DNA of 63,219 bases, the filler included, from Corallochytrium limacisporum Hawaii (lineage: Eukaryota > Protista > Pluriformea): the NCBI GenBank assembly GCA_002811645.1. It is 5 parts of 5 records of this genome, joined end to end, with 100 filler letters (N's around TTAATTAATTAA, not from the genome) between each part and the next. Parts side by side here need not be neighbours in the genome. Positions count along the whole stretch, not along the records: positions 1 to 22,330 come from PDIP01000266.1; positions 22,431 to 30,872 come from PDIP01000012.1; positions 30,973 to 48,689 come from PDIP01000176.1; positions 48,790 to 60,908 come from PDIP01000148.1; positions 61,009 to 63,219 come from PDIP01000145.1. One strand, written 5' to 3'. Every line of letters starts with the position of its first letter. Position 1 is the first letter of the stretch. Position numbers and translations under genes: made by a program. Below, piece by piece: positions 1-63,219 of this stretch. Under the pieces are notes generated by a model that did not search any database, had not been told where the DNA came from, and was given only the letters and a program-made list of their open reading frames with translations.

Positions 1-85
1 ATAATCATATAAATCACGATCCGGTATATATTTTCGAACGAAAATTTTGGTTGGATACGGAGTATACATTCAACTCAGAGGATAG
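1..85. mobile_element. Terminus (TIR + subterminal region) of TA-bounded DNA-transposon/MITE-like element, variant D; TA at 86-87
   Basis: Ends ...CATTCAACTCAGAGGATAG|TA. Positions 1-87 are identical to 61013-61099, and the sequences diverge immediately after the TA. Confidence 0.8.
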
Positions 86-1343
86 TAATAAAAAAAGGGG
101 GAGGGATAGAGTCAGCAGGCTCCGAAACGAACAGAGGGGACACTCGGAGAAGACACAGAGAGACAAGAAAGAGAGAGCGAGAGAGACAGACAGAGAGAGA
201 GAGAGCGGCAAGCACAGCGGGCGGGAGAGCGAGTACGGTCAGTCAGCGAGCGCCGGGTTTGGGGTGTCTCTGCTGCCAGCTTCCCCCCCCCCCTTTTTTT
301 TTCTTTCTTTCTTGGCTGTGTCGTCGCGGAAGGAAAAAAGTACCCGCAGCCACACACACACACACACAACGCCCAGCAGCCCAAAGGAATGTCCTTCGCC
401 GACGTATGAAATGGGACTGAAAGCGGTACTGAAAGTATGGAGAATTTTTTGGCTTGTTGCTTCCTCGTCGGACCGAAGGGGGGGGTAAGGGGGCCAGACG
501 TCTTCTCGCCTCGACGGGCACCGCCCCGGGGGGGGGGGTTCGGGAGTGAGCGTGACAGTGGCCTGACTCCTGACTCAATTGCAAAAAAGTAGAAACCGGG
601 GAAGCCCGCGCCAGCCTCCTAATCTTTTTTGTTTTTCGTACATTTTATATGGACCCCGGGAGAGCGTTGGACAAATGACCCGTCAGAAAAAAAAAGGGGA
701 AAAAATGGGGTTCAAAAAAAGAAACGGCGAGACCGCCCGATGGGACCACCGTAAAGAGAGCGCCGCCGAGCAAAGACGCAAAGCACCGCCCCCCCCCCCC
801 CGCGGCGGGGCGAGAGAGAGAGGGAGGCCCAGGGAACGGTCGGAAAATAAAAACGGCTGACGGTGACACACCGACCAACTTTTTTTTCCCTGTCAAATTT
901 TCTTTCCGGAAGGGAGCCCCCCCCTCTCTCTCTCTCTCGCTCTCTTCGGGGCCGGGCGAGACTGGCCCAAATGGGCTATTTTTAGAACAGCCAATACACC
1001 CCCCCCCCGGGGGGAGGGGGGACATGAAATAGAAGGGAATCGCCTCCTTGGACCGTCCGTTCGACCCACTTCCTGCACCCCGGGGTTTTTTTTGGGAAAA
1101 GGGAGGGTTTCGGTACATAGCCACCGGGGGCCCCCCGGGGGGGGGGAGGCTGGGGCAAAAAGGGTTTCGGGCGAGTGTGCGAGTTGAATGTTTCACTGCA
1201 CGAGTGGACATGAATTGTAGGATCTATATCCTTTTAGGAGATTCGTTGATGTGCATGTGAAGTTGAGATGGATACATGTGTTGGGGATGGGGTAGATTCT
1301 ATTTCTTTAACGGAACAAACTTGGTATTGATCTACGGTTTCGT

Positions 1344-2624
1344 CTATGAGTCGTGCGCAAGAATCCATTCGACCGCCTGGTCAATGGAATTATTGGTCGC
1401 AGATAGGGCTCGCTGGGCAAGGGTACGGTCATATCCCATGGAGACCAGTGTTTCAACATGTTCTGGATTAGCTGGAGGTTCCTTTGGTGCGGATGCTGCT
1501 GCAGAGGGGGCGGATGTTGTCGAAGAGCTGGCGTCTTGAGCGGGTGACTTCGCGCTCTCATCGGGTGCCTTGCCTCTGAGTTGCTGCTTCGCGTGTTCAG
1601 GCAATTCGTGCTCAGCGAGGAAAGGAGTCTCGGTACCAGTAGCGCCAAAGCGAAGTACATTCTTCTCCAGATTGATGGAACAATGCAGGCCCCGTAGCAT
1701 ATCCAACCCGAGGATCATGTCGATGTTCTGGTCTTCCATGATACTTAGCGCGATGGTTTGAAAATCACCTTCCACCTGCATTTTGACCATGAAGATCTTA
1801 CCCAGAACCTTAGCACTGCCTACTCCGACGGCCATAGTAGCAAAGCGATCATCAAGCCAAGCGAGGATACCACAGCGCTCTGCAGTGGCCTTGCTCATGA
1901 TGCTCATCTGGGCACCGCTGTCAACAAACGCTTTGATTGGGTGGTCATTTACCTTGCAGTTAATGTACAACATGGTGATATGACCGAATTGCTCTGGAGT
2001 ATGCTCCATGGCATGTTCCAGTCGCTCCTGCACATTGCGCCGACGGGTTTCATCTTCAAGAAACTTTTGGGCTTCCACATCCATTGGATTTGCCTGGGCC
2101 CGGCGCATCATTTCAGCTTTCTTGCGCTCGTGCTCCATCCTTGCGTTTTCCCACTGGAGGATAATGCCCTTAAAGGCCTGAAAATCGCCTTTCTCAGCTG
2201 CTTCAACCATAGCAGGATTACCCTGGCGCATACGCTCACGCTCTGCAGGCACCGAGCGGATGGAATCGTACAGTTGTCTCAGTTGCTGGTCCCGGGGATC
2301 AACCTGAGGCCGGCTCTGTGCACCCAGGGATCCCCAATCGATGTTGAACGGCAGCGCACGATTAGATCTTTGTGCTCCTGCAGGAGGTTGTGCCTGCTGT
2401 GGTATTTTCTTCTGTAGAAGCAGCATGTCCTCATGTCCTACTCCTTCTGACTGCAAAGTTGCTGCGCCATTGTTAAGGATTTTGTTCTTGAAGCTAAGAA
2501 CCTGCTGATCAACCGGAATACCGCAGTCAGCCTCCAGGACCGCCTTTACCGACGCGATGTCCATTTCAGGCATGACATCGATACTGTAGAAGTCCCCATC
2601 AGGGGTTTGGAAATTTATCCGCAT
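1344..2624 (-). CDS. DDI1: DNA damage-inducible protein 1 (UBL - retroviral-type aspartic protease - UBA)
   Basis: N-terminal ubiquitin-like domain, MLYINCKVN..IKAFVDSGAQMSIMS protease motif, C-terminal UBA (LVSMGYDR...AVEWIL). Confidence 0.97.
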   Translation of the reverse strand: MRINFQTPDGDFYSIDVMPEMDIASVKAVLEADCGIPVDQQVLSFKNKILNNGAATLQSEGVGHEDMLLLQKKIPQQAQPPAGAQRSNRALPFNIDWGSLGAQSRPQVDPRDQQLRQLYDSIRSVPAERERMRQGNPAMVEAAEKGDFQAFKGIILQWENARMEHERKKAEMMRRAQANPMDVEAQKFLEDETRRRNVQERLEHAMEHTPEQFGHITMLYINCKVNDHPIKAFVDSGAQMSIMSKATAERCGILAWLDDRFATMAVGVGSAKVLGKIFMVKMQVEGDFQTIALSIMEDQNIDMILGLDMLRGLHCSINLEKNVLRFGATGTETPFLAEHELPEHAKQQLRGKAPDESAKSPAQDASSSTTSAPSAAASAPKEPPANPEHVETLVSMGYDRTLAQRALSATNNSIDQAVEWILAHDS

Positions 2625-3192
2625 CGTTCAAATATATTCTAACGCGATGGTCTAATCTACATTGATAGCGTTCTGGTTCCGTACCCGTCAGATCCATCTG
2701 CACATTTAAGTACCTGGGTCCAGCACAGACCCCAAAGTGTCACACCATCATCTGGCTTCGAGAACGAACTCATGCTGAGTCAATACACCCACCAACTCTC
2801 CATAACCGGGGATGCGCAACGGCTTTTCAGGCCACAACAGGGCAGAGGTGGTCGCGAGGTTGACGTCGCAGCGAGACCAACAGACCCGACTCCCCGCTTG
2901 GAGAAGGAACACACTACCCGAGAAACGCCGCGAAGGTTTCCTTCCGTGCGCCTTCTCTTTCCTTTCTCCTTTAATGCACAACACAAACCAACCGGCCGGC
3001 ACCAAGCGGGCAAGCTACGCAGATCAATAAAAAAAATGGGCCATGGAACATAAACTGAAAACCTAATTAAAATAATAGCGGGGCCTATTATTCTGCGGTG
3101 GAGCCAAGGCAATGGGGGGAGGGAGAGTTGGAAAGGGCAGCAGCTGCAGTAACTGCGAGGGTGTCTCCGCAGGGATGCAGGCTGCAACAGTC

Positions 3193-3210
3193 GGCGGGAA
3201 ATTTTCGAAA
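3193..3210 (+). promoter_or_regulatory. Putative E2F/CDE + CHR-like (DREAM-type) element upstream of kinesin-8
   Basis: GGCGGGAAATTTTCGAAA: E2F-like GCGGGAAA adjacent to TTCGAA, a CHR variant. Motif match only. Confidence 0.3.
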
Positions 3211-4146
3211 GTGCTTAGGAGGGGGTCTCAAACAGCACAGGTGGACTCCCACCCGCCCCCCTCCCCTCCCCCAAACCTCCTGGCTTGTTGCTCGGCCTTC
3301 TACGAAATATTCCCATGCAACGTCTATAGTGAAAAAGGGAAGGGGACCGGAGGGAGAGGTCTCGTTGTTCGGTGGTCGTTCTGTTGTGGCTTCCTTTCCC
3401 CAAGTCGCAGGCCTCCCTAGCTGCGTCGGTCGCTAGTGAATGTACCGCACTGGAAATAGGCGCGCGCGCGTCCGCAGGAAGTAAGTGGCGACACTTGCCG
3501 TAGGCAGCAGTTCTGTGTGGCCCGGTGACCGGAAATCTTGCAGTACATTTTCTATACTTAAAGAACCGAAGGTGAAATGTTCCAGGTCAGAGGAGAACAG
3601 GGGAACGGAGAGCGGTGTGATGCTTTGGGGAAGGCCCCGGGCCCACCGCTGACGGAGTCACCGCACACAGTTCAGGGTCTCAAACCTCGCATACAGAGCA
3701 GCGGAGGCCGTTCGGACTTCCAGGAGCCTGGAGCCGCTCTGTGGTCTCAAAAACAGTGTACAGTGATACTCAACGGGAAATACGGGACAACGGCGGCGAT
3801 GTGACATTTTGTCGCAAAGGGGAGGCCTCCTCCCGTGGCTGGTTGACCGAAGGTCTCGGAGTATGTCTTTTAAATTGTGGTACTGCTGTGCCCCGAACTG
3901 CGCACGTCCATTGAGGGAAACAATAACAGAATTCTATCCAGGACCAAGCAGTGAGAGGAGACAACTTTCTGGAGTAACGAGGCGTTTCAATGATTGTGCG
4001 GTGAAGGTATGAGAGACGTTGAATTACATCCACAGTGTTATCAGGAGATCAAGGCAAGGCGAAGAAGTACCCATAGGCGACAGAGTGTCGGAATAGCACA
4101 GCGGGGAAGACGCGTGCATAGGAAGGCACATTGTAGGGACAGAAAA

Positions 4147-6927
4147 ATGGTGATTACATCGCACAAGACCGCCACCGCTGCCTTGAAGGCAAAGGTGGAC
4201 GCGCATCGTCAGGCGCGGACCATTGCCAGCAATGGCAGTGGAGATAGTCAAACACACGTAAACATGGTCGTTGCTGTGCGTGTGCGACCTGAGAACGACA
4301 AAGAGAAAGAGAGCCATAGGAACATTATTCGTACAGTTGACAAGAAGATCGTTGTATTCGATGCCAAGGGCGATACTGTAGAAGAAGAAGACGACGATTT
4401 GCCGAAGGCGATCAAGAACCGCTTCACCAGTGCCAAGGCACCCAAGGATATCCGCTACGCTTTTGACCGCGTGTTCGATGAAGAATCAACTCAGCAGGAA
4501 GTCTTCGAAGGAACCACGAAGCCCTTGATTGATAACGTTTTGAACGGCTACAACGCAACGGTGTTTGCCTATGGTGCTACTGGTGCGGGTAAGACCCACA
4601 CAATGTTAGGATACAATGACGATCCAGGTGTTATGGTACAGACAATGAAGGCTCTTTTCGAGCGCATTGAGGATGAAAAGGAAAATTGGGTGGTTGATGT
4701 GAAACTAACCTATCTTGAGGTTTATAATGAAACCTTACGGGATTTGCTAAATCCCGGAAAGCCTCTTAACCTGCGCGAAGCAGGCAAGGAATGCGTTGTT
4801 GCGGGTATCTCTCTCCACAGCCCAACAGATGCGGACGATGTCTTGCGTCTCTTGCACTATGGAAACAAAAACCGTACACAGCATCCTACAGACGCGAACG
4901 CTCAGAGCAGTCGCAGTCACGCAGTTGCCCAGATTTACTTGGAGCGGCGAGCGCGCACCGGTGATGTAAAGGCCAGCGTGACCTCTGCAAAGCTCAGTCT
5001 CATCGATTTGGCTGGTTCTGAACGAGGAACTGCGACCACCAACAAGGGTGCTCGTATGTTAGAAGGCGCTAATATCAATAAGTCACTCCTGGCACTAGGA
5101 AATTGCATCAATGCACTTGTCCGGGCCAGCCAGCGTGGTAAGCCAGCACATATTCCCTACCGTGACAGTAAGTTAACTCGATTGTTGAAAGACAGTCTTG
5201 GAGGCAACACCAGAACGGTCATGATTGCAAACATTAGTCCGTCTAGCCAGACATACGAAGATACACATAACACACTCAAGTATGCCAACCGGGCTAAGAA
5301 CATCAAGTTACAGAACAAGCAGAACACCCACACAGTCAAATTCCATATCTCCAAGTACACTACCATCATCGAGGATCTGCACAAGGAAGTGGAAGGACTC
5401 AAGCGTCAGCTTATAGAGAAAGATGCTGAAATCCATGCCCTGAAGGCCGCAGCCCAGGCTGCCCAGCAGACTGAAAAGCCACAGCAGCGGAAATCCACGG
5501 CCATGGATGTTGATGAAACTTCTACAAAGGTTGAAAGTGCCAGCCTATCCGCACCTGAATCTAGCCCGGCTGTGAAGACAAAGGGCCAGGACTTCCTTGC
5601 AGAAGCCAACAATTTCCTGGCTGACATTGACATCATCTTCGACGATCTGAAGGAGCGATACGACGAAAGCGCTCGTCTAAACCAGAACCTGTTTGCCATT
5701 GAAGCTGACATGCGTCAGCAGAAGCGGCAACGGGATCGTTTGGTCGAGATTCTGCGTACTAATAAGAGTATGAGCAAGAACATCAAGAGCTCTGTCGATG
5801 AACAATTCCTAGGCTGTGAAGAACGCATTGAAAACTTCACCAAAGATCGCGCAGAACTGCAGGCAGCAAAGGAACGTGTCGACGATATTATCAAGTCTAG
5901 CCAGTCTGAATTTGAAAGCATTCTTACCAGCGCAAAGAATGCCGGTGAGCCCATCTACGGCCTGGTCAAGCGCGACCTGGAGCGTCGGCAGAGCAAGTTG
6001 AAGCTCGAGGAGACCATGCGGGATGTGAAGGCCAGCGAGGACGGCCGTACCAAGCTGGAAAGCGAGGCACACAGTAACGAACGAATTGTCACAATCCTGT
6101 TGGATGTGATTGGCAAGCAGAAGCAGGCCATTCGGGACCTTGGTGGTGAGAAGAACTCATCTATTTCTAAACAATACCGAAAGGCGATGCGTGCGGTGAC
6201 TCAGGAATTTACAAGCGATCGCGTTACCTGGTGGGACGGACCAATGGCGGTTTCCACGCCACCCGAGGGCCAGCAAGAAATGAAGGACAAACGCATTAGT
6301 CTTGACAGTCAGCTTAGTCTCGAGGAAATGAATATCGATGACGAGGAGAACACAATGAACCTTATTCATAGTCTGGGACCGAAGTCTCAACTGAAGCGCC
6401 CGGTGAGCCCTTATTTTGAGTCTGCCAAGCAGAGCAGCCCGGGCAAGCTGATTGGTCTCAATGATAATGGTGAATCGGAAGCCTCCAGCGAAGGATCCAC
6501 AAGTGACTTGGTAGATAGCATGAACAACCCACCGCCCAAGCGACAGAAGAGCGGAGAAAGGCGACCTTCTTCAGCTAGGGCTGGAGCCATTACTTCTACT
6601 AAGCACCTCAAGCCCCACGGCTACCGGTCTAAGTCCGACGGTCACCGCACATCTACGAACAAAACTCCTCTCAAGGAGCTCGCTGGCAATGGAAACTATG
6701 GCTCTACTCCGAGACACCGCAGTTTGTCGGAGAGGAGCGTGCCCGGCTTCATGAAGCAGACACTGAGTGCGTCAAGCAAGCGACGAGCTGGAGGTTCTGG
6801 ATCGCCCGGTTCCAAAGAAAACACACTCCACAACAGCAGTGTCACACCGTCTCGGAGGGTAGTTACTCCAGGTGTGAAGCAACGCAATGGTGCTATCACT
6901 GGGGTTCGTCGGAGTATTGGCGTGTAG
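4147..6927 (+). CDS. KIF18: Kinesin-8 family motor (KIF18/Kip3-like)
   Basis: VAVRVRP, P-loop AYGATGAGKTHTM, HPTDANAQSSRSHA, LSLIDLAGSER, HIPYRDSKLTRLLKDSLGGN, YEDTHNTLKYANRAK, then coiled coil and basic tail. ATG at 4147 preferred over the upstream extension in the ORF track. Confidence 0.95.
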   Translation: MVITSHKTATAALKAKVDAHRQARTIASNGSGDSQTHVNMVVAVRVRPENDKEKESHRNIIRTVDKKIVVFDAKGDTVEEEDDDLPKAIKNRFTSAKAPKDIRYAFDRVFDEESTQQEVFEGTTKPLIDNVLNGYNATVFAYGATGAGKTHTMLGYNDDPGVMVQTMKALFERIEDEKENWVVDVKLTYLEVYNETLRDLLNPGKPLNLREAGKECVVAGISLHSPTDADDVLRLLHYGNKNRTQHPTDANAQSSRSHAVAQIYLERRARTGDVKASVTSAKLSLIDLAGSERGTATTNKGARMLEGANINKSLLALGNCINALVRASQRGKPAHIPYRDSKLTRLLKDSLGGNTRTVMIANISPSSQTYEDTHNTLKYANRAKNIKLQNKQNTHTVKFHISKYTTIIEDLHKEVEGLKRQLIEKDAEIHALKAAAQAAQQTEKPQQRKSTAMDVDETSTKVESASLSAPESSPAVKTKGQDFLAEANNFLADIDIIFDDLKERYDESARLNQNLFAIEADMRQQKRQRDRLVEILRTNKSMSKNIKSSVDEQFLGCEERIENFTKDRAELQAAKERVDDIIKSSQSEFESILTSAKNAGEPIYGLVKRDLERRQSKLKLEETMRDVKASEDGRTKLESEAHSNERIVTILLDVIGKQKQAIRDLGGEKNSSISKQYRKAMRAVTQEFTSDRVTWWDGPMAVSTPPEGQQEMKDKRISLDSQLSLEEMNIDDEENTMNLIHSLGPKSQLKRPVSPYFESAKQSSPGKLIGLNDNGESEASSEGSTSDLVDSMNNPPPKRQKSGERRPSSARAGAITSTKHLKPHGYRSKSDGHRTSTNKTPLKELAGNGNYGSTPRHRSLSERSVPGFMKQTLSASSKRRAGGSGSPGSKENTLHNSSVTPSRRVVTPGVKQRNGAITGVRRSIGV

Positions 6928-7142
6928 AGAGGCAGGACATACCTCATTTCCCTTCCCCTTGAACAGAACTGAAGACCCTGTCTTCTTTACTATAATTAAA
7001 TCACTCATACATCAATCTAACGCATCAACAATAAGACAACGCCATGCATGTCAGCAGCCGCTTGCAGGCTGTTCTACTTTTGTTTCTTCTGCTATTTATC
7101 AGGAACGTTCCCTAATCCGAGGGAGGTGTTCTGTTGTCGCAT

Positions 7143-7817
7143 TTAGTTATCCTCAATCACCCATTTCTTGTCAACCCGCTCCCAGTCGACCAGCTCACTC
7201 TTGTTGAACCACAGACCAATCTCCTTGTTGGCAGACTCAACGGAATCGGAACCGTGGCATACATTGCGTCCGACAACCAGGCACAGATCGCCACGAATGG
7301 TACCAGGCAAGGAATCCTGTGGGTTGGTGGCACCCAGCATAACACGGCCAGTCCTCACGGCATCGGGACCCTCCCAAACCATGCAACAAACAGGGCCAGA
7401 GTTCATATACTTGATCAAACCTGGGAAGAAGGGCTTCTTGGCAAGGTCAGCGTAGTGGTTACGGAGCAAATCGAGGTCAGCATGCTTCACCTTCATTGCG
7501 ACGAGCTTGTAACCCTTCTTCTCAAAACGGCCGATAATCTCACCAATCAAACCACGATGGACACCGTCGGGCTTGATCATGATGAAGGTGCGCTCAGTTG
7601 GAGAGCCCTTGGCCAGAGAAGCGGGCTGGTACTGAGAGCGAGCAGCGAAGTAGGCACCGGCGGCAGCGATCATGCCGAATCCCATGAGGCCAGCGCGCAT
7701 CATGTTGGAGCTGGAAGACTCAGCAGAGCTGGCAGAAGTGGAAGCCCAGCGGCGAGCCATGGGAGTGGCAGCGCGGGAGGCCTGGCGCAGGCCGGTCATG
7801 GAAGCGACACGCAGCAT
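7143..7817 (-). CDS. NDK: Nucleoside diphosphate kinase with mitochondrial presequence
   Basis: [29 protein letters not shown] (catalytic His). Arg/Ala/Ser-rich N-terminus followed by a hydrophobic stretch. Confidence 0.97.
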
Positions 7818-8720
7818 GTTCGTAAGATAAACAAAACGAGTAATCTATCTATACCGTCCGTACGGTTACAGGGCGTGGCTATCACCATCAGAAGATATAC
7901 AGATGGACGGCTTTTCTAGCACAAAGAGCCATTGACGGAGACAGTGACATCACTTCCCATGGAATGCATTACGGTGGCGTTTACCCCTGTCGATCCATGC
8001 AGATCCCACTAACGGGGCCGTAAAACCAACTGCAACACACTCAGCAGCAGATACACGGCACCCTGCACACCGATCTGTCCCTTGCCTTCCACACTCCTCC
8101 TCCCCATCCTGATCGGGATGATTCCCCCCGTGTGTACTCCACCTCCGGGGCTCTACCACTCCCAATAACAAACAACTCCCGGAGAAGCGGGGGAACCGTA
8201 TTCATTATGTACCGTTAACCACTCGCCTCCCGTCCTTACACACGCCGAGTTTGAAGGGGACCCTTTCGTACTTTGCCTTCCAATCGCTCTTGCGCTCCCT
8301 AAGGGACCGTGGCCCCCAAATAGGGGCCTATTTATTCCCCCTTCCGTGGGCCCTCCCGGGAGGGGGGGAGGGGGGTGGGGAGTATTGAGACACCGGGTCG
8401 GTGGAAGGCAGTCATGTGGCCAATGGAGGACCCAGTTTCCCTTGGCACACGAATTTGCGGGCCTTGCTGTGTGAGCAAAGTATCAATTAGTACGGAGATG
8501 AATGAGTGTCAGTAGAGAGTGGACTGTAACCTATTTCGAAGACGGTTATGACTGTGTGCAGAACTGAGGTACTTCATATCGTTGTTAATTGCGCAAATTT
8601 TGTGTACAGACCAATTTTAGCCACAACACGACGGGAAATATACATTAGGATCGAGCCAGCCTGTCGGAGCTGAAGTAGGTAGAATTCGGACTATCGAATA
8701 AAATTGGAACGAGATAGAAC

Positions 8721-8861
8721 ATGTTTGCCACAAGGCCCCTTATGTATAAGGTCCGGGCGTCCATTAAGCCCATGTGCGAGCACTGTAAGGTGATCAAAAA
8801 AGACAAGGTGGTACGGATTGTGTGCCCCAAGAATCCAAAGCACAAGCAGCGCCAGGGATAG
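8721..8861 (+). CDS. MRPL36: Mitochondrial ribosomal protein bL36m (46 aa, below ORF-track cut-off)
   Basis: Manual translation gives [46 protein letters not shown], with the L36 signature KVRAS..C..C...[10 protein letters not shown]. Confidence 0.93.
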
Positions 8862-9075
8862 CATCATTTGTCCCAGAAAATTGAAAATTTTTTCGCTGAC
8901 ATAAGTAAAGAACAGGGTCCACCACTCTCAATTGAAATGGATTTACCATGCATACTTCGCATCTCACATTTTACTCACATACACATAGACTATACCATCA
9001 GTATCGCTTACTTTCTGTATTATAGAACAAGTTCCACTCAAGTTTGGCATTTTGAGTACAGCGATGCATTATGTA

Positions 9076-10536
9076 TCAGAGCTGTGTCTGACGCTGACGG
9101 ACCTCGTCCTCAACCATGCGCAGTAATTCACTGCCCTGCTCGGTGAGCTCCTCAGCCTCGCGGCCAGGCTCGGACAAAGTGTGTGGAGGAATCATCGATG
9201 CTCCGAGTCCGCCAGCCGCAGCTGAGGCTGCCGCAGCAGATGCCGGGCGGTCACGTGGTGCATCGAAGCCATTGTTGCCAGAAGCACTCGGGCCATTGCC
9301 AGTACCACTGCCGGTGGTGGTGCTGCTGGAAGTGCTGCTGCTGTGCTGGCTCCGGGTGGTCTCATTCAGCACTTGGTCAAGGGTCGGACGATCGCCACCG
9401 CCACCGCCACCGCCACCGCCGCCCGTAGGGCCAGAAGGTTTCGTCGGTGATGTGGACTGTTGTTTGTAGATGGCCATTGCCTGAGCAACCATTGATGCCG
9501 GATCACCAGCGTTGCTGGGAAGTAGAATCGTGTTGGTCTCCTTCGCAAGCTTTCCGAATGCATCGACATAGTGAGTAGCAATGTTGAGCTGCGCAGCTTC
9601 AGCACCGCCGTCACGCTGCATAGCGGCACCGATCTGGTCCAATGAACGACTTGTGGCGGCCGCACGAGCAAGGATAGCCTTAGCTTGACCCTCTGCACGG
9701 TTGATTTCTTCCATCATGGTGGCTTCAGAAGCCAGGATTGCCGCCCGTTTCTTACCCTCTGCAATGTTAATTTCAGATTCACGCTGACCCTCAGACTCCA
9801 AAACTTTGGCACGCTTCTTACGTTCCGCGCTTACTTGCATTTGCATAGCTTCCACAACCCTTTCCGGCAGCTGGATATCTCGGATCTCGTAACGCAGGCA
9901 TTTGATGCCCCATACGTTGGCAGCACCATTGATCACGTCCACAATGCTGGCGTTGAGGGAGTCGCGCTCTCGGAAGACATTGTCCAGACTCATCTTGCCG
10001 ATCTCGCTACGCATGGTCGTCTGTGCCAACTGTTTTACTGCGTATTCAGGATCCTCTACTCCGTAGCTGGCACTTACGGGATCCTCCACCCGCAGATACA
10101 ATACACCGTCAAGATGCAGAGTGACATTGTCCTGAGTGATAGCACTCTGTGAAGGCACTTCGATAGCAATTTCTTTCAAGCTGTGCACGTAACTGATCTC
10201 ATCAATGACGGGAATCAGAATGGCCAAGCCCGGTTCCAAACGTCGGTGAAACTTACCGAAGCGTTCCACAATCCATGCCTCTTGCTGGGGTACAAACTTG
10301 ATGACTGTGTTCATTGGGAGCTTACGCCGCCGGGTAGGCATATAGTCTGACAGCATTGGGCCTCCGTCATTGCCACTTCCAGGTCCACCAAAAATCCCAC
10401 GGCGCTGGTTGTACAGAACTCCACCGCCCACAACCAGACAGGTGCCTGCCTGTTTGCGGGTTAGGGGCGTGATCTGCGAGATGTGCTTGCTCATATGTGG
10501 CACCACCACGCGATTGAAAATCTGTTGCGCTGCCAT
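9076..10536 (-). CDS. STOML2: Stomatin-like protein 2 (SPFH/band 7), mitochondrial
   Basis: NTVIKFVPQQEAWIVERFGKF, AQTTMRSEIG, CLRYEIRDI, MQMQVSAERKKRA, YVDAFGKLAKETNT; low-complexity Gly/Ser tail. Confidence 0.96.
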   Translation of the reverse strand: MAAQQIFNRVVVPHMSKHISQITPLTRKQAGTCLVVGGGVLYNQRRGIFGGPGSGNDGGPMLSDYMPTRRRKLPMNTVIKFVPQQEAWIVERFGKFHRRLEPGLAILIPVIDEISYVHSLKEIAIEVPSQSAITQDNVTLHLDGVLYLRVEDPVSASYGVEDPEYAVKQLAQTTMRSEIGKMSLDNVFRERDSLNASIVDVINGAANVWGIKCLRYEIRDIQLPERVVEAMQMQVSAERKKRAKVLESEGQRESEINIAEGKKRAAILASEATMMEEINRAEGQAKAILARAAATSRSLDQIGAAMQRDGGAEAAQLNIATHYVDAFGKLAKETNTILLPSNAGDPASMVAQAMAIYKQQSTSPTKPSGPTGGGGGGGGGGDRPTLDQVLNETTRSQHSSSTSSSTTTGSGTGNGPSASGNNGFDAPRDRPASAAAASAAAGGLGASMIPPHTLSEPGREAEELTEQGSELLRMVEDEVRQRQTQL

Positions 10537-11850
10537 AGTTTCGTTTGTTTACCTTATTCCCGTAGACCAATTGATCCTTACTTTTCAATACTGCAATATC
10601 CTTGTATCGTCCTGTAGCGTTCAATCAATCACTATCTCATGGTTAAATGTCGCTCTCTCTTTGCTGGACCATGTGTCTTGGGTAGTCAATACTTGACCTC
10701 TACATCGTTCACATGCGATCGCTCTTCTGACGTACCATCCAGGGCCCATCATCCACAGAGTATGCCAAACAACAAATTGCATCCGAAATCATTTTCGTTA
10801 TGAATAAGAATTTATCTTGCAGAAGGACACCCGAAAGACAACACTTGAAGTCTAAGAAAAGGCTCATAACATTTTCCTGCAATGGCCAAGGAGATTACAG
10901 TGGCCGGCAGCAGGGGGCCGGGCATTCCTTCCGCAGTCGGCAAGTTGTGGGGCCTGGAACGTCACCCACCCTGCCCCCGCTCCCCCCTTCCCCCGGGGGG
11001 CGGGCGGGCGCTTGCCTGGCTATGGGAAGGTAGACTTCGGCCTCTGGGTCTCGAGACCACCTGCCCCTACTCCACTCTCGGCGGTCTTGGCGATACCGTA
11101 GGCCACACTCCCGGTCCCCCCCCCCCCCCCGGGGGGGGGGGGGGGGNNNNNNNNNNNNNNNNNNNNNNNNNNNNNNCCCCCGGGGGGGGAGGGGGCGGGG
11201 GCCATGGATGAGGGGAAGGCCCGTGGGCTCGTTGCCCACTCAGATCGTTCGGACGGTCATTTCAATTTGGGACGCTTCCGTTGGTACAGTTGACTTAAGT
11301 CGAAGGCGTGGATGTTGCAAATTGTGCAGTGATTGCTGGTGACATGGTACACTTACCCACGGCTCACAGCATGCAGAAGGTGGGCCATGATTGTATTGGC
11401 AAGCTAGCAGGGTAAATGTGCAGCGCAACTAGTTGTGCGCATTCGATGACTGATTTGGGAATGGCGTGCATTCGGGGACGTGACAGCCTGCATGTATGGT
11501 TCAGGGGCATCTGAATGTCGTATGACCATGTGGTAGTCCTTTTAATCATCTTTTGTTCCAAGGATAACAAATCTGGTCGGTTTGCCAAAGTTACACTTTG
11601 TGAGCTTCCGCCAGCGGAACACTCCAAGAAGGACGTCCATGACCACGACAACATGGGAGGGGAGCCGATGTGTCTTTCAGTCTCATCAGAACCGCTAAAT
11701 GTATAGCGCATAAATGTTTTGCTAATTACATGTTTAATTGACTTGAACGATGGTACATGATGTGAACAATGAGAAATAGCTGCAAATAGCGATCTCGTGG
11801 ACCAGCTCAAGAAATCTAAATCTAAAACACTAACAACCTAGAAAACAACA

Positions 11851-12462
11851 TCACGTTTCCTTGTTGTCCCAGTAGAAGCCGTTCCAATGCTTCATGTCTT
11901 GGATGGGCTGTGGAGCACGCTCCAGATGGTAGGGGCAGTGCCGGCATCCATTTCCGCAGCAATTCCCACGTTTGTGATGAAACCAGTGACTGATCACCAT
12001 GTACCCGGAGGCAGGATCCTTGTACATGGCCTGTTTGTCCGTGCAGGCTTGGTCATTCAGTTTCACGATTTCTCGTTTTTCTTCAGACAACACGTCCCAA
12101 AGCGGTCCGTGGAAGTCTGCTGACGGCACCGACGAGGGATCCTTCTTTGGCCTGCGGATGCGCCTCGGAGAGGATGATGACTCTTCTTCTTTAGCGACTA
12201 CTGTGTCATTTGTTTCCTTCTGTCCATTTTCTTGGACAGCAGAACCTAATTCTTCAATGTCTAAGACCATTTCGTCCTTCTTGCTTCTATGATGCCCGTT
12301 TCGTATCTCGTCAGCTGCGGCAGTGATATCCCCGTGAAAGTATCTGCGACCTGCAATGAGGCCTACTGGTGCACTACTGCAAGCAAACAGTGCTGCTGAC
12401 AGTGACCTTGAACTGACTAAACGATACACAGCGCAGGGGACCTGTACTTGCCCCGATGACAT
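11851..12462 (-). CDS. C1orf53: C1orf53-like (DUF5522-type) small Cys-motif protein
   Basis: C-terminal YKDPASGYMV...HHKRGNCCGNGCRHCPY motif; N-terminus resembles a mitochondrial presequence. Confidence 0.8.
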   Translation of the reverse strand: MSSGQVQVPCAVYRLVSSRSLSAALFACSSAPVGLIAGRRYFHGDITAAADEIRNGHHRSKKDEMVLDIEELGSAVQENGQKETNDTVVAKEEESSSSPRRIRRPKKDPSSVPSADFHGPLWDVLSEEKREIVKLNDQACTDKQAMYKDPASGYMVISHWFHHKRGNCCGNGCRHCPYHLERAPQPIQDMKHWNGFYWDNKET

Positions 12463-13501
12463 GCAAAGGGGTAGCTCTACAACGTTCCCTGGCGTCCCAA
12501 TTATTTTGTCTCCCTGTCAAAGTCGATGTCGTTTCCAACACACGAGGCATGGGGATCAGCCCGGACTAGCAATGATTTACCAACCGACAGCGTTAACTAG
12601 CCATTTCGTGACTACTTTTACACTGAGGAGTGCTCCAATGGACAAGATGATGGCCGTGAATAAGGAACTGAGCGTAACCTGTACGGATGACAAACGAGTT
12701 CGGTCTCATTGCAATGCGCCATTTTGACTGCACCCTTGCCTCGCTGAGTAAGATTGACGGGTGGTGGGTTTCTCACGGGGACCCTGGGGCAGTTTTGACC
12801 AATGTGATCCGGTACATTCACTATGCAGAGTGCTCTTTATCCACCTGTGCAGTACATCCACTATGGTTGATGAAACCAATGAACCGTGAGCCGCGGGGGG
12901 GGGGTTGGGTTCGGCAGAGATTGGGGCGGGACGAAGCGGAAATCGCTGGCTGCGTTCCGGTACTAAATATACCGAAGACGTAGGAAGCGATTTGCAATCG
13001 CCTTTTTCCGTAGGGTCCCATGTTTTCTAAATATATACCGTTTGCCTTTGCGGGAAGGAAAAACCTTGGGCACCGGGTTCTTTCGCCGCCCGGTCGTTTC
13101 AGTACCGAGGGAAGGGGGAACTCGGAAAGAGAGACGAGGTGCGGTTGAAACGTAGGAACCAACACTAGGGTAGGTGGTACCAGCGCAGCCGTTCCCTTTC
13201 GCACTGCCGGAGGCTGCTGGATAGCAATGCGTACGGACCACTGCACTACCAAGTAGTTAAGAGTATATAGGATCCGAATCCTATCAAAACAGGCTTGGTA
13301 TCTGGTGGACAAGTACATTCCCCGGGTGGAGTCATTGCCAGTGTGGGATTGAAGTGAAATTTGCTATCTGCGTTAGGAACATTTGGGTCAGCTGATCAAG
13401 ACGACGGGAAAACCGCACAGCGGGATTATGCTGGACTAAGGATACACATACCTCAAGGGGGATGCACACCTTGAGGACAAGTGGAACTCTAGTATAACAC
13501 C

Positions 13502-15061
13502 ATGGGCTTACTGATCAACGGGTACTGGCTGCGCTTGACCCGCACTCAAGCGTCCTGGCTCAGGCCGGCCGGGGTGATCTCGACGATCTGCAGATACAGT
13601 ACGAGCGACACCGCGGCACACACTACAGGTCCGGAGGCGGTGTTGAGTCCTAGCCAGCTTTATGAACAGCGAGTAGAGGAAGGCCTGCTCCTACCGGACG
13701 ACCAACAGCGTAGTGTCCTTCCGGTACTAGACACTCTGCATGGCAAGCTGCTCAGTGGTAGCCAGTCCGCAGGTGGCACCTCGCACCGGAAAACCAGAGG
13801 AAATAGTATCGGAGGCCTCTGGGGACGTGTAAGTGCGATGCTCGGTAACGATTCGAATGGCTCATCAGGATCTCTTGCTGCTGGGGCTCAGGCTCCTCGC
13901 GGATTGTACCTGTGGGGTGGGGTCGGCATAGGCAAGACCATGCTTATGAACACTCTCTATGAGAGTCTGGAGGGCACATCGTGTCGTGCACGTCGTATCC
14001 ATTTTCATGACTTCATGGCCGAAGTACATAAGGAAGCACATCAGTGGCGTCAGACTAATTCGTCCGGTGGGGATCCTCTGCCGGCTATCGCAAGCGGTAT
14101 TGCGGGCGATGTAGACCTCCTATGCTTCGATGAGTTCCAGGTGAGCAATATCGCGGATGCAATGTTGCTTCTCCGCTTGTTCCGGTATTTCACCGGTGAG
14201 GCCGATGGAAACGGAGGTGATCGTGGACCCCGTGAGGTTACAGTGATTGCCACATCCAATCGCAGTCCCAATGATCTCTATGAGGGAGGTCTTAATCGTA
14301 GCCTGTTCCTGCCCTTTATTCCACTATTGGAGCGCCACTCGAATATCATCCATCTGCCGCGCCACATCGACTATCGCCGCAAGGCTACGCCAGTTCGAGA
14401 CGGTCTAGTGCACTGGGTTGTCTCCGGCAAGGCAGATGCAGTATGTGTAGATGCGGACATGATTGCTCAGCTTACTGGCAAGAGTCCTGTGAAGAACACT
14501 AGAATCGGCTTGCCAGCCAGCCGTTCATTGTTGGTCGGCAACCAGGCCGGCGGAGTCGCACTTTTTGACTTTAAGGAAGTCTGTGAGTCTAACCTCGGAG
14601 CTGCTGACTACGCCTCCATTGCCAGTCACTTCCACACCATCTTGATTAAGGGTGTTCCGACTTTGACAGCGATCAAGATGAATGAGGCACGGCGCTTCAT
14701 TACCTTCATCGACGTCTGTTACGAGAGCAACGCGCGTCTGATTTGTGAGGCTGAGCAGGACATCGAGCACCTTTTCCAACTTGAGATGCAGACTTCACAG
14801 CCTGGTACGGTCACAAGCATGCGGGACTTCGATGATCTGCATGTGGTCGGTGAAGGAGGCTCCAGTTCTAGCCACATGACTACGATGGTTGGCGACATGG
14901 AATGGAGTGGAACAGGCCGTAAGGATGCCTCCCTTGGATCTGCATCTGGCAATATTGACACGCGGTTTGCCTCTGACCGTACTGTCAGTCGTCTAATGGA
15001 AATGCAGAGTGAAATATACCACAGGCGGTGGAAAAAGAAGCACAAGATCGTCGAGGAGTGA
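13502..15061 (+). CDS. AFG1L: AFG1/LACE1/ZapE-family AAA ATPase
   Basis: PRGLYLWGGVGIGKTMLM (Walker A), RIHFHDFM, LCFDEFQV (Walker B), ATSNRSPNDLYEGGLNR, NEARRFITFID, RTVSRLMEMQ. Confidence 0.95.
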   Translation: MGLLINGYWLRLTRTQASWLRPAGVISTICRYSTSDTAAHTTGPEAVLSPSQLYEQRVEEGLLLPDDQQRSVLPVLDTLHGKLLSGSQSAGGTSHRKTRGNSIGGLWGRVSAMLGNDSNGSSGSLAAGAQAPRGLYLWGGVGIGKTMLMNTLYESLEGTSCRARRIHFHDFMAEVHKEAHQWRQTNSSGGDPLPAIASGIAGDVDLLCFDEFQVSNIADAMLLLRLFRYFTGEADGNGGDRGPREVTVIATSNRSPNDLYEGGLNRSLFLPFIPLLERHSNIIHLPRHIDYRRKATPVRDGLVHWVVSGKADAVCVDADMIAQLTGKSPVKNTRIGLPASRSLLVGNQAGGVALFDFKEVCESNLGAADYASIASHFHTILIKGVPTLTAIKMNEARRFITFIDVCYESNARLICEAEQDIEHLFQLEMQTSQPGTVTSMRDFDDLHVVGEGGSSSSHMTTMVGDMEWSGTGRKDASLGSASGNIDTRFASDRTVSRLMEMQSEIYHRRWKKKHKIVEE

Positions 15062-15161
15062 GCGCAAGCCACTGCCAAGACCATTAGATATAAAACATCA
15101 TAGCGTGTCCTTTTCTATTGTTGCTTTAAATGATCTTTTCATTAAAGGGGAAACCATAACA

Positions 15162-15917
15162 TTAGTCATCATCCATGTCATCCTCTTCCAAAGCGGCCTT
15201 GGCAGCCTCCTCAGCCTCCTTGACCATTTCTTCGGGTACGGCCACATGTTTACCACCGGTAGCCTCAGTCACCCAGCTCATCTCGAGCTCGAAGTCCTTG
15301 TCCTTGACTTCGTCATGGACCGAGTAGATCAGTTTGGCGACCTCCTTGACTGCTTCAACTGCTGTCATTTCTTCCAGCTTCAGTTTCTCGATTTCAGTCT
15401 TCGCGGTCTGCTTACCCTTGCCAATAGCAGCACCGTAGTATCCCCACGAAACACCACTAGGTTCAATGCAGTACAACTGAGGTCCCTTGGATGTACACAG
15501 TCCTATCAGAATCGCTACGCCAAAGGGACGAATATGAGAATACAAAGTGTGTGCCTGGACGTACCCACTCAAACGCTGGCAAAGCATATGGCCTGGGATC
15601 TGCGCGCCGTACACACTGCGGTATTCGGAAGCCTCGCTACGTGCGCGTTTGACCAGCTGCCGCGCATCTGCGATCAACCCAGCGGTGACAATGCCAGTAT
15701 GATCATCTACAGTGAAGACACGACGGTTACTACCCGGCTCGTACAAACGAGACTGAACGATCTTTTCTACTCCGAACACAACACCGTCCTTGACGCGAAG
15801 AGCAATGGCCGTACCACTATTGTCTACAGCTTTGTTGGCATACTCCACTTGGAAAACCCGTCCGTCGGGAGAGAATGTCGTAGCCGACAGGTCATAACCT
15901 GTTCCGATTGAGGTCAT
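15162..15917 (-). CDS. PSMA3: 20S proteasome subunit alpha-7 (PSMA3/PRE10)
   Basis: [27 protein letters not shown]...[14 protein letters not shown]...[10 protein letters not shown], acidic tail. Confidence 0.98.
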
Positions 15918-16820
15918 TGTGACTAACGCTAGCTTTTAATCTATCGATACCGGTCAGATCTCTTGTTGGCCATGCGACGGTTAATTTGGACCATCAGAAG
16001 ACATACCATATGCTAAATACCCAACATATCTAGAAAGGTAGCTCAATCTAAGCCATCACCACAATCCACTATTAAACTCACAGCTCACCCAAAGAGCTAA
16101 CTAAAGCACAGCAACGCCGTCGACCAAAGCAAGCCCTAAAGCGAAGCTGTTGTGTGCATTCGTATGCTCTCGAAGGAACCGAGTGGCTGTTCGGACTCCC
16201 CCCTCCTTTCCCGGTGCCAACTCACAGAGAATGACCCAGTCATCTCAGGCCCGAAAAGGCCGCGCGTTTTGCCTCGCCCCCCCCTTCTACAAGGGGGGGG
16301 CCCAAACGGTCTCCACCGACCGGGCTCAGAGCTCAGCAAGAGTAGTGGAGAAAGGAGGAGTTAGGCGAGAGCAAAACCCCCGGGGGGGGGGGGAGGGGAG
16401 ACCAAAAGAGATAACACGAATAAAACTGATAACCTAATTATCTTCATGCACACTGACGAATACCAATGCGATACCTGGGGATCTCGAGCCCTCCGAGGCT
16501 GTGACACCTTTGTGCCGTACATTCGGTTCGGAAGGGATTCGGATCCGGACGGAATTCCGGTACATTAAGTATTGAACCGGGCCGGTCAGAGCGCGAAATG
16601 GTACGGGCAGGCCTCAGCGGCTGGGGCGACGACCGCCTCAGCGGCGCCCCATCTGAATGAGTCTGTGCTCACTGCGTACGGTCCCTGACAGACAGGCAGC
16701 GTGGGGTGGTACTCGGGGTGGCTCGGTTGCTGACCCAATACTATCAGCCCATGAGGCATGTTCCATATACCAAGACCCCTTTCAGCCTTATTCCGCAGGG
16801 ATACAGATACACAGACAGCC

Positions 16821-18269
16821 ATGGTGGGGTTATCAGAGTATGAGCAGGCCCGGCAGAGGCAGATCGAGGAGAACCAAAAGATCCTCGAGCAACTGGGCGT
16901 CAAGAGCGAAGTGACAGCCATCCATGAGCAGCCTAAGAAACCTGTGGTTAAGCACAAGCCCAAGAAGCGTTACATGAAGCGGGAGGAAACGCCACCTCCG
17001 CCGCGTAAATCCATGCGTATTAGGGGCTACGATCCGGACGGTGAGAAGGTGAAGGAAGAAGAGAAGAAAACGATGTATGACTATGGTCTGGGTGTATCAG
17101 AGGCCGCCTTGCAACGTGAGCAGCGTGACACGCGTAAAGAAGGGCCAGTCGCACTTGAAGACGCCGAATTTGGCAACGAGGACACCCTGGATATCAAGGG
17201 ATTCTACAAATGGATGAAACAGAGCAACCCGCCAGGGAGTGAGGCAAATGGCTACCCGGAAAAGCGTGATAATAAGAGGATGGACCTATTGCAGAAAGCT
17301 CTGGAATCTATGCACATCCCAGATGAGAAGTATGTGGAGAAGCTCACACCAGATCGTACATACAGTATTGCGTATCATCCCGATCACAGCAAGGCCGTGG
17401 TAGTCGTTGGTGACAAATGGGGGAAGATTGCATTTTGGGACGTTGAGAACGGCGAGGATGCAGTGTATAGTTTCCATCCGCACTCTCGCCCAGTATCCTG
17501 GCTCAAGTTCGTCAAAGAGCACCCGTACGCGATGTACAGTTGTTCGTATGATACCAGTGTACGCAAAATGGATATGAAGCAAGAGATTTTTGACGAGGTG
17601 TACGTGGGCGACACACTGCTGGGCGCCGTAGATGTCACCCCTGATAACCGTATCATGTACGTAGGAGACTTCAATGGAGATATGGTCGCAATCGATTTGC
17701 GGGTAAGGGACAGTAAGCATATTCACTATGATTTCCATGACAAGAAGATTGGATCGCTAGAGATCTGCCCCAAGAATGAACATCTCGTGCTTACCGCTTC
17801 GAATGACACCACAGCCCGGGTGTGGGATGTCCGGAAACTTAAGAAGAATGGCCGATGCCATAACATATTCGAGCTCCCACACGGGAAGAGTGTGAATGGT
17901 GCTCAATGGAGCCCGGATGGTACGCGTATTGCGAGTAATTCCATGGACAACACTGTCCGTTTGCATGATGTCAACCATGGTGCCAAGCCAACGATTGTCA
18001 AGGAACACAAGGTCAGCCACAACAACCACACGGGAAGATGGATCACCAAATTCCGTTTGGCATGGTTGCCTAGTGGTGAAGGTTTCCTGTCCGGGGCCAT
18101 GAATCGCAGCATCACTTGCTTTGACGGGTTCACGGGAAAGCGTGTTCACTCCATCAGCGACGAACTCATGTCTGCTATCCCGTCCGTGAACGCGGCTGCT
18201 GAGATCAACGGAGCGCTTCAGATCGCTGGGTCTACTGGAAGTGGACGAGTACAAATCTTCAAACCTTAA
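16821..18269 (+). CDS. WDR76: WD40 protein WDR76/Cmr1 (DNA-damage-binding)
   Basis: LSEYEQARQRQIEEN..IL..LG, RKSMRIRG, VVVGDKWGKIAFWD, HNNHTGRWITKF; WD repeats. Start taken at MVGLSEYE. Confidence 0.92.
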   Translation: MVGLSEYEQARQRQIEENQKILEQLGVKSEVTAIHEQPKKPVVKHKPKKRYMKREETPPPPRKSMRIRGYDPDGEKVKEEEKKTMYDYGLGVSEAALQREQRDTRKEGPVALEDAEFGNEDTLDIKGFYKWMKQSNPPGSEANGYPEKRDNKRMDLLQKALESMHIPDEKYVEKLTPDRTYSIAYHPDHSKAVVVVGDKWGKIAFWDVENGEDAVYSFHPHSRPVSWLKFVKEHPYAMYSCSYDTSVRKMDMKQEIFDEVYVGDTLLGAVDVTPDNRIMYVGDFNGDMVAIDLRVRDSKHIHYDFHDKKIGSLEICPKNEHLVLTASNDTTARVWDVRKLKKNGRCHNIFELPHGKSVNGAQWSPDGTRIASNSMDNTVRLHDVNHGAKPTIVKEHKVSHNNHTGRWITKFRLAWLPSGEGFLSGAMNRSITCFDGFTGKRVHSISDELMSAIPSVNAAAEINGALQIAGSTGSGRVQIFKP

Positions 18270-19183
18270 AAAATCCACAAGATTCTTACTATTATCATTG
18301 TCAATCTACATTACATAATGTTGTCGTTCCGTCCCCACCTTCTGAGCGAACCGGAGTACCACCGTACAGCGGAAGGTAGCATTTCCGTTACCAAACCCAC
18401 CCACACGACGGGGCCTTGCCGAAATTAGACTCCCCGTCTTCACCCTCCTTAATTCAACGTCCCAGCACACCCTGTTCCTGAGCCCTCCCCCCCCCTCGTT
18501 TGCCACGCGCTGGCTTCTAGATTACACTGCCTTCCCCCGTCCCTCCTTGTCAGCAGCGGTTTTAGGGTACCCCACTCTGGTGTTGATTGGGGCGGGTGGA
18601 GCGGTTGGGGGCGCCCCCTACCCTGGTCCACACCCCTCAAATCGTCTCCGTTTTGCCGAGGCGGGGTTCCCGACTCTGTCGCTTCATCGGAAAGGGAGGA
18701 TCAGTCCCGTGGCAGTGACAAGGAGAAGTAGGAGGGGGGGCCTATCCACCCTTGGATCGCGATCAGTGCGCGTCGTGAATATTAGCAGATGGTGTCTTGG
18801 GTATGCCACCGGATCGTTCCTTATTGGTCTTCAAAACAACTTCCTTAGCACGCTTATTCAACACGCCACAGATAAATCGATATGAGGTTTTGATATCGTC
18901 GTGTTGTTGTTTTCAGTCGAACAATACCTTGGTTGTTCCTTTTTCCGACGGTTGCCAACTTATGTCCGTGTTAGTTGGATAGGTGACCGAGGTATTTCAC
19001 GTGAATAGGTAATAGTGGATACTTAAGTGTCAAACCATGCAACAGCGACATTATTTTGCAAATTCGGAGGACGTGGACATTATTAGGAAACCAAGATGAT
19101 CATAATATTCTGAAACGAAGAAATTCTCCCAATGGAAGGAATAAACCAAAATCAGTATAGTTTAAAGAAGTAGGCCAACAGTC

Positions 19184-21991
19184 ATGGCAAAGAAGAGGAA
19201 GGCCGGGCAGGGACAGCAGGTTGACTTTAAGAAGACCAAGGTCAAAGTCGGCAAGGCCAAAGCTAAGGCTGCCAATGCCACTAATACAGATATCACATCG
19301 AAAGCAATTCGCGGACCACAGCAACACGCGCTGAGCAGCAAGGATGGCGTACCATTGAATAGTCAACGGAAGTCACTAGAGGAATTGATTTCATTGACAA
19401 AGCACCAAAAGGGATCGGTGCGGAAAGGTGCAGTAGACGGGATTGATGAGCTTATTCAATTGCATCCGGATGTCTTGAGTCAGCAACTTGGAAGTCTGTT
19501 GAGCGTCCTCTTCGGTCTTATCAACGATCCCATCGAAGACGTGCGCCATGCGGTCAATTCGACCTTGGTGCAAATTGCAAATCAAACGGATGCTAGTCAG
19601 ATGAAGCCGTTCTCAGATCTTGGCCTAATGCAAACAAAGGCTGCCATGAACAATGTCAATGAGGGCGTGCGTCTGGACTCTTTGGGTATCCTTGATATTT
19701 GGCTGGATTATTACCCACAGCTGCTTGCAGAGCGCTGCGAAGAGTTGTTGCCGTCAATTATCAGTCTATTCAGTACACAGAGCCGGCCGAGTGGCGCAAC
19801 AGGAAGCAGCGGCGGAAACTTGACACTGCAGACTGATCCAAACGCTCTGGGTGCCAGTAGCCGTGGACGTTTGGAAGTTTTGAGCAGGCTCAAGTCCTTA
19901 ATGCAAAGTATTTACGGTGCGGCAAATGGATTGGACGAGGAGACGGCCAACTATACCAATCTCACCCTTGCACCGGGATCGACACCACGTAACGCAACTG
20001 GATCATCCACAAACATGAGGAATACAACGCAGGGAGCTGGATCTGGAGCAGTCTTGGACATTGAGCGTTCGATCTCAGGAGCGGAATATCCTGCTGTAGA
20101 TCCCTTGTTGTTGGCCCTCAATCGCAGTCGGAAAGGCAATGTCGTTAAGGGTGATTTGCGATCATCGTTTGAACAAGTGATACCACTGCTGATGCAGCTT
20201 TTGGTTGAGTTGCCCGTTAGTGAATTGAGCAACGGCAAGTTTGAAGCTCTGAGCACTCTGTCTGCCACTCTGGACTGTTTCATGATTCTCATGGATAGCC
20301 GCGTCACAGATATCGAGGAAATGGAAACAAATTTCCGAATTGAGTATCTGAAGAAGAATCGTGGATTCTTTGAGACCCTACGAAAGTTGTTCATGACATG
20401 CTTCCCTGTGCCGGGGGACAATATTAAGGCCATGGGGTCAAACTTGAAGCTCGCACGGGCTTTGTCATATTTCGGAGAGGGCTTCGAAATCAAGAATGCT
20501 GTGAAGGTGGAAAACATCATGGAGCGATTGCAAGAGACCTTCCTGACCAGTGTGAAGAACGACGACAACCAAATGGTCGGTGATACCTTGACCTGCATCT
20601 GGCGATACATGAATAAGCATGAAATTGGAGACGATGTAGCCAACCCTGTTCGACAGAATGTGCAGAATTCGCTCAAGACTCTTGGGCATAAGTCTCCATG
20701 CTTGCGTACCGTCCTTACCTTCCTTGCAGTGGATTCTCCAGTCACTAACGATTGGCAGTGGGCCAATCAGCTACCTCGTATCTTGTGGCAATTGAGCGAT
20801 CGCAATCCACAGCAGACAGAACTAATTCTCACCCTGCTGACCAATATGGCTAAGCGGGACGGCGCCAGTACACAGATCTTCCAGGAACTCCAAAGCCAGC
20901 TAGTGCCATTCTTCTACACCACTGTGCACATCCAGAACGAGACTGAAGGAGAAACACTTGAGCCGGCGTTCGGGCCGTTTATCAAGCTGCCTCTGCGCCT
21001 ACAACGGGCAAGCCTTGAGATGCTCTACTGGCTGGATCAAGTCAGCCCGAAGATGTTGATGGGTTTGGCATACTGCTGCTGTGCAGACACGGTCAAGAAG
21101 GAGAGTACCAGCTACATTGATGCCTACGTGGCCACGTATCTTCTCGACATCCTGCATACAAAACTTGGTCAATCTCAGCCATCCAATATGGAGGCTGCCG
21201 TCGGATATGTCAGCTTCCTAATCACTGTGTTACTGGGCGAGACCTCATTGCAGTTACAGGTGGAAACTATCACCCCCGACCATTCTCTCTACGATTTTCC
21301 AGCCCCGGAAATGACTTGGATTGCTCATGTAGAAGTCGGCAGAGACAGTGATTCCTTCTGGAACAATCGTGATGTTATCACCGAGGCAATCTGTGAGAAG
21401 TTGAAGTCCATTTCATGGTTGGACAACACCCTCGACATTCTGAGCGATCGCATTCTCAGCGTAATGCGCCGCAAACAGCTCAGTGCTAAGGTTGCGTTTG
21501 CCATCATGCGCTGTATCTCGCGTTCGAGACCCAAGGAAGAGGTGCCAGATACGATTGCCTCCAATCTCGCACCTGTCGTCCTGGGATGCCTGTTCGTGGT
21601 TGAACAAGCAAAGAAGTCAAACAATCAACTCACTGCACCCGCCCGTTTCCTTGAGGAAGCTTGCATCGAGGCTCTGCTGCGTGTTCCATCTTTGCCCGGT
21701 CGCATCATTGCTGCTGTTATTTCCCATGCGGAAGACCCGCAGAAAGCACAATCCATCACACCAGTACTGAATGCTCTCATCTTGCTCCTGAATGCGCCAG
21801 AGCTGCAAGAGGTATTCCAACGTCATACTCACTTGTTTACCCGTTTGACAAACTTTTTAGCAAGGCGCAAGGCACAAGATGCCATCGCCCAAGTGTCGGG
21901 AGACGACAGCTTCGAGCGGTACCAAGCGGCAATTAATCGCACCCTGAACTACATGATCAACGGACGTCAAGCTGCGCCTGGCCCTTTCTAG
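19184..21991 (+). CDS. TEX10: Rix1-complex subunit TEX10/Ipi1 (pre-60S processing)
   Basis: DFKKTKVKVGK.K.KAANATNT N-terminal signature, VRLDSLGILDIWL, FGPFIKLP..LQR; HEAT-like repeats. Confidence 0.9.
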   Translation: MAKKRKAGQGQQVDFKKTKVKVGKAKAKAANATNTDITSKAIRGPQQHALSSKDGVPLNSQRKSLEELISLTKHQKGSVRKGAVDGIDELIQLHPDVLSQQLGSLLSVLFGLINDPIEDVRHAVNSTLVQIANQTDASQMKPFSDLGLMQTKAAMNNVNEGVRLDSLGILDIWLDYYPQLLAERCEELLPSIISLFSTQSRPSGATGSSGGNLTLQTDPNALGASSRGRLEVLSRLKSLMQSIYGAANGLDEETANYTNLTLAPGSTPRNATGSSTNMRNTTQGAGSGAVLDIERSISGAEYPAVDPLLLALNRSRKGNVVKGDLRSSFEQVIPLLMQLLVELPVSELSNGKFEALSTLSATLDCFMILMDSRVTDIEEMETNFRIEYLKKNRGFFETLRKLFMTCFPVPGDNIKAMGSNLKLARALSYFGEGFEIKNAVKVENIMERLQETFLTSVKNDDNQMVGDTLTCIWRYMNKHEIGDDVANPVRQNVQNSLKTLGHKSPCLRTVLTFLAVDSPVTNDWQWANQLPRILWQLSDRNPQQTELILTLLTNMAKRDGASTQIFQELQSQLVPFFYTTVHIQNETEGETLEPAFGPFIKLPLRLQRASLEMLYWLDQVSPKMLMGLAYCCCADTVKKESTSYIDAYVATYLLDILHTKLGQSQPSNMEAAVGYVSFLITVLLGETSLQLQVETITPDHSLYDFPAPEMTWIAHVEVGRDSDSFWNNRDVITEAICEKLKSISWLDNTLDILSDRILSVMRRKQLSAKVAFAIMRCISRSRPKEEVPDTIASNLAPVVLGCLFVVEQAKKSNNQLTAPARFLEEACIEALLRVPSLPGRIIAAVISHAEDPQKAQSITPVLNALILLLNAPELQEVFQRHTHLFTRLTNFLARRKAQDAIAQVSGDDSFERYQAAINRTLNYMINGRQAAPGPF

Positions 21992-22330
21992 ATACACTCA
22001 AATTCAGTAGTCCTTTCAGTTTACATTGCGTTCATGTACCTTCCTTTTTTCGGTCTGATATACGGATTCACGAAACGGCTATGTAACATGGGGCCTTCGC
22101 GGTTCTCGAGATAAAAAGAGGCCCCGAAGGATCACAGAAGGAGAGGGAGCCACTTTTGCAAACTGACCCAGCGGTGCTTTGGCCCCCGCTAAAGGCCGCG
22201 CTGATGAGGAGCCGGGCAGGTGGGGGTTGGTTTTGGGGGCCAGCGGGAAGGACACACTACCTGAGAGTTGGGGGGAGGGTGGGGAGGAGATGGCCCAAAA
22301 CAGCGGGCCCGCGGTTGCCAAGGAGTGTTG

Positions 22331-22430
22331 NNNNNNNNNNNNNNNNNNNNNNNNNNNNNNNNNNNNNNNNNNNNTTAATTAATTAANNNNNNNNNNNNNN
22401 NNNNNNNNNNNNNNNNNNNNNNNNNNNNNN
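22331..22430. other. Artificial contig linker N44-TTAATTAATTAA-N44 (also 30873-30972, 48690-48789, 60909-61008)
   Basis: Same 100-nt spacer with a six-frame stop cassette occurs four times; not biological sequence. Confidence 0.97.
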
Positions 22431-22518
22431 TTGAACTCGGTTGGCGCGAATTTCTCCCTCCCTCCTTATTCCGGTTGATTAAATGTGATTTGGAGCAATA
22501 TTTCGACGCAGAGGATAG
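22431..22518. mobile_element. Terminus of TA-bounded element, variant C; TA at 22519-22520
   Basis: Ends ...GCAATATTTCGACGCAGAGGATAG|TA. Shares terminal CAGAGGATAG with variant D and subterminal motifs with variants A and F. Confidence 0.75.
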
Positions 22519-23257
22519 TATTATACAGTCTTAGTTTCCGCCACTGGCACACTTGTAAACCATCCTGTGATCTCCTCAGTGAGCGGCAGATGTGGTGCAA
22601 CAAAAGTTGGATCTGGCCGATCGAGCCGTCTTCATAAAAAAAAAATATGGGAGTCACAACTCACACCGGTAAACACGGTACATCGTACCCGGATACTATT
22701 GTTTGCATATCACAAAAGCTGGTAGCAACATGGGAGATGAAGAACTGGGAGTCTCTAAATTTTGCGCCCAGGGGCAGCACCTTCGGCTCGTGCGGTTAAA
22801 CGCCATTGGCTGGCTGGGGCAGAGCACCTCTCCTCCGTCACTTCCGTGACGCGACCCCGCCGAAAGGGAGAGGTTGGGGAAGTCTTTGGGGGGAGGGGGG
22901 GGAGGGGGAGGGGAAAACTCGAACAAAGTTGTATTCACCTTGCGGTCAGTAGAGACTTCCTGTAAACAATACGAGTGTTTCAATTCAAGAATATATAACA
23001 TGAATGTGTACAGTGCGTAGGTCAAGTTTGGTGAGATGATCTGGATTGTAAATGTGTTCCGGCGGATGAGAAAGTTGATATGTTACTGTACCTTGTACCA
23101 TGAAAGACAAGAAGGGAAAATTTAGGCACACAATAAGCTATTTAAAGCAAACGGATTGTATTGAGATCCCGTGAAAGACAGAAAATTAAACCTGAACAGG
23201 AACCAGACTAAACCATATTGGATCAGTTTACTGTTTGGCACAGAACCAGTCGTCATC

Positions 23258-24328
23258 ATGGAGGCTTCGAATGTACCCTATTTCAACCTCGGTCTCATTT
23301 TTAAGACCCTCACGATCATATGCAGCTTTGTCGCCGCCGGGTGCATGCTCGGCTCTGATTTGGTAAAGCATAGCAAAGATTTGAAGACTCAAGAGAGGGC
23401 CGCTGCCCTTGGAGCTGGAGTCGTTTTTCTCTTCGGGGGCGTTGTAGCTATTGGATTACTGATCAGCTACGTCGGTACCACCCTGAGGGGTTCCACTGTC
23501 GCTAAGCTGCAGAACGCGAGCTTTACCAGGGGACAAACTGCCATCTGGACGGTTGTCACCTTGGTATTCTCAAGTCTCTATCTCGGCATTTACTGTAACA
23601 ATGACTTTCTAGTGGAAGTTGTTGAGTATGACCGTACGGGCAAGGCCCATTACTACTATACACCAACCACCATCTTCTCACCGCGTTACCCTGGGAATGG
23701 GCAATACTCTGCGGTCGTAGTGTTTGGGTTCCTCGCTGTCCTCTGGTGGCTCTTGGACTTCGCCGTTTCTTGCTCTCAGTTCAACTCGCTGAAGCGCGGG
23801 CTTGGAGTCAGTCTGTCTTTGCCCTACACTGTTGTGAAGGTGTTCCTGATGGCTATCAGCTGTGTCGTCGCCAGTTTGATGATCTCGTCCGCTCTGTGGC
23901 AAGATTTCGGTGCTGGAAGTCACAACCAGGTGGCCTCCAAAGTTGGCCTCGGTGTTGTTGCTCTCATTAGCGCCGCCGTAAGCTATGCACTTCTTTCCAG
24001 CTACCTATCCATTGCCGTATCAGGATCATCAACACATATCAAGCAGCACAAGAATGCTGGCCTTGTGCTGTCACTTGTCATGGTTTGCCTCACTCTTCTT
24101 TTCTCTATCTACTTCATTGGTGCCTTCGCCTCTTCACACTGGAATGGTGGTGATTTTGAGAATTGGTGGGACGATACCATCTTTGCAAAGCAAAGCCCAG
24201 GATACCTGACATACTGGTTCGCTGCCATCTTCGGTATCATCACTGGCATTTTCTGGTTCATGGACTTCCTGGTGACCTACTATTGCGTGGCTTCTGAACC
24301 CTTCACTTCTCCCAAGTCTATGGCTTAA
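23258..24328 (+). CDS. Polytopic membrane protein, two tandem 4-TM (MARVEL-like) halves
   Basis: About 8 hydrophobic helices. The halves align, e.g. TTIFSPRYPGNGQYSAVVVFGFLAVLWWLLDFAV vs DTIFAKQSPGYLTYWFAAIFGIITGIFWFMDFLV. MARVEL label is inferred. Confidence 0.8.
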   Translation: MEASNVPYFNLGLIFKTLTIICSFVAAGCMLGSDLVKHSKDLKTQERAAALGAGVVFLFGGVVAIGLLISYVGTTLRGSTVAKLQNASFTRGQTAIWTVVTLVFSSLYLGIYCNNDFLVEVVEYDRTGKAHYYYTPTTIFSPRYPGNGQYSAVVVFGFLAVLWWLLDFAVSCSQFNSLKRGLGVSLSLPYTVVKVFLMAISCVVASLMISSALWQDFGAGSHNQVASKVGLGVVALISAAVSYALLSSYLSIAVSGSSTHIKQHKNAGLVLSLVMVCLTLLFSIYFIGAFASSHWNGGDFENWWDDTIFAKQSPGYLTYWFAAIFGIITGIFWFMDFLVTYYCVASEPFTSPKSMA

Positions 24329-27029
24329 ATTCACAAAATCATAATTAAAGTACTGTATCACGGTACCACATGCCCCCCCCTTCTTTTTCCCTTTGCTTAG
24401 GTGTTGTGGACTCTTTCACCCCCATCGCTGCCCTGACTGTGTGCACTGACCTCCCTTCTGTGCTGTGCACACACACTTTGACAGCCAGCCTAGGTCACAG
24501 GACACTGAGAACTGACCACTCCCCCCTCCCCTCCATCTGGTGGAGGTAGGTGAAGAAAAGGCTCTTTAACTGCTAGTATGTGTCCTATGTTGTCCATCCC
24601 GGTGGTTTTTCTATGGTATGTCCTCCACCTCGGTGGGTTATTTTCTTGTCTTTCCTAAAGTCCGCCCGGGTAAGGAGGGGGGAGGGGGGTTGGTTGTTTT
24701 CCCGTTTGGTTCAAAAGTTTGNNNNNNNNNNNNNNNNNNNNNNNNNNNNNNNNNNNNNNNNNNNNNNNNNNNNNNNNNNNNNNNNNNNNNNNNNNNNNNN
24801 NNNNNNNNNNNNNNNNNNNNNNNNNNNNNNNNNNNNNNNNNNNNNNNNNNNNNNNNNNNNNNNNNNNNNNNNNNNNNNNNNNNNNNNNNNNNNNNNNNNN
24901 NNNNNNNNNNNNNNNNNNNNNNNNNNNNNNNNNNNNNNNNNNNNNNNNNNNNNNNNNNNNNNNNNNNNNNNNNNNNNNNNNNNNNNNNNNNNNNNNNNNN
25001 NNNNNNNNNNGGGGAGGGGCAGCAGCCAGGCAAAAGCTTTCAATCACCCCCCAAGTGTACCCCGGTCTTAGTAAAGCCCAGGAGCTGATAATGGGTGCGA
25101 TAGGTGTTAGGCTCATTTTTTTATCGACGCTGGCCAAAAAACAAAAAAACCTCGAAGGGGTCATGACTCACTTTTTGCCGCAGAGTTCATGAATTTTCTG
25201 CCTATAGAAATTAATGGTAGCACGAAGCACCAGAGCACCAAAGGCAGGGAGGGGGGGGTTTGGTTTCGTAGTGCCCACACTGGGCACCCCTAAGCACCCT
25301 CTGCCCGACAACACAGACACATCTCGGTTCTTCCTGAACAAAAAAAAATATTCTACCCCGACACCTCTCGGTTCTTCCAGAACCCACCGTTCTGCCTGGG
25401 ACCTGAGTGAAAAATATTCTACCCCCTCCCCCCGTTGGGCCACTCCTCGCAAAACCATCCACGTTGGCCGTTTATCGAGTACCGTGGGGGTCTATCAGTT
25501 CCTAAATATTTACAATGTTCCGGCCAACTTTTACAGGGAAAGCCCATCTGGTCGGGGGTCCTCTATGGGCAAATTGCCGTCGGGAGGTGGCTCGCAGATC
25601 TTTCGGATACCGGGGCCCTGGGAAGGGCGGAGGTTCCGGTTCCCCTTTTTCACACCGCTCCGGCTGTGGCTCGTGAAGGACCCACTTTGGAGGCTGTACG
25701 GTGAGAGAGAGGTTCAGGCGATTCCCCAGACAGAGAAGACGCTCCTTCTGGCCTCGATCACCATACGGAGTGGCGTAGCTGTACGCATTCTGGATTTGTG
25801 TCAACTACCGCGAGGCCTATGACATACTATGACATGTTTGCAGTGAACGGTATCTTTGGAGAATGGGTGTGTGTGTGTGTGTCATGTTTTCTTAGGGATT
25901 GCCATTGTTGCACTCCCACAGGGCTTGGACTGGACTGGACTGGACTGTCCCGCGCTTCCACTTCCACACCCGTTGTTCAAAACAAACCATCAAATGACAC
26001 GGACAGCACCATACGACGAAACGACTTCACCATTAAAAAAAGACACGGGCAACACAAATGGAATGTGAAAATCATAGCACCGAGAACGAACATGATTCCT
26101 AATTCGTACCCAATCTGCCAGATTGTATCCCGCTCCCAGACAACATGATTGTACCTCATGGCCAGCTAACTTGATGGCATTTGCGCGCCAAGCGCACCGC
26201 AAACGCCGATTGCTCACACTCCCATCGCTTAAGACTCTCAACCGTGAGCCTTGTGTGGGGGAGACCCCCCATCCTGCCACTTTCTCTTCGGCCCCCTTTC
26301 GGGCGGCCCCTGGGAGGGAAGGGGACCTCTGCCGGGTACGGGGGTACCTACAGAACGATCAATTTTTGTGCGGATTCAGACGTGCCCCCCTCCCCCCCCC
26401 CCGGGGAACGTAGCAAGGGTGGTCGCGTTACAAGGGGAATCCTTCTCGTCCTGGCCTGAATCTTCCGCTTCTTTGGTGGTACTGGAAAATGATCGTGCGA
26501 TCTTAGTGGATCGTGGACGAGAAATTGCGCACATGCTTATGGGTTCTTTCAAGCTGAATGGACTGGGAAAGAAACTGTGAGATCATGGGTCCACTATAAT
26601 TGTTCGAACGTTTCTCGACACGTTTTAATTCAGTGCTAACCATGGACTGTTGGGCACAGAAATGTAAGGATCGCTGTGTATGCTGTGTTACTACATCTCC
26701 CTGTGACTGCCTTATAGACTTCTGCTTGATCACAATCTTCATGGCCATCGTGTCGCTGATGAGTGACTTCATTGGAAGGTGGCGGGATCCGGGACGCGAA
26801 AGACCTTGGACTATCTTTCATGACGGGGTTGGTTCTCTGGCTTACCCCCGAGTGCCCATGGCATTGTCCATTGAGAAGACAGCAAACGCCACATCGTCAT
26901 CTCCACCATCTTTTGCCATAGGTAGTCCTCTGCTTGCACTTCGTTCTTGAGCTGTCGCCAGCTACAGCTTATGTTGCACTGTCTAATGGGATGCGACTTT
27001 GCACCTTGTGACTCGAGACCATCAGCCAC

Positions 27030-27790
27030 CATGCTCAATGTCGGTTTTTAGGATGGCAACAAGCCAGTGTGGCATCGGATGACCTACTGAAAATCAACAA
27101 AAGCACGCATTTGCAGAATACGGACAGAGGCTTGCCTTTTGCGGGACGGGCCCACGCCAGGGAGCAGTCAATCGCAACTCCGGAGTCCCTTCCAGCACCC
27201 ATCGCCGCGCCCCCCTACCCAACCAACCAGGCAATTTGCTTGAAAACGCCGTCCCTGGCGGCGCACAACTCCAGAGAAAGCAATAAATTCAAAAAAAAAA
27301 CCAGGCCAAAAACAATCAAAAGAGACCCCAACCACGAGCAGGTAAGGGGAGTCAGACCAGTGTGGGGCGGAGGGGTATACTGGGCCCGGGCCCGTGCTCC
27401 TTTGTTAGCAGTACTTGAAACAGCCCTGCTTTTGCCGAACTTAAAATAGCCACTAAAATCGCCGTGTGTGCAGAACTGGCACGATTACGCACACAAAAAA
27501 AAAAAATGAAAGTAAAAATGACCAGCCTCGATGAAACTTTTGCTCAGGACCCGATCACCACGAGCCCAAAAAAAAAAATATGAGGGAAAACGGCCAAAGA
27601 CAGAGAAGAGTGACCCGTATCGGCATCCAAAAGGTAAGAAATTCCTATATTTTCACCCAGGCAACGGGAGCAGCTTTGTAACTTTCCTAGTTTTCTTCTT
27701 AAATGTCTCTCTCCTTGCCATGTGCACCAGTATATTCACCACCGTAGCAAAAAAACAAAAAATGCCCGCCCAAAGTTTCAGTTGAGCAGT
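27030..27790 (+). repeat. Diverged direct duplication, copy 1 (copy 2 at ~29800-30610)
   Basis: Collinear anchors: AGCCAGTGTGGCATCRGATGACC (27062/29831), CAGAGGCTTGCCTTTTGCGGGAC (27125/29983), ACCGTAGCA, CCCAAAGTTTCA (27769/30593). Confidence 0.8.
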
Positions 27791-28074
27791 TTGACCTCCC
27801 CCGGCAAGTATGCTCGCCTTCCCTCCAGAGTATAGAAATAGATTTTCAAACAGTCAGTACTGAAAGTGGACGGAGACCTTGGCAAGGTGGAAGGAAGGGG
27901 AGGGAGCTCGTGGCAACCGTAGAATTTGGATAGAGAATTGTTTGGTACTACCTGCGATCTATTGTTTTTGTCCATATTTCTTTCTTCAATTTTTGTGATC
28001 TGCAGCGTTGGTTTCTTTTTGCCACCTTTCCGTCTGCCTCGCTCGAACCCTGGCGCATGTGTAACCCCGGGGAG

Positions 28075-28076
<2 letters not shown>

Positions 28077-28142
<66 letters not shown>
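28077..28142. repeat. (GT)n microsatellite, ~33 units
   Basis: Perfect GT dinucleotide run. Confidence 0.98.
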
Positions 28143-28143
<1 letters not shown>

Positions 28144-28442
28144 GAGTTTTCGCTAGGATACTTTAAAGGCCGGTAGGGACCCAGGGCGGGGCTGTAGAGG
28201 CGGGGCGGGTCTGGGCACGGGCCATGGCGCTCTGGGCATGTGCCTCTCTGGGACCCTGGGGAAGCGAAGGGAAGATCGGTAAACTGTGTTTCCTGGGAAG
28301 CAGTGACCTGGGGTCAATGGTTGTGGATGGGCACAGGTATTTATGTAGAGCTGTAATGGAATGTTTTGTACGGAAATGTAAAAGTAGTAAACTTGTGACT
28401 CACACAGTAAGCGTATATTTACCATTTAAAGAATCTTGAATC

Positions 28443-29066
28443 ATGAAGATGCTGATCAGCATGGCTTTGGCTGCGTCCGTGGCGATTGCAAAGGTCTCCG
28501 CACATCCTACATGCGTGCATTTGGGCGACACATGTTCCTCACAAAGTGGTTTGGATACCTGCTGTAGGGACAATGTGTGTGGTCCGTTTCCTACCACCAA
28601 TGACACACAGCATTGTGTTGAACGCAGGCAGGAAGGCATGGAGTGTGGGGACGAATCCAACAATGTTCAGGCTTGGCTCTGCGAAGAAGGTCTGAACTGT
28701 GTAAGGGACAGTAACGGCAAGGGGGTCTGTACAGCCACTCCCTCGGGCGACCTTTACTGTGGAGCTGGCAACGCATACTATAATGATTTAGACCAGAGCT
28801 CTTTCTGTGACGCGGACACCCAATACTGTGCCGTAGAATTTAACAGTCAGGCGCTGTACTGCCAGCCCTACATTAAGGAGGGACGTGTTTGCTCTGAAAA
28901 CCAAGGTCCACCCTTCGATTTGGGTTGGATATTAGAATGTGAGCCAGACCATGACCTTGTCTGCTGTCCTCATCGTTCGCGCGCCGCTAGATGCGCCAAG
29001 TCATCTGAATGCATTGGCGAGGGTCTACCCCCAAATCCAACGCCGCCGCCTCAGCCGGTCTCTTAA
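28443..29066 (+). CDS. Secreted cysteine-rich protein
   Basis: Signal peptide (MKMLISMALAASVAIAKVSA), many regularly spaced Cys in repeated modules (EGMECG..CEEGLNC; EGRVCS..CEPDHDLVCC), Pro-rich tail, AATAAA downstream. Confidence 0.85.
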   Translation: MKMLISMALAASVAIAKVSAHPTCVHLGDTCSSQSGLDTCCRDNVCGPFPTTNDTQHCVERRQEGMECGDESNNVQAWLCEEGLNCVRDSNGKGVCTATPSGDLYCGAGNAYYNDLDQSSFCDADTQYCAVEFNSQALYCQPYIKEGRVCSENQGPPFDLGWILECEPDHDLVCCPHRSRAARCAKSSECIGEGLPPNPTPPPQPVS

Positions 29067-29799
29067 GCACACACTCGTACTATGACTCAGCTGGTTCAGA
29101 ATCAGTCCCTGCATTAAGTCACCCGAATGCTCATCGACTCAATTTGATCCCATGAAATAAAACACGATTGTCATAGCAATACCTCGATGATGTTCCCATA
29201 ATCATCCACTCTGGCATAGGTCATTGAAGCGCCGTAATGCACCATGTTAATGCCCTGCACCTCCTATCTTCAAGTCCTCATGAACAGCGCAGCACATCCT
29301 CCTGCCCAATAAAGTATTATAAAATTAACGTCATGAATAAGTCACTATTATACACAATCTGTCGTGTGGGTTTATGCTCATGTGTGCTGCGGTCGTCGAC
29401 TGCCTCGCACTGAGCAAGAACAATTCTCCCTTCCCCCGACCCCGGGGGCTCTCGTCCGGACGTGCTCGGGAGCGCAGTGTTTGCTTTGTCTCCCTGCGTT
29501 GGCCAGTGGGTGAAGGCCTGGGGTAGTTTGCCACAGACTCTGACGGCCCGGATCATCATGCACCAAGAAGTGCTGGTGACTGGCATACGACGGGCGACTT
29601 GGATTATTTCAACACTGCAAGCGCGGACGACCAACAGGTAGTATAAGCCATAGCAGAAATAATGGAAGTAGAGGACAAATTCTTGCTGGTCCTTACCGAG
29701 GGCCTGCACAGCACGTTCTTGGCTGCCTGCGTCTCTCCCTTGGGACTGGAATGCTGCATAGGGGTTGCAATAAGAAAAACCCCGTCGATACAACTCCAA

Positions 29800-30610
29800 A
29801 TGCTGAATGTCTGCTATAGAATGACAAACCAGCCAGTGTGGCATCAGATGACCACCGGCACTCAATGGACCTGAAATCGGAACTGCGTGCAGTTCTACTT
29901 TCAATTCCTCAGCTCTCGCCACCCAACTTCAGCCAAAAAGCGAGCCGAAACCCAAAGAAAGCCTGAATTAGCAGAATTCGGGCAGAGGCTTGCCTTTTGC
30001 GGGACTAGGGCACGCACGCCAGGGAGAAGGTCAAGTCGCAACTGCGGAGGCCCTGCCACCACCACCCGGCTCCCCCCCCTTTTTTTTTCCAGCCAAGCAA
30101 AATTACAGAACTTCGTCTCGCAGTGTAGTCGCACAACTCAACAGAAATCAATAACAAAAAAAGGGGGGGGGGGGCAGGCCAAAGCCCATCAAAACGGACA
30201 CCAACGCAGTAGCGAGCAGGTAGGAGAGAGGTAGGTTAAGAGGAAGCGGAGGTATGCGGTCGGTGCCCCGTGCCCTTTGGTAGCCATGTACGAGAGCAAC
30301 CCGTGCTGTGTGCTTGAAACAGCCACTAAACCGGCACCGCGATCATGCAGTACTGAAACACCTACGTCACGCAGCCAAATGCTGGCCCACCACGTCGAAA
30401 CCTCCCTTTCTTTTTCACAACCCCCCCCCACGACGTTGAGTTCTCTATTAGCAAACGAGTAAATGGATCTAGAGAGGAAAGAAAATTCCTGTATGTTCAC
30501 TACCGGGATCTGACCTTGACAGCAATATTTTACCACTACCGTAGCAGAAAAGAGGGGACCAAAGAAAACCGCAAAGTTTGCTATTTTTCTTTCCCAAAGT
30601 TTCAATTTAG
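29800..30610 (+). repeat. Diverged direct duplication, copy 2
   Basis: Shares the collinear anchors listed for copy 1. Confidence 0.8.
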
Positions 30611-30633
30611 AAATTCCTTTAAGCTTGGCAGTA

Positions 30634-30872
30634 CCACCCTCTGTCTGGTATGTCAGGGTCAAAACTCCGAAAAACTTGACTCCCGAGGATCTTTTTCAAT
30701 CTTGATTGTATAATAATTTATATTGATTCTATTCTATTTCATTATATTTTGCTCTTTTTAACAATCATGCACAAATATTTCAATAGCTGATTCAAACGAA
30801 GAGTCCCTGCTACTCTCAAAAAAGGACTATTTTGACTTTGGCTTGACATTGAACACATCGTAGTCGTACAAA
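30634..30872. mobile_element. Opposite-orientation terminus of TA-bounded element, variant E; TA at 30632-30633
   Basis: TA|CCACCCTCTGTCTG is the exact 14-nt reverse complement of the terminus ending at 31101; AT-rich interior runs into the contig end. Confidence 0.8.
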
Positions 30873-30972
30873 NNNNNNNNNNNNNNNNNNNNNNNNNNNN
30901 NNNNNNNNNNNNNNNNTTAATTAATTAANNNNNNNNNNNNNNNNNNNNNNNNNNNNNNNNNNNNNNNNNNNN

Positions 30973-31101
30973 AAGATTGGCACAGTTATACATTCGAGGG
31001 TGCTGAGTTCGAATCTGTCAAAATTTTCCCGCTCTCCCAAGCGACGGCAGAGCTAAATCAAAATGAGTAGATTTGATACAATATTCTCAGACAGAGGGTG
31101 G
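30973..31101. mobile_element. Terminus of TA-bounded element, variant A; TA at 31102-31103
   Basis: Ends ...ACAATATTCTCAGACAGAGGGTGG|TA; subterminal GCTGAGTTCGAA-N11-TTTCCCGC. Confidence 0.8.
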
Positions 31102-33616
31102 TACTAAGAAAGATTTGCGATATATTGAGTTCTCATTCCTCTTTCCTTCTTCCTTTCCCCCGCCCACCCTCTCCCCAGGAGAACCCTTGTGTATTCTGTC
31201 TCTCCCTCTATTTTTTTTTGTTGCTGACTTCGTCTTTTAATTCTGTTTCAATCTTTCAAGCTAATTTGTTTTCTACTGAACCTCCCCCCCCGGGGGGGTA
31301 GGGGGTCCCCACGACCAGGCTTCCGACATTGGTGTCCTTTTCTTTTAATTGTTTTGGTCCCCGAGGAATCGAATTCGAAATCTTTTCGCTCTTGTGTGTA
31401 TTTTTTTTTTGCTTTCAATCTTCCATAGTCATTGGCACCCTTTTCTTTTTAACACCCGTCCTCTTCCCCCCCCTCCCCGGGGGCCGGGGTCCTCCGTCCC
31501 CCCTAAACTGTTTTTCCACCCACGCGGGTGGTGGAGTACACGGGGCACTTCTGCGCGGTTCTCTCCCCGTTTCTTTTTCGTCAAAAAGTTTTTCACACCA
31601 AGGGCCACCCCGCATCCCTCCCAGCAGCTTGGCTGGCTCTCTGGCTGCCTGGCAAGCTGACCCCCTCCCCCCCCCCACACCCCTCTTTGTCCGCTGGTGT
31701 GTCCCTTTAGTTCGGTACCAATCTGACCGGATATTTCGTACAAGTTCGTCGTCCGTGGTTGTGGGTGGGGGCTGTTGTCTCCACTGCCTCGGGACAAAAA
31801 GCGAATGGGCGCTACCACCATTTTTTTGTTTGAAAAAAAAAGGAAACTCTCATTCACAGCATATGACAAAGAAATGGTTGGTGGCAACGGTCATATTATT
31901 CAGCGCAAAACAAAAATAGGAATGGATTTTATACCGCGCTGCTCTGAGAGCAATTCGGGGAGTGGTTTCGGTAGGGCCTGCCTGTGGGTTTCTTGCACTA
32001 TGGATTTGAACATGGTGGCGCCGTGCTCTTTGTTGTCCACCACCAATTAGTTGGAGCCATCGGAAGAAAAGGGGAAGAATAGTTGGTACCGAGTCTACCA
32101 TGTCCAAGTGCCCACGGACAATTTGTGAAGAACTCTTCTTTCTTAGATGTTAGGGGCGTCAAAACGGGGTTTTCATCCGCCCGCCAACACAACCAAGCGA
32201 AATTTCCCCATTCCTGAAGTCGATTTAATTCCACTCTTTTGCATTTTGTGTTGTTTTTTATTGGTTCTCGGGTATTGTACCTTCTTGGTCGGGGGAAGAG
32301 CGAGCAAAGGCCCAATTCCTCGGCAGGATAGAATGATAACATCACAAAAAGCAAATCGCGCTTTCTTGAAACGCCACCACCCTTCCAAAGCTGTTTTTTT
32401 TTATTTGGAAGGGGGCACCACGGCCCTTTTCTTCTTATTCATTTTGACTGTACAAACTCCAAAAGGGACGGCGGCGGACTTCTCCCAAGTTAGGATTTCG
32501 TCACCGCCGTGTGTGTGTGTGGGTGTTTCTTTTCGTATTATACTATTGGGGNNNNNNNNNNNNNNNNNNNNNNNNNNNNNNNNNNNNNNNNNNNNNNNNN
32601 NNNNNNNNNNNNNNNNNNNNNNNNNNNNNNNNNNNNNNNNNNNNNNNNNNNNNNNNNNNNNNNNNNNNNNNNNNNNNNNNNNNNNNNNNNNNNNNNNNNN
32701 NNNNNNNNNNNNNNNNNNNNNNNNNNNNNNNNNNNNNNNNNNNNNNNNNNNNNNNNNNNNNNNNNNNNNNNNNNNNNNNNNNNNNNNNNNNNNNNNNNNN
32801 NNNNNNNNNNNNNNNNNNNNGGGAGAGGAGGGGGGGGGGGGGGGATTACACTGGGAGGGGGGGGGGCGGAGAGCTAGGATCACGGCCGCGAGGGAACCTG
32901 TGCTGGTGCGGGGTGAGGGGGGCGATGTTTTAACCTTTCCGGTGAAACTCGCTAGGCTCAGGCGGAAAACATTTTTGCTTTGAACAACGAAATAGTGCCT
33001 GCGTGGTATCGGAGAGCATGATCACAAATGTAATTGCGATCCTGGGTACTATTGACCGTCTTATCGACCACCCAATCCAGGCACGGTCGGAAACCAGCCA
33101 GGCCGTGAGGCGATGTGATGGTTTCCATAGTGCCTGCACTGAAGTCTATGTCCCAATTGGACCCTCACTGGTCATTCTTGGGTAAAATCAAAGGTCCCTT
33201 ATCCATCCGCTCAGCTTGTTGAATCACCACGGTTTTGTCACCACAAGGGTACACAGACAGCTGGGTAGGCCCTATCAAGGAAAACGTGACACCCCTGGTG
33301 AGCATGCCACTCTTGTCTCAAGTGACGTTATATAGAGAGTGGGATCCGGGAAATCTATTTAATTCGCATAAATGATAGATACTGGGGTTCAGCTTGCGTG
33401 GAGATTGGTCGGGACCCGGAGTGAACAAGTGCGCGGGAGAGGGAGTCCAGGTGCGCGGGCGGGTCACCCTGATCCACTTGGTGACCTGGGGATAGACATG
33501 GAATTATGGTACATTTTTGTATGGATTGTTTCCGATTGACATGTTAGATAACGTACTATGGTGAAAAGGAAATAGTGCGCTTTTGCAGGCTATGGATCTG
33601 CCGGCATGGTACCCGA

Positions 33617-35302
33617 TCATAGCAACAAGTTCATGTCTTGTGTGTCCCACTTACGGAGGTTCTTCATGAGCCTGGACATGGTAGAGAATTGATTGTGGAA
33701 GATGTAGTCGGCGTTGATCCCCTGACAGAGATCAAAGAAAAGTTCAGCGTAGGAGTGGTCAATGCCATCAGAGCACCATTCGAATTCATCTTTGTCACCG
33801 TCCCTTACGGTGGAAGTCATGGGCTGATTCTTGCTCAGAGGCTCGGCGTTGCGCACTGCGGGGTTCACACAGAGAAGCTCAACGTCTATGTTCTCCCAGT
33901 TTGTCCCGCCTCTCTTGATAGTACAGTCTTTCTCCGTCGTCTTGGTCTCCTGGAACTGAATGGTCAGGTGAACGTTCTCTTTCTTGAGCATTGGGTCAAG
34001 TTCGCTCAGCAACCCTCTCTTCTCATCGCAACTGGCCACGGTCAGCAAGTATATGCCACCCTTACACCTGCCTTGGCCAACTTCCTGCACGATGCGGTTA
34101 GCCAGATCGACGGGTGATTGATAGCAAGTGCCTTCCCTTGGTTTGGTTTCCTTGCAGTATCTCTTAAAGTCACCCACTCGCCAGTGTATGGCGCAGGTGC
34201 TCTGCTCCGGAATGACATACTGCGCCCGCGCATTGTCATCACCGGCAGTTCCCTCCTTGTCTTGCGTCCTGAGCGCCTGTGCCAGCAAGGCCTGACGTCG
34301 CTCACCCATAGGGCACTCACCCAACGGTCCGTCCAAAACAAAGTCCAGATCACGCCACCTAAAGTTTGTGTTCAAATAGAATATCTGTTCCACGCAGAGG
34401 ACCTTCTCGGACTGATTAGCTTCCGCATACTCGTCCAGAGGCATGAGGCGCATGGCACGATTACAGGATATTGGACTATCGTACATGCCAAGATCTTCAG
34501 CCACGTCTTCCCAGTAGACGTAGCGCTTGTAGTGCGCAGGAACGAATATGTTTCTCGCGGACGGCAAGCACTTTTTGCGCATATCCTTGCGATTGACCTT
34601 CAGACCAGTTTCCGATTTGTCCCAACGCATGTAGTGCCCAGTAATGTGATTACTAAAGACTGGTGGCATGACCAGGATCCGGTTATACTTGCGAGCAAAC
34701 TGCATAGCTTTCAGGAGAGCCTTTAATTGATTACCGAAACCTCCCCAATTCCTGAATATGAGGTACTTGTTCTGAGGGTCTGTAACATTTGTGTATGGGT
34801 TGCCCTCTTGCTTGGGGATCGGTACGTCCCCGCAGGAGAGATAAACGTCGCTAACCATACAGTCATTGGGCAGGCTCTGATCAGTGGATGGTCCCTGCTT
34901 CTCTTGTGTGCTCTGATCATCAGTCGACTCCTTGCCATTAGTCGATCCTTGATTTTTGTGGGACCCCTGATCACTAGCTGACCCCTTGCCATCGGCTGAC
35001 TTTTGATCATTAGCAGATTCTTGGTCGTTGCCCGACCCCAGGTCGTCATGCAGCCTAGGGGGAGAAATGTCAGGCGGTCCCACCAATGATTTCTGCGGGT
35101 CACCTGTGAGGAGTCCAGAATTGGCAACCGTTTCCTCGAAAGATTCTTCAGTAATTCGGTGGTTCCATAGTCCCAATAAACTAGACATTAGCAGTAGAAT
35201 CACCAATAAGCCAGCACCCAGCTTCACAAGCACAGACTGCGTCAACAACATTCCCTTAGTGATCATCAACTTACACACGCCCAGTGCTCTAGGAGTGCCC
35301 AT
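33617..35302 (-). CDS. Type II membrane O-fucosyltransferase-like glycosyltransferase (GT-B, POFUT-like)
   Basis: N-terminal TM anchor, repetitive stem, GGFGNQ..L..A...NRILVMPP, AIHWRVGDF, NQFSTMS motifs. Start codon uncertain. Confidence 0.8.
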   Translation of the reverse strand: MGTPRALGVCKLMITKGMLLTQSVLVKLGAGLLVILLLMSSLLGLWNHRITEESFEETVANSGLLTGDPQKSLVGPPDISPPRLHDDLGSGNDQESANDQKSADGKGSASDQGSHKNQGSTNGKESTDDQSTQEKQGPSTDQSLPNDCMVSDVYLSCGDVPIPKQEGNPYTNVTDPQNKYLIFRNWGGFGNQLKALLKAMQFARKYNRILVMPPVFSNHITGHYMRWDKSETGLKVNRKDMRKKCLPSARNIFVPAHYKRYVYWEDVAEDLGMYDSPISCNRAMRLMPLDEYAEANQSEKVLCVEQIFYLNTNFRWRDLDFVLDGPLGECPMGERRQALLAQALRTQDKEGTAGDDNARAQYVIPEQSTCAIHWRVGDFKRYCKETKPREGTCYQSPVDLANRIVQEVGQGRCKGGIYLLTVASCDEKRGLLSELDPMLKKENVHLTIQFQETKTTEKDCTIKRGGTNWENIDVELLCVNPAVRNAEPLSKNQPMTSTVRDGDKDEFEWCSDGIDHSYAELFFDLCQGINADYIFHNQFSTMSRLMKNLRKWDTQDMNLLL

Positions 35303-36659
35303 CAGACCGGTGTTGAAATGCAACTTAGTAATTTATACGTTGCGGAGACATGATTCCAAGCGTTCCAAAGACTGTGTCAGCAACGGTTACTCTGCGTCGC
35401 TCTGTGGCGAGTACGGAATCTTCGAGTGCTCGTTTCAGCTTGGACATTCATAACGTGGCCAAGGGCAAGTCTCCTCCAGGTGTCCATGTCCCGGCTTTCC
35501 CCTCCGAGGCCCCCCCCTACCCGCAATTTCCCGGTGGGGAATTCAATGTCGAAATGTGTCCTCGTCCCGATCCCTTTTGTCCTTCGTTGCCCTGATTGCG
35601 GTTTATTGCTCCTGTAATTTTACTCGCGGACTCGCCTGCTTCCCCTCTGTCCGCTGTAAACGATGCACAGATTTTTCCAAAACGACGACACATTCGTGCC
35701 AGAGGGGCATTCCAGGACGAAAAGACCAAGCCATATTCAGCTCTCCAGTCCTTCTAGTCTCCTTCGCCCTGCACCCTTGCGACAATTTCAGCATCCTCAA
35801 TTGCACTGACACTTTCATCTTCAACAAAGCAGACATCACTGCACACATTCTTAAGCGGAGGGCCTTACGTTCACTCATAGATAGTTTGCCCATATCACCG
35901 CGATGTTTCTCATGCCACGGGTATTGTTAGCAGTTTCTAGGGCTCACCAAGACTGTGCGCGCGATGGGTGAGGTTGCTGACCGGTCCCAAAACTCCCAGA
36001 TTTTCGAAAGTTTCTGAGGGGAAGGTAGGACTGATTCGTCAAGATGACGCAAACCTGAACGCCACATAGGGGAATTTTTCAAGTGGGGCTCTGATATGTT
36101 CGCATATGAGATTCTCAGCATGTGCGAAACCCACCTCCTGCATGCTGGGAAGGAACACATACCACCTGCCCAAGCAATAAATCTCGCCGCGAGACCCAAA
36201 TCTTGAAACCTATGGAAAGCCATGGAATCCAAAGCCAGCATGAGGGTGAGGCAGACTGTTCGACGGGGCCCCATACGCACACTGAAGTTCAACGGGTCCT
36301 GCCGCCTCACAACATTACCATAACGTGCTCGAAAGGATCCGATCGCACAGACTACTTAACCCGAAATAGTCGCTTCTAACTGAGTATCGGGAAAAGAGGG
36401 TCCTTCATTTTCATATCAATAGTACGAGATTTAATATCAATAGTAGGAGATTCCAGTCTAAAGAGGAAATGGTAGGTAACCAAGAGCGGGAGTCTCACCT
36501 GCCTTCCGCCACTACATGTAAAGGCCGAGCGATGAAACTTCACACTGGGTGATGGTCTCGGTACATGAGCACATGGATTAATTTGATCCCTAAATGCCGT
36601 CGATAGCTACAGTACGTTAGTGAAAACCGAACATTTACGTTGGATGTCACTGCTTCATC

Positions 36660-37265
36660 TCATCTGCCGTCCAGTCTTGTCGGCCTTGCTCGTGGGTGGA
36701 AGGTAAACGTATCGGCAAGAATGCCCTGCATGTCATCGTTGACCTTGATTCCGAGCGTTTCCATACGGTTCAGGGTATCGATAGAGATGTTCACCTTGTT
36801 TCTACTGTTGCAAAACCAGAGATAGTGATTGAAGGCATCCTGCAGAACCTGCTGCTGAGTCTCTGTCGGATCGGAGAAGCAGTGATCAGATGTGCCCGCG
36901 ACCATGGCCGGATGTCTTGTCTCTGCATTCCCAGGTTGATGTAGCTGGTTGATGAAGGGTTCTAGTACATGAGGCACTGCCTGTGCAAGGCCCACACCGT
37001 CTGTCTGTTCGCAAGCTCGGTACAATGCGTCAAAATGGCCGTTGTTCAGGGTACCCAGGTCCACCTTCCCCACGTTATCCTTCCACCATGTCAGCAATCC
37101 AGGCGCTTCTCCGTCCTCAAGCATTGCCTCAAATTCCATAATTGTTGGGACAGTAAAATCACTGATATTGACAAAGTTTCTTATCCAAGGAGTGACCATG
37201 CTGCGTCCCGTCACAATCTGTCCGATTGAACGAGATTTGCTGCTCGCAAGCCATACCCGGAACAT
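36660..37265 (-). CDS. Hypothetical protein, possible mitochondrial presequence
   Basis: 201-aa ATG ORF with protein-like composition and Arg/Ser-rich, acid-free N-terminus; no family recognised. Confidence 0.6.
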   Translation of the reverse strand: MFRVWLASSKSRSIGQIVTGRSMVTPWIRNFVNISDFTVPTIMEFEAMLEDGEAPGLLTWWKDNVGKVDLGTLNNGHFDALYRACEQTDGVGLAQAVPHVLEPFINQLHQPGNAETRHPAMVAGTSDHCFSDPTETQQQVLQDAFNHYLWFCNSRNKVNISIDTLNRMETLGIKVNDDMQGILADTFTFHPRARPTRLDGR

Positions 37266-37524
37266 TCTATTATTCCATCTGTGTTAAATTTATGGTCAGT
37301 TCAAATTGCGAACATGCATGTCTTCTAGGCAGGTTAACGGTTCGAAAACTGTGCGCTTGGTTGAAGTAGCCGTTCATGTATTTCCATAACTGCCGGAACA
37401 ACCGCTCCGTAGAATCGAAGGTGGGTAGGGTTTTCTGCCCCTCCCTCCCGTCCGGCACGGTCTGCTACAGGGAGAGTACCACAGTACCACTGCAGGAACA
37501 AAATGGGAAGGGGAACCCTCCCAT

Positions 37525-38799
37525 TCAATCTAACGCGTCGCCCGTTTGCGTACCGGTCTTGTAGCAGACAATGTCGCAGACATTCGGTGTGATGGTGGCG
37601 TCTTCGGCCAGATCCTTGCCGTCTGCACCTATACAGCTGACATAGTTCTTCTCCAGATCCTCACTGAGCATTCCCGCAAGGCGCCGGACTGTTGTACCAG
37701 GGGGTACGAGCATGCAGTCGCGGAAGACCAGACCTGACTTGTCGTTCGCCCCAAAGTTTGCGATGCTACGCACAATGTAGACAGGGATCCAGCCTTTGAT
37801 GTCTACCGCTCGCACAATTGCATCATAGCATCCTGTGCCGCTGTAGCGGAACAGGATCAAATCACGAATTCGATCCAGGCGCTTTCGGTTCTTGTCGTCG
37901 ATCGGCTTGAGGTCTTTGTAATCAAGATCATCCTCTGTCAGCTCGTCCTTGGTGGCAAAGTCCGGATCTCCTTCCAAGTATTTAACATAGCCTTGTTTTC
38001 GTAACTTACGGAGGTACGCCTCGGCGAGGGCAGAGGTCAAGACGATTCGATCATTGTCGTAACGCGCAAACATCTTCTCAATGTTTTTGTCCGCTCCCTC
38101 CAGATCGATTTTGTTCAGCACAATCACCGTCGGGAACTTGTGGGCGACAAAGACCTTCACAAACTTTGCGACATCCTCTTTCTCCCAGTCCTTGAGTGGC
38201 TTACCCATCTTCGCCTTGTCTAGTGTGGCCTGACAGTCCTTTTCTGTGGCACCGTAACCGGACAATTGCTGTACGAGAGTGAGCGCCTCATCACTATTGT
38301 TCGCCGATGTGTGCCGCCGTACGATGGAACCCCAACGTTTATCTAAATTGTTGTAAATCCAGGCACATATCTCTCCGTCAAGCCAATCAACGTCATTGCT
38401 GGGATCATAACCGATCGTCTCCTCCCCCTTCTGGGTCGTGGTTCCCGAAACATCTACAATGTGCATAAGCACGTCCGCGTGGCGCAGGTCGTCTAAGAAT
38501 TTGTTGCCTAACCCTTCCCCCTCACTTGCTCCAGGTACTAGCCCAGCAACATCGAGTACTTTAACGGGAATGTAACGTGTGCCATTCTCACACCGGCCGT
38601 AGCGGGGTCCACATACCGACTCCTTACCGAAACGCTTGCATGCACAGTCGACGCGGTAGAAAGAGACCCCCGTATTCGGCTCAATCGTAGTGAAAGGGTA
38701 GTTTCCCACCTTTGCCTGGGCATCGGTCACCGCGTTCAGGAACGAGGACTTACCGGCGGACGGTTTGCCTACGCATGCAATTAGAAGTTCCTTTGGCAT
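37525..38799 (-). CDS. YGR210C: Obg-family GTPase, YGR210C type
   Basis: [25 protein letters not shown], Cys-rich insert (CAC...CGPRYGRC), [26 protein letters not shown]. Confidence 0.92.
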
Positions 38800-39459
38800 T
38801 TCCTTCTTTCTGTCCACAGCGTGTCAAGATGGCTGAATGTCTAGCTTTACATGATCACCAGGTTGGTCGGTACTGTTTGCATTTCACAGTATTTACACAA
38901 TGTACATTCGCGGTGCCCTTATGAGCGCAGTTGTTTTGGAGAGGAATTTGATTCTAATCAAGCCAAGAACACCAAACAAATAGCACATTGGAAGCAAGCC
39001 TGACAAGTGTCTTGGCTGTGGGTCCCTGATCTTGGCACCACCCACCGTGCCCCTCCCGTCCCCGTGGCGTCTCCCTCTCCCCACCCCCCTCCCTCCATGG
39101 GCCCGCGGTTTTCCGAATACAGGCCCCAGTGGAGGCCCCCCATAACTGGCGGGTCTCCAAGGGAGGTGTTGGGAATGTAAATGAAAAACAATGGAGAAGT
39201 CCGGAGCCTGTTCCTTTTCACTGCTTGTCTTATTTCGTTGACCTCATCATGTTCACTTATGGAATAAACAATAAACGTAGAAGAGAAAGCTTACGGCACA
39301 CTCTGCATTTTTGTTTCGGGAGTTCACTGACAAGACCGGGAAATGATTGGGAGATGACGTACAAAGAGAATGATTCGGAAGGGCATGACAAGACGTTGAG
39401 GCAACGGAGAGCCATCACTGTTGTACTTAGTGTAAATAATTAGAAATTAACAGAAAGTT

Positions 39460-42030
39460 ATGAGCAATCCAAGCTTGGCGGACGAAGCCGCCCTCAAGCC
39501 CACTGGATCACAGGCCAGCTTAGGATCTGTCAGCGGAGTCGCCCGCCGAAGCAGTACACGGAGAGGAGGCAGCGATATTCTTGTTCGGATCCTGTTCCAG
39601 GGAAAGGGTGTATTGCTATTTGTGGCGAACACGAAGGAGACAGGCAAGGAACTGTTTTCTATGGCATGTCAGGCCCTCGGCATCTTTGAAGATTGGTACT
39701 TTTCTCTCTATGTGAGGCCGAGGGGTAGCACAAAACTAAGCGGGGACCGCCGTTGGTTGCTGTTGGACCGCTCTTTAGGAAGTCAGATCAATGCAGACAC
39801 ACCATACGCTAGTCAAGTTCCATTGTCCAGCCTTAATGAGGAGGCGTACGCAAATCCTTCAGAACTGAAAAAGGTGGTCATGGGCAGCATGGCAGATTCA
39901 GCTCAGCAGGCCCGTGCCATGCAAGACGCCAGCTTTGACTCTCTCCCGGACATGACGTCAATGAACAAAAGTAGGAGCACAGAACAACTGTTTCAGAAAT
40001 TGAAGTCGGAGGGTCAATTGCATCCGGATGTGGACCTGAGCAGAATGCGCGAACTGAACCTGTCGCTGGAACTCGTGACAATGCCAGTTGTCTTTGACGA
40101 TGTGATCCAGACCGCCACTCTGGAGTACATCTACGGTATTGTAGTTGACGGATTGCTGACTCGCAAGCGTGCCCAACGTCTACCCCTCCACATTTTGCTT
40201 GAGGTGATCGGTCTGCGTCGGTACATTGGGTGGGGCCACTACCAAGAGGAAATGTACCACAATCCCTTTGGGGATTCGAACTCTGTCTACTATGAGGCAC
40301 CTGGTACTCCGTTGGAGGCGCCGCAGCTGCCAGAGGAAAGCATGCCACAGCGCAAGAGCGATAGTCGGAGGAAGACAGTCAGATCCCCGGTCTACGAAGA
40401 GCTGCCACGGGAGGACACCGGGGACGAGGCTGAGGAATTTGATTCGGCGAAAGGGGACGACGAAGAATCCCTGGCAACAACGCCGCAGCCTGTAATAACA
40501 GCCGCCAACAACACAAGGACTGCACCGGCGAAGCTAGACTCCCCTCAAGGGGACCGAAGATTTGACTGGAGCGTACCGAATAGCCCAGGACATCTTGACA
40601 GTCCCGGACGAATGGGCAGTCCGACCCGTACCCGCAACCTGAGCTCGGAAGGCCTCATGAATCTTGGCATTGACGACACTTTTGAGAAAGAAATGCAGGA
40701 AAGATGCGCCAAGGCCCGCAAGGAACTGAAGCGGCCCCACCGTCTGATGCCCAGGTACATGATCGATGTAACGGCGGCAGGAATCAGTGCTGAAGTGGCA
40801 GAAAAGATTCTCGACAAATACCGCAGCGGTCGGCGCCATACCGGAGACAGTGACACACCGAACCCAAAGAGTGGGGCAGCCGTTTACCTTTGGACAGATC
40901 TCGTAGAAGAAGTGCACGCGGCGATCGAGTCGGAGACCAAGGAGCAGGTCATGATGAAGATCTTGGAGAAGATGCGACCATACTTTGATATGCCGTATCA
41001 TAACTTCACGGCTTGGACAGAGCAAAACAAGCCTATTCGATTTTACATTGATTCGGAGCGTATTGAGCTATTTGCACGTGAAGTTTTACCGGCAGATGCG
41101 GAGGCAGATGAGAAGCTGCGCACAGGTAAGGGCAAGAATTTAGAATTCCGCCGGCCCTTGACTTTGGACAATCCGAACGACTATGGTTTCCTCAGTTTGG
41201 ACTTCAAGGCCCTTAAAAAGGCTACCCGGGACGACCGTCTAGTTCAATTTGAGTTCGAGGCAGGTGCAGTATCCAAGATGGGCATTACCTTTGTGGACGA
41301 GGTGGCTGCCATCGAGGTATACCAGCTGGTCCAGCTCCTGCACAGACCCATGCGCATCCTCATGGCGGACCCACCCGCGGGTGAGATCACTGTAATGCGG
41401 GCCCAGGCACAGGTTAGCAACCGCCGCAAGCAGCTCGAATGGTTCTCTTTCTTGGACAGCCGCCGCGCTCGCAAGAACCACGAAGACCAGCGCCATACAC
41501 TGTCGCAAGATCGCGAGCGTCGCATGATCCGCATTCGCAAGATGCGAGGAGAGTTCAAGACTGTCCACAAAGAGGTCAAGCCTCTGTCAGAGGAGGCCAT
41601 TCAGAGTAATGAAGAGATGGTCGAGTGCTTGAAGAATCTTCTGGAACGTAATCGCCTTTGCAGGGATGCAATTGAGCACCGTTTGAAACTGCTGGAACAG
41701 ATGAAGGACGTTGGTGATGATACCAACCAGAAGCTTGCCAAGTTCTACAACGAGCGCCTTACCCATGCGCGTCAAGCCCGTCTTGCCCTGCCTGGCTCCG
41801 ACTCCGAGGGCAGCGATGACGATGAAGATGCAGATCGTGAGGAGGAGACCTTCGATCAAATCCGCGAGCGTTTCATGACTGAGAACGAGAGTCTGACCCA
41901 CGACGTCTCGACTCTTCGAAACCGAGCTATTGAGCTCGGTGGACAGCTTGAACTCCAAGAGGACAAGTTGAAATCATTCCATGAGGGCCGAGAACGCCTT
42001 GGAGATGCTCTCAATAACGACAAATCGTAA
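39460..42030 (+). CDS. Divergent FERM-like protein with C-terminal coiled coil
   Basis: FERM-N-like segment (TGKELFSMACQALGIFEDWYFSLY...WLLLDRSL), PH-like segment near aa 510-630, coiled-coil/acidic C-terminus. Confidence 0.75.
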   Translation: MSNPSLADEAALKPTGSQASLGSVSGVARRSSTRRGGSDILVRILFQGKGVLLFVANTKETGKELFSMACQALGIFEDWYFSLYVRPRGSTKLSGDRRWLLLDRSLGSQINADTPYASQVPLSSLNEEAYANPSELKKVVMGSMADSAQQARAMQDASFDSLPDMTSMNKSRSTEQLFQKLKSEGQLHPDVDLSRMRELNLSLELVTMPVVFDDVIQTATLEYIYGIVVDGLLTRKRAQRLPLHILLEVIGLRRYIGWGHYQEEMYHNPFGDSNSVYYEAPGTPLEAPQLPEESMPQRKSDSRRKTVRSPVYEELPREDTGDEAEEFDSAKGDDEESLATTPQPVITAANNTRTAPAKLDSPQGDRRFDWSVPNSPGHLDSPGRMGSPTRTRNLSSEGLMNLGIDDTFEKEMQERCAKARKELKRPHRLMPRYMIDVTAAGISAEVAEKILDKYRSGRRHTGDSDTPNPKSGAAVYLWTDLVEEVHAAIESETKEQVMMKILEKMRPYFDMPYHNFTAWTEQNKPIRFYIDSERIELFAREVLPADAEADEKLRTGKGKNLEFRRPLTLDNPNDYGFLSLDFKALKKATRDDRLVQFEFEAGAVSKMGITFVDEVAAIEVYQLVQLLHRPMRILMADPPAGEITVMRAQAQVSNRRKQLEWFSFLDSRRARKNHEDQRHTLSQDRERRMIRIRKMRGEFKTVHKEVKPLSEEAIQSNEEMVECLKNLLERNRLCRDAIEHRLKLLEQMKDVGDDTNQKLAKFYNERLTHARQARLALPGSDSEGSDDDEDADREEETFDQIRERFMTENESLTHDVSTLRNRAIELGGQLELQEDKLKSFHEGRERLGDALNNDKS

Positions 42031-42659
42031 ACCATTTGTGGTCGTAATAGAAAATCTAAGACTCTTGTTAATTTCCAATCACCCCAAATTTCAGGCCGTG
42101 TTGCACGTCTCGCCACTAAGCCCGCCCCGCTTGCATTGGCCAGCAAAACAAGAAAAAAAAAACAAACACCGGTGGAAATATGACCCCGACTTCCTATACT
42201 GAGGCTCCGCCAGGCAACAGGTAGAGTTGGTAAGAGACATCGGGAGAGATTAGAGGAACCTCCACTCCCCTCCTCCCGGAGGGGGGGGGGACTTGAGGGA
42301 AAAGCAAGGGGCGGAACCGGCCAAAATCTATGCCATTTTGGGCCACTGATCGGGGTCACCAACTTTTGGACGAGTTCGGACACGGTTGTTCCACCCAGTC
42401 CGTCAGGCGACCCTCAGCTCTTGCAGAATTGGTTCAGCAGGTACATACGAGACAACTGCCTGGATGTACAAAGGTACAGTGTGTTAGAAGGTAAACCTAG
42501 ACAACCTAGCAAATCGAGTCAATGGAAGCAAGTACTCATTCGTTATGGTGCCATAGAGGCGAGCGTAAAGATCTACCGAAGAGCAGCCCAAGCTGAGCAC
42601 TTAGCACTAAGCACACACCAATTCAGTTTCTATCAGGGCTTATTCAACTCATTAGCAAG

Positions 42660-44579
42660 ATGGCTACCATGACAGTCATTCCTGTCCGCTTTCGAGCGGA
42701 CGAGAAGTACCGAAAACAAGTGAGTGATCACTACGCAGCACTGGGAGGAGACGAAGTGACGAAGTATCTCGAAATTCCGTGCTTCAGTTGGGAAAGAAAG
42801 AAGCCTCGTGATGCATACACAGCCATGTCTAGGGGTACGATATATCAACATCAAGTTCCAAACGGTGACGACGATCCATTCTACTATGAAGGACGGTTAG
42901 GGTATTTTACGTACTTCCAGATTTTAGTGTCTACCTTCTTTCTTCTACCAATCTGGAGGGCACTTGTGGCAGTCGGAGGGTTCAGCATAGGATCACTCCT
43001 TGTACTGACAGGGGATCTGCTGTACCCAAACAATGACCAGGAACGGAGAAATAGCAACTCAAGCAGGGAAGGCTCAACGGAAGGTCCGACCAAGCTCCGG
43101 CAGCCACCACAAGGAGGTAACTCTACCGCCCTGAGTATGAAGGCTCAGGACTTTTTCTGGGAATTGGCGCACCCTATATCCCGATTCATGCTGGCTTGCA
43201 TGGGCGTCTGGAACTTTACAGTGCAGTACCCGGAGTATGTTGGAGTGGAGAAGCCGCCGGTGGCACAGATCGTGACCGCAAATCACATTGCGCTAATCGA
43301 TGGTTTGCTGCTGGTCATGATGATGCGGCTCACCGGGGTGGCGAAAACCGAAGTTTTTGGCACCCCAGGTGCGGGCTACCTTATCAAGCAAACGAATTGG
43401 CTGGCGGTTAATCGCAGCGACCGGGAATCAGCCACGAGAGTTAGCGAGGCAATCAAGCACCGCGCCACAGCCCCGCGCGGATCTTTCAGTCCGCTTCTGA
43501 TCTTTCCTGCGGGTACTACGCATTCCCAAAACACACAACTGGCCTGGAAGCTAGGTGCCTTCCTTCCCGGTGAGCCTGTGCAACCAATTTGTATACGCTA
43601 TTGCACATCGGACGTCGATGTTACGTTCAATGGCGATGGTGATGGTGCAGTCGGGCAGTGGCGTCTGTTTGGACAATGGTGGACGAACGTTGAGATTACC
43701 CTCTTGCCTGTATACTTCCCATCCGAGGAGGAGAAAAAGGATGCTCACTTGTTTGCTCAGAACGTGCGTACAGAAATGGTCAGGCACATGGAACCGCACT
43801 GCGTTAATGTGGATCAGAGTCTGGACGATATGACGGTCTTCACAGCAATACAACACGACGACTTCAACTGCGAGTGCACGGGCAATATTGTCCTCTCTAA
43901 GCTGCGTGACCAGTATGGACCGGAATTCAACAAGCATCTCTGCATCGAGCTGGCAAAGTATTACCGACTGCTGTCTTGCAACCGTCCATCAATCAGCCTC
44001 GGCAATTGGCGAAGAGGTTTCGGGTGCACCTGCTTCGCCGTGGGAATGACCAAGGCCAATAGTAGGGAACAGCACAAGACTCATTTGCACATAGACCGCC
44101 TGTACGACATGCTGGCCAAAGACCAGAACAAAGGCGGGGTAAATTTTGGCGCCTTCGTGCATGGGATGCTCGGGCTATCCGAAAAATTCGGCTCGTCAGA
44201 TGGCAGCGCGAGCCGTGCGGGCATGGTCCATCGCATGCTCCAGGCCAATGCCAGCAGTGACGGCAGCTGCGATGGACAGGAATTGGCAAGGTATATTCTG
44301 GAACAGTTGCAAACCTTACCGAAGCCGCCAAAGAATGTCGATCTCAGTGATCTGACCAGCGGACGCGTGAGGGACGAAGTCAGTTTTGTGGCGAATGTGG
44401 GCATCGAAACACTGCGTTATGCATGCATGGCAATGGATGGCATCTGCAGCCAGCTCGCCACGGACCGCAAACAGCGACCGAAGGCAATCTTCAATCTACA
44501 GTTGGTAGATGAAATTATGGAAATCAAGGCCCGACCACCGAAGCCCGGTGAGGAAAAGGCCAAGGCCAAGAACGTGTGA
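42660..44579 (+). CDS. LPCAT: Lysophospholipid acyltransferase (LPCAT1/2-like, PlsC domain) with degenerate EF-hand-like tail
   Basis: ANHIALIDG (HX4D), LLIFPAGTT, GAFLPGEPVQPICIRY, LPVYFPSEEEKKDAHLFAQNVR; EF-like DQNKGGVNFGAF. Confidence 0.88.
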   Translation: MATMTVIPVRFRADEKYRKQVSDHYAALGGDEVTKYLEIPCFSWERKKPRDAYTAMSRGTIYQHQVPNGDDDPFYYEGRLGYFTYFQILVSTFFLLPIWRALVAVGGFSIGSLLVLTGDLLYPNNDQERRNSNSSREGSTEGPTKLRQPPQGGNSTALSMKAQDFFWELAHPISRFMLACMGVWNFTVQYPEYVGVEKPPVAQIVTANHIALIDGLLLVMMMRLTGVAKTEVFGTPGAGYLIKQTNWLAVNRSDRESATRVSEAIKHRATAPRGSFSPLLIFPAGTTHSQNTQLAWKLGAFLPGEPVQPICIRYCTSDVDVTFNGDGDGAVGQWRLFGQWWTNVEITLLPVYFPSEEEKKDAHLFAQNVRTEMVRHMEPHCVNVDQSLDDMTVFTAIQHDDFNCECTGNIVLSKLRDQYGPEFNKHLCIELAKYYRLLSCNRPSISLGNWRRGFGCTCFAVGMTKANSREQHKTHLHIDRLYDMLAKDQNKGGVNFGAFVHGMLGLSEKFGSSDGSASRAGMVHRMLQANASSDGSCDGQELARYILEQLQTLPKPPKNVDLSDLTSGRVRDEVSFVANVGIETLRYACMAMDGICSQLATDRKQRPKAIFNLQLVDEIMEIKARPPKPGEEKAKAKNV

Positions 44580-44852
44580 GGAAACACATTGTTACGGAGA
44601 ATGCCGGCGACATGCACGCAAGCACTAGGAGTAGTCAAAAGACATCAATGAGACAATATTAAATCAAAAGACTTCAAAGCATTTTTGTTCTTTACAATTG
44701 TACACCTATAGTTGTTGAACCGACCGTGGTCAGGGAAACTTATGGAACTGCTGCCGACCCTGATCAGTGCGATGTGTCTTTCGTATCTCCGAATAGAGTC
44801 TTCCATTTCTGCGGGTTTTGTTTTGTTCATTTTTTTTGTCAAATCAAACAGT

Positions 44853-45593
44853 TCAACGACGGCGGCTGTTGTTTTCCCGACGACGGCGGTCATTGTTCTC
44901 ACTGTTGCGAGCCAGAATAATGGCCAAGCGGATAAAGATTGCGACAACATCAGCAAACAGATCAATGGCATGCATGATGTTATCCATATCTCCCAGCTTT
45001 GCCCGTTCGATGATCATCTGCGTATCGTAAGCAACGAAAAAGCTAAACACCACCAAACCACCATACAACTGTCCGAGCAGGAGCCACTCGGATCCAATGA
45101 ACATGTTGAACAAACCCATAAAGAAAAGCATGTTGAGTGCCGATCCCAAGGTTCCGGCCATGTACAGGTACTCTCGCTTTGTGTTGTACATGGCAGAGAT
45201 AGTGAAGCAGCCAAAGATTGTGGCCGTGCCCAACAGAGCGGTAGTGATGATGGAGGGGTCAAACTCAATAAACGCATAGATCATGGGTCCCAGGCTCATG
45301 CCCTGAATGAAGCCAATACCGTGTAGCACGGCATAGCGAGTGGCGTCCTTGGATGGATCGTTGCGAGTGCTGGCAATGTACATGTAAGAACCAATAATAC
45401 CGATGAGGGACAGGAAACCGAGATTCATGGGCATCAGCCAGGCACCGGCAGCAGCTGCGAAACACATTGTCAAGACGTTAGTGTACACAGCCTGCAGGTG
45501 GTTGCGGACGGGCTTTGACAAGGGACTTGTGTCGGTCAGGCCCTGCATGCTGAAAGGGGTGCCAAAGGGCAAATTATCCATGTACGCAGACAT
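44853..45593 (-). CDS. TMBIM6: Bax inhibitor-1
   Basis: VRNHLQAVY, ALLGTATIFGCFTISA, REYLYMAG, YDTQMIIERA..GDMD...HAIDLFAD; basic tail. Confidence 0.95.
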   Translation of the reverse strand: MSAYMDNLPFGTPFSMQGLTDTSPLSKPVRNHLQAVYTNVLTMCFAAAAGAWLMPMNLGFLSLIGIIGSYMYIASTRNDPSKDATRYAVLHGIGFIQGMSLGPMIYAFIEFDPSIITTALLGTATIFGCFTISAMYNTKREYLYMAGTLGSALNMLFFMGLFNMFIGSEWLLLGQLYGGLVVFSFFVAYDTQMIIERAKLGDMDNIMHAIDLFADVVAIFIRLAIILARNSENNDRRRRENNSRRR

Positions 45594-47577
45594 GATTATT
45601 GTTGAATGTATACTCCCGTGGTATAAATATCCCAAAAAAGGAATTCAAACTTGGAAACACGGGCGCCCAACCCGCAATTGCTGCTATTGCACACAGGCCT
45701 GAAATACCTGAGCAAATAACAAGCCGAAATCCATTCAGCCTGCCTGCGCCAGTGGGTCCCAATGTTTTGCTTCACTGCGCAGCCACAAGGTCTCATCAGT
45801 TGCGAATGATGGGAGCCAAGATTTGGGAACGTGCAGCGAAGCACATAAAAACCAAGGACAGTCAAATCCAGCGGGCTGACCATCGAAACCACCTCACGGA
45901 CCACCTCTCCTTCTGAAGACCAGGACGACCGCACCCCCTCCCCTCCCCCCACCCGCCCAATAAACACAGGCCAAGTAGTAAAACACCAAGCGAATGCGCT
46001 TGCCTTAAATTCCCCCCCCNNNNNNNNNNNNNNNNNNNNNNNNNNNNNNNNNNNNNNNNNNNNNNNNNNNNNNNNNNNNNNNNNNNNNNNNNNNNNNNNN
46101 NNNNNNNNNNNNNNNNNNNNNNNNNNNNNNNNNNNNNNNNNNNNNNNNNNNNNNNNNNNNNNNNNNNNNNNNNNNNNNNNNNNNNNNNNNNNNNNNNNNN
46201 NNNNNNNNNNNNNNNNNNNNNNNNNNNNNNNNNNNNNNNNNNNNNNNNNNNNNNNNNNNNNNNNNNNNNNNNNNNNNNNNNNNNNNNNNNNNNNNNNNNN
46301 NNNNNNNGAACACCCGCACTCACCCTCGGGCAAACAAACCGGGAGAGCACCCCCCCCACTGTCAAGTAACAAAACGTAGAAGAATTGAACAGTTCTTTTT
46401 TCTTAAAAAAAATGGTTTAGCATTTTTTTTTGTCTCTTGCGGGGCCAGTCCGAGCCCAAGCTCCGCAAAGGAAAAAAAAACAAGGGACAAACGCCATTTT
46501 CCAATTCCTCGCTGAGTAAACCGCCACACCAAATTTCCCCTCCTTCAACCCCACCCCACTACGATCGATAGTCAAAAGGAACGTTCCGGACACAGAGAGA
46601 GAGAGAGAGAGAGAGGCACAGGGAGAAGAGAGGGCGCAGAGAGAGGGACTAGTGAAGCCCCGCTGCGAGCCCCCCGGGGGGGGGGGGTTGGGGAGCTTTG
46701 GGTGGGGACGGCCGAGGGTGCTGCGAACCCCCCTCTCTTTTTTTTATTGCCCCCTTTTCTTTTCAAGACGGGACATATTGCATTTGGAACTCTCTATAGT
46801 GAATATAGTGGTTAAAACTGCAAATGAGTTTCCCTCCTTCAATGTTAGGGGTTGCCCCGTCTCTGCCAGCGATTTTGCCGGAATGCAGCAGCAGCGGAGC
46901 GGAGGAAGAGGGGAGCGGTGGGTGCCAGTGTGTGTTCTAGAACAACCGTCCGATCCAAAGCCACAAAGGAGCAAAAAAGCAAAAATACCAAAGGGCAGGA
47001 ATTGCAAAAACACTGACCAGCGAGGGAGTGAGACGGTTCCCCCCCTCCCCCGGGGGAAGGGGAGGGAGACCCTAGGGACACCAGCAGCACGGACCGGCCA
47101 AGGTTTTTCTTCGGCGAATAGCGACGTAGACGAACTACGGCCGCGAGGTGGGTGAATATAGTCCGCACCGGTGCGAATCACAGGGCCAGTGAATATGGGT
47201 CATTCACTTTTTGGGAAAGTGGGGACGTGTCTCGTGTTGGTTGGCAGCTGCCCCTTCCAGTGACGCGTCAGTTTCCCCTTTCCCCGTAGGCCGGGTAGAG
47301 CGGGTCCGAAATGGGCTGCGGATAAATCACATATTTGTCGATTCAATAGGGGAGCGGGCCAGACTCGCCGAGTAGATGCGAAGTTGAACGGGGATCTTCA
47401 GGAGAAGGTACGATCCACGCGCTTCAGCGCCTAGATGCTCTGAACGACCAAAGCCAACTTGATCAATGCTAGAGTTAAAGCACAATCGGGTTTTCAAGAA
47501 GAATATGTGTATGCTAATGTATATTTCATAAAGATGTTATGCTATGTGTGGATGTTTGGCCTCTTCCGACACGAGTT

Positions 47578-48216
47578 TCAATGTTTGGCCTCAGGACGTC
47601 CAGCAACACACACCAGGTTGATGCAGTAGCGATTGCCCTTAACGTCAGGCAGGTTATGTCCCAAATGTGTTCCTGCGGTGCTCACGGCCTCACCGTTGGG
47701 GAGGACGCGGAGGTGCTCAGAGACGACCTCCTCGTCGCGGAAAGACGGCCAGCCGTGTTTGCTACTCTCCTTGATGAAGTCATCCCAAGAGCGTCCACGG
47801 GGGGCAATAAAAAGAGGGTTGCCAGTTACAGAATCGTAGAAGGTGACCTCACCGCCTCGAGGTCCCTCTTCTTTCAGGAAATCGGTCTTCTTAAAATATC
47901 CGGCATGCTCAGCGTAGTGCCGATTGAAGCAGCAGATGCGGTCGGCAGTTTCCCAGTCGACATTCCAACGCAGATTCTGCTGGGGAGGCTTCTCTGTAGT
48001 GCCGTGGGCCTTCTTGCTCATGATCTTATCATCGCCCTCGAGGTCCTTGGCGAGTCCAGACTGTACGCGGTTACCCATGATGTTTGTGTTTAGAAAATTA
48101 GAGGAGCTTGTATGTTCAAATATTGATCTGAGTGTGGTATTGTCAACCAACAGATATAGTGTGACTATAGATACTAGGAGTAGTAAACTTTGATATGAAC
48201 CATTGAAAAATCTCAT
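47578..48216 (-). CDS. msrB: MsrB-fold (methionine-R-sulfoxide reductase-like) protein, atypical subfamily
   Basis: HGWPSF, GTHLGH, GNRYCIN (catalytic Cys); N-terminal LRWNVDWETADRICCFNRHYAE. Start at 48216 or 48078 (MGNRV). Confidence 0.85.
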   Translation of the reverse strand: MRFFNGSYQSLLLLVSIVTLYLLVDNTTLRSIFEHTSSSNFLNTNIMGNRVQSGLAKDLEGDDKIMSKKAHGTTEKPPQQNLRWNVDWETADRICCFNRHYAEHAGYFKKTDFLKEEGPRGGEVTFYDSVTGNPLFIAPRGRSWDDFIKESSKHGWPSFRDEEVVSEHLRVLPNGEAVSTAGTHLGHNLPDVKGNRYCINLVCVAGRPEAKH

Positions 48217-48602
48217 TGATGTGTCATGGGAGTGGATGTCCTTAAGTAACTGTTCGTGCACGCAGGCAAGTCCTATGGGATGCTTGTTTGTTCCCAAGCA
48301 AGAGCTGTGGCTCCATGGCCCCACGGACCTGAACAGGCAAGAAAACAAACAGAGCAGCAGGGTGATCCACAATCTGTCAGCTTCCACAGTGCAAGCTCCG
48401 TGTTGCGCATTACACTTGTTGTTTAGTTTCTCGAAGCGCACGATGACTCAGATGGAGCCGCCTTGGTACGCACCGTCGACGCGACCAGGGCGTTGGTGGG
48501 CGATCCCGCCCGTAACTCAGGGGTAGTATGGACCCATGTACGACAGTCCAGGCAAGGGTGTGTGCCCTTTGTGGGGGAAAAGCGGCCTGGGTGTATCAGG
48601 TA

Positions 48603-48689
48603 CCAACCTCTGCCCCATAAGTTAAGGAGGAATCTGCCTAAAAACATGCACCGTAATATAAGGAGGGAGATTCTGATTTTTTCTCCATT
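48603..48689. mobile_element. Opposite-orientation terminus of TA-bounded element, variant F; TA at 48601-48602
   Basis: TA|CCAACCTCTGCCCCATAAGTTAAGG matches 19/25 to the reverse complement of the terminus ending at 48901. ACCGTAATATAAGGAGGGAG resembles variant C's subterminal region. Confidence 0.75.
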
Positions 48690-48789
48690 NNNNNNNNNNN
48701 NNNNNNNNNNNNNNNNNNNNNNNNNNNNNNNNNTTAATTAATTAANNNNNNNNNNNNNNNNNNNNNNNNNNNNNNNNNNNNNNNNNNNN

Positions 48790-48901
48790 AGAGTCGGCTA
48801 CGCTGAGTTTGAACGCGCAAAATGTTTCCCGCCACAGCGGTCGGGATTCGAATGAATTTGATTTGAATAGAGTCGGCCTAATATTATGAGACAGAGGGTG
48901 G
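48790..48901. mobile_element. Terminus of TA-bounded element, variant B; TA at 48902-48903
   Basis: Ends ...CCTAATATTATGAGACAGAGGGTGG|TA (revcomp CCACCCTCTGTCTCATAATATTAGG, Stowaway-like); subterminal GCTGAGTTTGAA-N11-TTTCCCGC. Confidence 0.8.
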
Positions 48902-49320
48902 TACAAAGGACTTTCACGAAATCTAGAAAAAGCACATCGCAATCGTGTAGTATGTAGCCGTACCCTGAAAAAGTCCCTCTACCCTACCTTACCTTTTCTG
49001 GAGTACAAGGTGGGAAAAAGCAAGTGAAAATTAGGCCCCCGCCCCGCGTGTAAAATAGCTTGGCGCGGGTGTGCCACTAACGGCCGGTGCCGGGTGCGCG
49101 GAGAGCTATTTGACACCGCCAGTGTTAGGTTTTCGGGTATTTGCATTTGCACAGCCTCATTATGGGTCGTTGATGAGACTTTAAAAAACCATTGTTCGTT
49201 AGAAATTCATTCTCAAAGGTGAATCTGTGTCTGAGCATGTATTTCATAGGTGAAAGAAGAACGAAGTAAAATGTGAAATACGAAAGCATTTTGACTAGAC
49301 CTCAAAGAAAACCTCCAAAT

Positions 49321-51312
49321 ATGACTGAATCCAAGGATTCAAATGAAACAGAGCCCACTTCAACTACAACAGAAGTGAAAGCGGCGAAGTCGGACCCAAA
49401 ATCGGATGCGAAGGAAGGGAAAGAGAGCACTGAAGATGCGCAGCCGGAAGGTAAGGAAGCCGAGGAGGCGAAGGATGTGAAAGACGATGCCAAAACCGAT
49501 GCAATGAAGACAGACATTTCCCCTGCGAGCAAAAAAGACAAGGATTCCTCTCCGAAGTCGAAGGCTGGTAAGCCTGCCGATGGAAAACCTGTCGTGACCC
49601 AGAAGCGCAATTCTGAGGGCATTCCGGTTTCCACTACTGGATCGAGTACAACAGCTGAAAAATCGGGTGGTGAAACCAAAAAGGAGGACAGACCAAGCTC
49701 GAGCAATGCACAGGCCATAAAAAATAATTTCCTATCTCGCCATTGCTACCGGCCGAGGAAGAAACCGAAATTGACAGCAACCAGTCTGCAGCGACCGGTT
49801 CAGCATCTCTTTTCTGAAGACAAGTGCTGGTGGGAAAGTGGCGAAGCAGTGACTGTCGATGGAACAATTGACATCCTAACATCACCGAAGTCAACATACG
49901 TAAATGGTGCCACTCAGCCCAGGAACACTGGAGACTTGTATACTGCGGGTGCGATGTTTCGTAGCGATAACTCGTACGTCGAGCAGCGGATAGAGACCTT
50001 GTTGGAGAATCTTAGCACAAACAGAGGCAGAGATCTCTCGAAGCTGGATCACGACGGTGTGGACAGGAGCAAGTGGAATTCAGTGCAAAAGCTAGTATAT
50101 GACAAGACCTGTTCTGTGATCAACGCCTACCGGCAAGCTATGCTGGTAAGCAAGAGCGCTAAGGGGGAACTATTTCGCTTACAGCAGCAACAAAAGATGT
50201 GCGCTGAAAAGCTGCGACAGTTGTATTCCGAGTTGTTATGGGATACTGTGACACTGCGGTGGTTGTCAGTCGCTTTGGCCGACAATCTGGGAAAGGACAT
50301 GCTGATACCATATTTCCAATTACTACGCTGTTTAAACGCCAAATGCCCAAAGCTGGTGGCCAGTACTGGTGCACTGACTCTGGGTCACAGCGAGCGCTTT
50401 AAGCATCATACCGAGCTCCGCGACCTGCTGAAACAGCCTCCACAGCAACTCGACACGATTGAAATTGTTAAGACCATCCCTGGCGTTTCCACTGCTAAGA
50501 ACAGACCCATTTTCCTCTTGTTCTCCGGCAGCACCAGTTGGGAGGCTCCTGGGTATCCCTCAAAACTGCGTCAATATCTCGACCTCTTCGGTGAATGTCG
50601 AATTGTGCGCACTGAACTCGGTAAAGGCGAGCCCATGGTGACTCTGACGGGTGCTACGACAGGACCAAAGAAGGGTAGGGGCACTATCAAGATTGGCCGT
50701 GGGTACTACGACCCGTACGGTCAAGTGGATGTCGGAGCAAGGCATCTAACGGCACAAGAATTTGCGACAGAAAGCAAAGCATTAGCCTCCCATGTGCAAA
50801 CTTTGGTAAAGGGGTCAAAGCGGCCAGTTATTCTCGTGTCGTTCGGCGATGGCAGCCATTTATCACTGCGCGTCGCCGAGTCGGTTCGGGTGGACGGCGC
50901 ACTTTTCTTTGGCCTTTGTCTGCGTCAAGTTGGCCCCTGGCGTCCTGCGCAGGTCGTAGGTGACACTATTCGCTGCCCTGCAGCATACATTGTTGGGTTT
51001 GAGGCAAAGATGAGTCCGTGGCGCAGTGTGCATACATTGCGCCTGGCCAGTTCGACCACTCGTAGCGAGCTTTTGGTTGTGCATGGTACGGGGGATAACC
51101 TATTGCTGCGATCCAAATTCAAGGCCGAACGCAGAGTAGTTCAGGGCATGGCCGATGTCGGCATGATGTCCTTCGTCGGGCGTTGGCTAAAGCTGCTCAC
51201 GCGGAACGCTGAGGGTGGCAACAAGGCCAACACCGGCTCCAAGACCGCAACCGGCAACGCTCCGGAGACTGTCTCTGCGGCATCCGCAGTCGCAACTGGC
51301 AAGGCTAAGTAA
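49321..51312 (+). CDS. KANSL3: KAT8 regulatory NSL complex subunit 3-like (C-terminal alpha/beta-hydrolase-like fold)
   Basis: HCYRP motif, W..VQK.VY, AEKLRQLY..LLWD..TLRWL..AL.D.L....L.PY...L..L..K.PKL block, hydrolase-like C-terminus (RPVILV, ELLVVHGTGDNL). Confidence 0.75.
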   Translation: MTESKDSNETEPTSTTTEVKAAKSDPKSDAKEGKESTEDAQPEGKEAEEAKDVKDDAKTDAMKTDISPASKKDKDSSPKSKAGKPADGKPVVTQKRNSEGIPVSTTGSSTTAEKSGGETKKEDRPSSSNAQAIKNNFLSRHCYRPRKKPKLTATSLQRPVQHLFSEDKCWWESGEAVTVDGTIDILTSPKSTYVNGATQPRNTGDLYTAGAMFRSDNSYVEQRIETLLENLSTNRGRDLSKLDHDGVDRSKWNSVQKLVYDKTCSVINAYRQAMLVSKSAKGELFRLQQQQKMCAEKLRQLYSELLWDTVTLRWLSVALADNLGKDMLIPYFQLLRCLNAKCPKLVASTGALTLGHSERFKHHTELRDLLKQPPQQLDTIEIVKTIPGVSTAKNRPIFLLFSGSTSWEAPGYPSKLRQYLDLFGECRIVRTELGKGEPMVTLTGATTGPKKGRGTIKIGRGYYDPYGQVDVGARHLTAQEFATESKALASHVQTLVKGSKRPVILVSFGDGSHLSLRVAESVRVDGALFFGLCLRQVGPWRPAQVVGDTIRCPAAYIVGFEAKMSPWRSVHTLRLASSTTRSELLVVHGTGDNLLLRSKFKAERRVVQGMADVGMMSFVGRWLKLLTRNAEGGNKANTGSKTATGNAPETVSAASAVATGKAK

Positions 51313-51751
51313 TGAGATATTGATTAAAACGGAATCCAATACCCTAACGTATCCCGCTTTTCCCACCGCCTGCTCCGCCTCGTGCTGAGCAAGTGTTGAA
51401 CAATTTTAGAGCGAGGGGGTGAGACCGCCGAGGGCGGGCGCGAAAACTTCAAAGGCGAGAGGGAGAGGGAAACCCTCCCTGGCTGAAGGGGAGGGAAAGG
51501 GTGAAGCCGGCGCAAGGGGTTTGAGGTATGCGGAGACAATCGATTGATTTGTTGGCGGGCGACGGGTCAATGAACGCACTTGCAAGAGGGTTCTTCGGTT
51601 CATTGGTGAGCAAAAGTCCACAATCTGATGCTAAGGACTTTACAAAGGTACGGAAAAAAGGACAGTGGCAGTGTACTAGAAGTGACACCAGCTGATCGAT
51701 TGTCAAGCGACCACGAGTAAAGAATCAGGGACAGGAATAGCACTGTAAGCC

Positions 51752-52369
51752 ATGCCAGGTTATTCAGATATCGAGTCGCGCACGATCGAAGTGCAGGCGG
51801 CAGGGACTTTGGAAGCAAAACTTGATTGTGTACGGGCAGCCTACACTATCGAGGTCACAAAACCGAAGGTGGAATCTGCGAAGGAATCAGTAGATAAGCG
51901 GGTGAAGTATCTACTGTTTCTTTTGTACGAGAATGGGGTGCGATCGTCACAACGTGAAATCCGGTACTCTGTCAAGCATTTGGACAACAGCTGCTCAGTT
52001 ACCTGCCGTGTGGTCACCACTTTCGAGGAGAATATTCAGGCCTACATCACGGTCACAGAGACCCTAATGGAAAAAATACCTTCTGGGTTGTCTATGTCTG
52101 AACCCGTTTACTTTGTCAGCGATCGACAGCTCGACCACCTTCGGCGTACAGCCACAGTTCAGGCCACCAAAAATGCTCATCTGAAGGCCTGGGACATTGC
52201 ACAGCTACTCCAGCAGAAAGTGTTCCGGCCATTGGTCATTACAGAAGTAAGCAATGGTGGTCTTCAGGAACTCCACGAATTGGGAGAACAGCAGCCGTTC
52301 GAGGCTGTCATGCAGAAACGTCAACTTGTTACAGCTACCGTCACTGCGACGTTTGAATTATCGGATTGA
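51752..52369 (+). CDS. IRAK1BP1: SIMPL-domain protein (IRAK1BP1/DUF541)
   Basis: RTIEVQAAG, AKESVDKRVKY, LRRTATVQATKNAHLKAWDIAQLL...PLVITE, VTATVTATFEL. Confidence 0.85.
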   Translation: MPGYSDIESRTIEVQAAGTLEAKLDCVRAAYTIEVTKPKVESAKESVDKRVKYLLFLLYENGVRSSQREIRYSVKHLDNSCSVTCRVVTTFEENIQAYITVTETLMEKIPSGLSMSEPVYFVSDRQLDHLRRTATVQATKNAHLKAWDIAQLLQQKVFRPLVITEVSNGGLQELHELGEQQPFEAVMQKRQLVTATVTATFELSD

Positions 52370-52518
52370 ATATGACAACATACTAGCAAATAAGTACTAT
52401 CGTATCTGGTGTATGTGAACAGTTTGTTGAAGTTTTGCCAGATGATAACATTTCTTCAGAACGCAGTTTAACTAATCGTCTAATTGTGATTTCAATATCT
52501 TCTTTCAAAATCATTCAG

Positions 52519-52707
52519 GACCAAATCAAGCAAATGATTGATAAGGGCCAAAATGGTATGCTATTCCTCGACTCTTACATGTTCGCCCTCATAAGCACCG
52601 AAATCGGTGGCTTTGCCGTGCTGTCTCTTGGCTGTGCGTGCAGCTACATGGAGCAGGCTGGTTTGGAGAACCCTGTTATGGACTTTGCCAGGGCAACCTT
52701 ATACTAA
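52519..52707 (+). CDS. Candidate small single-TM protein or terminal exon
   Basis: Coding-like DQIKQMIDKGQNGMLFLDSYMFALISTEIGGFAVLSLGCAC...LY*, preceded by CTAAT, a pyrimidine-rich tract and CAG. Confidence 0.35.
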   Translation, partial: DQIKQMIDKGQNGMLFLDSYMFALISTEIGGFAVLSLGCACSYMEQAGLENPVMDFARATLY

Positions 52708-52722
52708 GACAGCGAATCTGGC

Positions 52723-53160
52723 TCACCCAGTACACCCCGTGCATCCACATGTAGTACACTCCACGTCTTGGTGGTCAGCGAGATCCTTTTTGGGAACCCG
52801 GCAGACACATTGTGTTGCAAAGTTTGTCTGCCCCGGATTCATACACTTTAGACAGCACAGCCTGTCATAGCCAGGTTTCTTCCATTTCGCAATGAGGTTG
52901 CGGTCACCAATGTCATTCTCGAGGCACCACTCGTACACCTCTTTGGTAATAAGTTTCCGTTTGTAGTACATGTCATATATGAAACGAGATGTCTGGTAGT
53001 GCACCTTGTAAATGCTCCAAGTGATCTCATTCTTTTTCAGTGTGCTCGTATCTTCCCTTTCAGCCTCGGCCATTCGCCTTTGCAGTTCTCTGACTGTGGG
53101 TTCAATGATCTCGAATCCTTCAGGAGGTTCTCTATGCCATTGTCTCCGTAACCTTGGCAT
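52723..53160 (-). CDS. BUD31: Splicing factor BUD31/G10
   Basis: PPEGFEIIEPT, LIAKWKKPGYDRLCCLKC, CVCRVPK, ECTTCGCTGC. Confidence 0.97.
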   Translation of the reverse strand: MPRLRRQWHREPPEGFEIIEPTVRELQRRMAEAEREDTSTLKKNEITWSIYKVHYQTSRFIYDMYYKRKLITKEVYEWCLENDIGDRNLIAKWKKPGYDRLCCLKCMNPGQTNFATQCVCRVPKKDLADHQDVECTTCGCTGCTG

Positions 53161-54010
53161 GGCGACGTGTAGTATTTCTTCTTTCAAGTCATATCACCCA
53201 GTCTTGTTCATTCCTTTCACTTTGTTGTAGTAAAATGCGTTAGAAAACTGTTGAAAGGGAGAGCTGTATTTGTCTTTTCAACCTTCACAACATCACTCAC
53301 TCGGCGGGCGCCCTACGGGTTCGTCGGGCCCCGGCACATGTGTGCCGGCAGATCAATAACTGGCAGGCTCACAGGTGAACAATGGTATTCCGTCACTCTT
53401 TGGAATAATATCCGGAATGCTATAAATATATGAAGAATTCGGGCTGACGTTATTTTACTCGTTATAAAAATACCGGTAAATTTAATATACTTTCATTCTA
53501 AAATTACGTTTCAGAATGTATTCTCCACCCGAAAGTCTGTGGGTTACTACGCTGGAGTACACTTCTTTCCCATCCTATATAGCACATGGATGGACTCTGG
53601 AGGGACGGGATCATAGTGTCAGTACTGAATTACTGGACCACTTCGAAGAGCTCCAGGCGCATTGAGGCCACAACACCGAAAGGGCAGGCGCCACCCTTCG
53701 AATAAAGGAAGAAAATTGACTTGAACCCGGCGGCGTTGGGTTCTCCGATTGAACACACGAACTGGCTACTGGGAGTGTGTAAATCTGGCCGCGAACTGTT
53801 AGGTACAAGAGAGTTGTCAGCAAGCATACACAGTGAACAGACGTACCTTGACATTTAAGGTCACGAAATTCGGGACGTTTACTGCGACCTCGTGTCTTGA
53901 ATTGTTTTATTCACTGGAAAGAAATAACACAACATTTGAAACTGAATCTGTACATTTGAGCCCATCCTGGAACCCTAATTATTCTACACATATTAACGAA
54001 CGAACAGAAT

Positions 54011-55264
54011 ATGGGTACGAGTGCTGAGAACGGACATTGGAAGGAGAAGCTCAAAGCTCCTCCCAAGGACTTGCGTCCTACGACAGATGATGTCAACCTG
54101 ACCAAGGGTAATGAGTTCGAAGACTATTATCTTCGCCGTGAACTGCAGATGGGTATTTTCGAGAAGGGTTACGAGCGTCCTTCTCCAATTCAGGAAGAGT
54201 CTATTCCTATCACTTTGGCCGGCCGGGACATTCTTGCCCGTGCCAAGAACGGAACTGGTAAGACCGCTGCTTACCTGATTCCCGTACTGGAGAAGCTTGA
54301 TCTCGAACAGTCTCATATTCAGTCCCTGGTCTTGGTACCTACTCGTGAATTGGCTCTGCAGACCTCCCAATTGTGCAAGGAGCTGGGAAGGCATATGGGT
54401 GTTAAGGTTATGGTGACCACTGGTGGTACTGCCCTGAGGGACGACATCCTGCGTCTCAGCCAGGATGTGCATATTCTGGTCGCCACTCCAGGACGTGTAT
54501 TGGATCTGGCAGAAAAAGGTATCGCCAAGCTGGAGAACTGCAAGACTATCGTCTTTGACGAGGCTGACAAGCTGCTGAGTGCTGATTTCCGACCCATGAT
54601 TGACAAGATTATTGGCTTTCTACCCTCCAGTCGCCAGATCCTCTGCTTCTCCGCCACCTTCCCTGTCACTGTCAAGGACTTCCGCTCTCGTTTCATGAAC
54701 AAGCCTTACGAAATTAATCTCATGGACGAGCTAACCCTTAAGGGTGTGACACAATACTATGCGTACGTCGAGGAGAAACAGAAAGTACACTGTTTGAACA
54801 CGCTCTTCAGCAAACTACAGATCAATCAGAGCATTATCTTTTGCAACTCCGTGCAGCGTGTCGAACTTCTGGCACGCAAGATCACGGAATTGGGTTATTC
54901 CTGCTTCTATATTCACGCCAAGATGAACCAGGCGCACCGCAATCGTGTGTTCCATGACTTCCGTCGCGGTGTCTGCCGAAACCTGGTCTGCTCTGATCTT
55001 TTCACTCGGGGTATTGATATCCAGGCTGTGAACGTGGTGATCAACTTCGATTTCCCGAAGAACGCAGAGACTTACCTTCACCGTATCGGTCGTTCCGGAA
55101 GGTATGGTCACCTAGGTCTCGCCATCAACCTTATTACCTACGATGACCGCTTTAACTTGTACCGGATTGAGCAGGAGCTGGGCACTGAAATTAAGCCCAT
55201 CCCTCCCACCATTGATAAGTCATTATACGTCGCGCCGGCAGGTGCTCTGGACGAGGCTCAGTAA
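54011..55264 (+). CDS. DDX6: DEAD-box RNA helicase DDX6/Dhh1
   Basis: [59 protein letters not shown]. Confidence 0.99.
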
Positions 55265-58200
55265 TCGACTTCTCAAGCAGACACAGAAAAGGGTGCATAG
55301 GTGCTCAGCTACCACAAACTGTTTTCTTATCTTTGCATGTCCATGTTCACATATCCATCATCATTCCATCATCTGCGCATTCAATAGCCAACACGCTGAA
55401 CCCCTACACCGCACCTATTTTGGGACATGCAGGAAAGCCACCACCACTGGGCTTAGGTATGAGCAAATCAGTTCACAATCCTTTCAAATATTTGTTCCAT
55501 TGTGCTCTACCGTAATCACTAGAATATAATCACTACGAATCCCGTACGGTTGGCTGGATCAAACGGTCCGGCATCAAAACCAATCGGGAACAGCCCTTAT
55601 TGGCCCCTTGATGAGGCCTCTGCAGACCCAAACACACCCCGTGTACCCCTTTTTCTCGACTACTCTTTGGGCCTGGTCGACCGACATCCCACACATACTC
55701 CGAACAAAGGGAACAGATGCCGCTATTGCCAGCTGCCTGGATCTCCCTTTCCCGTACTTGAATCATCGAGGTAAGAATACTTACTCCATGCGAAAAAAAA
55801 GGAGGAAATCATGTGGACACAATCTTGGCCCAGAATCAGTAAGTGGAACCTACCCCCTTCCCCCTTCCCCATCTTTGCAGGGATTGTCCCCGAACAATCG
55901 TCACAGCCGCAAAACCACGGGATTATGGGAGGGCCGCTCCAGAAGCCCATCTTCGCGACAGTAAATCGCCCCCTCGTTTCCCAACCCCCGGTGCGTATCG
56001 GTGGTACTCGGGGTAAGAGGCTGGGTGGGTGGCCCGGTGCCGCACCCCAAAAATGTCTCACCGTGAAATTGCCTATCGGAAGCTAATGGGTGAGAGAGGT
56101 CATCCAGAGTGGTGTTTCTGCACTCGTCACTCTACGGTTATCGCGCACAGCACGGGATTGGGGTGTCTAATTTACTACCCCGTGTTATGATGACGCGTGT
56201 ACAAGGGTCTGTGCAGACAGCAGTCCCACATCGCTTTGGTGACGGGCCCAGTACTCAACACACCACAATTTCACGGGCTCGCTCGCAGGTGTTTCTCGGA
56301 AGACAGTAGTCATAAGCGACGGAGCGAGCCCGAAAGGATAGCTCCTGTTGATCATCGAGTCTTTTTGTTCCCGCTTCGCTCTTTGTGCACCAATGCGCGC
56401 AGTCGTTTGCCTGAGGCGGAGCGGTTTTCAGAATCCTTACGGCCTTGACATTTGAGTACATTGAACATACAAACCATCTCAGACTGCGGCTGAAGGTGAA
56501 CTAGTCGGCCGACCTGTCTTCAGCAGCACAAAAAAAAAACTGAGGGATGTCAGCCGGTCCGTCCGGTGCGTATAAAGAAACTACCACCACGAAGAAATTA
56601 GGTCTTAGAGGGCCAGTAGATTGTGTATCACGGCAATCCCTTGCGTTGGAAACGGATAGAAAATATATGGGAACATTTGCGGCCCGTCACAAATTTTTGG
56701 GCGCCGGGGGGGGGTTGTCTTGCTATGGACGCGCGCATGGAAAATTTTCCGTTCCCAATTGCAGAGAAGCCGGTCCTCTGATCTAAAAATAGCACACCAT
56801 GCATGCAGTAGTGAATGTACGGAAGAGGGGTCCCAATTTGGCGATGGCCCGGTCTGCAATTTCTTGCCTATACCACCGCAATTCCTATCTGGGTCCACGC
56901 GGGGTGGTCGAGCCCCTTTCTTCACAGCAAGCGAATGGTTCTCGGTGTTTAATGTCCGTGTATTGTTAACAACTGAGGAAGGCAAAACGGGAAAACCGAA
57001 GAACCTGGGCAATAGAGAGCGCGGCGGTCGGGTCCCCGGACTCTTTCTTCCTCCCTTCGCCTCCGGGGCCTTCCCTTCTTTTTTTTTTTTTGCGTCACTT
57101 TTTTTTTCTCCGTTTTCTTTTTTGACAAAAAACCGATGGTTCCAGACAGGCCTTCCGTCTCCAGCTCCCCTTCCCACTTTGCATTTTTTTTTGCAGGTGA
57201 ACGGTTGGACAGCGGTGGGCCGTCCCTCGGTGCAGTTCAAACAGCTAAAATATAAATCCAGGGAAAAAAGAGAAAGAAAAAGGAAGAAGGAAAGCCATCA
57301 CCACCACCGCCACCGGATGGATCCCGCTCACCCGCCCTTTCTCCTTCTCCTCGCTTCCATTTTTGATTTTTCCCTATTCCTTTTTTTTCTTCTTTGGGCC
57401 TCTGTCGGTTCGCGTGTTATCTCCCGCTCTCTGGTTGTCCGTCATTGTGCCTGCCACTCTATGCCAACCCGCTATGATTAATACATGGCATCTTTTTATT
57501 CGCCTGCTAGTCCATCCGAGACTTTGTGGGGGAGTGCTGCCCTTCCGGGCAAGTACCACTAACTCCCCACCCCCACCCCTTCTCCTCACTCCTCTTCAAC
57601 TTCTCCATCGGTTCAAGATCCCCGGACTTCGCAACTGATGGCGGAGATCACCGTCCAGCTTTGCTGAAAGCCCCCCTTCCCAGAGGTTGCATGGCAGAAT
57701 ACATAGCCAGAGAACTGTAGACTCTTCGAGGTGAAGCGTAGTTTTGGTCCCCCAGCCCTTCTCGAGCGGTTCACGAAGAAAATTGGTTCGTCCCTGCTTT
57801 GCACCTGTCACCACCGCGCACGGACGACGAATGAATAGGTCCAGCAGATATTCTCTTTTCGTTTTACTATACTAATTACATTTAGTACGAACAGACTTGA
57901 TAGACATCCTGGATCCGCTGGAGGCAGTGGGGCCGTGACGCAAATAGAGCGGAACGGACCAAAACAGAGAATGGTTTTGGAGAACTGGCGGTGCATACAA
58001 GCAGCCTTTGATGTCGACAGGCGCAACTCTGGAAATAGACACGGACCACCCGACATTGCGTGGCTGCCCGTGGAACACTTGGATTTGTGTCGAGTGGTCC
58101 TTTGTCCACTTTTGATGAGAAAGTCACGAGTGTCCTTCTCTCGCGCACATTGAACCCGACCGCGGTGTTGACCATGCTATTTCACGTAAGTGACCTTGAC

Positions 58201-58281
58201 TGACCAGTAAGTCTGTTTACATCCCTTCCTCACCTGGCCATTGCCATCTCTCGGGAAATCCATACGATAAGATATTAGGCC

Positions 58282-60486
58282 ATGTCTGGTGTAATGTCTC
58301 TGCCAGTGGCGGACTCCTTCCTGGGTGCTCTCAGGAGGAACCCCCGCCGCAGCGGAGTTGCCGCTGCTGCCCTGTTTGCGGGCATCTACGCCGTCCGCAG
58401 GTACAGAGCCAAACTTAGGGCTGACGGCCGCGAGAGTACACTATTGGAAGAGCGGGCCTTAAAGGAGATCCAGGCCACCTCAAAGAAGCGTATCGGTGTC
58501 GACAAGGACTTCTTTAAGAAGGTCGGCAGGCTGCTGAGGATTGTGATCCCGGGCCTGAGGAGTAAGGAATTCGCAATCCTCCTCTTGCATACCAGCGCTC
58601 TGGTGTTCCGCACCTTGTTGTCCATCTACGTTGCCACTCTGGATGGTGAGATCACACGCAACATTGTATCCGGTGATGTGAGGAGCTTTGCTTGGAACTT
58701 GGCCAAGTGGATGGCCATTGCTATTCCCGCCACCTACACAAACTCCATGATTCGCTTCTTGGAGTCTACCCTGGCTCTGTGCTTCCGCACTCGTCTCGTG
58801 GACTATGCTTACACCCAGTACATGAAGAACCAGACCTACTATAAGGTCGGAAACCTGGACACTCGCATCGACTGTGCTGATCAGTGCATGACCGAGGACA
58901 TCAGCCGCTTCTGTGCCCAGCTAAGCCATCTCTACTCCCAGATCTCCAAGCCCATTCTCGATGTATTCCTCATGAGCTACCAGCTGATTGCCCTGGGTAC
59001 TGCCCGTTCCGGCAGTGGCAGTACCATCCTACCCGCCATCATCGGTATTGGCACGACGATGGCTACCGGCAAGGCCCTGCGCATGCTCGCCCCTCCATTT
59101 GGTCGCATGGTAGCCTACCAGGCCCAGCTTGAAGGTAACCTGCGTTTCATCCACAGCCGTCTGATCACCCATTCTGAAGAGATTGCCTTCTATCGGGGAC
59201 ATGAAGTTGAAGAGAGCATTCTGCGTACCTCCTATGAGAAGCTGCGTCGCCAGATCATGAAGATTTACAGGAGCCGTATCAACTACATCATGTTGGAGCA
59301 GTTCATGATGAAGTACTTGTGGAGCGCCAGCGGTTTGATCATGGTGGCCATGCCGGCGCTGACGCATGCGGAAAAGACGCGCGAAATTGAGTCCACTGGC
59401 GGCCTTAACGAGCAGGCTATGGGCCGTACCCAGGACTTCGTTACCAGCCGTTCCCTGCTTTCCTCGACTGCCGATGCCATTGAGCGTATCATGAGCTCCT
59501 ACAAGGAAGTTACCGAACTGGCCGGCTACACTGAGCGTGTCTCTATGATGATTGATGTCTTTGACGATGTGGACCGTGGCCACTACGTCCGCAACCAGCT
59601 TGACTCTGCCGATGCCGACACGAGCTACAAGCCCAACCAAGCTGTCGTTGAGCGTGTCCATGGAGGTGGCATTCATCTCGAGGATGTGCCCATCATTACC
59701 CCCACCGGCGATCTCTTGGCGGACAAGGTCAACTTGGATATTGAACCCGGCATGCACTTGCTCATCACCGGTCCCAACGGATGTGGTAAGAGCTCTCTGT
59801 TCCGCATGTTGGGTGCCCTGTGGCCCGTCTGGGGCGGTCGCTTCCGTGCTCCCGCCGTCGAGGACCAGTTCTACATCCCCCAGAAGCCATACTTGGTGGT
59901 TGGATCTCTCCGGCAGCAGATTATCTACCCGGACAGTGGAGAGCAGGACATGAAGAAGCGCGGTATGACTGACGATGATCTAATGGACATTATGAAGTGG
60001 GTGGCACTGACTCATGTGGTTGAGCGTGAGGGAGGGTTGGATGCCGTGAATGACTGGAAGGATGTCTTGTCCGGCGGTGAGAAGCAGCGCATTGGTATGG
60101 CCCGTTTGTTCTACTTCAAGCCTCAGTACGCTCTCCTAGACGAGTGCACCAGTGCTGTGAGCATTGATGTTGAAGGCCAGATGTACCAGCATGCCAAGGA
60201 CATTGGCATCACTCTGCTGACCATTACGCATCGCCCGACTCTGTGGAAGTTCCACTCGCACATTCTGCAGTTCGACGGTGCCGGTGGCTACCGCTTCGGT
60301 CTCCTTGATGCGGACTCTCGTCTCTCCCTGGAGGACGAGAAGAAGCACCTGGAAAGCAAGCTCAAGGACGTTCCCCAGCTGGCTGAACGCTTGCGTGCTC
60401 TGTGCACTGACCTCGGCGAAGACTGTGCTCTCGATCTCGACCACTTCCCCCAACCTAGCACTGATATTAGCTTCCGTAGTCCTTAG
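58282..60486 (+). CDS. ABCD: Peroxisomal ABC half-transporter, subfamily D (ABCD1/2, Pxa1-like)
   Basis: SEEIAFYRG (EAA-like), ITGPNGCGKSSLFR, LSGGEKQRIGMARLFY, LLDECTSAVS. Confidence 0.97.
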   Translation: MSGVMSLPVADSFLGALRRNPRRSGVAAAALFAGIYAVRRYRAKLRADGRESTLLEERALKEIQATSKKRIGVDKDFFKKVGRLLRIVIPGLRSKEFAILLLHTSALVFRTLLSIYVATLDGEITRNIVSGDVRSFAWNLAKWMAIAIPATYTNSMIRFLESTLALCFRTRLVDYAYTQYMKNQTYYKVGNLDTRIDCADQCMTEDISRFCAQLSHLYSQISKPILDVFLMSYQLIALGTARSGSGSTILPAIIGIGTTMATGKALRMLAPPFGRMVAYQAQLEGNLRFIHSRLITHSEEIAFYRGHEVEESILRTSYEKLRRQIMKIYRSRINYIMLEQFMMKYLWSASGLIMVAMPALTHAEKTREIESTGGLNEQAMGRTQDFVTSRSLLSSTADAIERIMSSYKEVTELAGYTERVSMMIDVFDDVDRGHYVRNQLDSADADTSYKPNQAVVERVHGGGIHLEDVPIITPTGDLLADKVNLDIEPGMHLLITGPNGCGKSSLFRMLGALWPVWGGRFRAPAVEDQFYIPQKPYLVVGSLRQQIIYPDSGEQDMKKRGMTDDDLMDIMKWVALTHVVEREGGLDAVNDWKDVLSGGEKQRIGMARLFYFKPQYALLDECTSAVSIDVEGQMYQHAKDIGITLLTITHRPTLWKFHSHILQFDGAGGYRFGLLDADSRLSLEDEKKHLESKLKDVPQLAERLRALCTDLGEDCALDLDHFPQPSTDISFRSP

Positions 60487-61008
60487 ATTTTCATGACATG
60501 AAGAAACATTCCTAACACTGCAAAACCCCCATCTTTCATGCACTACATGGTACTACATTCCCATCCATTGCGTATATAGAACATATGTTTTCTGCCAAGT
60601 TTTACGTTACTGCCTTATGTGGATCTGTTTGTTCACCGCTGGCCAAAGCCATCTCCACGGTACTATCCCCTCCGCTGCGTATGAAGTGCCGCCCGTGACA
60701 CGGACCGCGAAGAGAGTACTGGGACTAGTGCTCTTCGTGTCAGGTTAAAGGGGTGCGCGCGTACGTGTTGGTGTGTCCTCTTCATCTGATTGCGCGTTTT
60801 CCTGCCTAGTGTGAGAGCATCAGCCGCCCGCAAGTGTCGGAGAGGAGGGGCCCCAAAGCACAGCGGAGGGTGAGATGGAGAGATCGAAGGGCCCGCCCAA
60901 CACCCCCCNNNNNNNNNNNNNNNNNNNNNNNNNNNNNNNNNNNNNNNNNNNNTTAATTAATTAANNNNNNNNNNNNNNNNNNNNNNNNNNNNNNNNNNNN
61001 NNNNNNNN

Positions 61009-61097
61009 ATAAATAATCATATAAATCACGATCCGGTATATATTTTCGAACGAAAATTTTGGTTGGATACGGAGTATACATTCAACTCAGAGGATAG
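61009..61097. mobile_element. Second copy of variant D terminus; TA at 61098-61099
   Basis: 61013-61099 is identical to 1-87; unrelated flank after the TA. Confidence 0.82.
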
Positions 61098-62935
61098 TAC
61101 CAAGACTGAATCAGACAGATACGCTTTCGAAAAACTGGAGTGTCCTTTTCACCGTCCTAATCTCTTTCGTTTGCTAATCCCGAACCAAAAAAAAAAACAG
61201 GTTTAGTGACCATGTTGTAATCTGCTTCTTTCATTGTTGATGCTGTGTTTTAGTTCTGCGAAACAATGGACCAAGAGAACATATCATGAGCATGTGGGTC
61301 CCTATCGTACGCAAACTAGACGTCCGCTTTTGCGCATGCCGAGAACCGGCCAGAGGTGGTGTCGGCAAAAGAAAAATAGAACGGAGAAAACTGTCGTCAA
61401 TTCCCTAGGCAGTGCGAGTGAGGGCGAGAGTGATGGCATCTAAAGGCAGGATTTTTTGCAAATATACGTCACTCCCTCGTCATGCGTGCCGTCTAAAAGG
61501 CGGAACGGAGGCCAATGCAAGAAATTTCCAAGGTGAGCCACAATGACGGATCTTTCGTCCCCTATTCCAGTCTCTAGCGTCACCCTCGGGAAAAGCACCG
61601 GCTGGGTCTGAGGAACAATTTTGTTTTGCAAACGCTCGACCCGAATACATCCATCGCTGGTAAGGCTGTAAATGGTAGGGAGGGTGCCAAAGGGAGTCAC
61701 GCATCATAGGCGATCAGTGTTCATTCGGCACCTGTGTAGAACCTCTCATAGATAAAGACATCCGCTTTGCATCCCCGCCATCGCACTGAAGGCACATAAC
61801 ACGGGGGCCACAACTGAGCGCGTCTGGATGCGTACCAAGCCTAAGTTGGAGTAACGGCACATGTCCGCATTCTCCTGACGCTCAAGGTCTTGCTACCTCC
61901 CATCCCCCTCCCCCAGTCGGTCCAGTGTGCAGTAATTGCAGGTTGCATAGCTGCCCTCAGCCTGTACAACCATCAAAATTTGGCGCTGCGGGTAGATTTG
62001 GAGCCCACAAGGGGTGGGCCGCCATACTGAAGCGACTGCCAAAAAAGTGCCTCACTGGTCCAATTGAAAGACTCTACTGTACCCGCTCGTCTGGAACAAC
62101 ACTTGCGAAAGGGAGGGAGCGGAGTGGGCTTAAAAGCACGATAACAAGAGCCATGTGTCTGCTTTAGGGCTGACCTACTCCTAAATAACAACAGATGCAG
62201 AAATAGAGAGACAGAGAAGCATTCCCCATATTCCACAGCCTCTCACACCCGCATCTCCGCCATCGGAAGCTTTTTCAATCTATGACCTTTCACCGTCCCG
62301 CCAATTTTACGTGCTCACCACCTGCCGTTAACGGCATAATTTTGAAACTGTACAGACTTCCTTTGTTGTTGTACATGGTATATATAGGGACAGCCGACAC
62401 ATCAACCATCCAAACATCTTACGACATCAATTCTCCGTCAACAGGATGATAATGCACTCACGGGTTTGGACGTCCATGGATGTGTCTGGATGTATCTCAA
62501 CGGGTATTGTGCATGACGATGTCTTGTATGGGACAAGCCTTTTTGTCCAAAACCACACCACTAAATGTCCGACTGTTTACCAAGAGAGTTAAAGGGTTGG
62601 CATCCACGGCTTTATACATGAATACATGCCCACGACAAGGGGTGATCCAGAGCAAAAGGGTAGTTATTCAAATGGATAATGTTCCGATCCCAGTTGTCCA
62701 TAGACTTACCGATATTCGTATACCAAGCTTTCACACTATCAATCTCCTACTGTGCCCCGATCACCACTCTGTGCCCCTGTGGGAGATTACCCCTCCCCGG
62801 GGGGGAGGACCTAATTGTGACATGGAGACAAAACTTATGGTCCACATATTTGCCCACACATTGATTACCCCAAGACCCGACGAATGGAAAAGGGCGGTCC
62901 CCGGTCTCTCCCTCCCTCTCCGCACCCCAACCCTC

Positions 62936-62977
<42 letters not shown>

Positions 62978-63219
62978 TGTCGTTTGCTCCGAACGCCTGT
63001 GTTTGGGTGGGAAGGCGGGGGGGGGGAGGTCGGCATTGCTAAAAGGTTGACATGCCTGGCTCAGCAGACTGGCCCACTGCGTCAGTACAGTAGCAAATGA
63101 CGTAGAGATACCATTTCACATTTTTTATGGTTCCAACAACTTTGTCCAAAATTGCGAAGGGGGGGGGGGGGGGGGGGGGGGGGCTTGGAAAGGAAAAAAA
63201 AGAAAAAAAAAAAAAAAAA

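What the first reader, a model, noticed from the sequence alone, without database searches (positions are those of the whole stretch)
1..61099. Dense family of TA-bounded inverted-repeat elements (TA|CYAHCCTCTG) at 7 of 10 contig ends
Seen: all five contigs begin with 85-129 nt ending in CAGAGG(A/G)T(A/G)G|TA (ends at 85, 22518, 31101, 48901, 61097). Two contigs end inside the reverse complement (TA|CCACCCTCTG at 30634, TA|CCAACCTCTG at 48603). Six distinct variants share the ~10-nt tip and AATATT/AAATC subterminal features. All insertions are intergenic. Known: TA target plus CTCCCTCYGT-type tips are typical of IS630-Tc1-mariner elements, especially plant Stowaway MITEs; these tips carry one extra base. 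Inference: a diverse, multicopy, probably undescribed element group in an intron-poor protist, with roughly one terminus per 9 kb. The bodies are unassembled, so alternatives stay open: MITEs, autonomous or cargo-bearing elements (e.g. Fanzor/TnpB-like, where end plus flank gives a guide RNA), or IES-like excised segments.
Basis: partly seen in the sequence, partly recalled or inferred. Interest (0 to 1): 0.85.

Follow-up and report, generated by a model that had tools for sequence, protein, structure and literature searches.

The report
Hidden high-copy TA-bounded transposon ends
Seven contig ends in this intron-poor, single-celled relative of animals stop inside a repeated DNA element that always borders a TA, and these are likely the ends of mariner-type jumping elements present in hundreds of copies, in an organism that is probably a species described as nearly free of transposons.

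Summary
Seven tips TA|CYAHCCTCTG sit at the stated coordinates, all at contig ends and all intergenic. Contigs of public runs show they are dispersed repeats. Summed depth jumps from about 830 to 360,000-630,000 exactly at the TA, which implies roughly 10^2 copies per end type, and 22 listed records with other flanks all keep the TA. One contig of a second, SNP-divergent isolate leaves the flank at the TA: a likely empty site. DNA contigs run from flank into element at single-copy depth, which argues against IES-like excision. No transposase, RuvC or structured RNA was found, but the bodies are unassembled. Two ends share a 14-nt tip and similar depth, so they are probably the left and right ends of one family of at least 368 nt. 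Corrections: AATATT/AAATC occur in 3 of 6 variants, the Stowaway mask fails, and 'one per 9 kb' cannot be extrapolated. Verdict: probably undescribed Tc1/mariner-type, mostly non-autonomous elements in a holozoan, probably Corallochytrium, whose genome was reported as TE-depleted from a Repbase-only screen.

The parts
1..85 (-). Element end, variant A (tip CTATCCTCTG read inward on the minus strand); body cut by contig start; TA at 86-87
   Evidence: identical to 61013-61097
22431..22518 (-). Element end, variant B (CTATCCTCTG tip, AATATT at 17 nt); TA at 22519-22520
30634..30872 (+). Element end, variant C, 239 nt, AT-rich, no recognisable ORF; TA at 30632-30633; high-copy over its whole length; probable partner end of variant D
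30973..31101 (-). Element end, variant D (14-nt tip identical to variant C); TA at 31102-31103; high-copy
48603..48689 (+). Element end, variant E (CCAACCTCTG tip); TA at 48601-48602; site likely empty in the isolate of run X4
48790..48901 (-). Element end, variant F, homologous to variant D over about 95 nt; TA at 48902-48903
   Evidence: z 7.9
61009..61097 (-). Second copy of variant A at a different insertion site; TA at 61098-61099
31025..31032 (+). TTTCCCGC, conserved at the homologous place in variant F (48825-48832); candidate transposase or host-factor site; fits the recalled E2F consensus
   Evidence: function untested

Best explanation
These seven contig ends are the termini of dispersed, high-copy repeats that border a TA, likely cut-and-paste DNA transposons of the IS630-Tc1-mariner type and probably mostly non-autonomous (MITE-like). 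Shown: a conserved 10-14-nt tip, a TA at every junction, divergent sub-terminal regions forming at least six end types, depth hundreds of times single-copy, many flanks, and decayed and internally deleted copies. Inferred mechanism: a DDE/D transposase encoded elsewhere in the genome binds the short terminal inverted repeats and sub-terminal motifs, excises the element and inserts it at TA, preferably in G-TA-C, duplicating the TA. Insertions into coding sequence are purged, which leaves intergenic copies. Recent bursts left near-identical copies longer than the assembler's k-mer, so contigs break about 85-240 nt inside them and the bodies collapse out of the assembly. Variants C and D are probably the left and right ends of one family of at least 368 nt with asymmetric interiors.
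For: TA at 7 of 7 junctions; the base inside the TA is C in 7 of 7 while the base outside varies (G 5, T 1, A 1). The same 85-nt end sits at two different flanks. Depth steps at 30631 from 835 to 362,548 in X1 and from 260 to 58,964 in X2 and stays high for all 239 nt. Background-corrected sums are about 350-460x for D, 130-150x for E and 130-690x for C; single records carrying minor variants are already 15-29x. All 22 listed foreign-flank records keep the TA: 10 at C, 4 at D, 8 at E. One X4 contig matches the flank to 48603 and continues 255+ nt into other sequence, as an empty G-TA-C site would. A 139-nt internal deletion, a tip-truncated copy and a tip-diverged copy exist. C and D share 14 nt of tip and similar depth. 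TA duplication is the stated hallmark of Tc1/mariner and Stowaway-like MITEs (PMC3814204, PMC8533490, passages).
Against: Both ends of one insertion were never seen together, so paired TIRs and a true duplication are inferred. The tips fail the plant mariner mask. Element length is unknown, so 'miniature' is unproven. Summed contig depth is not a copy number and is inflated by overlapping records (tool note). X1 and X2 are one sample that may be the source of the window. The empty site is one contig, probably of low depth, from a run only guessed to be RNA, and its matched length was not shown. 108 and 11 loose-end rows were not displayed.
Confidence: 0.75

Rival explanations
1. Most copies are long autonomous or cargo-bearing mariner-type elements, possibly carrying a Fanzor, with one end transcribed into the flank as a guide RNA.
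For: The bodies are unseen. Fanzor1 inside TA-flanked mariner elements is documented (PMC3627910, passages). One X3 contig at depth 2379 covers the variant D end, against 40-600 for neighbouring mRNAs. RNA-labelled contigs of X3 and X4 join foreign flanks to 30-54 nt of variant C.
Against: None of 12 end foldings beats shuffles (z -0.87 to +1.82). Rfam gave 0 hits. The 239-nt end holds no recognisable ORF. Flank-plus-end transcripts of 1.2-2.2 kb fit ordinary host mRNAs that run into an insertion. Hundreds of multi-kb copies would be a large share of a small genome (inference).
Confidence: 0.1
2. The elements belong to another DDE superfamily with a 4-bp duplication that prefers GTAC, and the true tip starts one base further in.
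For: G precedes the TA in 5 of 7 window junctions (P 0.03 against a 0.31 background), in 10 of 10 listed records at C and in 5 of 8 at E (biased, because the reference has G). The likely empty site reads G-TA-C.
Against: A variable 4-bp duplication should vary the inner base as often as the outer one; the inner C is invariant in 7 of 7 while the outer base varies in 2 of 7 and in 3 of 8 listed records at E.
Confidence: 0.06
3. They are IES-like segments removed by programmed excision that leaves one TA.
For: TA boundaries, and one junction without the element in run X4.
Against: In DNA runs X1 and X2 single contigs run from flank 22-26 nt into the element at 3 of 3 junctions tested (X1 depth 835, 790 and 548 against about 760 single-copy), and no excised junction is listed. 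X4 is SNP-divergent, so polymorphism explains it. The ends are multicopy and all intergenic.
Confidence: 0.02
4. The ends are a library, vector or concatenation artefact.
For: They occur only at contig ends, and all five starts share one orientation.
Against: Six diverged variants; present in three samples of three studies; no plasmid match; adapter remnants appear separately as their own loose ends in X2 (identification recalled).
Confidence: 0.01

Closest known systems
Stowaway MITEs and PlantMar (DD39D) mariner-like elements
   Same: TA target, very short conserved tip with a CCT-C-Y-G core, many families sharing one tip, high copy number, intergenic positions (PMC3660474, PMC6881990, passages).
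   Different: The tip has one extra base and still mismatches the mask CTCCCTYYSKYMC at 2-5 of 13 places. PlantMar is reported only from angiosperms and a few oomycetes (PMC7325037, passages), whereas this host is a holozoan. No DD39D transposase was seen.
Stowaway-like (TA) MITEs of animals, e.g. Gnome, Elf and Goblin of Aedes aegypti from the DD37E element Ozma
   Same: TA-bounded, hundreds of near-identical copies, deletion derivatives, empty site with a single TA (PMC3814204, passages).
   Different: Most Aedes families carry different TIRs; here six end types share one 10-nt tip. No ancestral element was found here.
Fanzor1-carrying mariner elements (PGv-1, PUl-1, PUl-4)
   Same: TIRs flanked by TA (PMC3627910, passages).
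   Different: No Fanzor ORF and no structured end RNA is detectable in the available ends; bodies unseen.
Ciliate TA-IESs and Tec elements
   Same: TA boundaries; Tec belongs to the Tc1/mariner group (PMC7325037, passages).
   Different: No sign of excision in same-sample DNA; the copies are multicopy and intergenic; the host is not a ciliate.

Membership tests
IS630-Tc1-mariner transposons | TA dinucleotide at element-flank junctions | tested here: met
   7 of 7 window junctions; 22 of 22 listed foreign-flank records
IS630-Tc1-mariner transposons | TA duplicated relative to an empty site | tested here: inconclusive
   One likely empty site with one TA; the far flank of the filled site is not available
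IS630-Tc1-mariner transposons | Inverted repeats at both ends of one element | tested here: inconclusive
   Variants C and D share 14 nt and similar depth; no record bridging two ends was listed
IS630-Tc1-mariner transposons | DDE/D transposase in an element with these ends | not testable with these tools
MITE | High copy number with near-identical members | tested here: met
   Depth 130-690x single-copy as raw sums; 449 of 475 X1 records at 95% identity or more on variant C
MITE | Short length and no coding capacity | tested here: inconclusive
   239 nt without recognisable ORF; total length unknown, at least 368 nt if C and D pair
Stowaway / PlantMar (DD39D) | TIR mask CTCCCTYYSKYMC (PMC6881990) | tested here: not met
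   0 of 6 variants match; 5-7 mismatches ungapped, 2-5 with one base removed
Stowaway / PlantMar (DD39D) | DD39D partner transposase | not testable with these tools
   Bodies unassembled
Fanzor / OMEGA elements | Structured RNA scaffold at the element end | tested here: inconclusive
   z -0.87 or weaker in 12 of 12 foldings, Rfam 0 hits; ends are partial and no small-RNA data exist here
Fanzor / OMEGA elements | RuvC nuclease ORF in the body | not testable with these tools
   Bodies unassembled
IES (programmed excision) | Excised junctions in DNA of the same clone | tested here: not met
   Flank-to-element contigs are unbroken at 3 of 3 junctions in X1 and X2; contigs drop rare variants, so rare excision is not excluded

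The most novel reading that the evidence does not exclude
A new, recently active lineage of mariner-like elements with Stowaway-like tips in a unicellular relative of animals, whose asymmetric ends do more than recruit transposase: the variant D/F end carries a conserved E2F-type site and is strongly transcribed, so hundreds of insertions seed cell-cycle promoters or, if the bodies carry a Fanzor, a library of flank-derived guide RNAs.
Probability: 0.08. Interest if true: 0.72.

Novelty: new member of a known kind. Interest (0 to 1): 0.36.

Why it matters
If the host is Corallochytrium limacisporum, its genome was called 'largely depleted' of repeats and TEs (1.8%; 9 Tc1-IS630-Pogo hits, 656 bp), and this was used as evidence of streamlining, from a Repbase-only screen of a short-read assembly (PMC5560861, passages and supplement 5). 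Several native families with about 10^2 copies per end would have been missed because they are absent from the library and collapsed at contig ends; they could add one or a few percent of the genome (inference). A polymorphic, recently active element would also give strain markers, and its transposase could be a native transgenesis tool in a close relative of animals. The mechanism itself looks ordinary.

Tried and rejected
Relatives outside the organism: the D/F/B-type pattern gave 0 viral loci, 3 metagenome loci that are one sequence inside a 466-aa ORF and 1 bacterial locus inside an ORF. The 15-nt tip gave 64 viral loci; 0 of all 68 loci hold tips on both strands and none aligns to the ends at E 1e-3. 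All are taken as chance. No plasmid match. Coding potential: the 42-aa frame of variant C has no relative among longer proteins (weak evidence) and only a sub-threshold Pfam hit. No tRNA or Rfam family. Overlap between ends in the middle of a short element: 0 of 15 opposite-strand pairs of different ends were significant. Contigs 3 and 4 as the two sides of one insertion: rejected, the likely empty site continues with letters unlike the contig 4 flank. The interior of variant C (30686-30872) has no cover in X3 or X4, and variant D has none in X4; no holder is on record as RNA, so these blanks are not used as evidence. The run search listed no RNA holder on record. Earlier findings of the scan: none. 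The two ends that face each other across a linker were never compared with the runs in one piece, which leaves the pairing of C and D open. A literature check for E2F sites in MITEs found nothing relevant (listing), so that motif label is recalled.
Full report
Layout and observation. The window is five contigs (1-22330, 22431-30872, 30973-48689, 48790-60908, 61009-63219) joined by 100-nt linkers. The pattern is post hoc, but all seven lie within 241 nt of a contig end, and the rest of the window has no one-mismatch hit and 20 two-mismatch hits. The two variant A ends are identical for 87 nt through the TA and differ immediately outside it, which fixes the boundary. No TA lies in any of 23 long ORFs; the nearest ORF edge is 154-2036 nt away.

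End types. With the 10-nt tip removed, 5 of 36 pairwise comparisons reach P of about 0.01 or less: D with F (z 7.9, about 95 nt), B with E (20-nt motif), C with D (37-nt AT-rich stretch, weak), and short internal palindromes in F and A. AATATT and AAATC near the tip are in B, D and F only. C and D share 14 nt of tip and then diverge. The ends are therefore several related families, or left and right ends with different interiors.

Host. The genes are unspliced eukaryotic housekeeping genes: 17 of 21 have Pfam families, none a transposase, and 10 of 10 ORFs tested are in EukProt letter for letter, without names. Among named DDX6 hits are the EukProt entries 'Opistho-2' (81%) and 'Nk52' (78%) and chytrid fungi; reading the first two as unicellular holozoans is recalled, with Nk52 listed among the holozoan genomes in PMC5560861 supplement 6. 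Window GC is 51.24%. Corallochytrium limacisporum has 51.2% GC and 0.0 introns per CDS kb (PMC5560861, passages and supplement 5 part 1). The host is probably that species; this is inferred, not shown.

Copy number. Four public runs hold the DNA: X1 and X2 (DNA, one sample, possibly the window's source) and X3 and X4 (guessed RNA, two other studies). On 30543-30872, summed depth is 835 (X1) and 260 (X2) in the flank, 362,548 and 58,964 in the bin starting at 30631, and stays at 100,000-630,000 and 29,000-104,000 to the contig end. On contig 3 only the two terminal bins are extreme (58,808 and 18,915 against about 760). Ratios are about 350-460x for D, 130-150x for E, and 130-145x (last bin) to 425-690x (middle) for C. 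These sums count overlapping records and are not copy numbers; single records carrying minor variants give hard floors of 15-29x. About 10^2 copies per end type is the defensible reading.

Target and mobility. Listed records with foreign flanks keep the TA in 10 of 10 at C, 4 of 4 at D and 8 of 8 at E (14 of 25 and 23 of 131 loose-end rows were shown; records of X1 repeated in X2 are counted once). G precedes the TA in 5 of 7 window junctions (P 0.03). One X4 contig follows the flank to 48603 and then goes on for at least 255 nt into other sequence. X4 differs from the window by SNPs (22 in 2475 nt at one gene) while X3 does not, so this is most simply an empty G-TA-C site in a second isolate. 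It is one contig, and the far flank of the filled site is unknown, so the duplication is not proven. X4 also holds variant C and E ends at other flanks, so the families are in both isolates. Decayed copies exist: a 139-nt internal deletion with a 40-nt duplication at single-copy depth, a tip-truncated copy and a tip-diverged copy.

Rivals. IES: in X1 and X2 single contigs run from flank into the element at all three junctions tested, and no excised junction is listed. Fanzor or cargo: no fold signal in 12 of 12 end foldings, no Rfam hit, no protein signal; on the other side, one X3 contig at depth 2379 covers the D end and remains unexplained, though a highly expressed host mRNA with an insertion in its UTR would do. 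Four-base duplication: disfavoured by the invariant inner C. Artefact: excluded by six diverged variants in three samples and no plasmid match.

Mechanism. Shown: tips, TA, dispersal, high depth, intergenic position, decay. Inferred: paired short TIRs, TA duplication, mobilisation in trans by a DDE/D transposase, and collapse in a short-read assembly, where 85-129-nt overhangs are what a de Bruijn assembler leaves at a repeat. I put this at 0.75.

Comparison. It works like Stowaway and Stowaway-like MITEs (PMC3660474, PMC3814204, PMC6881990; passages). It is not filed as Stowaway or PlantMar: the mask fails and PlantMar is reported from angiosperms and oomycetes only (PMC7325037, passages). 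Passages of PMC7386202, PMC8533490 and PMC3627910 gave no matching tip; their TIR figures are not held and their supplements were not opened, and these may bear on family assignment. PMC8101967 (one passage) reports no Merlin in Corallochytrium.

Novelty. Searches for Corallochytrium with 'transposable element' (9 papers, listing), for six exact tip strings (16 papers, listing, none on transposons by title) and for later assemblies (20 of 7,769 listed) showed no description. The published annotation for the probable host used RepeatMasker with Repbase only and lists 9 Tc1-IS630-Pogo hits of 656 bp in all; its top families have 60 copies or fewer (part 1 of 72). Repbase, Dfam and subscription journals were not searchable. 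Verdict: a real, probably undescribed set of TA-target DNA transposon families, a new member of a known kind, interest 0.36.

Noticed in passing
window 31025-31032 and 48825-48832: TTTCCCGC is kept exactly at the homologous place in variants D and F; 11 such TTTSSCGC sites occur in the whole window. It fits the recalled E2F consensus, or is a transposase-binding motif.
   Followed up: partly
window 30973-31105 (run X3): One contig at depth 2379, above the 40-600 of neighbouring genes, covers the variant D end; its direction and start are unknown.
   Followed up: no
window 48601 (run X4): A variant E end is preceded by the tip of another element of the group, with three letters between them instead of a lone TA: two elements back to back, and a seventh end variant.
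   Followed up: no
window 30625-30631: Three other long records match from 30625 and one from 30626, so four or five insertions appear to share 6-7 nt of flank; this suggests a longer target preference or a higher copy number than estimated.
   Followed up: no
window 48790-48901 and 48603-48689: Short direct repeats inside single ends (a 9-mer at 25 and 104 nt from the tip in F; an 8-mer at 21 and 57 nt in E), possibly outer and inner binding sites.
   Followed up: no
window 47578-48447: The ORF next to insertion E has contig depth about 50 in X3 and about 300 in X4, where the site looks empty, while four neighbouring genes are similar in both. Contig depth is a poor measure of expression; a hint only.
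   Followed up: no
window 27031-27344 and 29800-30222: A diverged direct repeat (70-82% identity) flanks a 208-aa cysteine-rich ORF at 28440-29066 that has no Pfam hit.
   Followed up: partly
window 33617-35332: An O-fucosyltransferase-like gene has diverged paralogues among the run contigs (69 differences in about 530 nt).
   Followed up: no
window 32552-32820: The 269-N scaffold gap is bridged by four G in an X1 contig, so the internal N gaps look like poly-G dropouts and not hidden elements.
   Followed up: partly
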